This document shows positions 1 to 50,671 of a stretch of DNA of 50,671 nucleotides, in pieces (position 1 is the stretch's first letter; the number at the start of each line of letters is the position of its first letter). Both the position numbers and the translations under genes were made by a program. Origin of the DNA: a virus (lineage: Duplodnaviria > Caudoviricetes); the IMG/VR virus record IMGVR_UViG_3300003885_000005, positions 1-50,671 of that record; one strand, written 5' to 3'. The notes under the pieces were generated by a model that was given only the letters and a program-made list of their open reading frames with translations, was not told where the DNA came from and searched no databases.

Positions 1-91
1 ACTCTTGCTGCTGCTGAAGGCAAGATGACAAGTAACAACCATGATACGGTTATTCTTTCAGCCACTTCAGGTCATGCCTTAACAGATGAGC
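1..91. repeat. Terminal direct repeat, identical to 50581..50671 (circular assembly overlap)
   Basis: The first and last 91 nt are identical, and the reading frame is continuous across the join. Confidence 0.97.
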
Positions 92-819
92 TTACTATTA
101 CCAAAAATAGAGGTCACTTCTATGGCATGGATGCTGTAGGTAGATACTATGGTCAACGTTCAAGAATCACCATGGGTATTACTACTGGCACTGCTGTTGC
201 TATTATCCAGAATACCGGCGTTGGTAACACATTTAGTAATCTCAAGTTCGATAGCGCTGATACATTGGGTACTAGTTTATATGCCTTTGCTGAGGGTGGT
301 GAATACACAGTAATAGAACACTGTGAGATTTACAAATCTACCCTCTTAGGCACAGCTACTGCTGCTGAGCTCTTGATGAATGGTGATAGTGCACTTATTA
401 TTGGCTGCACAATTGGTTCTTTAGCCAACGAAGTTTCGGTTGCAAGAACTAATGTACTACTTACCAGAGAAACAATTACTGGTAAGGTTTGTAGAGATGT
501 CACGTTTCAAGACTGTAACTTCTGGTTGAAGAGTTCCTCAGCAACTGCTTCTCATTTCCACTCAACTACCGCAACTGATGTTGAGCGTATGCTTAAGATC
601 AAGAACTCCGAGATGATAGTGGCGAAGTTGAGTAGTGGAACTGTTGGTGATGCGATTATAGTTGATATAGCTCAGACCGAGGGCGAGATCATTGTAATCA
701 ATACTCCTAACGTTAACAGTACTGCACTTGGTACTACAGGCGCCGTTGGTATTGTTTATTATGGACCTGAGATTGCTACAGCAGCTACAGCTGGTAACCC
801 AGTTGCAGTTACTGACTAA
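1..819 (+). CDS. C-terminal part of a beta-helix (pectin-lyase-like) virion protein; the gene starts at 50395 (about 334 aa in total)
   Basis: In frame with the ATG at 50395 across the join. It follows the capsid gene and is rich in T/G/N/I beta-strand-like segments. Confidence 0.65.
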   Translation, partial: TLAAAEGKMTSNNHDTVILSATSGHALTDELTITKNRGHFYGMDAVGRYYGQRSRITMGITTGTAVAIIQNTGVGNTFSNLKFDSADTLGTSLYAFAEGGEYTVIEHCEIYKSTLLGTATAAELLMNGDSALIIGCTIGSLANEVSVARTNVLLTRETITGKVCRDVTFQDCNFWLKSSSATASHFHSTTATDVERMLKIKNSEMIVAKLSSGTVGDAIIVDIAQTEGEIIVINTPNVNSTALGTTGAVGIVYYGPEIATAATAGNPVAVTD

Positions 820-821
820 AC

Positions 822-850
822 AGGATAAGGGGGCTTCGGCCCCCAGTCCT
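822..850 (+). terminator. Stable hairpin GGGGGC-TTCG-GCCCCC (cUUCGg tetraloop) with no U-tract; terminator or RNA-stabilising element
   Basis: Perfect 6-bp stem at 829..844, extended by AGGAT/GTCCT, directly after the stop codon. Confidence 0.55.
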
Positions 851-865
851 ACAAAGGAGACTAAT

Positions 866-1066
866 ATGAGTCTACAGTGTGCTAAATGTAGTTGTACAGA
901 AGCTGATGTTAAACCAGCAGGGGTATGTCTAGACTGCGGGTCGAAGATGGAAAAAGTGAGAGTGGTTGCACCAGTAAAAACACCAGTAAAGATATATGCT
1001 CCATCACCTTCAAAACCGGTGGCTATAGTAGATAATACAAAAGAAGTATCAACTAAAAAGACATGA
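866..1066 (+). CDS. Small zinc-ribbon protein (true start is the ATG at 866)
   Basis: AAGGAG RBS upstream; CxxC...CxxC motif. Confidence 0.65.
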   Translation: MSLQCAKCSCTEADVKPAGVCLDCGSKMEKVRVVAPVKTPVKIYAPSPSKPVAIVDNTKEVSTKKT

Positions 1067-1260
1067 AAGAGGCCTTACCTGATAAAATGACAGGGAATGA
1101 CTTAGTCGCACAGGAGAGCTACGAAGCCAGTATTGAAAAATGCCTAGTCGATAATATGGATAGAGTAGATCGAAGAGACAAAAGAGACGAAATTATCTCA
1201 ATGGCATCTAATAATAAGTTCAGAGAGAACTTCGATAAGATAAATTGGGGAGGAAAATAA
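1063..1260 (+). CDS. Hypothetical phage protein
   Basis: Overlaps the previous stop codon. Its C-terminal FRENFDKINW resembles a motif common in small phage proteins. Confidence 0.6.
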   Translation: MKEALPDKMTGNDLVAQESYEASIEKCLVDNMDRVDRRDKRDEIISMASNNKFRENFDKINWGGK

Positions 1261-1261
1261 G

Positions 1262-1627
1262 ATGGGAACTTGGTTAATGCAAGATGCTGTATTACTGGTT
1301 GATGATATGGTAACTTCTAGTATATTTCTAACACATGTTACTGAGAAACATACTTTATCAGCATCATTAGTTGATGGTGATGCAAGTGTTAGTGCACTTT
1401 CAATAGACTTAGAAGCATCTGATGATGGAAGAGGTGTTACTGATGCTAATGCAAAGTGGTATAGCTTAAACACTCATGCCTTTGATGGTGGTGAGATAAC
1501 TGCTTTACGTGCTATGTGGCATGTTGTTAGTAAACCAGTTAAGAGGGTTAGAATGAAGGTTACTGCGTCTACTGGTGAGGGTGTAGGAGATCTTCTCACA
1601 ATGAGGTATACACAGGGGAGTCAGTAA
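1262..1627 (+). CDS. Putative small virion protein
   Basis: GGAGG RBS, tight operon packing, beta-sandwich-like sequence. Confidence 0.6.
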   Translation: MGTWLMQDAVLLVDDMVTSSIFLTHVTEKHTLSASLVDGDASVSALSIDLEASDDGRGVTDANAKWYSLNTHAFDGGEITALRAMWHVVSKPVKRVRMKVTASTGEGVGDLLTMRYTQGSQ

Positions 1628-2151
1628 TGTCTATAACATATAAAGATGTTAATAATGATACTGTTAGGGTTATTACTTTTAAAGAGGGTGTAAAAACAGT
1701 AATAGTAAAAGAGAATGTAATCGTAGTCGAACGCCCACGATATAAGGATACTGAGATTATAAGGCCCAAGATTATAGAGAAGGAAGTAGAAATAACCCAC
1801 GAGAAGCATACCTATAAAGATGTTGAACATGAGCGGCCGGTTCCTGTAGATAAGGAATATGAGCGGCCTGTCTTAGTAGAGAAGGAATATATCATTCCTA
1901 AATATGTAGATAAGGAGTTTGTTATTCCTATTTATAAGGAAAAGGAATTTATAATTCCTAAGTTTGTGGAGAAGGAAGTTACAAATGTAACTATCATAGA
2001 AAAAGTGGTTGAAGTAGAAGTTCCTAAATACGTAGAGGTTATAATTGAGAGACCTGTTTATAAGGATAGAGAAGTTATAAATCCTATATTTAGGGAAAAG
2101 TTAATAGTAATAGAAAAAGAAATCAAGCCTAAAGTTAAGGATAAGAGTTAA
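1627..2151 (+). CDS. V/E/K/I/P repeat protein (alveolin/IMCp-like composition)
   Basis: About 10-aa periodic repeats such as EKEYIIPKYV, DKEFVIPIYK and EKEFIIPKFV. Confidence 0.65.
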   Translation: MSITYKDVNNDTVRVITFKEGVKTVIVKENVIVVERPRYKDTEIIRPKIIEKEVEITHEKHTYKDVEHERPVPVDKEYERPVLVEKEYIIPKYVDKEFVIPIYKEKEFIIPKFVEKEVTNVTIIEKVVEVEVPKYVEVIIERPVYKDREVINPIFREKLIVIEKEIKPKVKDKS

Positions 2152-2460
2152 ATGGAAACTAGAGTCTACCCATTTCAGAATGTAGGTGCCTTAGCTGATG
2201 CACCTAAAATGGATGTTGATGATACTGGAATAGATATTTATACTATGACTGCAGGTATGCGAGGAGTTATATTTTATAATACTGGTCCTGATATTTGCTG
2301 GCTTGGTGGTGCTACAACTGTTAGTGCTACTAATAAGAGGGGTATGGAGATATTGCCTAAAACAGCTATGCAGTTTGATAAGCCTAATTCCGATTTTACT
2401 GCGGGTTTTAGGTGTGGTACAGGTGAGACGGCTGAGATATCAATAATGGAGTATAAGTGA
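2152..2460 (+). CDS. Putative small virion protein
   Basis: Operon packing; contains the YNTG..ICWLGG type motif seen in small tail-associated proteins. Confidence 0.6.
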   Translation: METRVYPFQNVGALADAPKMDVDDTGIDIYTMTAGMRGVIFYNTGPDICWLGGATTVSATNKRGMEILPKTAMQFDKPNSDFTAGFRCGTGETAEISIMEYK

Positions 2461-2464
2461 TATA

Positions 2465-3433
2465 ATGGGATTAAAATCTTTTGTATTAAACATTGAGGAA
2501 CTTGACGGCATTCCGTCAGTATTTCCTTATAAGTTGAAAGTTCCTAACACCTCTTTGGATGACAATGGTGATGGCACAGCAACGCTTGATTTTGCGGCTG
2601 GAATAGGCGGTGCGTTTACATCAGGGTCAATTCTATTCTCAGACGGTACTACAGTCGCTGAGGACAACGCAAACCTCTTCTGGGATGATACAGCCAATGA
2701 ACTGAAAGCATTAAATCTTACTGGAACGGGTTTATTAAATTGGGATGGCGCAGTAACAATCAACTCAAGTCAAGCTGATAAGAATTTTGCAGTTGGGACT
2801 TTAGACAGTGCGAATACACTTTTTGTAGACGGCGAGAAAGGCACTGTTGGCATAGGTGCTCAACACCCATATTTCGATAAAAACAACTGGAAAGGTACTT
2901 TGTATATCAGGGGAAGTAGAAATATAGATTCTTATCGTGGATTAGTTATGGGGCAAAATTCTAATAGTGGCGCTGGAATTTTTAATTATGTAGAAGCTTT
3001 GGATGCTATGTTTTTCGGATTCACCTTGTGGGTAAATGATCCTACATCAAAATCAGAATTATGGTATGGCGGTATAGGCTGGGGCGGTCATGATGTTCAA
3101 CGGCATAAATTTTACACAAACCCAACTTACAAGAACGGAAGCGTTGGTTCAGTATTACGCTATGAAATAGATGAAGACGGATATGTTTATTTCCCCGGTG
3201 ACGACCAGTATGTTTACTTCGGTGCAGGAAATGATGCGAGGATATATTACAACAATACTAACTTTATCATTGACCCTGACGTAGTAGGCTCCGGCAAGGT
3301 CCTGATCGGGGTAACTGGAAACGATACTATCAATGCCGGGGCTTATGAGGTCGGCGGAGTGGCTGGAGCAAACTTTAATGGAGCAATTACAAATCTTACG
3401 GTAGTCAATGGAATTGTGACTGCCGCATCTTAA
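2465..3433 (+). CDS. Putative tail fibre/spike protein
   Basis: G/N/T/D-rich, with fibre-like motifs (GSILFSDG...DNANLFWD, LFVDG..GTVGIG, C-terminal VVNGIVT). Confidence 0.65.
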   Translation: MGLKSFVLNIEELDGIPSVFPYKLKVPNTSLDDNGDGTATLDFAAGIGGAFTSGSILFSDGTTVAEDNANLFWDDTANELKALNLTGTGLLNWDGAVTINSSQADKNFAVGTLDSANTLFVDGEKGTVGIGAQHPYFDKNNWKGTLYIRGSRNIDSYRGLVMGQNSNSGAGIFNYVEALDAMFFGFTLWVNDPTSKSELWYGGIGWGGHDVQRHKFYTNPTYKNGSVGSVLRYEIDEDGYVYFPGDDQYVYFGAGNDARIYYNNTNFIIDPDVVGSGKVLIGVTGNDTINAGAYEVGGVAGANFNGAITNLTVVNGIVTAAS

Positions 3434-3443
3434 GGAGGAAAAA

Positions 3444-3920
3444 ATGAAAAAGATTTTAGTTTTAATTGGGATGTTACTTTTTTTATTAACATCAGTGGCA
3501 TTTGCGGACACAGAGACGGCGACAGAAACGGCTGTATTAAAAGATTATAGTAACAACATTGTGATTGTTAAAGTTGCATTTGTGTGTGATGATACTGATG
3601 GAGTGTGTGCTACTGAGTTAGTTAATATTAATGGATTCATTTTAAATGTTGATACTAACCCTGGGTCGCCAGGACCATCAGATGGTGTATATGACATAAC
3701 CCTAATTGATTCTATATCTGGGGTTGATGTCATGGGCGGTGAACTGTCAAACAGGTCAGCTACTGCCAATGAGTCAGTATTTGCTAAACGTGGTAATGGT
3801 TACGGTGCTGTGTATACAACTGCTGTAACTATAACACCAATAAACAACTCAGTCAATGATGCTGTTTTTGATGTTTATATTACTATCTCAACAATGTTCC
3901 GTTTATCGAACTGGAATTAG
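3444..3920 (+). CDS. Signal-peptide-bearing hypothetical protein
   Basis: N-terminus MKK + hydrophobic core + AFA cleavage motif; AGGAGG RBS. Confidence 0.7.
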   Translation: MKKILVLIGMLLFLLTSVAFADTETATETAVLKDYSNNIVIVKVAFVCDDTDGVCATELVNINGFILNVDTNPGSPGPSDGVYDITLIDSISGVDVMGGELSNRSATANESVFAKRGNGYGAVYTTAVTITPINNSVNDAVFDVYITISTMFRLSNWN

Positions 3921-3932
3921 AGGAGAGCTAAC

Positions 3933-6308
3933 ATGAAGAAACTATTAATAGTTTTTCTATTCGTGTTCCTGTTTACTGGAATTGCGGAGGCCGCCAACCA
4001 AACAGAGTATTTTTATAAAGGTGCTGGTAGAAGGTCGATTTACTGGTCTGGAGAACAGGCACAGGAAGTTAACGGCGTTATCTATATGGTGTTTCAAGGG
4101 GCTGATGAAGACCCCTATGCTATTACCTATACGATAGCAACTGATACATATTCAGCAGCAGTCAAGGTAGGCACTAATCCATTGACTGATGATGCTCATG
4201 GCTCACCTACTATGTTGGTAGATTCCAGTGGGTTTATTCATGTGACTTTTGGTTCTCACGGGGGAGTGCAGAAGTATTCTAAATCTACAAACACATACGA
4301 TATATCTGCATGGACAGCTATGAGCGATATAACCGCTAATTCTACATACCCTTCATTGTTTGAAGATTCAACTGGCGATTTGTGGGTTGTGTATAGGGCA
4401 GGGACAGTAACTAATGATTGGGCTTTTAGGATTTCAACTAATGGCGGGACATCATGGGGTGCTGAATCATCATTCATAAATGGAGATGCAACCAATGGCT
4501 ATTACGGGACTACGGTTATGGATTCTAACGATGATTTACACCACGGCTTTATGTGGGTGGATATTGCTGGAGGCTCTACACGATACGATGTTTATTATAT
4601 GTGGTATGACTCGTCTGGTTCTAAGTGGTATAACGCCGCAGGAACGGAACTGACAGTACCACTTTCTAAAGCAGACGCAGACACTTATTGCAAAGTCCGT
4701 GATACTGGCTCAAATCAAGTAGGTGTATTACCCAAAGTTGGTTATGATGGTACAAACCCTTATGTATTATTTTCAGAAGGGCTTGGACAATCCTATACAT
4801 ATAAAATGGGTAAATATAGCGGTGGCTGGTCTATAAGCACTGTTGCGGCTACGGGCAATTCAAGAAGAGATAATTATATTTTAGATATTAAAAGCTCTAC
4901 TGACATAGATGCTTATGTGAATACCGGAGGTTTTACAAGCGGGGAAGTTGGACATTATGGTGACGGTGGTGGAGATATAACAATGTATAATTGGAATGGT
5001 TCGGCGTGGGGTGCCGGTTCTACTATCATGTCAAACGGTTCTTATATGGACAATCCTAAAATGGTAAAAAATTACACTACTTCGGGCAAGATGATTGTTA
5101 GTCAGTATCCTCCAAGTACATATTATAATGACCATGAACTCTATATGTGGGATGGCACAAAATTAATTACAAACGATACGTCGGACGGTACAAGTTGGCT
5201 AAGTGGATATGACAGCGCAAGCAAAGGCGCAAGACGTAAAATAATAATAAGAAACGAACAAGTTCCTGCTGATATATCTAATTATCCCGTCTATGTGAAG
5301 ATGCCACCTAATGATAATTTAGTAGCGAAAGCACAGGCAAGTGGCAATGACATAGCCTTTACAACATCAGACGGGACTACTCTGTTGGATTACGATAGAC
5401 GAAGCTATGATAGTTCGACAGGTGAACTCCATGCTTTTGTTGAAATGGATATTACTGCGGCTACCGACACAGTTTTTTATATGTATTATGGTAATCCAGA
5501 TGCTTCAGATCAACAGAATAAAGCAGGTGTGTGGGATTCAAATTATAAGTTGGTTCTGCATATGGATGAAACCACAGGTCAGCATATAGATTCTTCAGCT
5601 TCGGGTAACGACTCTACATCTATTAATGTAACAACTCAGGGTTCAGCTACTACGGTAGCGGTTGGAGCAGATAGGTTTGTAGTGGGGAGTTCTAACAAAG
5701 TTCAAATTGCAGACGATGCTACTCTTGACGCTACTGGTGATTTTACTTACGAGATATTATTTAAAATTGATAAGGTAACATCAAGCGCCACAGTACAAAA
5801 TCTACTCAATAAGAGGGATGCCGCTCTACCTTCCGTTGGAATAGTTATGTATTATCAGGGTTCGGTTACTAAGCTTGTTCATGGTGCGATAGACGTGGGG
5901 GCTGTATCCACAACATTAAGCTCTACGTCTACGGTAGATGATGATGGGTGGCATCATGTCGCATTTACAAGGTCTGGCACTACAACCGCTTTATATGTTG
6001 ATGGCGTATCGGAGGACACTGATACAACAGCTGGGAATGATGCTGATTTATCCAATGCTAATGATTTTAAAATAGGGGCTAATCGTAATGATGCTAATTT
6101 TTTAGATGGCGATGTAGCATCAGTTCGTATGTCTAATACTGTCAGAGACGCAGACTGGTTACTTACAACATCTAATAACTATTTAGACTTCATAGAATTT
6201 TACAATTTAAGTGGTGAGGAATATGTGCCCTCGACTGCTACGAAAAGCATGCAGATGTATTTCCCGTGTGCAAGGCCGTATCCGTGTAGAAAAGGTAATA
6301 GTAACTAA
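3933..6308 (+). CDS. Signal peptide + BNR/Asp-box beta-propeller + DUF2341 + LamG/ConA-like lectin domain protein (adhesin-like)
   Basis: DDAHGSP and STNGGTSW Asp-box motifs; DIAFT..DG..L.Y and FYMYYGN (DUF2341); WHHVAFT...LYVDG (LamG_3). Confidence 0.75.
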   Translation: MKKLLIVFLFVFLFTGIAEAANQTEYFYKGAGRRSIYWSGEQAQEVNGVIYMVFQGADEDPYAITYTIATDTYSAAVKVGTNPLTDDAHGSPTMLVDSSGFIHVTFGSHGGVQKYSKSTNTYDISAWTAMSDITANSTYPSLFEDSTGDLWVVYRAGTVTNDWAFRISTNGGTSWGAESSFINGDATNGYYGTTVMDSNDDLHHGFMWVDIAGGSTRYDVYYMWYDSSGSKWYNAAGTELTVPLSKADADTYCKVRDTGSNQVGVLPKVGYDGTNPYVLFSEGLGQSYTYKMGKYSGGWSISTVAATGNSRRDNYILDIKSSTDIDAYVNTGGFTSGEVGHYGDGGGDITMYNWNGSAWGAGSTIMSNGSYMDNPKMVKNYTTSGKMIVSQYPPSTYYNDHELYMWDGTKLITNDTSDGTSWLSGYDSASKGARRKIIIRNEQVPADISNYPVYVKMPPNDNLVAKAQASGNDIAFTTSDGTTLLDYDRRSYDSSTGELHAFVEMDITAATDTVFYMYYGNPDASDQQNKAGVWDSNYKLVLHMDETTGQHIDSSASGNDSTSINVTTQGSATTVAVGADRFVVGSSNKVQIADDATLDATGDFTYEILFKIDKVTSSATVQNLLNKRDAALPSVGIVMYYQGSVTKLVHGAIDVGAVSTTLSSTSTVDDDGWHHVAFTRSGTTTALYVDGVSEDTDTTAGNDADLSNANDFKIGANRNDANFLDGDVASVRMSNTVRDADWLLTTSNNYLDFIEFYNLSGEEYVPSTATKSMQMYFPCARPYPCRKGNSN

Positions 6309-6353
6309 TTAAAGTATTATAACTTTGTTATTAGTTATGGAGGTTTAATATTT

Positions 6354-6545
6354 ATGAAAAAGATTAAGAAAGAAGTCAAAAAGGACGATAACAAGGAAGC
6401 TCTGATTGCCGCTCAGAAGATATTGCAGGAGTCGCAAATGATTAAGATTAAGAAGTTCGAGGCTAAGTATAAGGCACTGTGTCAGGAGTTTGAATTAGAA
6501 ATACGGTTCCGAACTGAGTTGGTAATCGTACCTATAAACAGGTAA
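6354..6545 (+). CDS. Hypothetical protein
   Basis: ORF with a GGAGG upstream, in operon orientation. Confidence 0.55.
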   Translation: MKKIKKEVKKDDNKEALIAAQKILQESQMIKIKKFEAKYKALCQEFELEIRFRTELVIVPINR

Positions 6546-6558
6546 GGAGAACGCTAAC

Positions 6559-6834
6559 ATGGCTGAATATGATGTTTTATATAAAGTAATACCAGCAACT
6601 GCAGGAGGTTCAGTAGCTCTTGTAATTGTAACTAATTTCTTAAATAGGGCCTGGCGTGATTATTGGTCTAATAGAAAATATAGTAAGAATGGTAATAGCA
6701 AACACATGACAGAAAAAAACTGTAATCGTGAAATGGAGCATATGAAAGAAGTATTTGATTTGAAAACAAATTATCTTATTGAAAAAATAGATGAACTTCC
6801 TAACAAAATACATGCAAAACTAAATGGAGGTTAA
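6559..6834 (+). CDS. Single-TM membrane protein, possible lysis accessory
   Basis: N-terminal hydrophobic segment; immediately upstream of the endolysin. Confidence 0.55.
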   Translation: MAEYDVLYKVIPATAGGSVALVIVTNFLNRAWRDYWSNRKYSKNGNSKHMTEKNCNREMEHMKEVFDLKTNYLIEKIDELPNKIHAKLNGG

Positions 6835-7255
6835 CCTTATGAAAATGACACCTGAAGCATGGGATATGGTACCGAACTTTGATCCTGCTATAGACAACTT
6901 CGGCAATCCATTATTAATGGAAGTAGACTTGATATTTAAGATACAGAACTTTCGAGATAGAGTAGGTCTTGGAGTTATAATTCATTGTGGGACTAATAAA
7001 GAACATAGCAAAACAGGTGAGCATTATAAGGGTAATGCTATTGATGGTCATGTTAAAGGAAAACTCGACCTCCTAGATATCTTTGTAGCAGCTATAAGAT
7101 CTGGCTTTATGGGAATAGGCCTCTATCCATGGGGATTTCATTTAGATGATAGAGCAGGCCCTTTAGCTTTATGGGGAAGTATGAATGGGAAACATCAGGC
7201 TTTAACATCTGTTAATATAGATATACTTAGAGCAGCATATCGAATACACTATTAA
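6824..7255 (+). CDS. Peptidase M15-family endolysin
   Basis: H..GNAID and GIGLY..GFHLD zinc-peptidase motifs. Confidence 0.8.
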   Translation: MEVNLMKMTPEAWDMVPNFDPAIDNFGNPLLMEVDLIFKIQNFRDRVGLGVIIHCGTNKEHSKTGEHYKGNAIDGHVKGKLDLLDIFVAAIRSGFMGIGLYPWGFHLDDRAGPLALWGSMNGKHQALTSVNIDILRAAYRIHY

Positions 7256-7269
7256 AAGGAGGTCGTAAC

Positions 7270-7461
7270 ATGGCAGACATATTAGGAAACTTTATTTGGG
7301 GAGTGTGTATCGGAGGATGGGACGGACTTATCAGGGATGCTATATTTGTACTTATAGGTATGTTTATAGGTGCAAATAATCTGAAACTGGTAGCACAGAT
7401 GAGATTTATATCTAAGCAGAGGGCAAGGGAAATAGCCACTGAAATTAAGAAGGTGTTTTAA
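7270..7461 (+). CDS. Small membrane protein
   Basis: Hydrophobic segments; lies within the lysis cassette. Confidence 0.55.
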   Translation: MADILGNFIWGVCIGGWDGLIRDAIFVLIGMFIGANNLKLVAQMRFISKQRAREIATEIKKVF

Positions 7462-7877
7462 TGAGCTTCTTGGCAGCTATCCCAATTATAGGCAGTATCA
7501 TTGATAAGGGTCTTGGGATTATAGACAAGGCAGTACCTGATAAAGACCTTGCCCGTAAGTTAAAGCATGAGTTTGAATCAAGCGTCATGTCTATGGATTA
7601 TAGCGTTATTGAAAAGGAACTTGATGCCAGAGCTAAAATAATAACATCTGAGACAGGTGGTGCGGGAATTAAGGCATGGTGGCGTCCTGTTACAATGTTG
7701 GTTTTTGTCTACATAGTGGCGCATAACTATATTTTAGCTCCAATAATTCAGATGTTCTATCCACCTATGGTTGTACTTGAGATACCACCCGATTTATGGA
7801 TGTTACTCAAGTTAGGTATCGGAGGATACATCGTTGGCCGGTCAGGTGAAAAGATGATTGAGAAGTGGAAGAAGTAA
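7461..7877 (+). CDS. Holin (GTA 3TM-holin-like)
   Basis: IIDK.VPDKD, WRP followed by a TM segment, and LGIGGY..GRS.EK motifs. Confidence 0.8.
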   Translation: MSFLAAIPIIGSIIDKGLGIIDKAVPDKDLARKLKHEFESSVMSMDYSVIEKELDARAKIITSETGGAGIKAWWRPVTMLVFVYIVAHNYILAPIIQMFYPPMVVLEIPPDLWMLLKLGIGGYIVGRSGEKMIEKWKK

Positions 7878-7895
7878 TAAATTGGGAGATACTAA

Positions 7896-8063
7896 ATGCG
7901 TGAGACTCATAAAGATGGATACAAGCCTGGCGACTATTGGGTAACTTGTCCTAGGTGTGGTTTTGAGTATAGAAAAAGTGAGATGGTTATTGAATATACA
8001 GGTAAAGAAGTATGCAAACCTTGTGTAGATGATCATCCAAAGACACCAAGTAAGAGATATTAA
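7896..8063 (+). CDS. Small Zn-binding protein, 55 aa (missing from the ORF track)
   Basis: Manual translation MRETHKDGYKPGDYWVTCPRCGFEY...VCKPCVDDHP; GGGAG RBS. Confidence 0.7.
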   Translation: MRETHKDGYKPGDYWVTCPRCGFEYRKSEMVIEYTGKEVCKPCVDDHPKTPSKRY

Positions 8064-8074
8064 GGAGATAACAT

Positions 8075-9118
8075 ATGATAGCTATAGTAGCTAATGAATC
8101 GACTGCAACACTAAGGAGAATTTACTTCTTTTGTGTAGATGCTACTGATGGTATAACGCCAGAACTTGGAGAGGCCGCAGGACAACCGCAGTTATCAGTT
8201 AGTGCTGGTGCATGGGCAAATTCCAGTAACACCCTTGTTGCTATTGGTAGTGGTCATTATTACCTAGAGCTTACGCAAACTGAAGTCAATATTGCAGTTC
8301 AGTCAGTAATCAGAACTAGGTACAAATCAGCTAATACGATTGAGACAGAAGGCTCGACGGCTCAGATCTTTAGTGCTACACCTACAGACTTTGCCTCTAC
8401 GGCATCTGGTGTTCTAGGTACACTAATAACTGATGTAAGGCGTGTGGTTAAAGATGTGAGTGGAGTTAACTCTGAGATTTTATGGGATGAGCTTGAGTGG
8501 ATTGAATACTTTGCTAGTGCAGAAAGAGAAATATGTGAAAGAGCTCATGTGTTAGAGGACTCAACCACAGCGGCTGTTGTTACTATAACTATGGTAGATG
8601 GGACAGCTTCATACTCATTACACCCAAAAATTTTGTATGTGGAGAAAGCTGTACCATCTTGGGGAACCGATAGCACACCGATACCGAAGAGGTCAGAAGA
8701 CTGGTTAGATGTTAATTATCTTGGATGGCGAGATCTAGATGACGGTAAGCCAGAATATATAGTTGAGAAACAGACACATAAGATAATCTGTGTTCCAGCG
8801 CCGAACTCTGACTATGCCGCTGAGACCCTATCACTGGTGGTAAAGAGACTTCCACTTGTTGACTTATCGTTGATTAATGTTACTCCAGAAATCGACTCTC
8901 GGTACTATGACGATATGAAACACTGGGCTCTCTACCGGGCGTTTTCTAAAAGAGATGCCGAGATATATGATGAGAATAAATCTACATTCTATTCTAAACA
9001 TTATTACAACTTGTTTGAGGCAAGAGTCGGACAGAGGCCAGATGCTAATACTCAGCGGATAATGAAACAAGAGCCGGCTACTGGTATACAGATAATACCT
9101 TATAGAAGGAGCACATAG
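8075..9118 (+). CDS. Head-to-tail adaptor-like protein with an extra N-terminal domain
   Basis: The C-terminal two-thirds has an adaptor pattern (W...E...YF..AEREICER; P.P; WALYRAFSKRDAE). Confidence 0.65.
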   Translation: MIAIVANESTATLRRIYFFCVDATDGITPELGEAAGQPQLSVSAGAWANSSNTLVAIGSGHYYLELTQTEVNIAVQSVIRTRYKSANTIETEGSTAQIFSATPTDFASTASGVLGTLITDVRRVVKDVSGVNSEILWDELEWIEYFASAEREICERAHVLEDSTTAAVVTITMVDGTASYSLHPKILYVEKAVPSWGTDSTPIPKRSEDWLDVNYLGWRDLDDGKPEYIVEKQTHKIICVPAPNSDYAAETLSLVVKRLPLVDLSLINVTPEIDSRYYDDMKHWALYRAFSKRDAEIYDENKSTFYSKHYYNLFEARVGQRPDANTQRIMKQEPATGIQIIPYRRST

Positions 9119-9143
9119 TATCGTTCATTGTGTGAACATAACT
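9117..9143. promoter_or_regulatory. 27-bp dyad, copy 1: AGTATC GTTCA TTGTG TGAAC ATAACT
   Basis: Matches the nine-copy genome-wide palindrome; intergenic. Confidence 0.85.
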
Positions 9144-9147
9144 AACC

Positions 9148-10101
9148 ATGAATAAAATGGAAGTAGTAACATATAATAAGTTCTTAGGCGTCTACAGTAG
9201 TGGTGACTCTCAAGATATACCAAAGCCCGAAGGGGCTATAGCTCTTGTAACCGCTGATAATATGGATATTAATAAGTACTTTAAACTTAAATCTAGACCT
9301 GGTAGAACATTGAAGCTATCTGGAGATTATAAGAACCTTTGGTCCGACGGCTCAGTTATCTTTGCTACTATAGATAATGACTTATATAAGCTGGTTTTAA
9401 ACCAAGACTTGACTATGTCAGCAACTCTAATCCAACAGAATGTAGGTCCAGGAATAATGAACTATGCTAGCATAGGTGAGTTAGCTTATATGACTAATGA
9501 TACTAATATCTATGCCTACCAAGACAGCGCTATTAGAGCACTTAGAACCACAACCAATCAGTTCAGAAAAACTATGCCGCCGGGATACTTACTTGAATTA
9601 CACCGGAGTAGGATGTTTATAGCTAAGACCATCCAAACCTTTGATAGTGATTCTGCCTACAAACGTACCCAAGAAATCTTGATGCAGTCTGAAGCTGGTA
9701 ACTATGAGAGATATGATACTCGGGATGATAAATCCTGGCAGTCTTTTCCAACTAGACTAACCATGATAAAGTCAGTCGGAGACGGACTCTTTGTTTCAGC
9801 CGACAAGACGTATTTCTTAAAGGGGTCATTCTTAGGCCCGAATGGAATGACGCTGACTAAAGTTGATAATTCTTCAGCGATTTTTGGTACAGCTAAAAAA
9901 ATTCGTGGAGCTATGATAGCCGGCGAGTATTACGATAATGCAGTACTCTGGGAAACCGAACTTGGTATATGTGTAGGTGGTTCTGGTGGACGCTTTAAGT
10001 ATCTTACTGAAGGAAGGAAAGATAAATCCACTGCTAGCATTGGTGCTAGTTATATTAAACGTGGCGAAATAAATCAATATGTAGTTAATAAAAAAGGTTA
10101 A
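9148..10101 (+). CDS. Putative tail/nozzle-associated structural protein
   Basis: Follows the adaptor; A.N.DI...LK.RPG N-terminal motif; beta-rich. Confidence 0.6.
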   Translation: MNKMEVVTYNKFLGVYSSGDSQDIPKPEGAIALVTADNMDINKYFKLKSRPGRTLKLSGDYKNLWSDGSVIFATIDNDLYKLVLNQDLTMSATLIQQNVGPGIMNYASIGELAYMTNDTNIYAYQDSAIRALRTTTNQFRKTMPPGYLLELHRSRMFIAKTIQTFDSDSAYKRTQEILMQSEAGNYERYDTRDDKSWQSFPTRLTMIKSVGDGLFVSADKTYFLKGSFLGPNGMTLTKVDNSSAIFGTAKKIRGAMIAGEYYDNAVLWETELGICVGGSGGRFKYLTEGRKDKSTASIGASYIKRGEINQYVVNKKG

Positions 10102-10111
10102 GGAGGGAATT

Positions 10112-10897
10112 ATGAGTATTGAATATGGTAGAGCTTTTAGAAACTTCACTCAAGGATATGGCTCTAAAAGACAGGCTATTGAAGGTGGAGTAATTGACAT
10201 TTATGATGGTTCTGGTGTGTTACCAGCATCTCCAGATGATGCAGCTACAGGGGTAAAACTAGTTAGATGCACTCTTGGTAGTGGAGCATGGACTCCAGAG
10301 GTTCTGTCTATGGGAACCATAACACTAACTGGTTCAGCTGGAACATGCACCAATATAACTGTAGACAGCATCTCAATTCTTGATGCAACTGTTACCTTTG
10401 ATACAGATTTAGCCACTACTGCCATTGCGCTAGCGCTTGCCATCAATAACACGCCTCACGTGCGAGAGCGCTATTTTGCTTATTCGTCAGGCGCGGTTGT
10501 CTATATAAGGGCCTTACATGGCACGGGCACCACGCCTAACGGTTTTGTACTTATCTCGACTACAGCTGGCGGCTTAACGGGCACTGACGTTAATCTTGGC
10601 ACTGGCGCCGCAGGCGTCGCGTCTGTTAATGGATTAAGTTACAATGCTCCTGTCAATGGTATCTTTGCTCGTGATGGTATAATGAGTGGAGTAGTACTGG
10701 CTACTGGATATGCAGCTTATTTTAGAATTACTGGCAGTGTTGCTGATGCAGGAGGTGCTGATGCAGCTCCATGGAACCAAATAAGAATCCAAGGAACCTG
10801 TGGAACAAGTGGAGCTGATTATAATATGGATACTACATATCTGATTCTTGGTGCTACTCATACAGTAGATACCTGGACTGAGACTCTGGCTGAGTAA
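10112..10897 (+). CDS. Virion structural protein
   Basis: IDIYDG..PASPDDAATG motif; G/T/A-rich. Confidence 0.65.
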   Translation: MSIEYGRAFRNFTQGYGSKRQAIEGGVIDIYDGSGVLPASPDDAATGVKLVRCTLGSGAWTPEVLSMGTITLTGSAGTCTNITVDSISILDATVTFDTDLATTAIALALAINNTPHVRERYFAYSSGAVVYIRALHGTGTTPNGFVLISTTAGGLTGTDVNLGTGAAGVASVNGLSYNAPVNGIFARDGIMSGVVLATGYAAYFRITGSVADAGGADAAPWNQIRIQGTCGTSGADYNMDTTYLILGATHTVDTWTETLAE

Positions 10898-10909
10898 GGA
10901 GATAAACTA

Positions 10910-11203
10910 ATGACGATAACTAATACTAGTACGTTAAAGCTGAGACAAATAACTTATCTACATAATGGTGAAGAATCAGCAGATGCGTTTAATGAGAGTT
11001 TAACAATATTGGATACTATATACAACTATTTTGTAGCAGGTAGATATGTGAATATTAATGAGGTTGATACCAGTATCTATACTACTGTCGGAAACTTAAC
11101 ATCCTTAGACTTTATTAATGGTGACACTTCTATAAGTGTACCAATAGTATCAGATAGGTCTACAGGAAAACCTATAATAAATAGATTAGCACTACCATAT
11201 TAA
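10910..11203 (+). CDS. Hypothetical structural protein
   Basis: AGGAG RBS, operon context. Confidence 0.6.
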   Translation: MTITNTSTLKLRQITYLHNGEESADAFNESLTILDTIYNYFVAGRYVNINEVDTSIYTTVGNLTSLDFINGDTSISVPIVSDRSTGKPIINRLALPY

Positions 11204-11215
11204 GGAGGTAATAGC

Positions 11216-11614
11216 ATGTTTTTAGATGAACTTAGTGGAGTAGTAAGAGTTTCAAGAACAGTATTGTTTGACTTTAATGACACAGCAGATCACACATTGT
11301 ATACAGTGCCAACTGGATTTAGTTTTGTTCCAACTCTGCTTGTTATTCATACTTTATCTGGAACTATGTCAGGAGCTGTGTTCTCAGCAGGGTTATCATC
11401 AGCAAAGACTGATTTTGTTGCTACAATAACTGCTTCGGGTGCAAACGGGACAACAAAGATACTGGTTATAAGACCAGATTATAATGCAACTCCAGCCGCA
11501 GGCTCAGGCTTAATGACAATTATTCCAGCCGGTAGCACCTTTGTAATCGATATGCTTACAGCGGCTGGTGTGGCTTGCACTGGAACAGTAGACTTATTTG
11601 GATATCTTTTCTAA
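11216..11614 (+). CDS. Hypothetical structural protein
   Basis: GGAGG RBS; LYTVP.G motif typical of small beta-sandwich virion proteins. Confidence 0.6.
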   Translation: MFLDELSGVVRVSRTVLFDFNDTADHTLYTVPTGFSFVPTLLVIHTLSGTMSGAVFSAGLSSAKTDFVATITASGANGTTKILVIRPDYNATPAAGSGLMTIIPAGSTFVIDMLTAAGVACTGTVDLFGYLF

Positions 11615-11640
11615 AACTGTTTGAATAAGGAGATTAATTA

Positions 11641-12462
11641 GTGGACACTTATTGGGGTTCTGGAGGTTGGTGTTATGGTGGCTGGGCTGGTGGGCCAGCT
11701 ATCAGTACCAATATATTTGCGGGTACAGCTAAGAAGGGAACACTTAGTCTCCGTAGTGGTAGTATACTTAATATAACAGCTAAGAAGGGTACATTCTCTC
11801 TAGTTGGAGTTGGTGGGGCTAACGTAAACGCTCTTGCTATGGTAGCTAAGGGAGGGACTCTGGTTGTATCAGGAATTAATGGTACAATTGGAGACTTTGT
11901 TCTAGCTGCTCAAAGAGGTACCTTAAATGTATTAGGATTTAGTTCTACATCTGGTACTTTAGCTATGGTAGCTAAGCATGGTGTATTATCTCTTAAACAG
12001 TTAGCTATACTTTGGGGTTGTACTGCTCTGTGTTTAGATAATGTAGCCAACTCGGACTATAATAATTTTGAGTTCGATTCTTTTGCTGTTAAAGATGGTT
12101 ACGTAATGGCCACTAATGCTAGTGGAGTCTATCTACTTACTGGTTCTGATGATGCTGGAACAAACATAGATGTTACTGTTGAGACAGTTCAGGATGATTT
12201 AGGAGCAGGTGAGTTAAAAACGGTTCCAGATGTTTATGTTACTTATAAAGGTGGTCCTGTAGTTGTTCAAGCTGTTAATCAAAGCAATGTTAGAACTGGT
12301 TATGAAGTTGAGGCTACTACTGAAATGAGGACTAAACGAGCACGAGTGGGACAAGGAGTTGAAAAGTTGTTATGGGGAATTAGGCTAACAAATCAAGATG
12401 GTGGTTCACTTGATGTGGATAGAATCGAGATGAGACCTTATAAAAGGAGTGGAAGAATTTAA
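11641..12462 (+). CDS. Virion structural protein with internal GTL repeats
   Basis: GTG start after GGAG; repeated AKKGTL/AKGGTL/AQRGTL units. Confidence 0.6.
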   Translation: MDTYWGSGGWCYGGWAGGPAISTNIFAGTAKKGTLSLRSGSILNITAKKGTFSLVGVGGANVNALAMVAKGGTLVVSGINGTIGDFVLAAQRGTLNVLGFSSTSGTLAMVAKHGVLSLKQLAILWGCTALCLDNVANSDYNNFEFDSFAVKDGYVMATNASGVYLLTGSDDAGTNIDVTVETVQDDLGAGELKTVPDVYVTYKGGPVVVQAVNQSNVRTGYEVEATTEMRTKRARVGQGVEKLLWGIRLTNQDGGSLDVDRIEMRPYKRSGRI

Positions 12463-14172
12463 ATGTCATTAAGTGTTAGACTGTTTGGTAATAGAGTTAG
12501 GGCTCAAGAGCTTATAGGCGAAGCTAAGAGACAAATGGTTTTATTAAAGCGTTTTATGGGATTTGGAAACCTAAGTCAACTTGAGCCTCAGCCTATTCGT
12601 TTATTTGATGGTAGTACTATTAGAGTTAGAAGCTTTTTTGGGATAGATATAGTGGAAATTATTGGGGCTGGAGCACCTATTGATAAAATCGGTGAGGAGC
12701 TTGAGAAGGTTTACTTAGTCTTCCTTATTGTTGGTCAAACTGAATATGCTGTATGGAGAATAACACATAAGGATGCTTCTTTAACCTCTGCTCGTTTTGA
12801 TATAAGTAAGTATACTACATACTTTAACATTTATGCAAATAGAAGTCCGTCGGTTGTAAAGTCTTATAAAAATAAAGAGCATGTTTATACTATTGAAAAT
12901 ATAAGGGTCGATATTAAGTATTTTTACCCTACAACTGGTAATACTTTTCCTCATTATGGAAGAAGGGTTAGATCATATCTCTTACCTAGTGGCGATAAAG
13001 ATGTTGTTATAGGAGTTAGAAATTGCTTTATAGGAGGAAACTTTGACTATGATGTTTCTTATATAGATTATTCTCCCACAGATATTAGTAACTATATATT
13101 ATCAGGTAGGCACTCTTCTTATATAGACGAAGATGAAGGATTAGTGACAGACCTTTCTTTATGGAAGATTAATGCAACTTCAGGTCAGATTAAATATAAA
13201 AGTATAGGGGTACAAAAGGATGGAGCTGTAATTTCCTATGCAAAATCTAATGATATATATGCTGTTTTATCTAAGGATAAATTTATAGGAGTAGATTTGA
13301 ATAGCTATGTTTCTGTAGATGATAAAAGATATAAAGATAACCAATGTCCTGAAATCTGTGGTGATAGTCCTTCACTATATTATCAAGATTCTGGTGATAA
13401 ATATGATTATCTTTTTGGTAGTGTAACATTAGAGCACTGGTTAGGTTATTATGCTAAAATAAGGACTGCTAACTTTCATAAGATTACTTGCCCTTATGCA
13501 GGGAGTATTTGTCTAGCTGGTGATACATGTTTAAGACAGAAAATCTCTCTGATATATGATTTAGGACAAGTTAAGATGCTAGATTATGATAATATAAATA
13601 TAGATGAATCTTTTGTGGCTATATATGGTTTTTTTCAAACTGGTGTAGCTTATAGAGACCATATGGGGAATTATTGCGGCGGTGCAGCTTTTTGGGATGC
13701 GGCTTTTAAACCCATTTATTGGCATGATGCTGAAACTACAGACTATAAGCTTGTATATAGAACAAATAATGGAAGTCTTAAAACAATAACAATATGTACT
13801 TCATTTGGTGGCACAAAATATGATGCTACAATTTATTGTGGTAGTGGTGGTTGTGCTCGATGGAGTCAGTTTAGTTTAGGAACAATATATGAAGGAGAAA
13901 GATTATCTGGAGTTTCTTGTCAAGCTACAGAAAAGTATTTATTTTATACATACACTATATGGACTTATACAGGACCAGATAATGAAAGTCATTTTGATGA
14001 TGAAGATAATGATGAGTTTACTTTTAGTAAAAGAATTATAGGAATTATAGATATAAAAACTAATGAGAGAACTGAGCATATAATTGATGATACGCTCTTA
14101 GGAGATTTATATAAAGACACTTTTGATAAGGAAAAAATATCAGCAATCGGGCTACATATTCTAGAGAAATGA
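12463..14172 (+). CDS. Hypothetical tail-associated protein with a Cys/Tyr-rich, AT-rich C-terminal region
   Basis: Long ORF in the tail operon; the composition shifts after about residue 80. Confidence 0.65.
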   Translation: MSLSVRLFGNRVRAQELIGEAKRQMVLLKRFMGFGNLSQLEPQPIRLFDGSTIRVRSFFGIDIVEIIGAGAPIDKIGEELEKVYLVFLIVGQTEYAVWRITHKDASLTSARFDISKYTTYFNIYANRSPSVVKSYKNKEHVYTIENIRVDIKYFYPTTGNTFPHYGRRVRSYLLPSGDKDVVIGVRNCFIGGNFDYDVSYIDYSPTDISNYILSGRHSSYIDEDEGLVTDLSLWKINATSGQIKYKSIGVQKDGAVISYAKSNDIYAVLSKDKFIGVDLNSYVSVDDKRYKDNQCPEICGDSPSLYYQDSGDKYDYLFGSVTLEHWLGYYAKIRTANFHKITCPYAGSICLAGDTCLRQKISLIYDLGQVKMLDYDNINIDESFVAIYGFFQTGVAYRDHMGNYCGGAAFWDAAFKPIYWHDAETTDYKLVYRTNNGSLKTITICTSFGGTKYDATIYCGSGGCARWSQFSLGTIYEGERLSGVSCQATEKYLFYTYTIWTYTGPDNESHFDDEDNDEFTFSKRIIGIIDIKTNERTEHIIDDTLLGDLYKDTFDKEKISAIGLHILEK

Positions 14173-14183
14173 AGGAGGCATAA

Positions 14184-15305
14184 ATGGCTTACGTAACACA
14201 AGTAGTACCTAACAGACGCTCAGAGATAAAAGAGAATATAGTTACTCAAAAGTTCTCTGATATGACAGATCTTACAAATGATTTTTATACATTAGTAACA
14301 AGTTACGTTGCTGAGATTACTAACATTGTTGGGTCTATGCCAGATATAGATAATACAGTAGAGGAACCAGAAGTTGATCTAACCTCATTAGATACATCTA
14401 AACTTGAAGAACTGTTGAGGGACTTTCCAGTCAACCCATTAGAGAACGTGGTATGGCCAGATGTACCTAGTGACACTTTTAACTTCAATGAAGATGTTAA
14501 TTATAGTGATACATTGTTTGATAGCTTCGATACTAAACTACAAGAAGTTCTAGCCAACGCCACAACACTTCTCAGCGCATCTATTGAGAGTGATATCTTA
14601 GACCAAGAAGAAGAACGAGATGTATTAGTTAACCAAGATGCTAAAAGTGCTAAAGCCGCTGATTGGTCTGAGAGTGGATTTGAAACTCCTGGCAGTGGTC
14701 TCTTTACTACTCAAGGTCAGATTGATATAGATTATCAAAATAAAAAGCTAGACAAGTCCAGAGACATAAGAGTTGAGTCAAGGAAACTTGAGATAGATAA
14801 TATGAAACATGCTTTAGAACAGATAAATGGATTTGAGTCTATTAGAATGCAGTTCAAATCCGATTATTGGCAGAGAAAACTTGAGGCTACAAAAGCTTTA
14901 CTAGAGCGTGGCACTGCTATTTTTACAGCTCAGATAGAAATTATAAGGTCTCAAGCAGTTACATATCAGGCTATCTGCTCAGCATATTCAATGCATGCTT
15001 CAGCATTAGCTGAGTTTGCAAAAGCTAAATTCCAAGATATAAGAGCTCGAGTTGAATATGCAGCGGTGTTAGTAACTGCCAGGGTTGCAGAACTTAATTC
15101 AAAGATTAAAGAAGTTGAGACTAAGTATGGTATAGCTATGGATGGTGCTAAGACTCAAGGTGCTTTAGCTGCTCAAGTTATGGCTTCGGCCTTAGCTGCT
15201 GTATCAGCATCTGCTTCAATATCATCTACAGATAGTGCTAACGTAGCTTCAAGTATTTCAGCTTCAGAAGGTTGGACACATTATATGGATGAGTCACCGG
15301 AATAA
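14184..15305 (+). CDS. Putative internal virion (ejection) protein
   Basis: Helical and coiled-coil-like with an A/S-rich C-terminus; first of three genes ending the structural arm. Confidence 0.55.
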   Translation: MAYVTQVVPNRRSEIKENIVTQKFSDMTDLTNDFYTLVTSYVAEITNIVGSMPDIDNTVEEPEVDLTSLDTSKLEELLRDFPVNPLENVVWPDVPSDTFNFNEDVNYSDTLFDSFDTKLQEVLANATTLLSASIESDILDQEEERDVLVNQDAKSAKAADWSESGFETPGSGLFTTQGQIDIDYQNKKLDKSRDIRVESRKLEIDNMKHALEQINGFESIRMQFKSDYWQRKLEATKALLERGTAIFTAQIEIIRSQAVTYQAICSAYSMHASALAEFAKAKFQDIRARVEYAAVLVTARVAELNSKIKEVETKYGIAMDGAKTQGALAAQVMASALAAVSASASISSTDSANVASSISASEGWTHYMDESPE

Positions 15306-15325
15306 TAAATATAAGGAGGAATAGA

Positions 15326-16312
15326 ATGGCTACGTTGCAAGAGGAACTTAAAAGATTAAGAAAAGATAAAAAGTATAAAGGGCTATTCAAGAAAGGAGAT
15401 ATTACTGTTAGTGATCCTAATACTCCACCTCCAAGACCTGGACTTGCTATATCTGGTACGTCTGGTCACCGTAGACGTCCGGAGCAAATTGCGAGTTTGA
15501 AACGTAGAGAATTTAAACGTGGGATATCAGATGCTGGGGGTAAGAGATCTTACTTAGATCAGATAGCAGAGAAGTATCTTGGCGAAGATAGTAACCGAGG
15601 TATGTCTTGGCAAGAAAAAACCGGTATGCAGATTTATGATAGAGATAAACAAAGGAGATTTGATCTTAGGTCTGCTTTAAAAAAGGCTGATGAGTCTAAG
15701 TATGTTAAAGGTATCATGGCTCGTGTAACTCAAGCTGAGGCAATTGGTGGACAGATAACTGAAGAAAGAAAAGCCAAGCTTGGTTTAATGGGAGATATAA
15801 TAGGCGCTGAGGCAACTGGTGCAAGGACAGATGTTGCTGCGTCTAGTGATCTTGTTACACAGGAATATAGAAAAGCGCAGCTTGGAATAAGTTCAGCTGG
15901 TCAGAAGAGTCTAGAGCAATCTAGATTAGATACAGCTCAGTATCGTAAAGGAGTATTAGAACTTGGTGAGGCTACTAAGCCTAGTTCAGATGAGAACCAG
16001 TTAGCAACGTTAACAAGGCAAATGCAGAAGGACTTATCTGATGTTGCTCAGAGTGCTAAAGAGGCTCCAGCAGAGGAAACATATTGGGGCTTAGGTGGAC
16101 CAAATAAGGCTCAGGAACAAATTGATGCTATACGAAAATCCTATGCACCTGAGTTAAATAGAATCAAAGGTAATATGATCTTTAAAGACTTTAAGAAGAA
16201 TTTTGAGAAAAAGACTGGTAAGAAAATAACTAGGACACAATGGAACGCATATATAAAGACAGATAAAGGTAAGAAATATCTTAAAGAGCAAGGCTTGGAT
16301 ACAGGAGAATAA
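15326..16312 (+). CDS. Putative internal virion (ejection) protein
   Basis: Charged, helical sequence; precedes the giant protein. Confidence 0.55.
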   Translation: MATLQEELKRLRKDKKYKGLFKKGDITVSDPNTPPPRPGLAISGTSGHRRRPEQIASLKRREFKRGISDAGGKRSYLDQIAEKYLGEDSNRGMSWQEKTGMQIYDRDKQRRFDLRSALKKADESKYVKGIMARVTQAEAIGGQITEERKAKLGLMGDIIGAEATGARTDVAASSDLVTQEYRKAQLGISSAGQKSLEQSRLDTAQYRKGVLELGEATKPSSDENQLATLTRQMQKDLSDVAQSAKEAPAEETYWGLGGPNKAQEQIDAIRKSYAPELNRIKGNMIFKDFKKNFEKKTGKKITRTQWNAYIKTDKGKKYLKEQGLDTGE

Positions 16313-16315
16313 TCT

Positions 16316-19300
16316 ATGGCAAATGACAACTATGCTGATATAACGAACTTTATTGAATCTGAAACTAGCGTTCATGAAATGAACAAAAGTAATAAAGATA
16401 AGTTTAGTGATATAAATGAGTTTTTAGGAATAGAAGCTGAGCCAACGTCTACAGAGATTCTTATTGACCCAGAAAAGCGTGGTAAGAGTTATGGTGTATC
16501 TGGAGAGTGGGAAGATGAAAGTGGTGTACCACCAGAAATACTTACTGGTTTAAAAGGGGAGAACCGAAAAAAGAAAGCTAACTTATATAAACAGGCGACT
16601 CCTGAACAAAGAGCACTATATTTTCCGCAAACAGCTGCAACTGCTAGAGTTGTGGCTAAAGGAATTAATGCTAGACTATATGGAGCTCCTAAAGCTATTT
16701 TTGGTGATATACCTCCGTTTCAAGAATCAGAGAGCACTGCTGAATCTATAGGAACAGTTGGTGCAGAATTCTATGGTTTTTTAAAGGGCCCCTTTGCGCT
16801 AGCCAAAAGCTTATTAGGAAAAACTTGGGCTGCTAGAGAGGGTAGTATTGCAGCTAATTATGCTAGAATGATTGGAAGAGGTGGTCTTGAGCTTGGAACT
16901 GCCGGTGGAATAAGTGAAGTAATTCCCGCAGTTAGTGAAGAAGGATTAACAAGAGAAGCAGGTACTAGAGTTAATGATGCATTTAAACAAAGTGCACTAT
17001 TTGGTATGATATTTCCTGCTGCCGGAGTTATACCAACTAAACCTTTAAGAGTAGTTATTGGTGCTGGCTTGACTGATTTAGTTAGAGGTAGAGGTGAGTT
17101 TACATATGATGATACTATTAGAGGTTTACAGGATGGTACCATTGACCAACAGGAATTAGTTGATAGAGGCTTTGGGTATCTTATGGATGTATATTTTTTA
17201 ACTAGAACTCCTTCAGTAAAGAAACAAATAGAATCTCTTATACCATTTAAAAGAGTAGACAAGTTGGCATCTATGATAGCTAATGATAAGATGCAACAGG
17301 GTAAATACCAAGAAGCTGTTGATATAGTTAATGAGAGGTTTGAAAAGATTAAGAATGATCCAGAAATAAAAGAGAAGATGTCTGAGTTAGTTGGTAAAGA
17401 GTTAGAGGAGATACAGAAACAACTTAAAACTGATAAAGGAAGACAGGCTATTATAGATAAAAAGATGCCTAAAGATTTAGGTGATACACTTAAACTAAAT
17501 GCTCAAGCTAGACAAGCTGAGATAGATAGAATATCAGCCGTTGCTACAATACCAATAGAAGAAGCTCCAAAGATAGCTAAAGCAATAAAGCCACCTGAAA
17601 CAACTATGCAGAAGATTGATAAAATGATAGATGAGATAAAAACATTAGGAGAAGATATTGGTTACAAGCCAGTCCTTAAACGTGATAAATTACAAATACC
17701 AGTAGGTGAAAAGAAACCAGCTGATACTAAATTAATTGAACAGGATAAAAGAGTTCAAGAAGTTTTATCTGAAATAGAAAAGCTCGAAGGTTTAAGAACC
17801 ACAGCCGAGAAAGCTACTGGTATGAACCTCAAGTCTATATATGATAAAGCAATAAATGAAGCTATAGATACTTTACCTGAAGGTGAGAAGATCGAACTAC
17901 AATCAGCTATAAGTAACTTTAGAAAGAAAGTATATGTTACAGGTATTGAGAAGTATTATGCTGAGAAAGCAGCCGAGAAGAAAGCTACAGAGGTTGAGGT
18001 AAAGGAAAAACAAACGGCAAAGGAAACGACCCCTGTAAAGGGAAAAGAAAGCCCGGCGCCAGCCAAGCGTACGATGGAAGAGTCCGTCGCTGCTGGGGAA
18101 ATTCCGGCGCCCGAATACAAAGGCAAAGAACGGAGAGAAGTACCAGAAGCTAGACAGACAGTTATAGATGGATATGTAAGAAAGGAGCTTGGGGTTAAAG
18201 GTCTTGGTGGAAAAAAGTTAGCGCCGCTGACCAAATCTGAAAAAGAAGTTCTGGCGTTATATGAAGCTAAGCATCCTGATTATGTTAAAAAGGTTAGAGA
18301 AGATATAAAGGGGCGTGAAGAACCATCTAAAAAGGCTGCTGAGGTTGATAAGAAAAAAGAGATTGATCGGGTTGCTAAAGAGCATGATGTTAAGTATGAG
18401 GGAATACAGGAAGGTGCTGAGGGTGAAAAGTTCTATACCTTTACAGATAAAGAGACGGGTTCTACTTTTATGGTAAGTAATTTATCTAAGGTTGAGCGTA
18501 GTGTAACTGATATGAGGAAGAAGTTTAAAGAAGCAGAGAAGGAACCTAAAGAAGAAGTCAAAGTGGAACCTGATGCTGAGCTCTCTAAGACAGAAGTCAG
18601 TATAAAAGAACTTGGTGAGCTTACTCCTACGCAACTGGTTGAGAGAGCTAAGAAGGTGGGGCTCGAGCAAACGGTATGGAGTAAAGCTCTTTCAAATCGT
18701 GAGTATGTAGAGAGGCAGATAGTGGGGAAGGAAGGGAAGCCGTTTGAGGAAATGGTGAAGGAACCAGAGATTAAAATTGAGCCTGAGATTAAACCTGGTT
18801 TAAGAACTAAGTTCCAAAAGATCCTTGCCCAAGATAAGCTAACCCAAGAAGATATTAAGTGGCTTAAAGAAAACAAGGAAGCTCTGGATTTAACTCCAGA
18901 GGAAACCCAAGCCATTAAAATGCGTATGGCTGGTAAGCTTGTTAAAAGAATTATATCAGAGGAGAAGTTTCAAAAGAACTCAGAGTCTATTAAAAAGTAT
19001 CTTAAAGGTTTGAAGGTATTTACTGGGGTTCCAGACCCAAAGATTATAAAGGCTATGTCTGAAAATGCTATTTATCATATTGAAAGAAAAGCTACAAGCT
19101 TTTATCAATGGTCTCAAAAGATGATTAAAGAGTTTGGCAATAAAATTAGACCTATTCTACACCAAGCTTGGACTAATGCCCAGAACCATATTAATAGTGC
19201 TCGGGGGTATGAAGCTTATAAAGGGCGTATAGTTGCCGGAGATAAATTTAGTAAGGTTTATATAGCAGATAGTGTAACTGAATCTCTTCAAAATGAATCT

Positions 19301-21976
19301 AAGATACTTAATAGTTATGTCTCTAAAGGATACATATCAGATAAACAACTTGATGTTGATTTAACTTATAGCACTGGTAAGATGTATGAGAGAGCTGGGT
19401 TTGAAAAACCAAAGCGTAGGTTTGACATTAAGCCAAGGTCAGTTGATGTAGAAAAAGCAAGCGTAGTAGATAGTGTTCCCATAGAAAACATGTCTGTGGG
19501 CTCGATAATGTTTGACCCTCCGTTCTTAGTTGGTAAACAGTTTGCAGAGATAGCTAAAACATATGATAAAAGTAAATCAAGTAATATATTTGGGGACAGA
19601 TTTGGTTCATTTAAGGACTTAAATGAAGCTGTAAATATGTGGGGAAGTGGGATAGCTGAAGCAAGTAGAATATTGAAACTGGATGGGAAGTTGTTTGTTA
19701 AGATACAGGATACTGTTTCTTTTGGTGGAGATCCAAGGCTCGAACCGTCATTAGAAACAGGGGTTACAAAAACTAAAAGTGGGGCAACTAGAGGAAAGAT
19801 TCCTGCGACGCAGTACTTAATAGATGTAGCAAGTATATATAAACTTAATTTAATTGAGGGCGTGTCTAAAGTATCATCTATGACTTCTCATCCAGAACTG
19901 AAGACTATTGTTAACTATATGGTGTTTGAAAAAGTAAAAGCTCCTGTTGTTAGTCCTGAAATTAGTGTATCAGCTGAGCGCTACCAAAAGTCTTTTGATA
20001 TCATCAAGAAATATTTCAAAGGCGAGAAGCCTTATGGTGAAAAACTCCATGCTGGTATTGGATTAGACCCCCAATTGGTCAAAGACATATCTCGTGTGAT
20101 GAGGTACCATATTGAGAAGGGCACTAAAGACTTCTATCGTGTTAGTCAAGAGCTAATCAAAGAGTTTGGTGAGAAAGTCCGGCCGTATCTCAAACCCGCT
20201 TTTGATCAAGCTCGGGATAAAATAAGACTTACATCTATGACCAGAAAGGATATCAAGTATGCCAATGACGCTCTTGTAAAGATGGGCCTCAAGACATTAT
20301 CTGAGGCAGAGGCTGAGAATATAAGCCCTGAAACCGTGAATGAGCCTGGCTTAATCAAACGTTTTATGAGTACTCTTGAATCTACCGATCAAACTTTGGA
20401 AGCTTACAAGGGCGGCGCTCAAGAACATATTAACGCTGTGCCAAAGATAATGGTTGAAGAGACTTTTATACCTAAGCAGCAGTGGATAGTGGAGAAGTTT
20501 AAACAACTAGATGGAGCTATGAAGGGAGTACGAAGATCTGTTAAAGCTGATGAGCTTAGTCGAGTAGGTAAAGAAGCCAATAAGCTTGGGCGAGAAGTGT
20601 CTGAGGTTCTTGAACTTAAAGATATAGCAGACGCTAAATATAAATACTCCTCAAAGTCTATTGAGATAGCCAAAGATGTTCGTAAGATACTTGATGATAT
20701 CTTGGTTGAACTACAAGACGCTAACGTGTTGGATAAGAAGGGTAAGCTTATCAAGAGGCTTGAAGGCTACTTCCCACACATAAAGAAAGAGTTCAGCATG
20801 TCTGAGGATCTTCAACGCTACATGAATGATGCCCTTGAAGGACGCCACGATGATATTATAGGTGCGGCCAGCGGCGGTGTTGATCTGTATGGAACTGCAA
20901 AGCCTGTACCAAAGTTTGGTCATGCTGAGAAGAGGGCTAAAGGTGAGTATGGGCTACAAGATATAGAAACAAATCCGTTGAGGGTGCTTAGACGCTATGT
21001 CTTGGCAGCTTCAAGAATCCTTTATGATAAGCCTGGTATAGAGAAAGCTCGGGTTGAGATAGATATGATACCTAAGGGGCCTATGAAAGATCTAAGTGTG
21101 AAGTATATTCAGAACTATATGAGAGTATCAGACTCTATATCGGGTACTCTAAGGCTCGTTGATGCTAAGTTGGCTAGAATGGGTGCGAGGTCAGTTTTAG
21201 CCTTTAGTACTGGCTTGCAAACTCTCCATCTTGGTCGTGTTGCTACACAGATATGGCCAGAGCTTGGAACTAGATATTCTCTATCAGGATTAAACCAGTT
21301 ACTTATGAGCCCAGCAAAAGCTTGGGCAGAAACCAGAGACGCGGGACTTTTACCTCAAGCATCTATACCAACTAGATTTAAGTTTCGTGGTGAAGTCTTT
21401 GACAACATTAGTAACTATGGTGACTTTGGTAACTCAGTAGCTAAGATAATAGCCTATCAAGGATTTTTAAGGAAGGTAGCCAACCAACATCCAGAATGGA
21501 CTTTTAAGCAGGTACAAACAGAGGCTATCAAGCAGACTATTAGAGCTGAAGGAGTTATCAATCAAGCGACTAAGTCTATAGCATTAGAGAAGATACCTAA
21601 GTTCTTCTTACAGTTCAAGTATTGGTTCCAAAAGTATGGTGAGAATACATCCAGAGCAATAGCATATGCAGCCAAAGACCCAAGCATGGACAACATGACG
21701 AGGGTTGGAAGGTACCTAACCGCTGCGGCTATAACTGAAGAGATAACTAGACAACTTGGCTTGAAGATATTCCATATCACTCCATATGTGATACAACTAT
21801 CAGCAACCGGCGCTGGGTATTTAAAAGACATTGCCTTCATATTGGCTAATGATAAAGACTCTATAGAGACAAGACTTGAGAAAGCCTTTAAACGTACAGC
21901 ACAGTATGGAATACCTGGTGGAGTCTCGGTACCAAGAGAAATCACACAAGGTCCAACTGCTATAAAGAAACATTAA
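16316..21976 (+). CDS. Large polyvalent ejection protein with an embedded DNA adenine methyltransferase domain
   Basis: 1886 aa at the end of the structural arm. Contains DLTYSTG.MY, SIMFDPPF (DPPF at 19514..19525) and EASRILK.DG.LFVK.QD. Confidence 0.75.
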   Translation: MANDNYADITNFIESETSVHEMNKSNKDKFSDINEFLGIEAEPTSTEILIDPEKRGKSYGVSGEWEDESGVPPEILTGLKGENRKKKANLYKQATPEQRALYFPQTAATARVVAKGINARLYGAPKAIFGDIPPFQESESTAESIGTVGAEFYGFLKGPFALAKSLLGKTWAAREGSIAANYARMIGRGGLELGTAGGISEVIPAVSEEGLTREAGTRVNDAFKQSALFGMIFPAAGVIPTKPLRVVIGAGLTDLVRGRGEFTYDDTIRGLQDGTIDQQELVDRGFGYLMDVYFLTRTPSVKKQIESLIPFKRVDKLASMIANDKMQQGKYQEAVDIVNERFEKIKNDPEIKEKMSELVGKELEEIQKQLKTDKGRQAIIDKKMPKDLGDTLKLNAQARQAEIDRISAVATIPIEEAPKIAKAIKPPETTMQKIDKMIDEIKTLGEDIGYKPVLKRDKLQIPVGEKKPADTKLIEQDKRVQEVLSEIEKLEGLRTTAEKATGMNLKSIYDKAINEAIDTLPEGEKIELQSAISNFRKKVYVTGIEKYYAEKAAEKKATEVEVKEKQTAKETTPVKGKESPAPAKRTMEESVAAGEIPAPEYKGKERREVPEARQTVIDGYVRKELGVKGLGGKKLAPLTKSEKEVLALYEAKHPDYVKKVREDIKGREEPSKKAAEVDKKKEIDRVAKEHDVKYEGIQEGAEGEKFYTFTDKETGSTFMVSNLSKVERSVTDMRKKFKEAEKEPKEEVKVEPDAELSKTEVSIKELGELTPTQLVERAKKVGLEQTVWSKALSNREYVERQIVGKEGKPFEEMVKEPEIKIEPEIKPGLRTKFQKILAQDKLTQEDIKWLKENKEALDLTPEETQAIKMRMAGKLVKRIISEEKFQKNSESIKKYLKGLKVFTGVPDPKIIKAMSENAIYHIERKATSFYQWSQKMIKEFGNKIRPILHQAWTNAQNHINSARGYEAYKGRIVAGDKFSKVYIADSVTESLQNESKILNSYVSKGYISDKQLDVDLTYSTGKMYERAGFEKPKRRFDIKPRSVDVEKASVVDSVPIENMSVGSIMFDPPFLVGKQFAEIAKTYDKSKSSNIFGDRFGSFKDLNEAVNMWGSGIAEASRILKLDGKLFVKIQDTVSFGGDPRLEPSLETGVTKTKSGATRGKIPATQYLIDVASIYKLNLIEGVSKVSSMTSHPELKTIVNYMVFEKVKAPVVSPEISVSAERYQKSFDIIKKYFKGEKPYGEKLHAGIGLDPQLVKDISRVMRYHIEKGTKDFYRVSQELIKEFGEKVRPYLKPAFDQARDKIRLTSMTRKDIKYANDALVKMGLKTLSEAEAENISPETVNEPGLIKRFMSTLESTDQTLEAYKGGAQEHINAVPKIMVEETFIPKQQWIVEKFKQLDGAMKGVRRSVKADELSRVGKEANKLGREVSEVLELKDIADAKYKYSSKSIEIAKDVRKILDDILVELQDANVLDKKGKLIKRLEGYFPHIKKEFSMSEDLQRYMNDALEGRHDDIIGAASGGVDLYGTAKPVPKFGHAEKRAKGEYGLQDIETNPLRVLRRYVLAASRILYDKPGIEKARVEIDMIPKGPMKDLSVKYIQNYMRVSDSISGTLRLVDAKLARMGARSVLAFSTGLQTLHLGRVATQIWPELGTRYSLSGLNQLLMSPAKAWAETRDAGLLPQASIPTRFKFRGEVFDNISNYGDFGNSVAKIIAYQGFLRKVANQHPEWTFKQVQTEAIKQTIRAEGVINQATKSIALEKIPKFFLQFKYWFQKYGENTSRAIAYAAKDPSMDNMTRVGRYLTAAAITEEITRQLGLKIFHITPYVIQLSATGAGYLKDIAFILANDKDSIETRLEKAFKRTAQYGIPGGVSVPREITQGPTAIKKH
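16364..16390. promoter_or_regulatory. 27-bp dyad, copy 2: ACTAGC GTTCA TGAAA TGAAC AAAAGT
   Basis: Matches the palindrome; lies inside the 5' end of the giant CDS. Confidence 0.8.
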
Positions 21977-21989
21977 GGAGGAACACAGA

Positions 21990-22172
21990 ATGCTTAAAGC
22001 AAAACTAGGAACCATAGAGTCTACCAATGATAGCATAATGCGCCGCAACTTATTAGCTAAGAAGCTAAACTCTCGGAGGGCAGTCTTAGAAGGTATCACT
22101 AAGAAGAATTTTAAGAGGCAGATACCTTATAAGAACTTACCCGGCGCTGATGCTAGTAAAGTTAGGATTTAG
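21990..22172 (+). CDS. Small basic hypothetical protein (last gene of the + arm)
   Basis: AGGAGG RBS; converges with thyX. Confidence 0.55.
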   Translation: MLKAKLGTIESTNDSIMRRNLLAKKLNSRRAVLEGITKKNFKRQIPYKNLPGADASKVRI

Positions 22173-22822
22173 TATTCTATATCATCAAAGAGAACAGGAA
22201 TTACAAAGCGGAACCCCTCTAACATATCTCTTGCAAGTTCCCTCATTTGAGGATGAGCAGCTTTAGAGCATCTGAGAGTAAAAAAGTGGCGCCACTCACG
22301 AACATTACCAGTGATAATTATCTCGGTCTTGAGACTATTAGGTAGTACCGAACGAGCTTCCTGTGGAGATTGACCTAATTTTATTAGTCTTATATAGGCA
22401 TCTTCTGTTTCTTCCATGCTATAGATCCATGTTTTATATGCTTCACTCCACTTATCTGTATTATGTTCACTATAATCACCATAAAACCATAATGGGCGAA
22501 TGACAGTCAACTCGCTACCATATTTACCTAAAGTATAGTTACAGTACCTTGTTGACTCCTGTGCATAGGAGAATAGACGGTGACGCACTATTTCATGTGT
22601 CACCCCTCTATCGGTAATTACTCTCACGGGCGGCGGCACTGCATGTTCAATCATAGCATGATGCCCTGACTTAAGCATACGTCCAACAAATTCTTTAGCA
22701 GAATCACTTGTAATTTTATCCTCACTTTTATAACAAGTTCTTCCTGCTTTCTCAATTGTCTTAAGTAATAATTCTCCGTTACAATAATGTTCAAACTTCC
22801 AACTTTGATCTACAATTTTCAT
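22169..22822 (-). CDS. thyX: Flavin-dependent thymidylate synthase
   Basis: RGVTHEIVRHR..SYAQESTRY signature, plus EARSVLP and AHPQM. Confidence 0.96.
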   Translation of the reverse strand: MKIVDQSWKFEHYCNGELLLKTIEKAGRTCYKSEDKITSDSAKEFVGRMLKSGHHAMIEHAVPPPVRVITDRGVTHEIVRHRLFSYAQESTRYCNYTLGKYGSELTVIRPLWFYGDYSEHNTDKWSEAYKTWIYSMEETEDAYIRLIKLGQSPQEARSVLPNSLKTEIIITGNVREWRHFFTLRCSKAAHPQMRELARDMLEGFRFVIPVLFDDIEY

Positions 22823-23172
22823 GTCTTCCTCCTTGTGTGTTCTCCATCATCAATGGAGTTAAAGTGTTTTTTTGTATGGTTCCCTTCAACAAATTCAACT
22901 AAAGATATATTAGCTATATCGACTAAGTGTTCAAGATTACCGGTTTTAATATACTTTTCTACCCGGCGTTGGATAGAATCCATTCTATTATACTGTGGTT
23001 TATTAGGTGACCCAAGTTTGCCATAACGTAGTGAGCCCATAATTAGACGATTACGCATAAGCTGTTCGAACTCATCACACCATTCAGAGATACATAAAGC
23101 AGTATAGCTATCTGAATCTCGTTCATGAGCTGTATTAAGTAACCGTTGTCGTATATAATTAGTATTGTTCAT
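22819..23172 (-). CDS. Conserved phage protein, possibly an all-alpha NTP pyrophosphatase-like fold
   Basis: G..RYG and HLVDIAN...EF motifs; adjacent to thyX. The function is inferred. Confidence 0.45.
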   Translation of the reverse strand: MNNTNYIRQRLLNTAHERDSDSYTALCISEWCDEFEQLMRNRLIMGSLRYGKLGSPNKPQYNRMDSIQRRVEKYIKTGNLEHLVDIANISLVEFVEGNHTKKHFNSIDDGEHTRRKT

Positions 23173-23187
23173 TCAATGAACATAACT
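23161..23187. promoter_or_regulatory. 27-bp dyad, copy 3: AGTATT GTTCA TTCAA TGAAC ATAACT
   Basis: Matches the palindrome; spans a gene junction. Confidence 0.85.
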
Positions 23188-23506
23188 ATGATGTCATCCC
23201 TTTAAGATTCGGCACCACTAATAACCCGCTTATAGCATGTATATACTTCTTATACAAATCATCAGTTATTTTTAGTTCCGACATAAATGCTCCGCCACCT
23301 ATAAAGTAGATTTCTTTCTTAGTAGGTGCAAGATCAAATTGATTTTGGCCAACTGGAACCATAATAACTGTGTCTTTAAAAAGTATATAAGGTGGTCCCG
23401 GCTCATGTTTATCAGCAGTAGCCATTAATGACCCAATCCTCTTTATCTTCCCTATCATCATACTCTGACCATAAGTTATGTGTATGACATCGTCAATTTT
23501 TAACAT
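23186..23506 (-). CDS. Hypothetical protein
   Basis: GGAGG RBS; operon packing. Confidence 0.6.
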   Translation of the reverse strand: MLKIDDVIHITYGQSMMIGKIKRIGSLMATADKHEPGPPYILFKDTVIMVPVGQNQFDLAPTKKEIYFIGGGAFMSELKITDDLYKKYIHAISGLLVVPNLKGMTS

Positions 23507-23735
23507 CTTCTTCCTCCCTTTCTATTTTAATGTTATTATATGGACAGACAGTTATAATACATTTACCCTTATCATTACATAAATAAAACCAGTAACTGTT
23601 TACATTACTATCATAGCCCTTAGCTAAACAAAAGTGTGGTTTGTTACCATTAGAACCAATATCAATTAAGTGTCTAAGTTTATTACCTAGAATTTCCTCT
23701 TCTTTAGTTATATTTGGTTCCCATAATTTAGTCAT
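23493..23735 (-). CDS. Hypothetical protein
   Basis: Overlapping operon packing. Confidence 0.55.
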   Translation of the reverse strand: MTKLWEPNITKEEEILGNKLRHLIDIGSNGNKPHFCLAKGYDSNVNSYWFYLCNDKGKCIITVCPYNNIKIEREEEDVKN

Positions 23736-24996
23736 TCTTTTGTTTCCCTAACCATTCATAGATTACATTCCCATCAACAGATATATACTGATGTATATAT
23801 TTCATCTCTATTAACTGTCCCATAGCTTGTTGAAATTTAAACGGTGATACATCTCGATATAAGCCTCTGAGTAGATCCCTTCTCGGAATTTTTTTAGCTG
23901 TTTTAACTACATTAAGTATATCATCAACATCTATACCTACATCACTTCTTCCAGCAGCACCAAAAGCATCTACCATTTTATCTTCAAGCTCATCTATTAA
24001 GCCTAAGCCTAACTCTAAATGCTTATCGGTTATAATCAACTTATCACTTTCAGCTATAGATAATAACATAGCCACTTTTAACAAATGTATATGTTTACGA
24101 GCACTATACCCACTGAACCTTGAATCAGTCGCGAGTTTGTCTTCTTTAGTCATATACCATTGCTCGAACCAACACCAGGCACAACCTTTAACACTCCCAG
24201 TATGGCTTCCATTAATAATTTTATGCTCAGATATAGGTACACTTGGGTCGCCCCAGTCTAACTTCATCTCACCCTGCAGCAAGGCTATTTGCTCCAAATC
24301 ATAGATGATCTCTTCTTGAATTATCTTTTCCTCTGGGGTTATTTTAGGCATGGCCTTTTTATGTCTAGCTTCATCTTCAACTATGAATATTATACGAGAG
24401 GTAAACCCGCCGCCTATAGCAGTTAATGGTATCGAGCCACTCAGCCACGCCGGCGTTGTGGCAGCAAGCATATTAAGCCATGTACCATGTAAGACATCAG
24501 TGCCCATATTTTTGGTACGGTACTCCCATTTGTCACTACAGTCATATAAATTTGTGAGGAACGATAACAAAGCGTGGTTCTCTTTACCTAAAAACACGCT
24601 AAGCTCCTCACTTACAATGGTTAGAGAGGAATGAAACCCTATCTTCATCTCACTACCCTCAAATGATATAGTCTGTTGTGCGTCCTTCATAGCTTTAATT
24701 AAAGCCTCTCTAGTTGTAGCATCAGCGCTGATATGTATGTCAGGGTTAGAAGATACTAAATTAGTTGCAATCCTAATGGCTGTAGTCTTTTTAACACCAG
24801 GCGGCCCGACTAAAACTATATACATATTAGGGAAGACCTTAAAGAAGCTCATGTCTATCCATACTTTACGTCGGAGTGCAGCTGCTACTACTCCGAGGAA
24901 ACACCAGATATGGTAACGAGTTGGTGATTCAGACTGAGCTGTATAGTTTAAATATGAACTTAGAATGTTTTTGCACTTTCTTAAGCCATTACTCAC
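23728..24996 (-). CDS. DUF3987-family AAA+ ATPase, probable replicative helicase (no primase domain)
   Basis: PNMYIVLVGPPGVKKTT Walker A; EEL Walker B; LYDC; GGFTSR. Confidence 0.8.
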   Translation of the reverse strand: MSNGLRKCKNILSSYLNYTAQSESPTRYHIWCFLGVVAAALRRKVWIDMSFFKVFPNMYIVLVGPPGVKKTTAIRIATNLVSSNPDIHISADATTREALIKAMKDAQQTISFEGSEMKIGFHSSLTIVSEELSVFLGKENHALLSFLTNLYDCSDKWEYRTKNMGTDVLHGTWLNMLAATTPAWLSGSIPLTAIGGGFTSRIIFIVEDEARHKKAMPKITPEEKIIQEEIIYDLEQIALLQGEMKLDWGDPSVPISEHKIINGSHTGSVKGCAWCWFEQWYMTKEDKLATDSRFSGYSARKHIHLLKVAMLLSIAESDKLIITDKHLELGLGLIDELEDKMVDAFGAAGRSDVGIDVDDILNVVKTAKKIPRRDLLRGLYRDVSPFKFQQAMGQLIEMKYIHQYISVDGNVIYEWLGKQKND

Positions 24997-25175
24997 TTAT
25001 TTTTACCATTCTTCCTCCCATATTTTTTAATCCATATACTAAGCACAGAGGGCGCAGTTGGAATTGTTTTTGCGTAGTCAACTACTTTGATATCAGGCAT
25101 TAGTATCCGACGCTTTTGGAATATTTGAACGTGCTTTCTTTTCACTGAGATAGGTATAAATCTTCCTGAAGCCAT
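24993..25175 (-). CDS. Small basic HTH-like protein
   Basis: YAKTI...SVLSIWIKKY helix-turn-helix pattern. Confidence 0.45.
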   Translation of the reverse strand: MASGRFIPISVKRKHVQIFQKRRILMPDIKVVDYAKTIPTAPSVLSIWIKKYGRKNGKNK

Positions 25176-25499
25176 TTATTTCCCCTCAGTTAAAGTTTCT
25201 GATTCCTCAATAGCCTTAACAAGCACTTCCCTGTCGGCATACTTGAGCGACTGTATCTTGCGGAGGGCCTCATACATCTTATTCACATCAGCAGTAATCC
25301 ACCCGTCTACACAGGAAGGGCAATCTTCCTCTAATATACGTGCCTCTTTTGTAAATATTTTTTTAATTCTGCCCTTATCGCACTCAGGACACGGTATCCT
25401 GTTGGTGATGGAGAGAATCTTACCTGTGCATTTAACAGGGTTATTTCCAAATCGTCTTATCAGCTCAGTTATTTGTAATTCTATTGGACATTTATCCAC
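25176..25499 (-). CDS. DnaJ-type Zn-finger (CxxCxxG) protein
   Basis: CPECDKG and CPSCVDG; GGAGG RBS. Confidence 0.6.
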   Translation of the reverse strand: MDKCPIELQITELIRRFGNNPVKCTGKILSITNRIPCPECDKGRIKKIFTKEARILEEDCPSCVDGWITADVNKMYEALRKIQSLKYADREVLVKAIEESETLTEGK

Positions 25500-25706
25500 A
25501 ATCCACCTCCCTTAATTTCTTTATCTGCGGTTGCCGTTGTAAACTGTGACAATTCAAGAAACAATTTATCAACAGTGCTTAATTCAAAGTTATCCCTCAT
25601 TTAATAGCTCCTTGTTGTGTCTTTTCATTACACGTTTAACTCCCTTCTTGCTTTGTCAATTAATTTCAATTCATTTCTTAGCCATTGAGCATGAGTCAGG
25701 GCAACA

Positions 25707-26027
25707 TCAATACAAACTTCGTTGTAATAGAACACTACGGTACTCTTTGTCGGTCCCTAAGAAATCACATGCTTTATTTATTAACTTAAATTTCTTTATC
25801 TGCCTACTCTTTTTTCTCAATGCTTTGTTGGTTTTGCGTAACTCTCTGTGCAACTCAAAAAACTTAGCTTTCCATAAATTTGCTTGTGTTCTGTTTGCAA
25901 GAGGCAGTTCCATGTCAGTTAATTTATAACGCTGCAAATATACATTAATCATATTGCAAGTGCCATCATGCGACACTTCGCAATCATTCTCTTTGCAACT
26001 ATTACAGAATGGGTTGTCGTTATTCAT
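25707..26027 (-). CDS. Hypothetical Cys-containing coiled-coil protein
   Basis: AGGAG RBS. Confidence 0.55.
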   Translation of the reverse strand: MNNDNPFCNSCKENDCEVSHDGTCNMINVYLQRYKLTDMELPLANRTQANLWKAKFFELHRELRKTNKALRKKSRQIKKFKLINKACDFLGTDKEYRSVLLQRSLY

Positions 26028-26114
26028 TTTTCTCCTTTCAGGACTGGCTTAGAATGGCTCTGACTTTCACAGATTCCGTTCATCGGGTCTTGCACTGCCG
26101 GAAGGCTTTAACTG

Positions 26115-26558
26115 TCATTCTTTACCGGCCCGTTCGATTTTCCAATTATCTTTAAGCACCAATTTATCCTTTTTGATCGTTCTGTCCCAGTCAATATCAG
26201 CGAGGGTTAGGGGTTCTTTGATAATGCCAGTACCTTTGCAGGTAGAGCATTCCTTCATAACAGTTCCAAATTCAGTTTCTACGAAAATAAACCGCTTACC
26301 ATTGGGAAAATTCCCGTCATGGGGAATATCACACTTCTTTACTTTCATCAGCGTCCTCTGCCCGTTGTCGCAGTGGGGACATTTTTCACTTATTCTTTGA
26401 TGATTTACCCCGCCCTCCTCCCATGTTTCGCTATGCGTAATTCCATTATCACAATCACATGGCACGGTTATGGGTATTGAGAAGATACGGTCAGCAAGCT
26501 CATGTGGAAGTAAATCTGTATCGAATATTAAGTTCTCTATCTCCTCACTCAGCATCAT
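26115..26558 (-). CDS. DnaJ-type Zn-finger protein
   Basis: CDCDNG, CPHCDNG and CSTCKGTG. Confidence 0.65.
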   Translation of the reverse strand: MMLSEEIENLIFDTDLLPHELADRIFSIPITVPCDCDNGITHSETWEEGGVNHQRISEKCPHCDNGQRTLMKVKKCDIPHDGNFPNGKRFIFVETEFGTVMKECSTCKGTGIIKEPLTLADIDWDRTIKKDKLVLKDNWKIERAGKE

Positions 26559-26731
26559 GGTTTCTCCTTTCTCGACTTTGCTTTTCTTAAAAGTGTTACA
26601 ATATTATCAACTATAATTTTTATATCATCTGGATGAAAGGCTTCACTTTCTTTTAATCCGCGTTCAATATTTTTACGAGCCATGTTTTTGTATTTTTCAA
26701 CATCTAATCGAAAACATCTACCCCACATCAT
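26555..26731 (-). CDS. Small hypothetical protein, 58 aa (missing from the ORF track)
   Basis: Manual translation MMWGRCFRLD...; has the same RBS/start sequence as the downstream gene. Confidence 0.55.
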   Translation of the reverse strand: MMWGRCFRLDVEKYKNMARKNIERGLKESEAFHPDDIKIIVDNIVTLLRKAKSRKEKP

Positions 26732-26741
26732 GGTTTCTCCT

Positions 26742-26951
26742 TTAAATTACTTCTTCGAGGTTTTTGCACATTGTAGGTTTGAGTACCCATCCCTCAGGTG
26801 TTCGTTTTAGAAAGAAGAAATTTAAATCACATGTCGCATGACCACCCTCATTGTCGAAGAATTGACATATAAGATTATCTTTTCCACCCCAACAATATAG
26901 GGTGTCGGGAACTTCGATCGGATAATTTACTTTAATTTTGTTTCTAATCAT
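26742..26951 (-). CDS. Small Cys-rich protein
   Basis: Four Cys residues; operon packing. Confidence 0.55.
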   Translation of the reverse strand: MIRNKIKVNYPIEVPDTLYCWGGKDNLICQFFDNEGGHATCDLNFFFLKRTPEGWVLKPTMCKNLEEVI

Positions 26952-27205
26952 TTCTCCCCCATCAAGTCCCCGATTGTTTTGGTTAGGCGGCCCTTAAAAC
27001 ATCTATTGCATATACCGACAATTCCTGCATCGTCATATAACTTGCCATAATCACAATCAGGACACTTCACCTTAACCTCCATATCCTTAGAAACGTAGTC
27101 GCGGTTGATGAGGGCCATTATCCGCTTAGTATAATAACTAGCTATATATTCATCCGGGATATACATTGTATCAATTATTAGATTCTCAATCTCTCTCTTA
27201 ATCAT
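26948..27205 (-). CDS. DnaJ-type Zn-finger protein, paralogue of 26115..26558
   Basis: Shared N-terminus EIENLI.DT; CPDCDYG and CNRCFKG. Confidence 0.6.
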   Translation of the reverse strand: MIKREIENLIIDTMYIPDEYIASYYTKRIMALINRDYVSKDMEVKVKCPDCDYGKLYDDAGIVGICNRCFKGRLTKTIGDLMGEK

Positions 27206-27377
27206 TGGCCCTCCTGTTCCATGCTTTAATAAGCAACTTTTTTGTTCTTCTATATATAAGCACTGTAATCAAGAGAGATTTGCAATAATGCAATATTCTT
27301 GGTGCTTCATTCCATGAGGTGTCTCCGGTAATTCGCACATTCCTTACACAAAACGGACACTTCTTTAATTCAGTCAT
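27198..27377 (-). CDS. Lar-family (restriction alleviation-like) small protein, 59 aa (missing from the ORF track)
   Basis: Manual translation MTELKKCPFC...IKAWNRRAND matches the Lar LKxCPFC / AWNRR pattern. Confidence 0.65.
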   Translation of the reverse strand: MTELKKCPFCVRNVRITGDTSWNEAPRILHYCKSLLITVLIYRRTKKLLIKAWNRRAND

Positions 27378-27597
27378 TAGTATCCCTCTCCTTAAAAAGC
27401 TTTATCATTTCACCCTTACATGTTCCTACGTCAATGCCCCTATATGCTACATGCTCAGGTTTTGCTAATTGCTTACTGTTATTAACCCAGTCAATTTTAT
27501 TGCAAGTTCTACAGCCCCAGGCAACATGTTCTCTTGTCATAACTCCCTCCTTTCTTAAATTGTGTCCGAATAAATAGCAAATTAATCTCTCTTTCAT
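27370..27597 (-). CDS. DUF1660-like small Zn protein
   Basis: LICYLFGH...CRTC pattern. Confidence 0.55.
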   Translation of the reverse strand: MKERLICYLFGHNLRKEGVMTREHVAWGCRTCNKIDWVNNSKQLAKPEHVAYRGIDVGTCKGEMIKLFKERDTND

Positions 27598-27887
27598 TCA
27601 ATCCCTCTCGTATACATGCAAGTATGACCTCCCACGTCCTCACAGTTACCGCTATCATCAAGCGGACTGCCGCATATAGGACATTCGGGTTCTTTATCTT
27701 CTGACACGTTCATTTTGCCTCTTTATATCCCTTTTTAAATATTTGTTTTCTGCTCTCACATTCACAAGGTTCACAGTTAATAACATAGCTGCCATCTATG
27801 TCAGTATGAGTTTCAATTATTACTAAATCAGCTCCACAATTATTGCATACTATTATTATTGTTGGTTTCATTTGGATTCCTCCTTTT

Positions 27888-28112
27888 CTACATACGTATT
27901 ATTTCATCGCACCGGAATGTTAGTTCATTAACATTAACTATAATTCCATTCTTCGTTAAACTATCATTAACTACTACTTTAGGTGCCTCTATATAAGATG
28001 TAGTAAGTATAGTACTTCTAAAACCATTAAGTACTTGTACTAAATTAATCTCGTAATCAACAACTCTCGCAATTTCTAAAACTGTTTTTAACATAAAACC
28101 CCCTATAACCAA
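27888..28112 (-). CDS. Hypothetical protein (start probably at the second Met)
   Basis: ORF directly after the polymerase gene; GGGGG RBS before MLKT. Confidence 0.5.
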   Translation of the reverse strand: MVIGGFMLKTVLEIARVVDYEINLVQVLNGFRSTILTTSYIEAPKVVVNDSLTKNGIIVNVNELTFRCDEIIRM

Positions 28113-28119
28113 TCATTTT

Positions 28120-30432
28120 TTACTCCAGATCCCTCCAGTTCTTACCACTTTTAGTATCACTAGGAATATAAAAAGTTCTTCCATGATACGTCAACTCATA
28201 CTTAAAAAGCTCATGTACCTTATCCACCACAAACTTCCTCATGCTTATTGGGTGTTGTATAAGCAATGAATCATGCACTTGCAACTTAACACTAATATCT
28301 TTATGTTTCTTACAAACTTCATTATAGAACCTAATAATGCCTTTATTAATAACAGTTCCAACAACCTCTTGCGGCTCGTAAGCAACACACTCTTTAACTA
28401 AATCCGGACCCAGACGGCCAAAGAAAATCCTCTTTCGGCCAGTAGCGGTTGTGTGTGTTTTGGTACGTTTTAGCTCATCATCTAATGTCTTGAATAACCT
28501 CTCCAGGTTTGGGTTCAAGTCATAGAACTTCCTCTGTAGTTGCTTAGCCTCGGCGGCTGGTATTCTAAGTTGCTTTTGTATCCCTATGAAAGAGCCACGT
28601 TTCTCAAGTGTGTGTCGGAGCTTCTTAGCTCTAAAATATTTAGACAGGGTATCTTTACCCTCTGCCTCACGTTTGAGTTTATCTTCTTTAACCTCATCTG
28701 GATTCATATTAAACACAAGACAGGCTGTATAAGTATGTATGTTTTTATCCATCTCAAATATTTTAATAGAAGCTTCATCACCAGACCAATACGCAACTAT
28801 CATAGACTCAGCGCCTTTAAGATCAGCCTCGGTGAACTCCATACCCTCATCTGGAACAAGTATATCTCTAATCTTTTTAGGTATATTTTGAGCGTTTGTT
28901 CCAAAACCAAATGTACTTGTAGATGAACTTAAGCGATAAGTCTCAGCGCCGGTAGGATTAATATTGAACATAAATCTGCCATTAATAGGATCAGTTAAGT
29001 CAACAAGCCAAGTTGATATAAGCTTTCTTTCGCTCCTTATATTAATAACCTCAGCAATCTCTGGTGATTGTATGCTGAGTTTCTCAAGAGCGTCGGCATT
29101 AGAAGTAGGTTTGCCTCCTTTCATTATAGGTTTTAACTTAAGTGTCCCATAAGCTAACTTCATCATCTGTTGTGGGGAGTGAGGGTTTACTCCATTGAAG
29201 GTCTTAGCAAACTTTTCTTCTCTTTGTTTAAGTGACTTTTTATAGTATTCAATGTGCTCATTAAGTCTCTTAACATCTACTCTTATTCCACTCATTTGCA
29301 TAAATAGAAGTGGTTCAAGCAACTCCATCATATAATCATAAGTGTGCCGAACACCAAGCTCATTTATTTCTTTTTCAAGTTCTTCATACACCTCATATGT
29401 TACAGCTGAGTCACGAGCAGAGTAGGTCCAGTTCTGCTCATCAGTTGAGGTGCCGGCTAACCATGTTTTTAGATCGTCTTTATAATAAGGCTCATTAGTA
29501 TATATCGAAGCAAGAAAATCTAAACCCTTTGGAAGCTCTGAATAACATGAGTGCTGTGCAATCATAGTATCATACCACGGCTTCTTAACAAGTACACCCC
29601 AGTTACGCATTATCCACTTAATATCGTGACTTATATTTTGACCTATCTTTAAGTCATCTCTGTTAAAGACTTTTTCCATTGCCTTCCAAATTATTCTTAA
29701 GTTTCCCCATGAACCCCAATACGATTTAGTTGTTGGTATGCTTATAGACTCATCTTTAGAAAATGCAAATGATATGCAGTGTATCCAATTTGGTTTATTC
29801 TCAATATCATAAGCGAAGTTGCCTCTGTTATCACCAAGAAAGTGCAAGACGTCATCCATGGTGGGTTCAATAATCAAGTTCCGTTTAGGCAGAATAACTT
29901 CTGGAAATTCACTTTCTTTAAGTATCTTCTTTAAATCAAATCTTTGAACGGGATTAAGCTTCCAACTATTATTTATAGCAGCTGGGTGATAGGTGCCTAT
30001 AACTTTAACTACATGACCATTGGGTAGAGTGGTTGATAAAATACTTCCACGCCATTTACCTATTTGTGTCTTACCGGTGAGAGCCCATAAGGGATTCGCA
30101 CCTAATGGAACAATTATATTAGTATCTAATTCATCGAGCTCTTTTAGTAGCTCATCTTTGAGTTTAAGAAGCTGTGCTGTTGGTTGTTTACCTTTCCAGA
30201 ACATTTTATTAAACATTTTAGGTGGAACAGCGAGCTTAGATATGTTGGTAAGATAACATTGCTGACGTGAGATGCCAGTCATATGCAGGTTGCTATTAAG
30301 GATTCGGCCAGAAGTCCCAACAAATGGTTGGAGGTTGGCTACTTCTTCGACCCAAGGAGCCTCACCAATGAAGGCTATCTTACACTTTTTGGGTCCTACA
30401 GGTGGAACGTAGATGGTGCCGAGGGCCATCAT
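28120..30432 (-). CDS. Family A DNA polymerase with N-terminal family-4 uracil-DNA-glycosylase-like and 3'-5' exonuclease domains (SPO1-type architecture)
   Basis: UDG motifs GEAP, PFVG.SG and TYHPAA; ExoI YDIE; polymerase motifs RLSS, QNIP, ADLKGAE and QVHDS. Confidence 0.92.
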   Translation of the reverse strand: MMALGTIYVPPVGPKKCKIAFIGEAPWVEEVANLQPFVGTSGRILNSNLHMTGISRQQCYLTNISKLAVPPKMFNKMFWKGKQPTAQLLKLKDELLKELDELDTNIIVPLGANPLWALTGKTQIGKWRGSILSTTLPNGHVVKVIGTYHPAAINNSWKLNPVQRFDLKKILKESEFPEVILPKRNLIIEPTMDDVLHFLGDNRGNFAYDIENKPNWIHCISFAFSKDESISIPTTKSYWGSWGNLRIIWKAMEKVFNRDDLKIGQNISHDIKWIMRNWGVLVKKPWYDTMIAQHSCYSELPKGLDFLASIYTNEPYYKDDLKTWLAGTSTDEQNWTYSARDSAVTYEVYEELEKEINELGVRHTYDYMMELLEPLLFMQMSGIRVDVKRLNEHIEYYKKSLKQREEKFAKTFNGVNPHSPQQMMKLAYGTLKLKPIMKGGKPTSNADALEKLSIQSPEIAEVINIRSERKLISTWLVDLTDPINGRFMFNINPTGAETYRLSSSTSTFGFGTNAQNIPKKIRDILVPDEGMEFTEADLKGAESMIVAYWSGDEASIKIFEMDKNIHTYTACLVFNMNPDEVKEDKLKREAEGKDTLSKYFRAKKLRHTLEKRGSFIGIQKQLRIPAAEAKQLQRKFYDLNPNLERLFKTLDDELKRTKTHTTATGRKRIFFGRLGPDLVKECVAYEPQEVVGTVINKGIIRFYNEVCKKHKDISVKLQVHDSLLIQHPISMRKFVVDKVHELFKYELTYHGRTFYIPSDTKSGKNWRDLE

Positions 30433-31769
30433 CCATCTCCTATCTTATCCAAGAGCCCTGCATCCTTAGCACTCAGAAAGTCCGCAATCCTAAGCAACGC
30501 TCTGTCATAGTTAACTTGGTCAAGTTCAAATCCAAGTGCCTTGCATCCACTCTTGATACCAGCAATAATCGTGGTAGCACTCCCAGCAAATGGATCTAAG
30601 ATAGTCTGACCTGGTAAGCAGAACCGACTAACTAGCTCTTCCATAAGTGGGAGCGGCTTCTCCACCACATGAACTTTCTCCGAGATCGAGACCCCAGGGA
30701 AAGGTAGTATGTTACTTTGACCTCTTTTAACCAGTGAGTAGTCACCTCTTGTGCCATAGAGGAAGGCTTCATAAGATCGAGCCATGTTCTTGGACGGTAC
30801 ACTAGTTTGGCCCGGGCCGCCTGTACGATGCCAAATACCAGGGATGGGGTCAACGGAGAAACCTATCTGAGTAAACCTGTCAGCCAACCAACCAAAGTTG
30901 CTTAAGCTGTTTGGCTTATGTTTGTGGTCACAGAAGAAAACAAAACAGGCATCCTTTGCCATAACCCGATCAAGTTTATTAATCAACGTATCTATCATTG
31001 TAAAGTACTCTGCCTCATCATCATCATAAGTACTATTATCTTGAGCGGCTTGAGAGTCAGATGAAACCTTCTTAATTTTCTTTAGGTCTATACCATAAGG
31101 TGGGTCGGTTATCAAGGCACTGATGGAGCCAGCGGGTAGGCTATCTATTAGCTCCAAACACGAGCCATTGAAGAGGTAATTCTGTGCTTTGGAACCATAA
31201 TTAGTCTTCTTCTTCCTAATCGCTAGCTCAGCATGAGTTTCATCCAACTTGTACTTCTGTAAGACTTTCAAAGCCGACTCTCGAGTCTTACACCTAACAA
31301 ACATTTCAGGATCAACCTTAAGGGCCTCAGCCAAACCCAAATCAGTGCTAATAGCCCCAGTAGACAGGCCAGTTTTCTTTGCAGCCATACGTAGGGGCAT
31401 TTTCTTATACTTAGCCTTTAACATATCCATCAAGTCGGTAGTAGCTGACACTTTCTCACGCCAGTCGAAGTCTTTGCGCTCGAGGTTCTCAGTTATCTCC
31501 CATATGCGGTGGTCTACTTCATCCAGAGTCGTGATGATGGCCCGAACGTGTACTTCTGCTTTCTTACAGGCGGCCGTTCGCCTCTCTCCGGCAACCAACG
31601 TATATCTACCGGGTACGTCGGCTGGAATTACGATTATAGGGATTATGTTTTTTCCTAATGTTTTGATACTTTCTGATAATGACTCTATATCACCAAGGTC
31701 TTTTCGGTATCGGTCAGAGTCTATTATAATATCGTCTGGGTTGAGTAGAGCAATGTTGTCAGTGGTCAT
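30429..31769 (-). CDS. ParB-like domain + HTH + N6/N4 DNA methyltransferase fusion
   Basis: LVAGERR and ENLERKD (ParB/Srx); AAKKTGLSTGAIS (HTH); TDPPYG, EKP and LDPFAGS (beta-class MTase). Confidence 0.88.
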   Translation of the reverse strand: MTTDNIALLNPDDIIIDSDRYRKDLGDIESLSESIKTLGKNIIPIIVIPADVPGRYTLVAGERRTAACKKAEVHVRAIITTLDEVDHRIWEITENLERKDFDWREKVSATTDLMDMLKAKYKKMPLRMAAKKTGLSTGAISTDLGLAEALKVDPEMFVRCKTRESALKVLQKYKLDETHAELAIRKKKTNYGSKAQNYLFNGSCLELIDSLPAGSISALITDPPYGIDLKKIKKVSSDSQAAQDNSTYDDDEAEYFTMIDTLINKLDRVMAKDACFVFFCDHKHKPNSLSNFGWLADRFTQIGFSVDPIPGIWHRTGGPGQTSVPSKNMARSYEAFLYGTRGDYSLVKRGQSNILPFPGVSISEKVHVVEKPLPLMEELVSRFCLPGQTILDPFAGSATTIIAGIKSGCKALGFELDQVNYDRALLRIADFLSAKDAGLLDKIGDG

Positions 31770-32008
31770 TTATCCTCCTTCATTTTAGCCAGCAATTTAG
31801 CCAACTGTTCTTTAGACAACCCCTTTACTAAATCATTAAGCTGACGCTCAGCATTGGATACTATCTTTGGTTTCTTTGTAGAGCTGGTTCTTTTTGCTAC
31901 GATTTTTAGCTTACTCAACAAGTGAGCTTGTTTCTCCAACTCTTCATCTGTACATTCGCTGGCGGGTTTATCAATTAGATCTTTTAGTTCCATCAATCCT
32001 CCTCCCAT
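31766..32008 (-). CDS. Hypothetical protein (start probably MELK)
   Basis: GGAGG RBS before the second Met. Confidence 0.6.
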   Translation of the reverse strand: MGGGLMELKDLIDKPASECTDEELEKQAHLLSKLKIVAKRTSSTKKPKIVSNAERQLNDLVKGLSKEQLAKLLAKMKEDK

Positions 32009-32178
32009 TTCTCTGCAACTTTCTTTCCAGCCTCATCAACCTTACCATATTTTAGAAACGCCCTGTAAAGGCATCTTGTCAAGATAGATATCTGTCCAGT
32101 CTCGGTACAACTTCTCAAGAGTTGCTCATGTAGCTCAGGTGCTATCTCTACATGGATTTGTTTCTTTGGTTTAGACAT
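31993..32178 (-). CDS. Ribbon-helix-helix-like regulator
   Basis: KQIHVEI..ELHEQL...C...GQIS pattern. Confidence 0.5.
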   Translation of the reverse strand: MSKPKKQIHVEIAPELHEQLLRSCTETGQISILTRCLYRAFLKYGKVDEAGKKVAEKWEED

Positions 32179-32325
32179 TTATTGAGCCTCCTTCAAATAT
32201 TCAGACTTTACTGTTTCCACAATAAGCTTCTGGGTGTTTAGTGTAGAACCAAAGTATGATAACAAAGTAAAGCCTACCAGTAATACAATAATTATAATCT
32301 TGTCGTGTATTTCCATATTAATCTC

Positions 32326-32649
32326 CTATAACTTTATCCTCATAAGCTGTTCTATAACCAACCTAATCATTAAATCATGGCAAGTACGACCTTCTTGACA
32401 AGTATGCCCACAAGCAGCTGTAAGTGTCTTAACAGCAATACCATGAGGTGTATTTTTAATTAAGGTGTTAATAAGCGCCACATTGGATTCTAGGTGAGAG
32501 CTAGCACATCCACCCGCTTTACCCATAGAAGCTTTTATGCCAGATATAATAGTTCTTTCTTCATCTTTAAATATAATATGAATGTATAAGTCACCACATC
32601 CAGTCTTTAGTTGATGAGTTTCGCTTGGCCATATTGTTGGATCTTTCAA
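32326..32649 (-). CDS. Stand-alone TSCPD-domain protein (similar to the NrdJ C-terminus); TTG start
   Basis: KTGCG.LY and MGKAGGCA motifs; AAGGAG RBS before the TTG at 32649. Confidence 0.7.
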   Translation of the reverse strand: MKDPTIWPSETHQLKTGCGDLYIHIIFKDEERTIISGIKASMGKAGGCASSHLESNVALINTLIKNTPHGIAVKTLTAACGHTCQEGRTCHDLMIRLVIEQLMRIKL

Positions 32650-32667
32650 AATGTCTCCTTTAGTAAT

Positions 32668-32825
32668 GTAGAACAGAGGCAGGATTCGATACCTGCATGG
32701 GATAACCCGTTGTACAGTGATGTTTCCTATGTACAATAGTAGGGATACCCTTATCACTATTAGCGTCTACTTATCATGGTTACTCTTAATAAAGTATTAT
32801 CCACGCTTCCGCCACTCTGTCCTAC
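32668..32825 (-). ncRNA. Expanded tRNA-like structured RNA, 158 nt
   Basis: 11-bp acceptor-like stem; Leu-type UGGCGGAA...UAGACGC D-arm; GCAGG-UAUCGAAU-CCUGC T-arm; extra hairpins; no canonical anticodon loop and no CCA. Confidence 0.7.
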
Positions 32826-32832
32826 ACATTTA

Positions 32833-32859
32833 ACTACCGTTCATTGAATGAACACAAGT
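32833..32859. promoter_or_regulatory. 27-bp dyad, copy 4: ACTACC GTTCA TTGAA TGAAC ACAAGT
   Basis: Intergenic, between the SSB gene and the tRNA-like RNA. Confidence 0.85.
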
Positions 32860-32863
32860 TCAT

Positions 32864-33208
32864 TTAGACGGCCCAAACCTTATTCACAACATTCTGGATA
32901 CCATACTCCGGAGTCTCTTTCGTCCCGATCCTTACATTGATCTGGGCTCCTACCGCAATCTGCGGGTCAAACCCAGTTTCATCATATGCAGACTTCGCAG
33001 CATCCATCATAGCTTTGATCCTAGATGGAATCTTTGAGTTGGTGTTATGGAACAGGGTTCTTCCAGTTGTCAGTGCCAACAGCCAGTTAAAGTTTGTACT
33101 TTGTCCATCTTTTGATGTTTTGGGTTCCACGCTCTTAATCGTTACTACATAGTCCCCATCAGCTATTACATCATCTGCTTTGGTTAAATCTATTTCAAGC
33201 TTAGGCAT
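32864..33208 (-). CDS. Putative single-stranded DNA-binding protein (DUF669-like)
   Basis: I.DGDYVVTI..VE.KTSK.G OB-fold pattern; close to the Sak4-like ATPase. Confidence 0.65.
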   Translation of the reverse strand: MPKLEIDLTKADDVIADGDYVVTIKSVEPKTSKDGQSTNFNWLLALTTGRTLFHNTNSKIPSRIKAMMDAAKSAYDETGFDPQIAVGAQINVRIGTKETPEYGIQNVVNKVWAV

Positions 33209-33222
33209 ATGTTGCCTCCTTC

Positions 33223-33250
33223 AAAAAATAATAACACTGCTAATGCAGTG
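33223..33250 (-). terminator. Possible intrinsic terminator
   Basis: CACTGC-ATTA-GCAGTG stem followed by TTATTATTTTTT on the minus strand. Confidence 0.45.
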
Positions 33251-33251
33251 G

Positions 33252-33416
33252 TTAGTCAACATGTTTTTCTTCTGATGCTTCATAACCCTTTTGATAACTA
33301 TGGTCACATGACTCTTCATTACAAGTTATACAGGGCTGGAGTCTTACTTGCTCCCCAGTTGTTCCGTCTGCAACCTCAAGATCATTTCCACAAGCATCAC
33401 AAATGTACTTCGACAT
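33252..33416 (-). CDS. Small Zn-ribbon protein, 54 aa (missing from the ORF track)
   Basis: Manual translation MSKYICDACG...QPCITC; GAGGAGG RBS. Confidence 0.6.
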   Translation of the reverse strand: MSKYICDACGNDLEVADGTTGEQVRLQPCITCNEESCDHSYQKGYEASEEKHVD

Positions 33417-33614
33417 TTAAGTTACCTCCTCATTAAGTTTATGGTCACCACACCAATCTTTACTAGTTACAACAGGATATCCAGACATAGTTGGAGCGTG
33501 ACGCCTGCATCTACCAATTGTTTTAGATGGTACTTTTGGCGTATAATGCATACAAGTCGGACATAACATAAATTTACTACGATGTTTCCATGGGTCGTTT
33601 ACTTCTCTTGGCAT
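33417..33614 (-). CDS. Small Cys-rich phage protein
   Basis: CxxC...GRCRRHAP...WCGDH pattern. Confidence 0.65.
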   Translation of the reverse strand: MPREVNDPWKHRSKFMLCPTCMHYTPKVPSKTIGRCRRHAPTMSGYPVVTSKDWCGDHKLNEEVT

Positions 33615-33627
33615 TGTCTATCTCCTT

Positions 33628-34431
33628 TTATTTAAGGTGTTTACTGAGCTCAGCGAAAGTCGCTGGCTTTAATGGGTCTGGGAGATGGTGCCTTGAACCG
33701 GCACCCCTAAATAATCCATGATTACGAGTACGCCAACAATAAGTTCCATCCTGAGCTTGTTCCATCCTCCAAACCTCGTCAAAGTACTCTGACATATTCT
33801 TGCCAAGGTTCTTAGTAGGCCCAACTGAGTATTCGCCTGTAAGTGTACCTGTATCAGACTGATCGAAGTCCTCATGACTAATACAAATAACATAAGATAC
33901 AATACTGCTAAGGTACTGAAGATTAGGAATGAACTGTCTAGCCAAAACACCTTCTAATGTTAAGTAATCCCCACGCCTAAGCTCTGGTACTTTATTAACA
34001 AACAGTATTCCATCTTTCCACAGCCTATACATAGCTGTAGTAGGGTCTATAATAACTGTTTTGAACGGCCCAACTTTCTTACCCTCTTTATTAACCAAGC
34101 ATCCATCTACAGCTAAGTCTGCCATCATCTTATTATACATTTCAAGTACTGGCATAGCCTCTTTAGCATGTTCTGGGGCGGGCCCTGTAGCACCACCTTT
34201 AACTAATTGCCAGCTCTTGAAGTCTAGTGGTGCAGCCTGCTTTTTGAACAACTGTATTGGTGTAACTTGAGCATGGTCAGGTACAACTAAAGTACCGTCT
34301 TTGTTCTTAGCATTCTGAACTGATGCAAAGCCAAGGTCAAAGTCAAGTAGAACTATAGGCTTCGGAAATGTACAAGCACTAACGGTCTTGCCAGTTTTTG
34401 GTTTTCCTACAATGTTTATTAGTAATCCCAT
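33628..34431 (-). CDS. AAA_24 / Sak4-like P-loop ATPase (recombinase-type)
   Basis: GKPKTGKT, LDFDLG, TVIID, ISHE and YFDEVW motifs. Confidence 0.8.
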   Translation of the reverse strand: MGLLINIVGKPKTGKTVSACTFPKPIVLLDFDLGFASVQNAKNKDGTLVVPDHAQVTPIQLFKKQAAPLDFKSWQLVKGGATGPAPEHAKEAMPVLEMYNKMMADLAVDGCLVNKEGKKVGPFKTVIIDPTTAMYRLWKDGILFVNKVPELRRGDYLTLEGVLARQFIPNLQYLSSIVSYVICISHEDFDQSDTGTLTGEYSVGPTKNLGKNMSEYFDEVWRMEQAQDGTYCWRTRNHGLFRGAGSRHHLPDPLKPATFAELSKHLK

Positions 34432-34570
34432 TTACACCTCCTTATATAGATTTAGTAGACAATCATTCAAACCCAAATCAGTAATTCTAACCTCTCAACT
34501 TTTTCCTCTAAGTCTCGGATCCTTCTTTTCATTTCTGATATCTCTACATTGATTTCTACAGTTTCTTCCA

Positions 34571-34876
34571 TTATATTACCTCCTTATTAAACAAGTTTGC
34601 AATCTCTTCTTGGCTCATATTACTAAGAGCACTTTTAAGAGTCGCTTGGTTTATAGGTTTTGATGCTTTAGCTTTCTTTCCTATGTGTTCTAGGTAAGTA
34701 ATTAGTCTTCCGTCTTCAAGTAGTTTAAGCCCTGAGCTACATGAGTTACACCACATAAGACAGATTTTATCTTTTATTTCAAATGGCTCATCATTAACTA
34801 TAGCTTCTAATGTAGTTAAAAGAGATATTTGAACATCTACTTGTATGTTTTCTCTGTTACAATGAGGACAATTCAT
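34571..34876 (-). CDS. Zn-ribbon protein
   Basis: CPHC...CNSC; GGAGG RBS. Confidence 0.6.
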   Translation of the reverse strand: MNCPHCNRENIQVDVQISLLTTLEAIVNDEPFEIKDKICLMWCNSCSSGLKLLEDGRLITYLEHIGKKAKASKPINQATLKSALSNMSQEEIANLFNKEVI

Positions 34877-35022
34877 CCAAGGACCTCCTTTTTCTTTTTT
34901 GTGAATGGTATCTTAAAAAAGAAACTCTTAGAATGGGACTGGCCGTAGAATATTACAATGACTCTCCATGTATTATATATAGTATGTTGAGTCCATAGTT
35001 TAATTTTCATTTAGGTTTCCTT

Positions 35023-35916
35023 TTAAATAGATTTATCATCTCTAAACCTCAAAAATTGAGGGTGACGAGGTAAATCCTTCATACCTATTACCATACCTCT
35101 GTATTCAATAACTCTACCAATATACTTATCTTTATTTTGCCATATTTCCTTTGACATTTTGTGAGTAGAAGCAAGGCTAACAGAAAGTTTAAAGCCATTA
35201 AAAAATACTGTAAAAGCTGATGCTTGTTCAACCAAGATTCGATCACCTTTCTTTTTAGATGTTACACTACCCCCGAGCTCGTTCTTTTTCTTTATAGCTT
35301 TAGGGTCTACTATAGTGGCTTGTTCAACAGCTATGATAATAGCGTCAAAGGTAATGTATGGTTTCATCTTAAACATCAAACCTTCATTAAGAGTGCACCG
35401 ACCAGTTTTATAATAACCATCAGGCGACTTAAGAATCAATCCTTCATAACCGTTTAATAGAGCTTTATCCATTAAATCTTTAACATGAGCTGTGCTATAT
35501 ACAAATGTTTGAGTAACTTTAATAAATCTGTTGTCTAATAAAAGAGTTTGGTAGTCATTTACTCTTTGAGCAAAAGGTTTCTTTAAATCTTCTGTTTTAA
35601 CTATATCAAAACAGTGATAGTTAATACTATTTGGAATCAATTTATTGTGTGTCTGAGTTACACCTACAATATCTCCAAAAGGTATATCGTGACTATACCA
35701 CTCGCCATCAAGAATTAAATTATTATCTTTAGTGTATGCACACACTTCTTTAATTAGTAACTTTAACTGAGCATTTGGAATATGTTTAAGACTTCTAGAT
35801 AATAATTCTCCTTTAGCAATTAAACACCGTACCCCGTCCATCTTTACTGAGGCTAATAATGGAAATGGTAAAGCTTTAATATCTAATTGCTTATTAGGTG
35901 CTAACATTGGTTTCAT
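35023..35916 (-). CDS. ATP-dependent DNA ligase
   Basis: PMLA, KMDGVR, LDGE, FD, EGLILK, KMK and PRHP motifs. Confidence 0.92.
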   Translation of the reverse strand: MKPMLAPNKQLDIKALPFPLLASVKMDGVRCLIAKGELLSRSLKHIPNAQLKLLIKEVCAYTKDNNLILDGEWYSHDIPFGDIVGVTQTHNKLIPNSINYHCFDIVKTEDLKKPFAQRVNDYQTLLLDNRFIKVTQTFVYSTAHVKDLMDKALLNGYEGLILKSPDGYYKTGRCTLNEGLMFKMKPYITFDAIIIAVEQATIVDPKAIKKKNELGGSVTSKKKGDRILVEQASAFTVFFNGFKLSVSLASTHKMSKEIWQNKDKYIGRVIEYRGMVIGMKDLPRHPQFLRFRDDKSI

Positions 35917-36104
35917 TTAGGTTTCCTTATTATAGGACCTTTATGGCCTTTTATCTGATATATTACATTATTCAGATTATGAACAGTAGACATAACTAGT
36001 ATACCTGGGAACATCTTTTGTATCTTTTTGATATTAGCCTGCATACCTTTGATGGTGAATATAACTTGGTTCTTAAATTGAGCATCAGATACTTTACGTT
36101 TCAT
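35913..36104 (-). CDS. Small basic hypothetical protein
   Basis: Operon packing. Confidence 0.5.
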   Translation of the reverse strand: MKRKVSDAQFKNQVIFTIKGMQANIKKIQKMFPGILVMSTVHNLNNVIYQIKGHKGPIIRKPK

Positions 36105-36201
36105 TCCACACCTCTACTAAACATTAGAAGCACAATAAGTAAGATTATTAATATAACTATTGGTGCCATTACTGGTATTGTTAATATAGAATCAAGGTCT
36201 A

Positions 36202-37152
36202 TCATTTCTTATCCGCTCCTTCTTTTCTCAACCTAGATATATCCCAAGGCTCCCACAACTCCCTCTTATATATACTACTCAACTCCATCTTTTCAAGGTT
36301 ATGCACAGTTGGGTGCTCCGTACAAATGGGTAAGTACTCACAAGTGAATCCAACCAAAGGAGCACAAGCGTCTGTATTCATAGGCCAAACTTTAGTCTCT
36401 TTAAACCTAACCAGATGTGAGTACCATTCTTTAATATTAACAATCCAGTTATCAACGTCTTCCTTTGACCTCACCGTGATGAATCTAAAGGGCTTGTTCT
36501 TATCGGCTTTTTTCTTCTGAGCTGCCGGGCCCTTTTCTCTTGTCCTAGTCTCATCATAGATAGGTATAACATCTAAGATCGCTCCATAAGGCATCTCACC
36601 AGTGTTGATGTACCATGCTGAGACATAACCATCTATCTGGGCATTGGGCTTAGTACGTAAATGCCAACGCTCACCAACAACAGTGGTGGTTTTGGTTTCT
36701 TCAATCATACGACCATAAGAGGCTATCTCCTTAGCAGCATCAATAACGCCGACAAAGATAAAATCGTCTAAGTCTACTGCAAAGCCGATCTCGACATGAG
36801 TTGTAGTGTAGGGTTCATCCTTCCATCTCTCAAAATAGTTATCCATAACTTTATTTATAACAGTTTCATTACGTAGGTCATCTGGATTAGGTATTGCAAG
36901 CATAGCTTTTGACACAGCCATCAAGGCTACTGCCTTGCAGTCTTCGTGAGGGACTCCTTTCATTTTAGCTTTTAAATAAGTCGCTTTAGATAAATGACAA
37001 GCAGAGCCTGTAGACAGCGCGGCGGATGTTACTGCTGTGGCAATCTGTTGCTCAACACGAAGAAAGAATTTACGAGGACAAAGCTTGAGTAAACCCATAG
37101 AGGAGTTATCAAGCCAGAGTTTGTTTTCGTTTAGTATGCCAATGGTTTTCAT
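36202..37152 (-). CDS. PD-(D/E)XK RecB/Cas4-like exonuclease
   Basis: CPRK, G.ACH, E..F, GVID, ETKT and Q..GY motifs, plus C-terminal Cys residues. Confidence 0.82.
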   Translation of the reverse strand: MKTIGILNENKLWLDNSSMGLLKLCPRKFFLRVEQQIATAVTSAALSTGSACHLSKATYLKAKMKGVPHEDCKAVALMAVSKAMLAIPNPDDLRNETVINKVMDNYFERWKDEPYTTTHVEIGFAVDLDDFIFVGVIDAAKEIASYGRMIEETKTTTVVGERWHLRTKPNAQIDGYVSAWYINTGEMPYGAILDVIPIYDETRTREKGPAAQKKKADKNKPFRFITVRSKEDVDNWIVNIKEWYSHLVRFKETKVWPMNTDACAPLVGFTCEYLPICTEHPTVHNLEKMELSSIYKRELWEPWDISRLRKEGADKK

Positions 37153-37324
37153 TTAGGCTCCTTAGTAATTTATCCTCTTACATTCAATGCACTTCATATA
37201 TGACTCATCATCAAGCATAATTCGGGATAGTTCTCCACCACAGTATTCACAGACCTGTTCTGCTATATCAGATGCGCTTTCCGTCCATTTATTTTCTTGG
37301 TACATTTTAGGCTCCTAAAAGGTT

Positions 37325-37366
37325 AGATAGGCACCACCTTCGCTAGCCTGAAGATGGCACCTATCT
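37325..37366 (-). terminator. 17-bp RNA stem-loop (terminator or RNase III-type processing site)
   Basis: On the minus strand AGATAGGTGCCATCTTC pairs fully with GAAGGTGGTGCCTATCT using G-U wobbles; followed by AACCTTTT. Confidence 0.6.
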
Positions 37367-37389
37367 GGGTTAAAGGTTAATAATGTAAC

Positions 37390-37764
37390 TTACTCTTCAG
37401 ATAAGTCGCTTAGGAGTTTCTCGATATCTTCTTTAGACATCTTCGAGAGAACTTCCTTGACCTGTTTCTGAGTGGGTCCAGTTCCACGTCTGGATACTCC
37501 AGGAACATAACTGCTCGCAGCTTCCTGAGCATCTTCCTGTGTCCTGTGGCGCCGACAAAGAGCTTGTACTTTAATCTTGATCATATCAAGAAGACAGCTC
37601 AACGCTGGAACCTCGCCAAACATTTGTGCAGCTTCTTCCAGACTCTCGGGCATGTTATAGAGTACGGTGCCATCATATGAGTGGGCAGCCGCAGTCTCGT
37701 TACCGTCATCGTCTGTTTCTGCAGAAAAGTTTGCTTTGTAACTGATTGTTTCCTGTTTAGGCAT
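37390..37764 (-). CDS. Hypothetical protein
   Basis: AAGGAGGT RBS; codon usage suggests high expression. Confidence 0.7.
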   Translation of the reverse strand: MPKQETISYKANFSAETDDDGNETAAAHSYDGTVLYNMPESLEEAAQMFGEVPALSCLLDMIKIKVQALCRRHRTQEDAQEAASSYVPGVSRRGTGPTQKQVKEVLSKMSKEDIEKLLSDLSEE

Positions 37765-37809
37765 AAGGTTTACCTCCTTTATTAGATTTGAGTTTCTTAA
37801 CCTAAAAGA

Positions 37810-38085
37810 TTAAGTGCAAGAATGTTGCTCTAGTTGTTCTTTTATAAAATCTAAGATTGATCTAATATTAGCTTCATGTATAGTTGCTTCACTTCCCATA
37901 TCCCATATAATTTTAGTACTGTCAAAGAAACTATCTTGATATTTTATTGTAATCTCTTTTTTAGCCTTATCATGTCTAACACAAAAGGCACTTTTTACAC
38001 TTGAAAGTGTTTCAATATTTCTGTTAGGTTCATACATATTTATAGTTCCTCTATTATTTATTGGCAGCCTATATACAGTAGTCAT
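37810..38085 (-). CDS. Hypothetical protein
   Basis: ORF in operon orientation; the start is uncertain. Confidence 0.5.
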   Translation of the reverse strand: MTTVYRLPINNRGTINMYEPNRNIETLSSVKSAFCVRHDKAKKEITIKYQDSFFDSTKIIWDMGSEATIHEANIRSILDFIKEQLEQHSCT

Positions 38086-38176
38086 CTATAGACAGCATTA
38101 GCCTAACGAGGGAAAGGCAAGTGTACAACACTTCCAACCCCGGACTACTTGCTATTGACAAGTCAATTACCCAGTA

Positions 38177-38422
38177 TTATATATTTATCCTTCTACATTT
38201 TGATGCAAGCTTATTACGTTTATGTCTTGCGATACGATAGTTTTTAATACCATAAGTTCCTTTAGCGCTTGCAGAAGGTAAACTATATATCGATGGTGTT
38301 CTTGCTTGACCTAAAAAAGCAAGTGCTGCGAGAACACTAATACAATAATTTTTCTGTGTATGCTCCTTAACTAACTTTGGTCTATCAGTTCCATCATATA
38401 TCATTATGACTCCTTTACACAC
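38177..38422 (-). CDS. Hypothetical protein
   Basis: ORF; probable start at MIYD after AGGAG. Confidence 0.5.
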   Translation of the reverse strand: MCKGVIMIYDGTDRPKLVKEHTQKNYCISVLAALAFLGQARTPSIYSLPSASAKGTYGIKNYRIARHKRNKLASKCRRINI

Positions 38423-38640
38423 TCAAACTTTTTTAACTGTTTAAACTGCTGCATTACGTCTTTTGTTTCTTGTCTTAGCTCATCAGATAAACCTGTAGGC
38501 TTCTCGAACTTAGTTAGTTCAAGTTGTAGTTGCCCTTTCTTTGTCATGTTATCTAGTTGGATAGCTGTAATATGCCCATGATGAAAGAGCATATACAACT
38601 GTCCCCAGTAACACTTGATTGGTAGCTTAATAGTGCTCAT
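38404..38640 (-). CDS. Hypothetical protein
   Basis: ATGA overlap with the upstream gene. Confidence 0.55.
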   Translation of the reverse strand: MSTIKLPIKCYWGQLYMLFHHGHITAIQLDNMTKKGQLQLELTKFEKPTGLSDELRQETKDVMQQFKQLKKFECVKES

Positions 38641-38900
38641 TTTCTTTTAACTTTGGTATCTCTATCAGCAGTCTCAAAAGGTAAGTTAGCATTAAAACCT
38701 ACAGCATTTTCCCTTTTAATTTGCCTTTGTATAGAATCAATATCTATTCTAAATATTATAGTGTCTCCATGTTTATCGGTTCTTCTACCAACATATTTTT
38801 CTACGTCTTCAGTTGAACAGTTATCACATTGGTCTATATAACCATTACTTAACTGTTTAGTACGTTGGTTTATTTCTTTGCTACAATTCCTACATATCAT
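38637..38900 (-). CDS. Zn-finger hypothetical protein
   Basis: CRNC...CDNC. Confidence 0.6.
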   Translation of the reverse strand: MICRNCSKEINQRTKQLSNGYIDQCDNCSTEDVEKYVGRRTDKHGDTIIFRIDIDSIQRQIKRENAVGFNANLPFETADRDTKVKRK

Positions 38901-38916
38901 AACTATTCCTTTCTAT

Positions 38917-39402
38917 TTAGTTACGTTCATGAAATGAACAATACTTGTCAACCACCATCATAGGATAATAAGTATGCTCATCTTCATATCGTTCAATCTT
39001 TGGTATGCTTACTGGGATATCTTTCTTCTTGCTAAGGATAATATCTATTAACTGTGTTTGTGGCAGAGTCATAAGATACTGTCTACACTTTGAACAACTA
39101 TTCACTTTACAATTTCCTTTTCCTGATGTGTAGAATGGGCTGAGTGTTACCCATTCTTTCTTACAAATTGCTGTGGAGTGGTGCTCCTTGACATGACCAC
39201 AAAGTAAGCATGTAGTATTATACACAATAAAGTAATCACCTTTTTTTGCTTTGGGTCCTCTTGGTATGCCTTGCTTCTTTGATGCTTGTGGTAATAGATT
39301 TTTTAGCTCCTCGCCACTTAGATTGTACAACTTCTTGATTTGCTGGTCGTCAAAGCCCATTGATTTTAGGGCCTTGGCATCTTCAGGACTACAGTAGGAC
39401 AT
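38917..39402 (-). CDS. Cys-rich hypothetical protein
   Basis: CLLCG and CSKC; AGGAGG RBS. Confidence 0.6.
   Translation of the reverse strand: MSYCSPEDAKALKSMGFDDQQIKKLYNLSGEELKNLLPQASKKQGIPRGPKAKKGDYFIVYNTTCLLCGHVKEHHSTAICKKEWVTLSPFYTSGKGNCKVNSCSKCRQYLMTLPQTQLIDIILSKKKDIPVSIPKIERYEDEHTYYPMMVVDKYCSFHERN
38919..38945. promoter_or_regulatory. 27-bp dyad, copy 5: AGTTAC GTTCA TGAAA TGAAC AATACT
   Basis: Overlaps the last codons of 38917..39402. Confidence 0.85.
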
Positions 39403-39587
39403 TTTTGGCTCCTTTGGCTAAAAGGTTAATAGTTAACTAGCTAAACTATAAATTGTTATAGTCACTACTATCATCAATACTGCTAATATAAGCACATTTA
39501 TTGTTAATTCTTCAAGAAAGTTTAATATTCTCATAAACATATCCTTTTGTTTAGGTTATCAAAAGTGTATAATTTCATCAATGACTG

Positions 39588-39617
39588 ATTATAACATATT
39601 TTGATGTCAAATGTCAA
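39588..39617 (-). promoter_or_regulatory. Sigma70-type promoter TTGACA-N18-TATAAT with extended TG
   Basis: Minus strand reads TTGACA tttgacatcaaaatatgt TATAAT. Confidence 0.7.
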
Positions 39618-39658
39618 TAAAATAATCACCCTATCATAAACATAATAACAGCATTGAT

Positions 39659-40042
39659 TTATTTACCAAGTTTACCTATCATATCCTTGATACGCTTTTC
39701 ACCTGTTTGCTTAGCTTCTTTCTTCAACTCCTTAAACACACGCTCAAGGTCTGGGTCTCCAATGTTTGCTTTTGGTTCCAGCGCGCTTAGTGGCAATAGT
39801 TTAAACACCTCCAACATATCAGCCACTAGATGCTTTGAACCCTTCTTACCATACATCTCTATACTCCATATAATAAGCGTGGTATTCATAACCGCCGAGG
39901 TATAAGACTCTTTCAAGCCTTGTCGTCTAAGCTCATTGTTGATATGGTTCCTGAGCAACCAAGATTCATCATAGCTACTCATGATTACCTTGACCGCACC
40001 GACTCTGATTAGTTCATCTATTACTATGTTATGGTCAATCAC
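39659..40042 (-). CDS. Hypothetical protein
   Basis: GTG start, contiguous with the upstream ORF. Confidence 0.6.
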   Translation of the reverse strand: MIDHNIVIDELIRVGAVKVIMSSYDESWLLRNHINNELRRQGLKESYTSAVMNTTLIIWSIEMYGKKGSKHLVADMLEVFKLLPLSALEPKANIGDPDLERVFKELKKEAKQTGEKRIKDMIGKLGK

Positions 40043-40225
40043 TTATACTATTCCAACCTCCACTATCTTCAACCTAAACGTATTGATAGTTGTATCACCT
40101 ACATTCAGCTCCCTCTCCAACATAATCACCTCATTAGGCTTAAGCTTCTCTAGCACATCTTGTTGGAGCTTAACGTAACCGATTAACCTGTTCTCTTGTA
40201 TTATGGTTATACCCTTGCTTAACAT
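40043..40225 (-). CDS. Hypothetical protein
   Basis: Contiguous operon; GGGAG RBS. Confidence 0.55.
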   Translation of the reverse strand: MLSKGITIIQENRLIGYVKLQQDVLEKLKPNEVIMLERELNVGDTTINTFRLKIVEVGIV

Positions 40226-40528
40226 TTAATCACTCCCCACCACCTGCAACGTCTTACTCTTAGCATAGCTCTGAATACTTAACACCGTGTTACGGCATTT
40301 GGTCTTTGAACTGTAAGCCTCTGAACTTGCTAGCGTCTGTCCATTATTTGCAACCAGCCTAAACCTCCATTTCTTCTTCTTATCTTGAAACATCTGTAGA
40401 TACATTTGTGACCTCCATTGGTTCGGCGATTTATGTCTTGAAAGCCAAAGTCTTCCATCTTTGCCAAACATTACAGTTTGTCCTGTTTTTATGTCTTCAG
40501 CTGCAATTGCTATAAGTTCATTCATCAT
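40226..40528 (-). CDS. YegP/DUF1508-domain protein
   Basis: WRFRLVA.NGQTLASSEAY signature. Confidence 0.8.
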   Translation of the reverse strand: MMNELIAIAAEDIKTGQTVMFGKDGRLWLSRHKSPNQWRSQMYLQMFQDKKKKWRFRLVANNGQTLASSEAYSSKTKCRNTVLSIQSYAKSKTLQVVGSD

Positions 40529-40542
40529 TGTTCATACTTCCC

Positions 40543-40571
40543 ATTATAACATATGCCGCAGGCATTGTCAA
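40543..40571 (-). promoter_or_regulatory. Consensus sigma70 promoter TTGACA-N17-TATAAT with extended TG
   Basis: Minus strand reads TTGACA atgcctgcggcatatgt TATAAT. Confidence 0.85.
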
Positions 40572-40899
40572 ACACGTGATAATAATAATAATAATCTTCC
40601 TGGATATGGTCTCTATCCATACATGTGTGTTACATGTTCTACATGACATATATTGTCACATGTAGCCCTCCCCCCCCCTTTATTTAAAAAAAAAAAATAT
40701 AAGTATAAGGGGTAGGAGAAGGACATGTAACATGAACAAGTATCGTTCATTCAATGAACGGAAGTATACATGAGACACCAGTAGCGAGTACATGCCATAT
40801 AACTATACATGACATGACATGTAGTTATACATGTGTGTCATTGATGGATATGGAGCATATGTTCAAAGATTATTATTATTATTACCTGGGTTTTGACAA
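40565..40899. other. Origin-like locus: 56-bp imperfect inverted arms enclosing 12 ACATG repeats, poly-C/poly-A tracts and a dyad copy
   Basis: Arms at 40565..40620 and 40844..40899 share TTGTCAAA-N7-(TAA)5TCTT...ATATG...TATCCAT; non-coding. Confidence 0.6.
40739..40765. promoter_or_regulatory. 27-bp dyad, copy 6: AGTATC GTTCA TTCAA TGAAC GGAAGT
   Basis: Near the centre of the origin-like locus. Confidence 0.85.
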
Positions 40900-40942
40900 A
40901 AAATAGGCAGGGGAACGATACCATATAGGCACCGTCCCTTTG
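40899..40942 (-). terminator. Probable intrinsic terminator insulating the origin-like locus
   Basis: Minus-strand stem GGGACGGTGCC/GGTATCGTTCC followed by a T-tract. Confidence 0.5.
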
Positions 40943-41272
40943 AGAGTTAATCAAATAAACTTTTAATATGTTCTATAGGTAATTTGCTTAAAGCCTTTCT
41001 ATAGTACGCAACTTCAGCATTGTCCAAAAAACACACCCATGTAAAGCAGGGCCAATATGGGTCAATGGTTATAACTGTTGGCATGTTTCCCCCTCATAAT
41101 TTGCTACAAATTCGGTTATTATACTCCCTGCACAATCAAAGCATACTATCCCCATTATATCATCCGTCCAGAATATATCCTTTTCCCTTATCTCACATTT
41201 ACAAACTAAACATTTCATTTCACATACTGAAAATTCTATATGCATGTTACACCTCTATGTATTAGTTTTGGT

Positions 41273-41298
41273 GGGGACACGCATTACACGTGCCCCCC
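41273..41298 (-). terminator. GC-rich hairpin after 41307..41657
   Basis: GGGGCACGT-GTAAT-GCGTGTCCC on the minus strand; no clear U-tract. Confidence 0.4.
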
Positions 41299-41306
41299 GG
41301 GGGTTG

Positions 41307-41657
41307 TTATTTGTTAAGCACTGCAAGGACAGCGTCCTTGGCAAGTTTGCCTGACGCTATTGCCTTGCGTATGTCCTCAGGTGTGAGTTCCTTTTTGGGT
41401 TTTGTGGTCGGGACATACAGTTCAACGGTTGCATGTTCATACCCGAAGGTTTTGAGGGTTGCCAGGGCATCCTCGGTACTCGCACTTTGTCTCAGCAATG
41501 CCCCTTTACGGTTTTGCAATTCCACCTTTGCATGTGCAGTAGCATACGCCATTGTGTCAGGCACCTTGTCGAGTATATCCTCACCTAAATCCACCTGGTA
41601 CTGCACATCTTTGTTCTCGCTTGCCTTTGTTGCCTTGAATGTTAGTATGGTATTCAT
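41307..41657 (-). CDS. Early hypothetical protein
   Basis: GGGGGTG RBS; downstream of a consensus promoter. Confidence 0.7.
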   Translation of the reverse strand: MNTILTFKATKASENKDVQYQVDLGEDILDKVPDTMAYATAHAKVELQNRKGALLRQSASTEDALATLKTFGYEHATVELYVPTTKPKKELTPEDIRKAIASGKLAKDAVLAVLNK

Positions 41658-41926
41658 ATTAACACCCCCTTATTTTGGCTTGCTCACGGAATACGTGAGA
41701 TGCGTATTATTATATGGTTGCGTCATCCGATGAGCATATTAATACACCCTCATTATTGGATATTACACCCTCAATTTTTACATGTATTGTTTTATTACCC
41801 ACCTTCATTGATATTGTTACTTGAGTATCACCATTTACATCCAATAAACACCTTGCTAATTCACATGCCTTCATATTACCACCTCATATGTATATATTTT
41901 TAGCAGCGTCAATGACGCATTAACCA

Positions 41927-41955
41927 ATGATAACACATCGAGTTATTTTTGTCAA
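41927..41955 (-). promoter_or_regulatory. Sigma70-type promoter TTGACA-N17-TATCAT with extended TG
   Basis: Minus strand reads TTGACA aaaataactcgatgtgt TATCAT. Confidence 0.7.
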
Positions 41956-42147
41956 GCACAAAATAAAAGCGTGTCAATACCACCACACTGTGGCGTTAGA
42001 GCCACACGAACCATGGTAGAACGAGTACCCCCCCTTCACTCATATCATCATATAAAGACAAAGAGTCTTTTGGCAATCCACATTACTTTTTAACATATGT
42101 AGAATGTGCTACAAACACTCGTAGTGTTAGCTACCGCAAAGCTGCGC

Positions 42148-42176
42148 TTGTGTTTACTACGCAAACATGTTATAAT
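42148..42176 (+). promoter_or_regulatory. Promoter for the packaging/structural arm, TTGTGT-N17-TATAAT with extended TG
   Basis: Shares ATGTTATAAT with the leftward promoters; directly upstream of the terS RBS. Confidence 0.65.
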
Positions 42177-42191
42177 ATGAGCAGAGGGATT

Positions 42192-42797
42192 ATGGGACTA
42201 ATACCACAGACATTGAGTAGAAGCGTTGAGAGATATGGGTTAGGGTATATTAGGCCAAGGCATGAGGAGATAGCTCGAAGGCTGGTTTGTGGGCAGAACC
42301 AATCAGATATAGCCCGGCACATGGGTATTAATATAGGTCGGTTGAGTATCATAGTTAATTCACCGTTGTTTAAGGTGGTGCTGGCAAGGCTGTCGAAGCT
42401 CAGGGATGACTCCGCGACTGATATACAGGAGGAGATTAAAGCACTCGCGCCGATCGCGCTGGAGCAAGTCGCTTCCACAATTATGACCAGTACAAGTGAG
42501 AAGCTCAGGTTGTCAGCATCACAGGATCTGTTAGATAGAGCAGGGTTAGCTAAGAAGGGTAATGTTGGGGTGCAGATAAATATAGGAGCAGGGCATCCCG
42601 TTGATTTGGAGAAGTATAAAGGTGACGCTGTAACGGTAGAGGTTAAAGCTGAACCATCCAGTGATAATGGTGGCAACGGCGCCAATGGAGAGAGTGCTGT
42701 TCAGTCTGTGAACACAAGCGAAGAGGACACAGCAGAGGATATGAAGCTTTTGGAGGATATTATCGGCTTAGAAGAATCTGAAGAGGATAATAAATGA
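42192..42797 (+). CDS. terS: Putative terminase small subunit (HTH)
   Basis: HTH QSDIARHMGI; RLSASQDLLDRAG motif; upstream of terL; ATG after AGAGGG. Confidence 0.65.
   Translation: MGLIPQTLSRSVERYGLGYIRPRHEEIARRLVCGQNQSDIARHMGINIGRLSIIVNSPLFKVVLARLSKLRDDSATDIQEEIKALAPIALEQVASTIMTSTSEKLRLSASQDLLDRAGLAKKGNVGVQINIGAGHPVDLEKYKGDAVTVEVKAEPSSDNGGNGANGESAVQSVNTSEEDTAEDMKLLEDIIGLEESEEDNK
42693..42719. promoter_or_regulatory. 27-bp dyad, copy 7: AGTGCT GTTCA GTCTG TGAAC ACAAGC
   Basis: Inside the low-complexity C-terminal tail of terS; one flank mismatch. Confidence 0.75.
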
Positions 42798-43045
42798 ACT
42801 ATAGGTCTATAATTAAAATATCTTTTGATGAGCTTAGAGATGTCTTGAAGCTCCCAGAACATGTTGATATAACTGGATATATAACACCAGACCAAGAAAC
42901 AAGGACTCTAAAAATTGCTATTACAACAAAAGAGCCTATAAATAATCTAGTGTATGAAACTGGAAACTGTAATCAATTATGTTATGTGTATTATCGTACA
43001 CTAAAAGAACTTGGATTATTAGAGGAACCCAATAATGGAGCATAA
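42794..43045 (+). CDS. Hypothetical protein
   Basis: ATGA overlap; GAGG RBS. Confidence 0.55.
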   Translation: MNYRSIIKISFDELRDVLKLPEHVDITGYITPDQETRTLKIAITTKEPINNLVYETGNCNQLCYVYYRTLKELGLLEEPNNGA

Positions 43046-43128
43046 ATACTCAGAAACTAGTTATCACTGTATATATTGTATGAAGTCGAAGTTAGAAATA
43101 ATTGATAAGGGTTTAAGGTGCACTAAGG

Positions 43129-44718
43129 ATGATTGAATTTACTCCCAACCCACTATGCACCTATAAATACCGTTACGATAAGATCTTCAAAGATATGGCA
43201 GAGGAGAAGATCGACCCCATCGCAACATATAGGCAGCTTATATTAGATGATTTGTTTTTTGTATTGTTCTTTATAGTTCATCCATTTAATCCTAAGTGTG
43301 AGTACACCGTGAATCATCCTTTCATAGTTAATGCTTGTAAAGAGGTTGAGAATGGCCCAGCGGACTTTACTATGGATGTATGGGCAAGATTCCATTACAA
43401 GAGCTCAATTATTACTATAGCCGAAACTATCCAGTACATTGCTAAGAATCCAGAATATACCACAGGGATTTTTTGTTATGCTAACAAGCCAGCTAAGAAA
43501 TTTCTGTTCTCTATTCGAGAAGTTTGTGAGAATGAGAAGTTACTTCATACATGCTTTCCGGATATTTTCTGGGAGAACCCAAAGAAAGAATCTCCAATGT
43601 GGAGTATAGATGATGGTATTATCTTGAAGCGTGACAGTAATCGCGGCGAACCAACTGTCTCCGCACATGGGCTCACAGAAGGTATGCCGACTGGTGCTCA
43701 CTATGAGCGGCGCATCTATGATGATATAATCACGGAGGATATTGCTAACTCAGTGGATGTGATGGAGAAAGTTAAGGAGAAATTTGATTCATCGCAGAAT
43801 CTTATGACTGATGGTGGTACACATAGGGTGGTTGGAACATTCTACCATCATGCTGACCCGCTTAATTATGTTAAAGAGAAGAAAGATGTATATGATCAGG
43901 AGAAGCCAGCTTATCTATTAAGGCTTAAGCCCGCTACAGCTGATGGGACTATTAGTGGTGACCCGGTGCTGTTAAGTCAGAGAACCTTTGATAGTCTTAA
44001 GTTAACATCTACATTTTCATGTCAGCAGTTACTGGACCCAACACCAGTTGGCATTAGGCGCCTGGATTCGACTTTGTTCCAAGACATAGAGCCTGAGTTT
44101 ATTCCCGCCGGGCTTTACAAGTTTCTTATTGTTGACCCAGCGGGTGATGATACTGGTCAGGCACGACGTGATAATTGGGCAATAGGTGTTTTAGGTGTTG
44201 AACCTAAAGCTGACGATATGGGCATGTCGAGGGTGTTCTTGCTAGATGCTTTGATCGAGCCACTTAGAGAAGACGAGGCGCCGGACGAAATAGTTCAAAT
44301 GTACCTTAACAACGGACGTATATGGCAAACAGGTATTGAGAAAGTTGCCCTGTCCACCACTGAGCTACATGTAGCCGCTGCACTTATGAAAAAGGGTATA
44401 TATGTCTCAGTTAAGAATAGAAACCTGGTTATATTGAGGCCTTCTGGAAGAAAGAAAACAAAGAGAATCGAGAGAGGTCTAGCAGCCCCATTATACCATA
44501 GTAAGTTGTTTATGTCTAAAGCTGTTCCACAAAAATATAGAGATAAAATTAGAATAGAAGCTGATACATTCCCTTATGGTATTAAAGATGATGGCTTAGA
44601 TATGTGGAGTTACTTATATGACATGATTCTAGATTTTAGGTTTGTCTTGATGGATGAAGAAGACGAGCAGATACCTGTCACGAGGGAGGTAGGCCGAAAT
44701 GCCACAACCAGGTACTAA
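43129..44718 (+). CDS. terL: Terminase large subunit
   Basis: ARFHYKSS Walker A variant; TGAH...IYDD Walker B; VGT; VDPA and DDGLD nuclease motifs. Confidence 0.9.
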   Translation: MIEFTPNPLCTYKYRYDKIFKDMAEEKIDPIATYRQLILDDLFFVLFFIVHPFNPKCEYTVNHPFIVNACKEVENGPADFTMDVWARFHYKSSIITIAETIQYIAKNPEYTTGIFCYANKPAKKFLFSIREVCENEKLLHTCFPDIFWENPKKESPMWSIDDGIILKRDSNRGEPTVSAHGLTEGMPTGAHYERRIYDDIITEDIANSVDVMEKVKEKFDSSQNLMTDGGTHRVVGTFYHHADPLNYVKEKKDVYDQEKPAYLLRLKPATADGTISGDPVLLSQRTFDSLKLTSTFSCQQLLDPTPVGIRRLDSTLFQDIEPEFIPAGLYKFLIVDPAGDDTGQARRDNWAIGVLGVEPKADDMGMSRVFLLDALIEPLREDEAPDEIVQMYLNNGRIWQTGIEKVALSTTELHVAAALMKKGIYVSVKNRNLVILRPSGRKKTKRIERGLAAPLYHSKLFMSKAVPQKYRDKIRIEADTFPYGIKDDGLDMWSYLYDMILDFRFVLMDEEDEQIPVTREVGRNATTRY

Positions 44719-46753
44719 AGATATAGAAGCTGTAGTAAGATCTACTAAAGACGGCGGAGCTATTGTTAACTTAAATGCCAAGCCAGTCGAGGTGACTTCT
44801 AACGAGATGTATAATCTAGTGCCTGTGATGAAAGAGTCAGGTAAGTTATTTCCATCTTATTTTGATGATAAGTCGCTTAAGACGGCTGATGAGATTCTGC
44901 TTGAAATAGGAGATACAGTGGTTCAAGACTATGAGGCAGACATTGCTTCAAGAAGTGGGTGGGAAGAAAATATAAGTAGCATACTTAAGTTATTCTCGTC
45001 CTTTCAAGGACAGAAGAACTATCCATTTGAGAATTGCTCTAACGTCAAGCTCCCCATCATAACTGTAGCGGCGATTCAGTTTCATGCAAGAGCCTATGAC
45101 TCACTAATACCATCTAAGGATATAATAAGAGCTATTGCTACTGGTGATGAGGATGTTGAACAAGCCGAGCGTGTGGATAAGTATATGAACTATCAACTCT
45201 TATATAAGATGAAAGAGTTTATACCGGGCATGGATACATCGCTGCTTCAGATACCGTTGTTTGGTTCGGTGTTTAGGAAGACCTATTTTGACTTCGACAA
45301 GAGGCGCCCGGCATCAGTCTCTGTAAATGCTATGGACTTGGTGCTTCCATACTCATATACTGATTTTGAAAGTGTTCCAAGAAAAACACATAGGATTCCT
45401 CTATACAAGAACGATGTAAGAAAGAGAGTAGCAAGCGGTGTGTTTATTCAAGATGCTTGGGACTTTGGGCCTGGAACCTCTATGTATTTATTCTCACCAC
45501 TGAAACAAACTAGTGATCAGATCTCTGGTGTAGATCCTGGGACATCTTGGGAGCAAATGCCGAGAATGTTCCTTGAACAACATAGAGATTGGGACTTAGA
45601 TGGGGACGGTATACAAGAGCCATATATCATAACAGTTGATTATGAAACCAGGAAGGTTGTTAGAATCACTTCAAGAACTTTCATTGATGCGTTTGGTGAG
45701 AAACAAGATATTGAGCACTTTACACAGTATACGTTTTTACCTAATCCAGAAGGTGTTTATGGCTTCGGTCTGGGTACTCTTCTCTTTGGTATGAATGAAG
45801 CTATGAATACTATCCTAAACGAGGTTATAGATGCTGGTTCCCTAGCCAATCTACAAGGTGGTTTTGTATCAAAGAGATCTGGTATATCTAAAGGTCCCAT
45901 CAAGTTTAAACAAGGTGAGTATGTAGAAGTTGATACTCTTGTTGATGATATATCTAAGGCTTTCTACCACTTTGATTTTAAAGGCCCTAACCAAACACTC
46001 TATGCGACGCTTGGACTGTTATATGAGTATTCAAAGATGGTATCAAGTATCAGCGAGACTATGACAGGACAGATGCCCGCCGGAGATACTCCAGGGATGA
46101 CTATTATGGCACTCATAGAAGAGGGTCGTAAAGTATATTCAAGCGTGTTTAAGCGTATTCATACTTCATTTGGTGGCGAGCTGCAGAAAATCGCCAGGCT
46201 CAACAGCATATTCCTAAACGAGGCTGAGTATTTTAAAGTTCTTGGTGACCGTAATATGCCTACTGGGCCACAGGTGGAAATAGGCAGAAGTGACTTCTTA
46301 GTCAGTGTTGATGTTATTCCAGTGTCAGACCCAAACATATTGTCCAGGGCCGAGAAGATACTTAAAGCTCAACAGGTGTTAGAGAATGTAAGGAAGAGTC
46401 CTCTCACCATGAACGATATGGAGGCACAGAGGAAAGCCGAAGCTAACTACTATGAGGCACTTGAAGTGCAGAACTATCAAGACTACTTAAAGGAGCCCGA
46501 GCCGACTCCTGATCTGTCAGCACACGAAGAGAACGCCGAGATGCTTCTTGAAAAAGGAGTAGAGGTGATGCCTGCTAATAATGATTTAGAACACATAGAT
46601 ATACATAGTAGCTTCTTGGAAGGAACTTTCCAAACTGATATAAGTCCCCACGCTAAGAACCTAATAGATACACATGTGAAGGAGCATATGGCTCAGTTGT
46701 ATCTGAAGCAGACAATGCCTGAGAAGTTCGAGGGCGGAGGCGAAAATGCCTAA
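44699..46753 (+). CDS. Portal protein
   Basis: Follows terL; motifs SRSGWE, YMNYQL, G.VFRKTYFD, YGFGLG.L, DAG.LANL.GG and VDVIPVSDPN. Confidence 0.88.
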   Translation: MPQPGTKDIEAVVRSTKDGGAIVNLNAKPVEVTSNEMYNLVPVMKESGKLFPSYFDDKSLKTADEILLEIGDTVVQDYEADIASRSGWEENISSILKLFSSFQGQKNYPFENCSNVKLPIITVAAIQFHARAYDSLIPSKDIIRAIATGDEDVEQAERVDKYMNYQLLYKMKEFIPGMDTSLLQIPLFGSVFRKTYFDFDKRRPASVSVNAMDLVLPYSYTDFESVPRKTHRIPLYKNDVRKRVASGVFIQDAWDFGPGTSMYLFSPLKQTSDQISGVDPGTSWEQMPRMFLEQHRDWDLDGDGIQEPYIITVDYETRKVVRITSRTFIDAFGEKQDIEHFTQYTFLPNPEGVYGFGLGTLLFGMNEAMNTILNEVIDAGSLANLQGGFVSKRSGISKGPIKFKQGEYVEVDTLVDDISKAFYHFDFKGPNQTLYATLGLLYEYSKMVSSISETMTGQMPAGDTPGMTIMALIEEGRKVYSSVFKRIHTSFGGELQKIARLNSIFLNEAEYFKVLGDRNMPTGPQVEIGRSDFLVSVDVIPVSDPNILSRAEKILKAQQVLENVRKSPLTMNDMEAQRKAEANYYEALEVQNYQDYLKEPEPTPDLSAHEENAEMLLEKGVEVMPANNDLEHIDIHSSFLEGTFQTDISPHAKNLIDTHVKEHMAQLYLKQTMPEKFEGGGENA

Positions 46754-46958
46754 AGAATTTACTATTGATGGAGAGATGGTTACAGAATGGCTTGACTTTG
46801 CAACAACAAAAGCTTTTATAGCTAAATTAGACCAGATAGAAATTGAAAAGCTTAAATCTATCGTAGTTAATGATAATAAAGAAGAAGCTTGCGGTATCGT
46901 CAAGGGTATTATCCTTGTTAAATCACTTATAGAGAGTGCGAAGGAGGAAGGTTTATGA
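46746..46958 (+). CDS. Hypothetical head-morphogenesis-region protein
   Basis: Between the portal and GroES genes; GGAGG RBS. Confidence 0.6.
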   Translation: MPKEFTIDGEMVTEWLDFATTKAFIAKLDQIEIEKLKSIVVNDNKEEACGIVKGIILVKSLIESAKEEGL

Positions 46959-47266
46959 GCGTTGTAGAAATGATTGATGTAGATATTGAGAAGGAAATAA
47001 AGGAGTTTCCTTTAGTACCATATACACAGAGGGTCTATATAATAGAAGATGAGGTATTTAAATCTCATGGTCTATATATTCCAGATTCTTCTCGTAAAGA
47101 AGGCGAAATGCAAACTAATATAGGTACTGTGGTAGCTGTGGCTGATGATATTGGCTTTGTAAAGCCCGGCGATAGGGTTCTGTATGCCCGTTATTCTGGT
47201 TCATGGGTTCTCGATCAAAAATACCGAGTCATGAACGAAGAGGATATTCTTGGGAGATATAAATGA
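46955..47266 (+). CDS. groES: Co-chaperonin GroES (Cpn10)-like
   Basis: P...RV, GLYIPD, GTVVAV, VKPGDRVLY..YSG and MNEEDILG motifs. Confidence 0.88.
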   Translation: MSVVEMIDVDIEKEIKEFPLVPYTQRVYIIEDEVFKSHGLYIPDSSRKEGEMQTNIGTVVAVADDIGFVKPGDRVLYARYSGSWVLDQKYRVMNEEDILGRYK

Positions 47267-47292
47267 GTAGCGTTCATTATATGAACAATACT
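47266..47292. promoter_or_regulatory. 27-bp dyad, copy 8: AGTAGC GTTCA TTATA TGAAC AATACT
   Basis: Begins at the groES stop codon. Confidence 0.85.
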
Positions 47293-47405
47293 AACGCGCC
47301 GCGCTTGGCGCTTACGCCGGTCGTTTGCACTCACGCTGGTCGGGCGCTGTCGTTGTCTTTCATTAAACCGGCCGTGGCAGTTGCCGTTGCCGTTTTTGTA
47401 GTTTT
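47293..47405 (+). other. CpG-rich intergenic hairpin element with a T-rich tail (ssi/sso-like)
   Basis: Stem GGCGC..CCGGTCG / TGGTCGG GCGCT (47307..47348) with G-T pairs, followed by TTGCCGTTGCCGTTTTTG. Confidence 0.4.
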
Positions 47406-47443
47406 AAATAACACCTTTAAGGTGCGAAATCATAGGAGGAACT

Positions 47444-48316
47444 ATGCCAGGTGAAGAGAAAAAAGACGCAGAAGGTAATGTAATAATAGAAACTGGGAAC
47501 AAGGGAAAAGAGCAATGGATAGACCCAGGGTCTCAAGAAGGAGTAAAGAAAGATCCCAGGGTTGAACAGAATAAGTTGACTCCTGATACTCCAAGGTTTC
47601 AGGATATTTATAAGGAGATGAAACAGGGTCAGGAGAAGATTGCTGAGCTTGAGAAGAAGATCGAAGTTGGCTCTGGTAATACTGCTTTAGTTGAAGAGAT
47701 GCGTAAGCATAATCAGGCACTTGAGAAAACTATTCAGGGAATATCTGAAAAGAATTCGTCTGAGACGGCTGATACGACAGTTAAAGACCTTGAGACCAAG
47801 TTGACTGAGTTCAAAGAGTTAAAGAAAGCAGCTAGAGAAAAAGCTGACTTTGAGTCTGAAACAGATATTGACGAGAAGATGGCTGATCTCCGGGTCGATA
47901 TCAGAGACGCTAAGAAAGCTAAAGCAGCACCTAAGACTCCTGAAAAGAAAGAGTCTGAGATATCTGATGATGATACAGCTGAATATGAACTTTGGAAAGC
48001 TGACAATCCATGGTTTACTAAAGAGCCAAAAAAGAAGGCTTATGCTATACTTGTTGAAAAGAAGATAGTAAAAGAGCCTGAATTTGCGGACTCAACTATA
48101 ACAGAAGTGTTGGAGGAGGTGGGAAAAAGGGTGGAAGAGAAATTTAAACCAGTAGAGGGAGTAAACGCTGTAGAGGCTGGAGAGCATAAAGGTTCTAACC
48201 GGATTCCTGGCACTGTGAAGGTGTCTCCTGTTGAGATGGAACTTGCTAAGGGTTTTGGAATATCACCAGAGAGATGGGCAAAACAGAAGTCTATGATAGC
48301 AGGAGGTAATAAGTAA
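47444..48316 (+). CDS. Capsid scaffolding protein
   Basis: E/K-rich coiled coil; W...NPWF motif and C-terminal AKGFGIS.E.WAK; upstream of the capsid genes. Confidence 0.75.
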   Translation: MPGEEKKDAEGNVIIETGNKGKEQWIDPGSQEGVKKDPRVEQNKLTPDTPRFQDIYKEMKQGQEKIAELEKKIEVGSGNTALVEEMRKHNQALEKTIQGISEKNSSETADTTVKDLETKLTEFKELKKAAREKADFESETDIDEKMADLRVDIRDAKKAKAAPKTPEKKESEISDDDTAEYELWKADNPWFTKEPKKKAYAILVEKKIVKEPEFADSTITEVLEEVGKRVEEKFKPVEGVNAVEAGEHKGSNRIPGTVKVSPVEMELAKGFGISPERWAKQKSMIAGGNK

Positions 48317-48739
48317 ATGGAAAATAAACCACAATTAAATATACTACAGGAAACCGGTGCTCCAAAACCACAAGCCACTCAGCCTTGGAAACCTGCTCAG
48401 GTATTAAAAGTTGCAGAGAGACCAGGTTTTAGGCGTAAATGGGTAAGAGAAGACTTAGTTGACAGATTTCAAGCTGAAGGTTGGAAGTTTGTTGATAATA
48501 AGAATAAATCTGTAAACCCTCCAAAAACAATAGTTGATGGAGCTCCACTATCTACGGTAGTGCAAAAGAGAGAACTGGTTCTCATGGAGATTACTGAGGA
48601 ACTAGCGAAGTCAAGGGAAGCATACTTTAAATCACTATCTGATGGAGCATTAGAGTCAAGTGTTAATGAGTTTAAGAAGACTGCTAATGAGGGTAGTGGT
48701 AAGAGCTATGGCGAAGTAACAATCAGAGGAGGTAAATAA
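48317..48739 (+). CDS. Conserved head-region protein
   Basis: W.P..L....PGF..KWVR, EGW.FV and LVLM.I pattern, typically found between scaffold and capsid genes. Confidence 0.65.
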   Translation: MENKPQLNILQETGAPKPQATQPWKPAQVLKVAERPGFRRKWVREDLVDRFQAEGWKFVDNKNKSVNPPKTIVDGAPLSTVVQKRELVLMEITEELAKSREAYFKSLSDGALESSVNEFKKTANEGSGKSYGEVTIRGGK

Positions 48740-49254
48740 TGGCAAATAAGGATTTTGCAAGAGGTTTATGGCCTGCTGGTCATTTGACTGGTGGCATGAT
48801 TAGAACTCATCCTTATATCTTAACCACAGGTCAGGTAATTAGACGAGGTGAAGTTGTAATAGCTGTAGCCGGTGGTACTGTTGAGGATGGAGCTGCTGGG
48901 AGTGGGGCTATTGTAGTTGGTGTATCTGCTGATTTCGTGGATGATTCTGGTAGTGCAGGTAGTAAAGTTGTTAATGTTTTTGACGACCCCAATATCATCT
49001 TTGGAGTGCAGGGTGCGACTGGAGTAACACCTGCTGCTACAGATGTTTTTGCGACATCTGATTTAGTAACGTGTAGTAAGACTGGTGTAACTGATGCTTC
49101 TCAACTATCTGACACAGAGCTAGACCTTGATGGCAATGCTCAAGTCAAGATTATTGGTAAGGTTGATGAGCCAGATAATGCCTGGGGTGTTAATGTTAAT
49201 CTTCTCGTTATCTTTAACGAGCATCTTTATAAAGCCGCGGTAGCTGGCGTTTAA
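48739..49254 (+). CDS. Capsid decoration/cement-like protein
   Basis: MANKD..RGL.P and V.DDPN.IF motifs; immediately before the MCP gene. Confidence 0.65.
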   Translation: MANKDFARGLWPAGHLTGGMIRTHPYILTTGQVIRRGEVVIAVAGGTVEDGAAGSGAIVVGVSADFVDDSGSAGSKVVNVFDDPNIIFGVQGATGVTPAATDVFATSDLVTCSKTGVTDASQLSDTELDLDGNAQVKIIGKVDEPDNAWGVNVNLLVIFNEHLYKAAVAGV

Positions 49255-49269
49255 GAGGAGGTAACATAA

Positions 49270-50163
49270 ATGCCACTTTATTCAAGTAACATGCCGGAGC
49301 TTCTGGAGCCAGGAATAAGAATCGTCTATGGTGATTCTTACAATGACTACCCAGAAGAATATACAGAAGCATTTGAGGTAGATACCTCTACAAAAGCTAC
49401 TGAGAAGGACTTCAGTGTGAGTGGATTTGGACTTGCTCAGCAGAAGGGTGAAGGTCAAGATGTGTACTTTGATGAGATGTATAAGGGGTTTTCAACTACC
49501 TACACTCACCTTGAATATGCTCTTGGGTTTGCTGTAACAAGGATAATGTACGAAGATGATCTGTACCGTCAGATTAAATCTCGTCCACAGGCCTTGGCAA
49601 GAAGTGTCAGACACACTGTTGAGATCTTGTCTGCGAATATCTTAAACAATGCTTTCACATCCGGACTCGGTGGTGATGGAGTTGTTCTTTGCTCTGCTAG
49701 CCATCCGATCAAAACTGGGACACTCAGCAATCTAATGAGTCCTACAGCTACTTTCTCTGTTACATCTTTTGAGCAGGCTTTAATTGATATTCAAGGATGG
49801 ACAGATGATAGAGGGTTGAAAATCAGGGTGCTTCCAAAGAAACTGATTGTAAGTCCTAGTGATGCATTTCAGGCTCAGATTGTCCTTAAATCTGCGAAGA
49901 TGCCAGGTACTGCTGACAATGACGTTAACCCAGCGATGAACTATCTTCCTAATGGTTATACTGTCATGCACTTTCTCACCGACACAGATGCTTGGTTCCT
50001 TAAAACAGACCAGCCCAATGGTTTGATGTTCTTCTGGAGACGTAGACCAGAATTCACCAGAGATAATGACTTTAAGTCAGATAACGCTCTGTTTAAAACT
50101 ACCCTTAGATGTTCACAGGGTTGGACGGACTGGCGAGGACTGTACGGATCTGCTGGGGCCTGA
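49270..50163 (+). CDS. Major capsid protein (Mu gpT-like family)
   Basis: LEPG, GFG.A..KGEG, YALGF.VT...EDDLY, GGDGV.L...HP and LTDTDAWFL motifs. Confidence 0.88.
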   Translation: MPLYSSNMPELLEPGIRIVYGDSYNDYPEEYTEAFEVDTSTKATEKDFSVSGFGLAQQKGEGQDVYFDEMYKGFSTTYTHLEYALGFAVTRIMYEDDLYRQIKSRPQALARSVRHTVEILSANILNNAFTSGLGGDGVVLCSASHPIKTGTLSNLMSPTATFSVTSFEQALIDIQGWTDDRGLKIRVLPKKLIVSPSDAFQAQIVLKSAKMPGTADNDVNPAMNYLPNGYTVMHFLTDTDAWFLKTDQPNGLMFFWRRRPEFTRDNDFKSDNALFKTTLRCSQGWTDWRGLYGSAGA

Positions 50164-50176
50164 TGAAAGTAACAAA

Positions 50177-50301
50177 GAGTCCAAGTAATGTGTTAAGTAT
50201 GAGGACTCCTTCCAGGATGAAGGAGGTGGCTGCTAATTTTAAAATTAGACGGCCACTTCCCATTCGGAGGAAGAATGTGAAGTCTGGTGCTTTTCCGCCA
50301 G
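50177..50301 (+). other. Multi-hairpin structured intergenic region after the MCP gene
   Basis: Stems GAGTCC/GGACTC; GGAGGTGGCTG-CTAATTTTAAAATTAG-A-CGGCCACTTCC; CATTC/GAATG; CTGGTG/CGCCAG. Confidence 0.5.
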
Positions 50302-50310
50302 CGTTTAATA

Positions 50311-50337
50311 AGTAATGTTCACGAAATGAACACAACT
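50311..50337. promoter_or_regulatory. 27-bp dyad, copy 9: AGTAAT GTTCA CGAAA TGAAC ACAACT
   Basis: Intergenic, downstream of the MCP gene. Confidence 0.85.
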
Positions 50338-50394
50338 ACCTCTGACCCTAAATAGGGTTGGTGAACCAGTAAGACTGGTAAACTGGAGGAAGAT

Positions 50395-50671
50395 ATGTCA
50401 AGAGATTCAAGTTATGGTTTTGGATTAAATGGGCCTACCTGGAATGGTATGCCTATGGTAGGTGGAGTTCCAGTAACATTTGGTAATACTGCCTATAATG
50501 GTGCTGGTAAGAGGTATTATGTTAACCCGACTACCGGCGCTAATGGTAATAAGGGGCTTAGTATGGCAAAGCCTCTTGAAACTCTTGCTGCTGCTGAAGG
50601 CAAGATGACAAGTAACAACCATGATACGGTTATTCTTTCAGCCACTTCAGGTCATGCCTTAACAGATGAGC
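50395..50671 (+). CDS. N-terminal part of the beta-helix virion protein that continues at 1..819
   Basis: GGAGG RBS; YYVNP..G.NGN.G.S...P..TL.AA motif typical of pectin-lyase-fold proteins. Confidence 0.75.
   Translation, partial: MSRDSSYGFGLNGPTWNGMPMVGGVPVTFGNTAYNGAGKRYYVNPTTGANGNKGLSMAKPLETLAAAEGKMTSNNHDTVILSATSGHALTDE
50581..50671. repeat. Terminal direct repeat, identical to 1..91
   Basis: Exact sequence identity. Confidence 0.97.

What the first reader, a model, noticed from the sequence alone, without database searches (positions are those of the whole stretch)
9117..50337. Nine dispersed copies of a 27-bp palindrome around the whole genome
Seen in the sequence: A(G/C)T-N3-GTTCA-N5-TGAAC-N3-A(G/C)T starts at 9117, 16364, 23161, 32833, 38919, 40739, 42693, 47266 and 50311. 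The 10-bp core is invariant, and the outer triplets match in 17 of 18 half-sites. My rough estimate at about 37% GC is 0.06 chance cores per genome. Copies occur in both transcription arms, 2-10 kb apart, at gene junctions or in tolerant coding tails (terS C-terminus, N-terminus of the giant protein). None overlaps the sigma70 promoters I could identify. Inference: this distribution fits a genome-wide loading or marking site for a dimeric protein better than a classical operator.
Basis: partly seen in the sequence, partly recalled or inferred. Interest (0 to 1): 0.88.

Follow-up and report, generated by a model that had tools for sequence, protein, structure and literature searches.

The report
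Genome-tiling docking sites for ParB-methyltransferase
Nine evenly spread copies of a 27-bp palindrome in this phage genome look like centromere-type (parS-like) landing sites for the phage's own ParB-DNA-methyltransferase fusion protein, which would give a first testable job to a widespread but unexplained class of phage enzymes.

Summary
All 9 copies of A(G/C)T-N3-GTTCA-N5-TGAAC-N3-A(G/C)T are at the stated coordinates, against 0.02 expected. The window is a complete 50.6-kb phage genome.

A motif-only scan of viral contigs found the same motif at 5-10 copies in five distantly related phage records. Relatives carry lineage-specific versions with the same geometry (GTCCCA, GGTTAA, GTTTCA, GTTTAA, ATTACA).

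The copies do not show the covariation of an RNA or DNA hairpin. They have no orientation, sit at gene junctions, and are spaced more evenly than chance, with gaps of at most about 10.7 kb.

Only 4-6 protein families are shared between this phage and the other carriers. Just one of them has a sequence-specific DNA-binding module. It is a fusion of the ParB CTPase domain, a ParB/Noc-type helix-turn-helix and a beta-class DNA methyltransferase (30429-31769, minus strand). Some lineages use the canonical parS half-site TGTTTCA.

My best reading (about 0.5) is that these are parS-like nucleation sites that load the ParB-methyltransferase onto the phage chromosome. Binding, CTP switching and in-cis methylation are inferred and not shown. 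Global HTH-motif covariation was not significant, and some ParB-MTase phages lack multi-copy sites.

The parts
9117..9143 (.). palindrome copy 1 (AGTATC GTTCA TTGTG TGAAC ATAACT); fills the gap between the stop of ORF 8075-9118 and the ATG at 9148
16364..16390 (.). copy 2; 48 nt into the 1886-aa ORF (16316-21976), in frame. A copy also lies within 90 nt of the giant ORF start in G001, G003 and G005
23161..23187 (.). copy 3; spans the stop of ORF 23186-23506(-) and the start of ORF 22819-23172(-)
32833..32859 (.). copy 4; 4 nt after the stop of ORF 32864-33208(-), about 1 kb upstream of the ParB-MTase gene
38919..38945 (.). copy 5; covers the last codons of ORF 38917-39402(-), 18 nt before ORF 38637-38900(-)
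40739..40765 (.). copy 6; in the divergent region between the leftward and rightward arms. It is about 170 bp from the perfect sigma70-like promoter at 40571-40543(-)
42693..42719 (.). copy 7; inside the C-terminal part of the terS ORF (42150-42797), in frame. It is the only copy with a deviant outer triplet (AGC)
47266..47292 (.). copy 8; begins at the last base of the stop of the Cpn10-like ORF 46955-47266
50311..50337 (.). copy 9; overlaps the stop of ORF 50109-50315, 57 nt before the ATG at 50395
30429..31769 (-). ParB-HTH-methyltransferase fusion gene (446 aa), the proposed reader of the palindrome
   Evidence: PHROG and Pfam hits; alignments A1 and A4; PDB profile hits
31482..31700 (-). 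ParB N-terminal (CTPase-fold) domain, residues 24-96. G61 and R64 (GxxR box) are invariant in 51 of 51 aligned homologues. The invariant E91, N95 and R98 (ENxxR box) start in this stretch and run just past its low end
31299..31397 (-). ParB/Noc-type helix-turn-helix, residues about 125-157 (…TGLSTGAISTDLGLAEALKVDPEM). T137 aligns with the ParB R173 / Noc Q158 specificity position
30516..31118 (-). beta-class N6/N4 DNA methyltransferase domain (PF01555), residues 218-418. The DPPY motif (D222 invariant) and FxGxG motif (G396 invariant) are present. The predicted homodimer interface is at residues 282-354 and 382

Best explanation
The nine palindromes are parS-like nucleation sites on double-stranded phage DNA for the phage's own ParB-HTH-DNA-methyltransferase fusion (gene 30429-31769, minus strand).

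Proposed mechanism:
1. The protein is a dimer held together by its methyltransferase domains. This is predicted, not shown.
2. Its two ParB/Noc-type helix-turn-helix domains read the inverted GTTCA/TGAAC core. The outer AGT/ACT triplets give extra contacts. This is inferred.
3. The NTP-binding boxes of the ParB fold (GxxR, ENxxR) are invariant. The most likely sequel is the one known for ParB, Noc and KorB: nucleotide-dependent closure into a clamp that leaves the site and slides. This is inferred from family knowledge.
4. Sites are spaced so that no point of the genome is more than about 5 kb from one. The methyltransferase cargo would therefore be concentrated on, and reach all of, the phage chromosome, methylating it in cis. 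This is inferred and is the least certain step.

What is shown: the sites are real; they are conserved and diversify in relatives; they are symmetric DNA sites; they are evenly spread; they co-occur with this protein; and the protein has a ParB-type DNA-binding domain.
For: (1) Reality and conservation. There are 9 copies against 0.02 expected. A motif-only scan of viral contigs found five other records with 10, 7, 10, 5 and 5 copies of the same core. Five single-match records checked had only 1 copy each.

(2) Reverse test. Records recovered by the motif alone encode the ParB_N+HTH profile in 5 of 5 informative cases (G001, G002, G003, G005, L038). G001 and G003 are in the profile, so 3 of these are independent. 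None of 58 single-match control loci (562 kb) has a hit. Eight short fragments (G004, L030, L032, L033, L035, L053, L066, L079) have no hit in the piece held and are uninformative.

(3) Shared genes. G000 shares only DUF3987 helicase/primase, DNA polymerase, ParB-MTase and PD-(D/E)XK nuclease with the other carriers at BLAST E<1e-3. Structural genes are shared with G001 only. Among 50 G000 ORFs scanned (PHROG or Pfam), terS was the only other DNA-binding candidate. No HTH, RHH or ParA family was hit.

(4) Domain homology. A profile of the N-terminal 209 positions matches Noc (7ng0) at E=1.2e-24 over positions 9-191. This covers the CTPase fold plus the HTH. It also matches ParB/Spo0J and KorB structures. 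MD01's protein gives a weak PF17762 HTH_ParB hit.

(5) parS-likeness. Relatives' sites are TGTTTCA-N3-TGAAACA (L111, L113), TGTCCA-N4-TGGACA (L128) and similar. The canonical parS is TGTTTCAC|GTGAAACA (recalled).

(6) Family survey. 21 of 42 loci with a full-length ParB-HTH-MTase have a dispersed palindrome (n>=3, lnP<=-13 in about 20 kb). So do 3 of 38 loci with the MTase domain only, and those three are borderline GC-rich words. In loci chosen by DNA polymerase, 11 of 72 ParB+ and 0 of 8 ParB- loci are positive. Four of 5 window-negative genomes became positive when read whole. G018 has 10 copies.

(7) Specificity residue. A GTCC core goes with [K/R][S/T] at the positions after the conserved Ser in 7 of 7 rows, against 0 of 20 other rows. 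On a tree built without the HTH, 4 of 4 independent pairs go the same way. Four further GTC-core loci all carry K/R. The first of these positions aligns with ParB R173 / Noc Q158, an experimentally defined specificity residue (PMC7383237 passages).

(8) Symmetric dsDNA site. There is no within-site covariation and no orientation bias of the spacer in G001.

(9) Even spacing. P = 0.029, 0.006, 0.019, 0.10 and 0.028 in G000, G001, G002, G003 and MD01. The largest gaps are 7.8-10.7 kb.

(10) Dimer. The homodimer model scored 0.67 with the best of 3 controls at 0.00. The runs agree in at least 85% of contacts and the partner pLDDT is at least 74. The mark was reached by 20 of 30 proteins solved as pairs of one chain and 1 of 23 solved as single chains. 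These counts hold only roughly, because my own alignment was used. The interface lies in the MTase domain. Dimeric beta-class MTases have been solved, so the pass may reflect likeness.
Against: No binding, CTP or methylation data exist.

Global covariation was not significant. The partial Mantel correlation of motif distance with HTH distance, given the rest of the protein, was r=0.11, p=0.15. Motif distance tracked the rest of the protein slightly better (r=0.17, p=0.03).

The [K/R][S/T] rule was found post hoc. The sign test on 4 pairs gives p=0.125. K/R also occurs with non-GTC cores (L117, L120, L122, L123).

Many ParB-MTase phages show no multi-copy palindrome. These include 61 of 72 DNAP-chosen loci in windows of 6-22 kb, the complete genome G015, and MW202489 and Mel-JY34.

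The site spacing differs by +1 bp from canonical parS. The outer triplets have no counterpart in parS. The canonical ParB C-terminal dimerisation domain is absent, and no ParA was seen among the 50 of 84 ORFs scanned. The recognition helices of phages with the same GTTCA core differ considerably.
Confidence: 0.5

Rival explanations
1. The ParB-MTase does bind the sites but stays there or acts locally. It could be a KorB-like global transcription regulator or roadblock at operon junctions, an organiser or condensing centre of replicating phage DNA, or an enzyme that methylates only at or next to the site. In this reading it is not a clamp that spreads methylation.
For: The binding evidence is the same as for the best explanation. 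30 of 55 site centres in seven phages lie in non-coding DNA against 2.8 expected, mostly at ORF junctions. Junctions are where a regulator or roadblock would act. KorB of RK2 is a ParB-family protein that silences promoters from distal operator sites (PMC11790492 passages). The conserved outer triplets might be a local methylation target, but this was not tested.
Against: Copies are not at a fixed distance from promoters or start codons. Three G000 copies lie inside ORFs. The intergenic preference may only mean that 16 fixed bases are hard to fit into coding sequence. Even spacing is not needed for local regulation. No KorA-like partner was identified.
Confidence: 0.2
2. The palindrome is the operator of a different dimeric DNA-binding protein. 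That protein could be a small, fast-evolving phage regulator not detected here, the small terminase, or a conserved host factor. The link with ParB-MTase would then be only shared ancestry of a phage group.
For: Most small ORFs have no detectable family, and 34 of 84 G000 ORFs were not scanned. A copy lies in or next to the terS gene in G000, G002, G003 and G004. ParB-MTase is nearly universal in this phage group, in 72 of 80 DNAP-chosen loci. Co-occurrence therefore has limited discriminating power inside the group. Whole-helix covariation was not significant.
Against: G000 shares the identical 16-position motif with G002, G003 and G005 but has no detectable small protein in common with them. 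A reader of an identical site should be conserved. The half-sites resemble parS, and the only shared HTH is of ParB type. The motif changes between fairly close phages (G001 GTTCA, L103 GTCCC) together with the ParB helix. Isolated half-sites are at chance frequency. A terS with about ten pac sites would be unusual (established knowledge).
Confidence: 0.2
3. The copies act as nucleic-acid hairpins: RNA terminators, processing or stabiliser stems, or extruded DNA cruciforms or hairpin promoters.
For: The sequence is an inverted repeat placed mostly just after stop codons. In G004 the N3 positions pair in 14 of 15 cells (shuffle p=0.04), and some copies in G003 and G004 have complementary flanks.
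Against: In 6 of 7 phages the N3 and flank positions are no more complementary within a site than after shuffling right halves between sites. In G001 and G003 they are less so: 14 observed against 19.1 shuffled, and 10 against 15.7. The G000 stems are weak, at -4.3 to -6.8 kcal/mol, close to the 5th percentile (-5.5) of genomic 27-mers. They have no T-run; only the 40739 copy met the loose terminator scan. There was no Rfam match. All three variant copies in MD01 create C.A mismatches rather than G.U on the transcribed strand. Stem sequence is conserved across phages where pairing alone would suffice.
Confidence: 0.05
4. The copies are small mobile or recombinogenic palindromic elements (REP/MITE-like, or recombinase core sites) that spread within the genome.
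For: They are multi-copy, intergenic palindromes. In Cluster O mycobacteriophages, recombination between similar repeats explains some indels (PMC4351075, section 8).
Against: No transposase, RAYT or tyrosine recombinase was found in the ORFs scanned. Flanks are unrelated between copies. Copies sit at equivalent junctions in phages whose proteins are only 25-35% identical: after the helicase/primase gene, at the giant-gene start, and at terS. Spacing is over-dispersed, which selection explains better than random insertion.
Confidence: 0.05

Closest known systems
Chromosomal and plasmid ParB-parS (including Noc-NBS)
   Same: Both have an N-terminal ParB CTPase fold with GxxR and ENxxR boxes, followed by a ParB/Noc-type HTH. 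Both use palindromic sites of about 16 bp. Some lineages here use the parS half-site TGTTTCA. There are many dispersed copies, as for Noc sites (recalled).
   Different: The C-terminal dimerisation domain is replaced by a DNA methyltransferase. No ParA was found in the ORFs scanned. The core is 15-17 bp with one extra central base in most lineages, plus conserved outer triplets that make a 27-bp site. The sites tile a lytic-type 50-kb phage genome instead of clustering near an origin.
KorB and its OB operators on plasmid RK2
   Same: KorB is a ParB-family CTP clamp that loads at palindromic sites scattered over a replicon of about 60 kb and acts at a distance by sliding (PMC11790492 passages). 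The figure of 12 OB sites is recalled. KorB structures are hit by the N-terminal profile (8qa8, E=1.5e-6).
   Different: KorB is a repressor and partition protein with KorA, TrbA and IncC partners and has no enzymatic cargo. Here the cargo is a methyltransferase and no partner is known.
17-bp repeat of Cluster O mycobacteriophages (Corndog), 5'-TGTTCGGNNNCCGAACA
   Same: It is a symmetric repeat with 7-bp arms and a 3-bp spacer, with 34 copies in Corndog. Copies are mostly at gene junctions or 5' ends and show no orientation. The authors propose a dimeric protein and a non-promoter role, and the function is unknown (PMC4351075, section 8 and passages). The arms resemble TGTTCAA-N3-TTGAACA (G003) and TGTCCGG-N3-CCGGACA (L105). 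Corndog gp90 has ParB_N plus an HTH-like stretch (Pfam E=2.7e-6; hhalign probability 96%, E=4e-9 over 127 columns).
   Different: gp90 has no methyltransferase domain. Corndog has about three times as many copies and no outer triplets. It was not recovered by tblastn with the G000 N-terminal part (0 Cluster O records among 32 hits). A link between gp90 and the repeat is my suggestion and is not in the paper.
Stoperators of Cluster A mycobacteriophages (L5 gp71)
   Same: These are many copies of one short protein-binding site in intergenic gaps all over a phage genome (recalled, and contrasted in the PMC4351075 discussion).
   Different: Stoperators are asymmetric 13-mers oriented with transcription and bound by the immunity repressor. 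The sites here are symmetric and orientation-free.
ParB-CTPase-methyltransferase fusions surveyed in phages (PNAS 2025, PMC12704722)
   Same: The domain fusion is the same (PF02195 + PF01555). It is reported as frequent in phages and prophages, with the role left open ('perhaps in anti-defense') (passages).
   Different: In the passages I read, that survey describes no DNA sites for these fusions. The supplements were not seen.

Membership tests
ParB/parS-type nucleation system | ParB N-terminal CTPase fold with conserved GxxR (box II) and ENxxR (box III) | tested here: met
   PF02195 E=9.7e-8. G61, R64, E91, N95 and R98 are invariant in 51 of 51 aligned homologues.
ParB/parS-type nucleation system | ParB-type helix-turn-helix DNA-binding domain directly after the N-terminal domain | tested here: met
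   The profile matches Noc 7ng0 over positions 9-191, including '…LGKGQSTIANKLRLL…', at E=1.2e-24. The Pfam HTH_ParB model itself is only weakly hit, and only in MD01 (E=0.04).
ParB/parS-type nucleation system | Palindromic site of parS type (16 bp, TGTTNCAC half-site) | tested here: inconclusive
   The G000 core is (T)GTTCA-N5-TGAAC(A), one base longer than parS. Relatives have TGTTTCA-N3-TGAAACA and 16-bp TGTCCA-N4-TGGACA. The parS sequence is recalled.
ParB/parS-type nucleation system | The protein binds the site specifically | not testable with these tools
   Only co-occurrence and a residue-base pattern are available.
ParB/parS-type nucleation system | C-terminal ParB dimerisation domain | tested here: not met
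   The C-terminal half is PF01555. A dimer through that domain is predicted: score 0.67 against best control 0.00.
ParB/parS-type nucleation system | Cognate ParA ATPase | tested here: not met
   No ParA-type family was found among the 50 of 84 G000 ORFs scanned. The only ATPase found is Sak4-like.
ParB/parS-type nucleation system | CTP binding, clamp closure and sliding | not testable with these tools
   Motif conservation only. The 2025 survey found that some fusions bind ATP or GTP instead (PMC12704722 passages).
KorB-type global regulon | Sites positioned to control promoters, with partner repressors | tested here: not met
   In 36000-50671 the perfect promoters do not coincide with copies. 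No partner was identified.
Stoperator (phage L5 type) | Asymmetric site oriented with transcription | tested here: not met
   The sites are symmetric. The G001 spacer orientation is mixed on both arms.
Intrinsic terminator / structured RNA | Stable stem with compensatory changes, followed by a U-tract | tested here: not met
Cluster O mycobacteriophage 17-bp repeat | 7-bp inverted arms TGTTCGG with a 3-bp spacer, tens of copies, in a phage with a ParB-like protein | tested here: inconclusive
   The geometry and the TGTTC start are the same in G001, G003 and G005. Corndog gp90 shares ParB_N+HTH. The sequences differ and common descent is not shown.

The most novel reading that the evidence does not exclude
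A DNA methyltransferase is delivered as the cargo of a nucleotide-gated ParB sliding clamp. It loads only at parS-like sites that tile the phage chromosome every 10 kb or less. The phage would thereby mark, and so protect or identify, its own DNA in cis and leave host DNA unmarked. Site sequence and the recognition helix would co-diversify between phage lineages to keep each phage's marking private.
Probability: 0.3. Interest if true: 0.9.

Novelty: new variant of a known kind. Interest (0 to 1): 0.78.

Why it matters
ParB-CTPase-methyltransferase fusions are among the commonest ParB-fold fusions in phages, yet their role is open (PMC12704722 passages). This phage group supplies the missing piece: a candidate DNA site. 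The site is present at 5-10 evenly spaced copies per genome and varies between lineages.

That makes the question directly testable with one protein and one 27-bp oligonucleotide. Does it bind? Does it need CTP? Does methylation spread from the site?

If the clamp-loaded methylase idea holds, it would be a new way of targeting an epigenetic enzyme to one replicon. It would also be a new phage strategy against restriction and a compact tool for site-seeded DNA marking. It may further explain the long-unexplained 17-bp repeats of Cluster O mycobacteriophages.

My searches found no paper that links these fusions to dispersed palindromes. Supplements and subscription journals were not seen.

Tried and rejected
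- **Close relatives.** Megablast of 25 kb against cultured or deposited phages found no match. Only distant protein relatives exist.
- **RNA hairpin, terminator or known RNA family.** Rejected.
- **Restriction or methylation 5-mer target.** Isolated GTTCA/TGAAC half-sites are at chance frequency: 101 observed against 102.7 expected in G000. G001 has 143 against 116.5.
- **Spacer asymmetry as an orientation signal.** None was seen in G001.
- **Whole-helix covariation by partial Mantel test.** Not significant. It is reported under evidence against.
- **Loose clustering of imperfect palindromes.** It was too noisy in GC-rich loci, so I used exact 5-bp arms instead.
- **Palindromes guessed from 20-kb windows.** ATCCT-N5 in G011 and CTCAT-N5 in G013 gave only 2 copies each in the whole genomes. 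De novo scans of those genomes then found other cores.
- **Family X next to several sites.** It turned out to be DUF669, a likely single-strand-binding partner of Sak4 and not a duplex reader.
- **Corndog via tblastn.** Not recovered with the G000 N-terminal part. It was reached by accession instead.
- **Repeats in unrelated records.** Coding repeats in L011 and a separate palindrome, ACTTATCTAGTAAGT, in L050, L058 and L084 are unrelated to this motif.
- **Calls that gave nothing.** The scan of viral contigs with the MD01-type pattern did not complete because the machine was busy, and I did not repeat it. One paper reading failed on a too-short term, so the N15 comparison rests on recall and is not used as evidence.

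Full report
**1.

The core GTTCA-N5-TGAAC occurs nine times at the stated places. Dinucleotide-preserving shuffles give a mean of 0.02, and 0 of 100 reach nine. With the outer A(G/C)T triplets, eight copies match exactly and one (42693) has a single mismatch.

The window is a complete virus record. Its first 91 bases recur at the end, so the unit length is 50,580 bp.

The gene layout is as follows:
- A rightward structural arm, about 1-22 kb, includes an 1886-aa ORF.
- A leftward replication arm, 22-40.5 kb, carries ThyX-like, DUF3987 helicase/primase, family-A DNA polymerase, ParB-methyltransferase, Sak4-like ATPase, ligase and PD-(D/E)XK nuclease genes.
- A second rightward arm, 40.7-50.6 kb, carries terS, terL, portal and major capsid genes.

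Most copies sit at ORF junctions, often touching a stop codon. One lies in the terS C-terminal part, and one is 48 nt into the giant ORF.

**2. The motif is conserved well beyond this genome**

A scan of viral contigs with the 27-bp pattern alone returned 80 loci. Five records hold many copies of the core: 10, 7, 10, 5 and 5. Five single-match records of similar size hold one copy each.

The multi-copy records are only distantly related to the window. Shared proteins are 21-43% identical, and detectable sharing is limited to helicase/primase, polymerase, ParB-MTase and nuclease. Structural genes are shared with one record only.

The 16 specified bases are therefore better conserved than any protein. 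Within each phage the spacer and the N3 positions have their own preferences.

The nearest deposited relative by polymerase is Desulfofustis phage LS06-2018-MD01. It has nine copies of a variant with the same geometry, TGC-TAT-GTCCCA-N3-TGGGAC-ATA-GCA.

**3. A double-stranded DNA site, not a hairpin**

I shuffled right halves between sites of the same phage. Complementarity at the variable N3 and flank positions stayed the same or increased in six of seven phages. Only G004, with five sites, shows an excess (p=0.04).

In G001 and G003 the two halves of a site are less alike than chance. This suggests avoidance of long perfect palindromes.

Further points against a hairpin:
- The three degenerate MD01 copies would give C.A mismatches, not G.U, in the transcript.
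- The G000 stems fold at only -4.3 to -6.8 kcal/mol.
- They lack T-runs and match no Rfam family.
- The G001 spacer (AAAAT or AAATT) does not follow the direction of transcription.

Thirty of 55 site centres in seven phages fall in the roughly 5% of DNA that is non-coding, against 2.8 expected. Isolated half-sites are at chance frequency.

**4. Spacing**

I treated each genome as a circle. The sum of squared gaps is smaller than for random placement in all five genomes tested: P = 0.029, 0.006, 0.019, 0.10 and 0.028. The largest gaps are 7.8-10.7 kb.

Three of these records are classed as linear and are 93-100% complete, so this is approximate.

**5. Which protein reads the site?**

The window shares the identical motif with G002, G003 and G005. 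The only detectable proteins it shares with them are the helicase/primase, the polymerase and the ParB-methyltransferase; the nuclease joins only on clustering through intermediate relatives. Of these, only the ParB-methyltransferase has a sequence-specific duplex-binding module.

Its alignment shows three parts:
- A ParB N-terminal fold with invariant GxxR and ENxxR boxes.
- A helix-turn-helix (…TGLSTGAISTDLGLAEALKVDPEM).
- After a linker, a beta-class methyltransferase with DPPY and FxGxG motifs.

A profile of the first 209 positions matches Noc structures over both the CTPase fold and the HTH (E=1.2e-24). It also matches ParB/Spo0J and KorB.

Among 50 of 84 G000 ORFs scanned, no other HTH or RHH family and no ParA appeared. 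terS was the only other DNA-binding candidate.

**6. Tests of the link**

*(a) Reverse test.* Records found by the motif alone carry the ParB_N+HTH profile in 5 of 5 informative cases. Three of these are independent of the profile. None of 58 chance-match control loci carries it. Eight short fragments are uninformative.

*(b) Forward survey.* Among 80 loci found with the ParB-MTase, 21 of 42 with the full-length fusion have a dispersed palindrome in about 20 kb. Only 3 of 38 with the methyltransferase domain alone do, and those are borderline GC-rich words. Kuura lacks the fusion and has no such palindrome.

The palindromes share the geometry but not the sequence:
- GGTTAA-N3
- GTCCCA-N3
- GTCCGG-N3
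- GTTTCA-N3, which is the canonical parS half-site
- GTTTAA
- TGTCCA-N4
- GATTCA-N4
- CTCAA-N3
- ATTACA-N4 with GC-rich outer arms

*(c) An independent sample chosen by polymerase.* 72 of 80 loci encode the fusion, but only 11 of those 72 are positive in windows of 6-22 kb. None of the 8 without the fusion is positive. Window-negatives often turn positive when the whole genome is read: 4 of 5 did so (G011, G012, G013, G014, but not G015). G018 has ten copies. The complete genomes MW202489 and Mel-JY34 encode the fusion but have no palindrome with four or more copies. Multi-copy tiling is therefore common in this group but not universal.

*(d) Specificity residues.* The two residues after the conserved Ser of the HTH are [K/R][S/T] in 7 of 7 phages with a GTCC core and in 0 of 20 others. 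On a tree built without the HTH columns the motif classes are scattered (10 changes), and 4 of 4 independent pairs agree. With only four pairs the two-sided sign test cannot go below p=0.125. Four further loci with GTC cores also carry K/R. The first of these positions aligns with Noc Q158 / ParB R173, which was shown experimentally to set parS-versus-NBS specificity (PMC7383237, passages).

Against this, the rule was found post hoc, and K/R also occurs with four non-GTC cores. A partial Mantel test of whole-helix distance against motif distance was not significant (r=0.11, p=0.15).

*(e) Dimer.* A two-copy model passed: score 0.67, best of 3 controls 0.00. The runs agree in at least 85% of contacts and pLDDT is at least 74. 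The mark was reached by 20 of 30 proteins solved as pairs of one chain and 1 of 23 solved as single chains, roughly, because my own alignment was used. The symmetric interface lies in the methyltransferase domain, at residues 282-354 and 382. Dimeric relatives have been solved, so this may show likeness only.

**7. Mechanism**

The parts suggest a ParB-like protein in which the methyltransferase has replaced the C-terminal dimerisation domain.

By analogy with ParB, Noc and KorB, the dimer would nucleate at the palindrome, close on NTP binding and slide away. For KorB, CTP-dependent clamping and sliding from distal sites is described in PMC11790492 (passages). Evenly spaced sites would let the enzyme reach the whole phage chromosome while staying off host DNA.

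Only the site properties and the protein's domain make-up are shown. Binding, the nucleotide switch, sliding and in-cis methylation are inferred, in order of decreasing confidence.

A local role, either KorB-like regulation at operon junctions or methylation at the site itself, is the main alternative for the same protein.

**8. Comparison with what is known**

The system works like a ParB/parS nucleation system. It meets the family's protein features (CTPase boxes and HTH). It lacks the ParB C-terminal domain and a ParA, and its site is one base longer and carries outer triplets.

It resembles KorB/OB in having many sites on a replicon of about 50-60 kb.

It resembles the unexplained 17-bp repeat of Cluster O mycobacteriophages. 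That repeat, TGTTCGGNNNCCGAACA, has 34 copies in Corndog, and its authors suggested a dimeric protein and a non-promoter role (PMC4351075, section 8). Corndog's gp90 has a ParB N-domain and an HTH-like segment but no methyltransferase.

ParB-methyltransferase fusions have been catalogued as frequent in phages, with their function left open (PMC12704722, passages). A ParB-like activator of phage thymine dioxygenases is another recent non-segregation role (PMC13229309, abstract).

Three full-text searches found no paper connecting these fusions with dispersed palindromes. Supplements were closed, and subscription journals are not in the library.

**9. Verdict**

I rate the link to the ParB-methyltransferase as likely, about 0.7 when the loading and local-action variants are counted together. 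I rate the clamp-loaded methylation model at about 0.3.

It is a new variant of a known kind of system, and it makes an open question experimentally tractable.

Noticed in passing
window 1-91 and 50581-50671: The first 91 bases are repeated exactly at the end of the window. This is either a terminal repeat or an assembly overlap of a circular or permuted genome.
   Followed up: partly
motif positions 16-19 in many copies (e.g. window 40754, 23172; G002 4415-4418): The right half-site NTGAAC supplies the first in-frame start codon of the downstream ORF in 8 of 46 sites. Its TGA is the stop of the upstream ORF in 3 sites. When a copy lies inside an ORF it is read in the frame S-x-V-(H/Q)-x-(M/L/V)-N-x-(T/S) in 12 of 16 cases. 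One frame on each strand is closed by TGA. This may be a by-product of packing a fixed 27-mer between genes.
   Followed up: partly
window 16364; G001 24597; G003 117; G005 12327: A copy sits at or just inside the start of the giant virion-protein ORF in four of five phages. Another sits in or beside terS (G000, G002, G003, G004). Another lies next to the helicase/primase gene: directly after it in G001, G002, G003 and MD01, two genes downstream in G000, and on the start side in G005. Site positions are thus partly syntenic although the proteins are only 25-35% identical.
   Followed up: partly
window 16316-21976 (+): The 1886-aa ORF has PHROG hits to a DNA methyltransferase family (residues 983-1135), an endolysin family and DarB-like antirestriction. 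It has no Pfam hit at E<=0.01. It may be an ejected multifunctional protein.
   Followed up: no
G001, G003: The two N3 triplets of one site are less complementary than expected from the phage's own column composition: 14 observed against 19.1 shuffled in G001, and 10 against 15.7 in G003. This looks like avoidance of long perfect palindromes.
   Followed up: partly
window 40571-40543 (-) and 39617-39588 (-): There are two perfect 12-of-12 sigma70-type promoters with an extended -10 TG. They face the leftward early arm, which suggests a host with standard sigma70 promoters.
   Followed up: no
window 46955-47266 (+) and 40226-40528 (-): A GroES/Cpn10-like gene lies in the head-gene arm, between the portal and capsid genes (PF00166, E=1.6e-8). 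A DUF1508 protein is the first gene of the leftward arm.
   Followed up: no
L050, L058, L084 (three related viral contigs): A different 15-bp perfect palindrome, ACTTATCTAGTAAGT, occurs 4-6 times per 14-15 kb locus, twice in tandem 27 bp apart. It is unrelated to the present motif. These contigs entered the set through one chance match.
   Followed up: no
L098 (MW202489.1) 475, 18883, 38794: This 62% GC phage encodes a ParB-MTase but has only three copies of GGGTTTAC-N6-GTAAACC(C). These have extended GC stems and look more like terminators than like the tiling sites.
   Followed up: no
L100 (Caulobacter phage Kuura): Kuura has a uracil-DNA-glycosylase-like gene where its relatives have the ParB-MTase, and it has no dispersed palindrome. 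A non-palindromic word, CGCGGCCAAC, occurs 8 times.
   Followed up: no
G001 10878-11939 and 12610-14133: The DNA polymerase of G001 is split into two ORFs with about 670 bp between them. This could be an intron, an intein or a homing element.
   Followed up: no

Follow-up and report, generated by a model that had tools for sequence, protein, structure and literature searches.

Does a phage protein that joins a ParB module to a DNA methyltransferase load at palindromic sites on its own genome and methylate that genome in cis? The question is raised by a single ORF, 30429-31769(-), in a 50,671-nt phage sequence (IMG/VR record IMGVR_UViG_3300003885_000005), analysed here over its whole length and referred to as the window. 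A preliminary description had proposed that the product of this ORF is a CTP-dependent sliding clamp that enters the DNA at nine parS-like dyads and thereby marks phage DNA selectively.

That description had read the protein as a ParB arginine patch (GERR), an ENLER motif and an HTH followed by a complete beta-class amino-methyltransferase. Profiles, motifs and structure matches confirm this architecture: in the encoded protein a canonical ParB module is joined to a beta-class N6/N4 DNA methyltransferase, and the fusion is hereafter called ParB-MTase. In Pfam, ParB_N covers residues 24-96 (E 9.7e-8), and residues 218-418 match N6_N4_Mtase (E 4.6e-20) over positions 3-213 of the 221-position profile. 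The NCBIfam model TIGR00180 (parB_part) reaches 69.1 bits, above its cut-off of 58.45, and since its match runs over residues 9-182 (model length, 186 positions), it takes in the N-domain as well as the HTH DNA-binding domain. According to a figure legend in PMC12704722, a TIGR00180 match defines the "canonical domain organization." The ParB module comprises a predicted CTP-pocket N-domain, with GERR (residues 61-64) as Box II and ENLER (94-98) as Box III, and then a ParB-type HTH whose putative recognition helix lies at about residues 134-150. The second half contains DPPY (222-225) and DPFAGS (392-397), and DPPY stands ahead of an FxGxG-type motif, which is the beta-class order. Residues R20, R22, G61, R63, R64, A67, E91, N95, and R98 are invariant in all 37 homologues. 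Most family members have GGRR rather than GERR, which counts against a ParB that reads the dyads.

Comparisons with known proteins and structures point the same way for both halves. PHROG matches include 67/498 (DNA MTase) and 4715/6218 (ParB-like). Searched as a profile, the 37 homologues pick up solved ParB/Noc chains, with alignments that extend through the HTH (4umk, E 4e-23; 7ng0, at profile positions 1-173), and also beta-class MTases (M1.HpyAVI 5hek, E 8e-34; CcrM 6pbd). A Foldseek search with an AF2 model (pLDDT 82.4) concurs with both sets of matches. The ParB part aligns with 4umk, 7bm8/6t1f, 7bnk, and Noc structures, and the MTase domain matches CcrM, M1.HpyAVI, MboIIA, and RsrI by PDB profile and Foldseek. 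As the preliminary description had held, the complete 50.7-kb genome gave no match to the ParA-type families PF13614 and PF01656 or to the tyrosine integrase family PF00589; the positive controls were found in 14 of 14 genomes.

ParB-MTase is also predicted to form a homodimer. The prediction scored 0.72, against 0.00 for the best of three controls, and its runs agreed in at least 96% of contacts, with a partner pLDDT of at least 74. The 0.72 mark was reached by 20 of 30 proteins whose solved structure is a pair of identical chains and by 1 of 23 whose solved structure is a single chain, counts that are approximate for this dimer because a custom alignment was used. Since beta-class MTase dimers exist as solved structures, the pass may reflect predictor memory. 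The modeled interface lies wholly inside the MTase domain (residues 282-354 and 382), so that an MTase-domain dimer could stand in for the absent ParB C-terminal gate.

ParB-MTase belongs to a translationally coupled cassette in the order RHH-like protein, 80-aa protein, ParB-MTase, UDG-PolA (Table 1). The stop codon of the 80-aa gene overlaps the ParB-MTase start (ATGA), and the UDG-PolA start overlaps the ParB-MTase stop in the same way (ATGA). Full-length ParB-MTase adjoins PolA, just upstream of it, in 78 of 80 related IMG/VR loci. ParB-MTase is a core gene of a large phage family, with genomes of roughly 40-55 kb, and is co-expressed with a replicative UDG-PolA. Farther upstream, the gene for a 114-aa protein ends 10 nt before the dyad at 32839. 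Neither Pfam nor PHROG gave a match for this protein, and the DUF669 label is borrowed solely from a similarly placed gene in one relative (L242). Pfam revealed no further DNA-binding family among the 30 small ORFs scanned.

Table 1. Cassette genes, parts of ParB-MTase, and dyads in the window
Feature	Coordinates	Strand	Basis or context
UDG-exonuclease-PolA DNA polymerase	28120..30432	(-)	Precomputed Pfam PF03167, PF01612, PF00476
ParB-MTase fusion gene	30429..31769	(-)	446 aa; ORF, Pfam ParB_N + N6_N4_Mtase, PHROG, TIGR00180
MTase part, residues 218-418	30516..31118	(-)	Predicted beta-class N6A/N4C DNA methyltransferase; PF01555, PDB profile, Foldseek, homodimer prediction
ParB part, residues 9-182	31224..31745	(-)	N-domain and ParB-type HTH; TIGR00180, structure alignments, motifs
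80-aa lysine-rich protein, conserved partner	31766..32008	(-)	Junction sequence, family search
61-aa RHH-like protein, candidate rival DNA binder	31993..32178	(-)	Family motif, AF2 model, weak HMM support
114-aa conserved protein, possibly DUF669/SSB-like	32864..33208	(-)	Homologues upstream of cassette in 58 loci
Dyad 1	9123..9137	.	Fills 29-nt gap between ORFs 8075..9118 and 9148..10101
Dyad 2	16370..16384	.	57 nt past stop of 15326..16312; 5' end of 1886-aa ORF
Dyad 3	23167..23181	.	4 nt past stop of 23186..23506(-); overlaps ATG of 22819..23172(-)
Dyad 4	32839..32853	.	Cassette head, 1.07 kb upstream of ParB-MTase start
Dyad 5	38925..38939	.	Overlaps final codons of 38917..39402(-)
Dyad 6	40745..40759	.	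In divergent early/late control region
Dyad 7	42699..42713	.	Core only, inside 3' part of terS
Dyad 8	47272..47286	.	5 nt past stop of 46955..47266
Dyad 9	50317..50331	.	154 nt past stop of major head protein gene 49270..50163

The dyads themselves are far from chance occurrences. Nine exact GTTCA-N5-TGAAC sites occur in the window against an expected 0.02, and none of 100 shuffled sequences had as many. The GTTCA monomer, by itself, shows no enrichment, with 63 occurrences for 63.5 expected. The largest dyad-free gap, measured on the 50,580-bp circle, is 9,672 bp, which bears out the earlier statement that the nine sites lie no more than 10 kb apart. Eight of them share a 27-bp composite, A(G/C)T-N3-GTTCA-N5-TGAAC-N3-A(C/G)T; the copy at 42699 is without the outer arms. 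Seven of the nine centres are intergenic or within 30 nt of an ORF end, positions that make up 13.9% of the genome (p 2.8e-5). The bacterial partition site parS is the 16-bp sequence TGTTNCACGTGNAACA, and no canonical parS was found in the genome. The arms of the dyad consensus, TGTT...AACA, and its 17-bp span resemble parS at the level of sequence.

Related phages indicate that the window dyads are a local version of a family-wide palindrome of 23-27 bp sited at gene-module boundaries, as judged from aligned contexts. The family consensus is CTnTGTTCAA-N3-TTGAACAnAG, with inner arms that are lineage-specific, and relatives carry dyads upstream of the cassette at positions comparable to that of the 32839 copy. 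At least three dispersed exact 6-mer dyads were found in 21 of 80 related loci; among the 44 that span 15 kb or more, 20 had them. The control, one shuffle per locus, gave at most two. The other 59 loci hold fewer than three exact copies, which may be a detection limit. Among complete relatives, G001 has six copies of ATG-N3-TTTCA-N5-TGAAA-N3-CAT, the same 27-bp geometry as in the window, L168 has six copies of GTCCCA-N3-TGGGAC, and G002 (44 kb) has 15 exact copies and one single-mismatch copy of GTTAAA-N3-TTTAAC (control, 1). Three complete genomes with ParB-MTase (L169, L238, and L240) yielded no family-type dyads, and a fourth (L237) only a different, N6-spaced one. Family-type dyads thus occur in 4 of 8 ParB-MTase-positive complete genomes and in 0 of 2 negatives, a difference that is not significant; placing the L237 dyad outside the family type is a matter of judgement.

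Which protein would read this element? A conserved protein encoded in the cassette would be expected to do so, and the ParB HTH is the single most likely candidate. We nevertheless hold the assignment of the dyads to ParB-MTase only tentatively, at somewhat below an even chance. In the ParB half, the HTH helix (residues 133-147) is the sole peak of covariation with dyad similarity (partial r 0.26-0.29, p about 0.03); the peak follows the inner arms of the dyad (0.27) and not the outer arms (-0.02). However, in PolA, taken as a negative control, 13 of 253 windows reached a partial r of at least 0.24, with a maximum of 0.46; MTase regions within 286-327 gave 0.27-0.50 and the 80-aa protein 0.23-0.30. 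Because these match the HTH value, the HTH signal is not specific. In addition, identical dyads accompany different HTH helices (the window and L320; L254 and L262/L265), and similar helices accompany different dyads (L168 and L266). The dyads also lie close against gene junctions, and in relatives their right arm meets the Shine-Dalgarno sequence and their place ahead of the RHH-like gene is that of an autoregulated operator, which counts against ParB-MTase as the reader. Thus, of the dyad-loading proposal, the components stand: a canonical ParB, a predicted dimer, and dyads that are a family trait beside PolA. The step that joins protein to site is weakened by the unspecific covariation, the same dyads with different helices, the dyad-less genomes that carry ParB-MTase, and the rival readers.

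The foremost rival, which we consider rather unlikely, is the RHH-like protein, which the preliminary description had itself named as an alternative binder. The dyads would then be operators of a module-boundary regulon that includes autoregulation of the cassette, and ParB-MTase would be an independent protective methyltransferase coupled to replication, its ParB part binding DNA elsewhere or non-specifically. The RHH-like family, recognized by the motif (R/K)PRLS(I/V)E(I/V)S...LIPWG..., is present in 67 of 88 genomes or loci (18 seed sequences included) and in many loci lies between dyad and ParB-MTase. In relatives the dyad often stands 15-30 nt ahead of the RHH-like gene (measured to the start codon in L254, L265, L275, and L276). 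An AF2 model suggests an extended N-terminus followed by two helices, and the inner arms are themselves pseudo-palindromes (TG-TT-CA) with centres 11 bp apart, as would fit an RHH dimer of dimers, the operator geometry known from Arc. With G002 excluded, dyads occur in 3 of 3 RHH-positive and 0 of 6 RHH-negative complete genomes. G002, however, combines ParB-MTase and its 16 dyads with no RHH-like homologue in a search whose positive controls were found. The association also vanishes when contig size is controlled (19/41 vs. 1/3 in loci of at least 15 kb). The predicted DNA-facing beta-strand, RLSVEIS, is near-invariant across lineages whose inner arms differ, and it does not covary with the dyad (partial r -0.14 to 0.06). 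Finally, the RHH assignment is itself weak: the window member matches no Pfam family, ParD matches 2 of 22 members at E 0.032, TTHA0139 is matched at E 0.042, and Foldseek finds nothing.

It is unlikely, though close behind on the evidence, that the reader is some other factor: the 80-aa protein, alone or as a KorA-like partner that passes DNA to ParB-MTase, an unrecognised phage ORFan, or a host protein. The 80-aa family occurs in all 20 dyad-bearing lineages and, over the whole set, in 70 of 88 genomes or loci. A strong match lies directly upstream of ParB-MTase in all four dyad-bearing complete genomes; in the six dyad-less genomes none adjoins it, and only two weak matches occur elsewhere. 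Its coupling to ParB-MTase through the overlapping codons and its dyad covariation, equal to that of the HTH helix, also speak for it. Against it, no DNA-binding family or fold is recognisable in the protein, and its phyletic match is confounded by clade, since the dyad-bearing genomes are mutually closer relatives. Variation of the inner arms between lineages makes a host protein an unlikely reader.

The dyads could instead work without any dedicated dsDNA-binding protein, as RNA hairpins (in termination, processing, or translational control) or as ssDNA hairpins, which we regard as improbable. Four of them (9123, 23167, 32839, and 47272) stand 4-10 nt past stop codons, and dyads also come after strongly expressed genes, the major head gene for instance. 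Stems of up to 11 bp are seen in relatives, where the right arm overlaps the Shine-Dalgarno sequence. In the window the outer arms switch jointly from G-C to C-G at 16370 and 32839. Yet the predicted folds are weak and not clearly above shuffles (-4.9 to -8.3 kcal/mol; z -2.5 to +0.3), eight of nine dyads have no T-tract, and only 40745 passed a terminator scan. Non-Watson-Crick positions on the sense strand are A.C (43) more often than G.U (20), the palindrome often continues through the "loop," and the core sequence is conserved across lineages, which structure alone would not demand. The family palindrome therefore behaves as a dsDNA protein site and not as an RNA hairpin. That the dyads are TerS/pac recognition sites for packaging is highly improbable: the 42699 copy lies inside the 3' part of terS, and a comparable G001 copy (36064) falls in the 3' end of a 198-aa ORF that bears no annotation, closely precedes a 551-aa ORF and is called terS from position only, but both copies are without the outer arms, the remaining eight window dyads are dispersed round the genome, and we know of no arrangement with many pac sites dispersed over one genome.

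If ParB-MTase does read the dyads, it may be a ParB that works at many sites, in the manner of KorB or Noc, and brings a methyltransferase to phage DNA. The HTH would dock on a dyad, CTP would close the N-terminal gate, the MTase dimer would act as a second gate, and the closed ring would slide and methylate flanking phage DNA during replication. This complete model of sliding, cis-selective methylation we consider unlikely as a whole. The occurrence of a ParB-MTase fusion and a conserved scattered palindrome in one phage family nonetheless makes the dyad-loading idea testable.

It is useful to set this system beside known ones. Like the CTP sliding clamps ParB/Spo0J and Noc, ParB-MTase has a GERR/ENLER N-domain followed by an HTH, with TIGR00180 above its cut-off and sequence and fold matches to 4umk, 7bm8, 7bnk, 6sdk, and Noc, and the candidate sites are palindromes with TGTT...AACA arms. 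In contrast to them, it is without the C-terminal dimerisation domain and has in its place an MTase that is predicted to dimerise, and the phage genome is without ParA and canonical parS. Compared with parS, the candidate site gains 1 bp in length and a further pair of arms on the outside.

Other phage proteins share part of this design. The sections of PMC12704722 (PNAS 2025) drawn on here describe ParB-CTPase-fold/N6_N4 methyltransferase fusions as enriched in phages, with a role "perhaps in anti-defense," and these have the same Pfam architecture (PF02195 + PF01555) as ParB-MTase. In those sections, 11 of 28 purified proteins bound NTP, the N6N4-MTase fusions are not named among them, and no DNA sites are defined, whereas the window phage offers a conserved operon and candidate sites. 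PMC13229309 (PNAS 2026) describes, in the portion consulted, ParB activators of phage thymine dioxygenases (5mYOX), a variation on the theme of a ParB-like protein aiding a post-replicative modifying enzyme on double-stranded phage DNA. In that system ParB and enzyme are separate proteins, the ParB shows no obvious DNA-binding domain, and changing residues of its NTP pocket had no effect; in ParB-MTase the enzyme carries a fused ParB that includes an HTH. M.phiCh1-I (ORF94 of Natrialba virus PhiCh1) is distantly related over its full length (23% identity, E 4e-20) and has an N6_N4_Mtase domain, a weak ParB_N match below cut-off, and degenerate ParB boxes (GEHR, no ENLxR). According to the excerpted text of PMC6210493, this virus-encoded adenine MTase acts on the DNA of its virus, where it methylates GATC at only 5-50% of sites, and it can complement E. 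coli dam; phage-specific loading sites are thus not needed in that case. M.EcoGIX and M.BceJIII, PolI-associated plasmid MTases specific for single strands (ssDNA, degenerate SAY motif), likewise tie a protective MTase to a family-A DNA polymerase, as gene coupling to PolA does here; the passages of PMC7736820 that treat them describe no ParB module. A cellular ParB-adenine methylase fusion is alike in architecture, and its ParB domain reportedly has non-specific nicking activity.

The closest parallel in layout is plasmid RK2, in which KorB, together with KorA, is a ParB-family CTP clamp with roughly a dozen palindromic operators scattered over the plasmid. An enzyme domain is absent from KorB, and the phage dyads are candidate sites. 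As far as compared, the RHH-like and 80-aa proteins have no homology to KorA. Part of the KorB facts comes from PMC13229309, in a passage citing McLean et al. 2025. A KorA-like role could nonetheless fall to these small co-encoded phage proteins, and, as with KorB, one ParB-family protein is found with many dispersed palindromes at operon boundaries on a replicon of roughly 50 kb.

The ParB–methyltransferase fusion (ParB-MTase) and the dispersed palindromes, or dyads, of the window are real, and both are conserved across a large family of phages. Their proposed coupling is plausible and sharply testable, and two small proteins of the same cassette are serious rivals for the role of dyad reader. 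The GERR and ENLER motifs, the HTH, and the beta-class MTase that a preliminary description had ascribed to the protein are all present, as judged by Pfam, TIGR00180, a structure profile, and AF2/Foldseek. PF02195 (ParB_N) matches residues 24–96 (E 9.7e-8), with Box II (GERR) at 61–64 and Box III (ENLER) at 94–98, and TIGR00180 (parB_part, NCBIfam) scores 69.1 bits against a cut-off of 58.45, its match (residues 9–182, model positions 8–181 of 186) including both the N-domain and the HTH. Residues G61, R63, R64, A67, E91, N95, and R98 are invariant across 37 homologues, and the box residues align with the corresponding boxes of 4umk, 6t1f/7bm8, and 7bnk. A profile built from the 37 sequences matched structures of CTP-binding ParB/Noc proteins (4umk, E 4e-23; also 7bnk, 6sdk, 6t1f/7bm8, and 7ng0), the alignment to Noc 7ng0 spanning positions 1–173. 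The AF2 model (pLDDT 82.4) places helices at 126–133 and 137–152 in the HTH region.

The protein lacks the ParB C-terminal dimerisation domain; residues 196–446 form the MTase domain instead. PF01555 (N6_N4_Mtase) covers residues 218–418 (profile positions 3–213 of 221), and DPPY (222–225) precedes DPFAGS (392–397), which is the beta-class motif order. The 37-sequence profile also matched beta-class MTases (5hek, E 8e-34; CcrM 6pbd). Foldseek with the AF2 model found CcrM 6pbd (E 2e-14), TTHA0409, MboIIA, RsrI, and M1.HpyAVI, and its matches agree with those of the profile for both ParB/Noc proteins and beta-class MTases. A prediction run on our own alignment yielded a homodimer through the MTase domain with a score of 0.72 (best control 0.00), contact agreement of at least 96%, and partner pLDDT of at least 74; among solved proteins, 20 of 30 same-chain pairs and 1 of 23 single chains attain this mark. 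This pass may reflect recall of solved beta-MTase dimers. It is plausible that the predicted dimer would act as a second ring gate, substituting for the ParB C-terminal domain. Separately, Box II reads GGRR in most members of the family alignment. The glutamate is kept in the window, the related genomes or loci G001, L247 (the window's clade), and L253, and the distant L237 (GETR), a difference that may bear on nucleotide hydrolysis.

A homologue search returned 306 ParB-MTase homologues at E ≤1e-10, including proteins with 61–86% identity, and both precomputed Pfam domains occur in nearly all of the 120 homologues listed, many of which lie on 40- to 55-kb contigs. Close relatives were found neither in a single-protein IMG/VR scan nor in a GTDB genome scan. 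We gathered 80 related IMG/VR loci with a PolA alignment: 78 encode a full-length ParB-MTase directly upstream of PolA, and in the other two the DNA upstream of PolA is absent or cut. In the cassette, the stop codon of ParB-MTase overlaps the start codon of the UDG-exonuclease-PolA gene, and the stop codon of the 80-aa ORF overlaps the start codon of ParB-MTase. Upstream of ParB-MTase, the family order is a 114- to 130-aa protein (homologues at 58 loci), often a dyad, an RHH-like protein (in 67 of the 88 genomes or loci, its 18 seeds included), and the 80-aa protein (70 of 88).

The dyad GTTCA-N5-TGAAC occurs nine times exactly in the window, against 0.02 expected, and its widest gap of 9,672 bp bears out the earlier statement that the copies are no more than 10 kb apart. 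Eight are 27-bp composite palindromes with outer AGT/ACT arms, and the copy inside terS has the core without these arms. Seven of the nine centres fall between ORFs or no more than 30 nt from the end of one (p 2.8e-5), and jointly the nine partition the genome into functional modules. As to the reported lack of ParA and integrase genes, a search of the complete genome gave no match to the ParA families sought, with controls positive in 14 of 14 genomes, and none to the tyrosine-integrase family. With the ORF, its domains, and the nine dyads in place, the original observation is confirmed.

Coordinates of the cassette, the dyads, and other features in the window and in compared genomes
Feature	Position	Strand	Remarks
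RHH-like gene	31993–32178	−	61 aa
80-aa gene	31766–32008	−
ParB-MTase gene	30429–31769	−	446 aa
UDG-PolA gene	28120–30432	−
Dyads	9123, 16370, 23167, 32839, 38925, 40745, 42699, 47272, 50317
Early/replication block	~41 kb down to 22 kb	−	PHROG searches: exonuclease, ATP-dependent ligase, Sak4-like, ParB-MTase, PolA, primase, thymidylate synthase
Packaging/structural block		+	PHROG: TerS (42150–42797), TerL, portal, major head protein (49270–50163), 1886-aa ORF (16316–21976)
Sigma-70-type promoters	40543–40571; 39588–39617	−	Perfect; facing early minus-strand genes
61-nt inverted repeat	40565–40625 / 40839–40899		Brackets dyad 40745
GC-rich hairpin	47293–47311		GCGCCGCGCTTGGCGC; directly downstream of dyad 47272
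30-nt periodic repeats	1735–2100	+	Within ORF 1627–2151
Dyad cluster, G002	39509–43428		6 of 16 dyads
Dyad cluster, L188	5741–5868		Four TGTTCA-N5-TGAACA
Intergenic repeat, L238	462, 7750, 10258, 18870, 36633, 38781		GC-rich, around GGTTTAC-N6-GTAAACC

The viral record is complete, 50,671 nt long, and ends with the same 91 nt with which it begins, which leaves a unit genome of 50,580 bp. The single sequencing run found to contain this DNA, probably the source sample, is a hydrothermal-vent metagenome (assembled contigs). Strong Shine-Dalgarno sequences precede 37 of the 45 genes checked. Both sigma-70-type promoters consist of TTGACA, 17 or 18 nt, and TATAAT with an upstream TG, and neither falls on a dyad, the one at 40543 having dyad 40745 ∼175 nt upstream. 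The arms of the 61-nt inverted repeat in this divergent control region are 75% complementary and 213 nt apart. The 1886-aa ORF closes the structural module and has counterparts, likewise giant, at the same place in the related L168, L169, L237, and G001. PHROG assigns it a DNA-methyltransferase-like segment (residues 983–1135) and DarB-like antirestriction and lysin-like segments (residues 1243–1341), and a Pfam search gave no match. The product is probably a multi-domain protein that is injected, and it would be a second methyltransferase candidate of this phage. GATC is strongly depleted in the genome (82 observed versus 172 expected under a Markov model), and GAATTC (3 versus 8.4) and CTAG (93 versus 166) are under-represented too, which suggests restriction avoidance. 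With regard to the MTase target, GTTCA, unlike GATC, is not under-represented. The 30-nt repeats form a family of five copies, 69–100% identical to the reference copy, and look like a segment of a repetitive structural protein.

Beyond the window, the exact dyad is private: an IMG/VR scan with its extended pattern returned 67 contigs with one site each, the chance level, four of these contigs being matched on both strands of the palindromic site. Dyads of the same kind are common among relatives. At least three dispersed exact 6-mer dyads occur in 21 of the 80 loci (20 of the 44 that are at least 15 kb long), against at most two per locus in a control of one shuffle each. Aligned contexts give the family consensus CTnTGTTCAA-N3-TTGAACAnAG, the inner arms varying by lineage (GTTAAA, GTCCCA, TGTCCA, GTCAAT, GTAAGA, GGTATA, GTGAAA, and TTCGAT, among others), and GTTCAT-N3-ATGAAC is common to L320 and the window. 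The complete genome G001, whose ParB-MTase is 44% identical, lacks the window's dyad and has six copies of ATG-N3-TTTCA-N5-TGAAA-N3-CAT, the window's 27-bp geometry. L168, a Desulfofustis phage, has six copies of GTCCCA-N3-TGGGAC, and G002, the whole contig of L273, has 15 exact copies and one one-mismatch copy of GTTAAA-N3-TTTAAC. The G002 cluster, within 4 kb near one genome end, may be a control region; the dyads outside it are spaced 1.9–6.7 kb apart. Three further arrangements were seen. The unrelated contig L188, from the dyad scan, has its four copies within 130 nt at ∼22-nt spacing, which looks iteron- or centromere-like. L242 (BK063670.1, vir526), a relative that has no ParB-MTase, carries about 10 dispersed, non-palindromic copies of ACCCCCCCGTCAGAC and its complement instead of dyads. 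L238 (MW202489.1), a relative with a ParB-MTase but neither an RHH-like gene nor an adjacent 80-aa gene, carries its six-copy repeat at gene junctions.

Which protein reads the dyads? ParB-MTase itself is a possible reader and the likeliest of the candidates, a view that we hold tentatively. Every dyad-bearing lineage encodes it, its HTH is of the canonical ParB type by TIGR00180, and the arms of the dyad consensus, TGTT...AACA, resemble parS. Canonical parS is absent from the window (3 matches at 3 mismatches versus 1.68 expected). Moreover, G002 combines its 16 dyads and a ParB-MTase with no RHH homologue, in a search that found its positive controls. Against this reading, the same dyad occurs with differing HTH helices and alike helices occur with differing dyads; the complete genomes L169, L238, and L240 encode ParB-MTase, and family-type dyads were not found in them; L237 has ParB-MTase with only a different dyad type. 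Also against it, the distant relative M.phiCh1-I, whose ParB-like N-terminus is degenerate, acts in trans in E. coli, methylating GATC there (PMC6210493). Covariation was examined by a partial Mantel test of protein windows against the similarity of dyad PWMs, controlling for PolA or the whole protein. Helix 133–147 of the HTH is the only peak within the ParB half (partial r 0.26–0.29, p about 0.03), and it follows the inner dyad arms only. However, the PolA control reached a partial r of at least 0.24 in 13 of 253 windows (maximum 0.46), and regions of the 80-aa protein and the MTase equalled or exceeded the HTH helix. Thus, the HTH does not stand out from the controls by covariation.

That the RHH-like protein reads the dyads is doubtful. 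Its gene sits behind a dyad, a placement resembling an autoregulated operator, and the inner arms are spaced 11 bp centre to centre, which we take to suit an RHH dimer of dimers. Yet dyad-bearing G002 lacks the protein, its beta-strand is invariant and does not covary with the dyads, and the RHH–dyad association in IMG/VR loci is gone once locus length is controlled. The RHH assignment is itself weakly backed by HMMs and folds. Ribbon-helix-helix regulators have an N-terminal beta-strand, two helices, and a G-x-x-S/T turn; the sequence pattern is conserved in the family, and in the AF2 model an extended N-terminus is followed by helices at 14–23 and 29–44. Pfam matches ParD weakly in 2 of 22 members, and the window's member has no Pfam family and no Foldseek match for its model. 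A literature search on TTHA0139 returned nothing. We consider it unlikely that the 80-aa protein or another factor is the reader. The 80-aa protein is the best phyletic match to the dyads, occurring in 20 of 20 dyad-bearing lineages, and its gene adjoins ParB-MTase in all four dyad-bearing complete genomes; clade confounds this match, however, and the protein has no recognisable DNA-binding fold.

Overall, the findings favour a double-stranded DNA site at the dyads, with a co-evolving protein of the phage as its reader. That they act instead as a nucleic-acid structure is very unlikely, since as RNA they fold weakly (−4.9 to −8.3 kcal/mol) and do not clearly surpass shuffled sequences, eight of the nine lack a T-tract, the palindrome often runs on through the would-be loop, and the core is kept across distant lineages. 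At non-Watson-Crick positions on the sense strand, A.C (43) exceeds G.U (20), the opposite of selection for RNA pairing, and the GTTCA half-site is not enriched as a monomer (63 observed versus 63.5 expected). As intrinsic terminators the dyads are rejected on the same scarcity of T-tracts; only copy 40745 passed a terminator scan, and terminator counts are at chance level. No sigma-70 promoter lies at a dyad, the two perfect ones being elsewhere. The 1886-aa ORF also prompted us to consider N4-like hairpin promoters served by a virion RNA polymerase. This reading was rejected: the dyads occur in early and late modules alike, and in the ORF PHROG gives only the MTase-, DarB-, and lysin-like segments and Pfam nothing. 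A packaging site is a highly improbable role for the dyads.

The full model of a sliding ParB-MTase that methylates in cis is not a likely one as a whole, and we regard as less likely still a joint, "epigenetic partition-like" reading. Under the latter, the composite 23- to 27-bp site would be read jointly by the ParB HTH and the 80-aa or RHH-like protein, the small protein in a KorA-like role. The site would load a CTP-gated ring, with the methyltransferase dimer as its second gate. The ring would then slide between sites about 2–10 kb apart and methylate freshly replicated phage DNA in cis, so that self DNA would be selectively marked.

These possibilities matter for several reasons. First, fusions of the ParB-CTPase fold with an N6_N4 MTase are phage-enriched and among the commonest phage ParB-fold architectures, and a 2025 survey leaves their function open, giving in its available text no function, DNA site, or nucleotide for them (PMC12704722, PNAS 2025). 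The survey tested 50 proteins, of which 11 of the 28 purified bound NTP, and nucleotide specificity was not reliably predicted by sequence analysis or AlphaFold3. Our literature searches likewise found no defined loading site for any ParB-MTase, in line with the preliminary description; the joint reading, if true, would provide the first, together with a mechanism. Second, the window and at least 20 related lineages supply for bench work a defined sequence element, a four-gene cassette that is conserved, and three named candidate readers. Enzyme loading at the dyads by the ParB module, if it occurs, would reveal how a virus can keep a DNA-modifying enzyme on its own chromosome, and enzyme delivery would join segregation and gene silencing among the roles of CTP-switch clamps. 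Should the small proteins be the readers instead, the outcome would be a phage regulon, shared across the family, whose operator is known, and the ParB module of the fusions would call for a different explanation.

Several known systems bear comparison, as far as the available texts of these reports go. A phage thymine dioxygenase needs a ParB-like activator on dsDNA (PMC13229309, PNAS 2026), HerB, which is ParB-like and binds CTP, has a new dimerisation domain (PMC13370423, preprint), non-specific nicking by a B. cereus ParB-methylase is cited in PMC5512222, and PolI-associated ssDNA MTases are described in PMC7736820. ParB partition systems have a ParA partner, whereas neither PF13614 nor PF01656 was found in the window genome. 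KorB-type regulators are ParB homologues that bind many palindromes dispersed over their replicon; the window has dispersed palindromes at module boundaries, which are candidate sites for ParB-MTase. ParB-MTase shares its N-domain boxes and HTH with the ParB/RepB/Spo0J family (TIGR00180). In that family a C-terminal dimerisation domain closes the ring, and at this place the phage fusion has its MTase domain.
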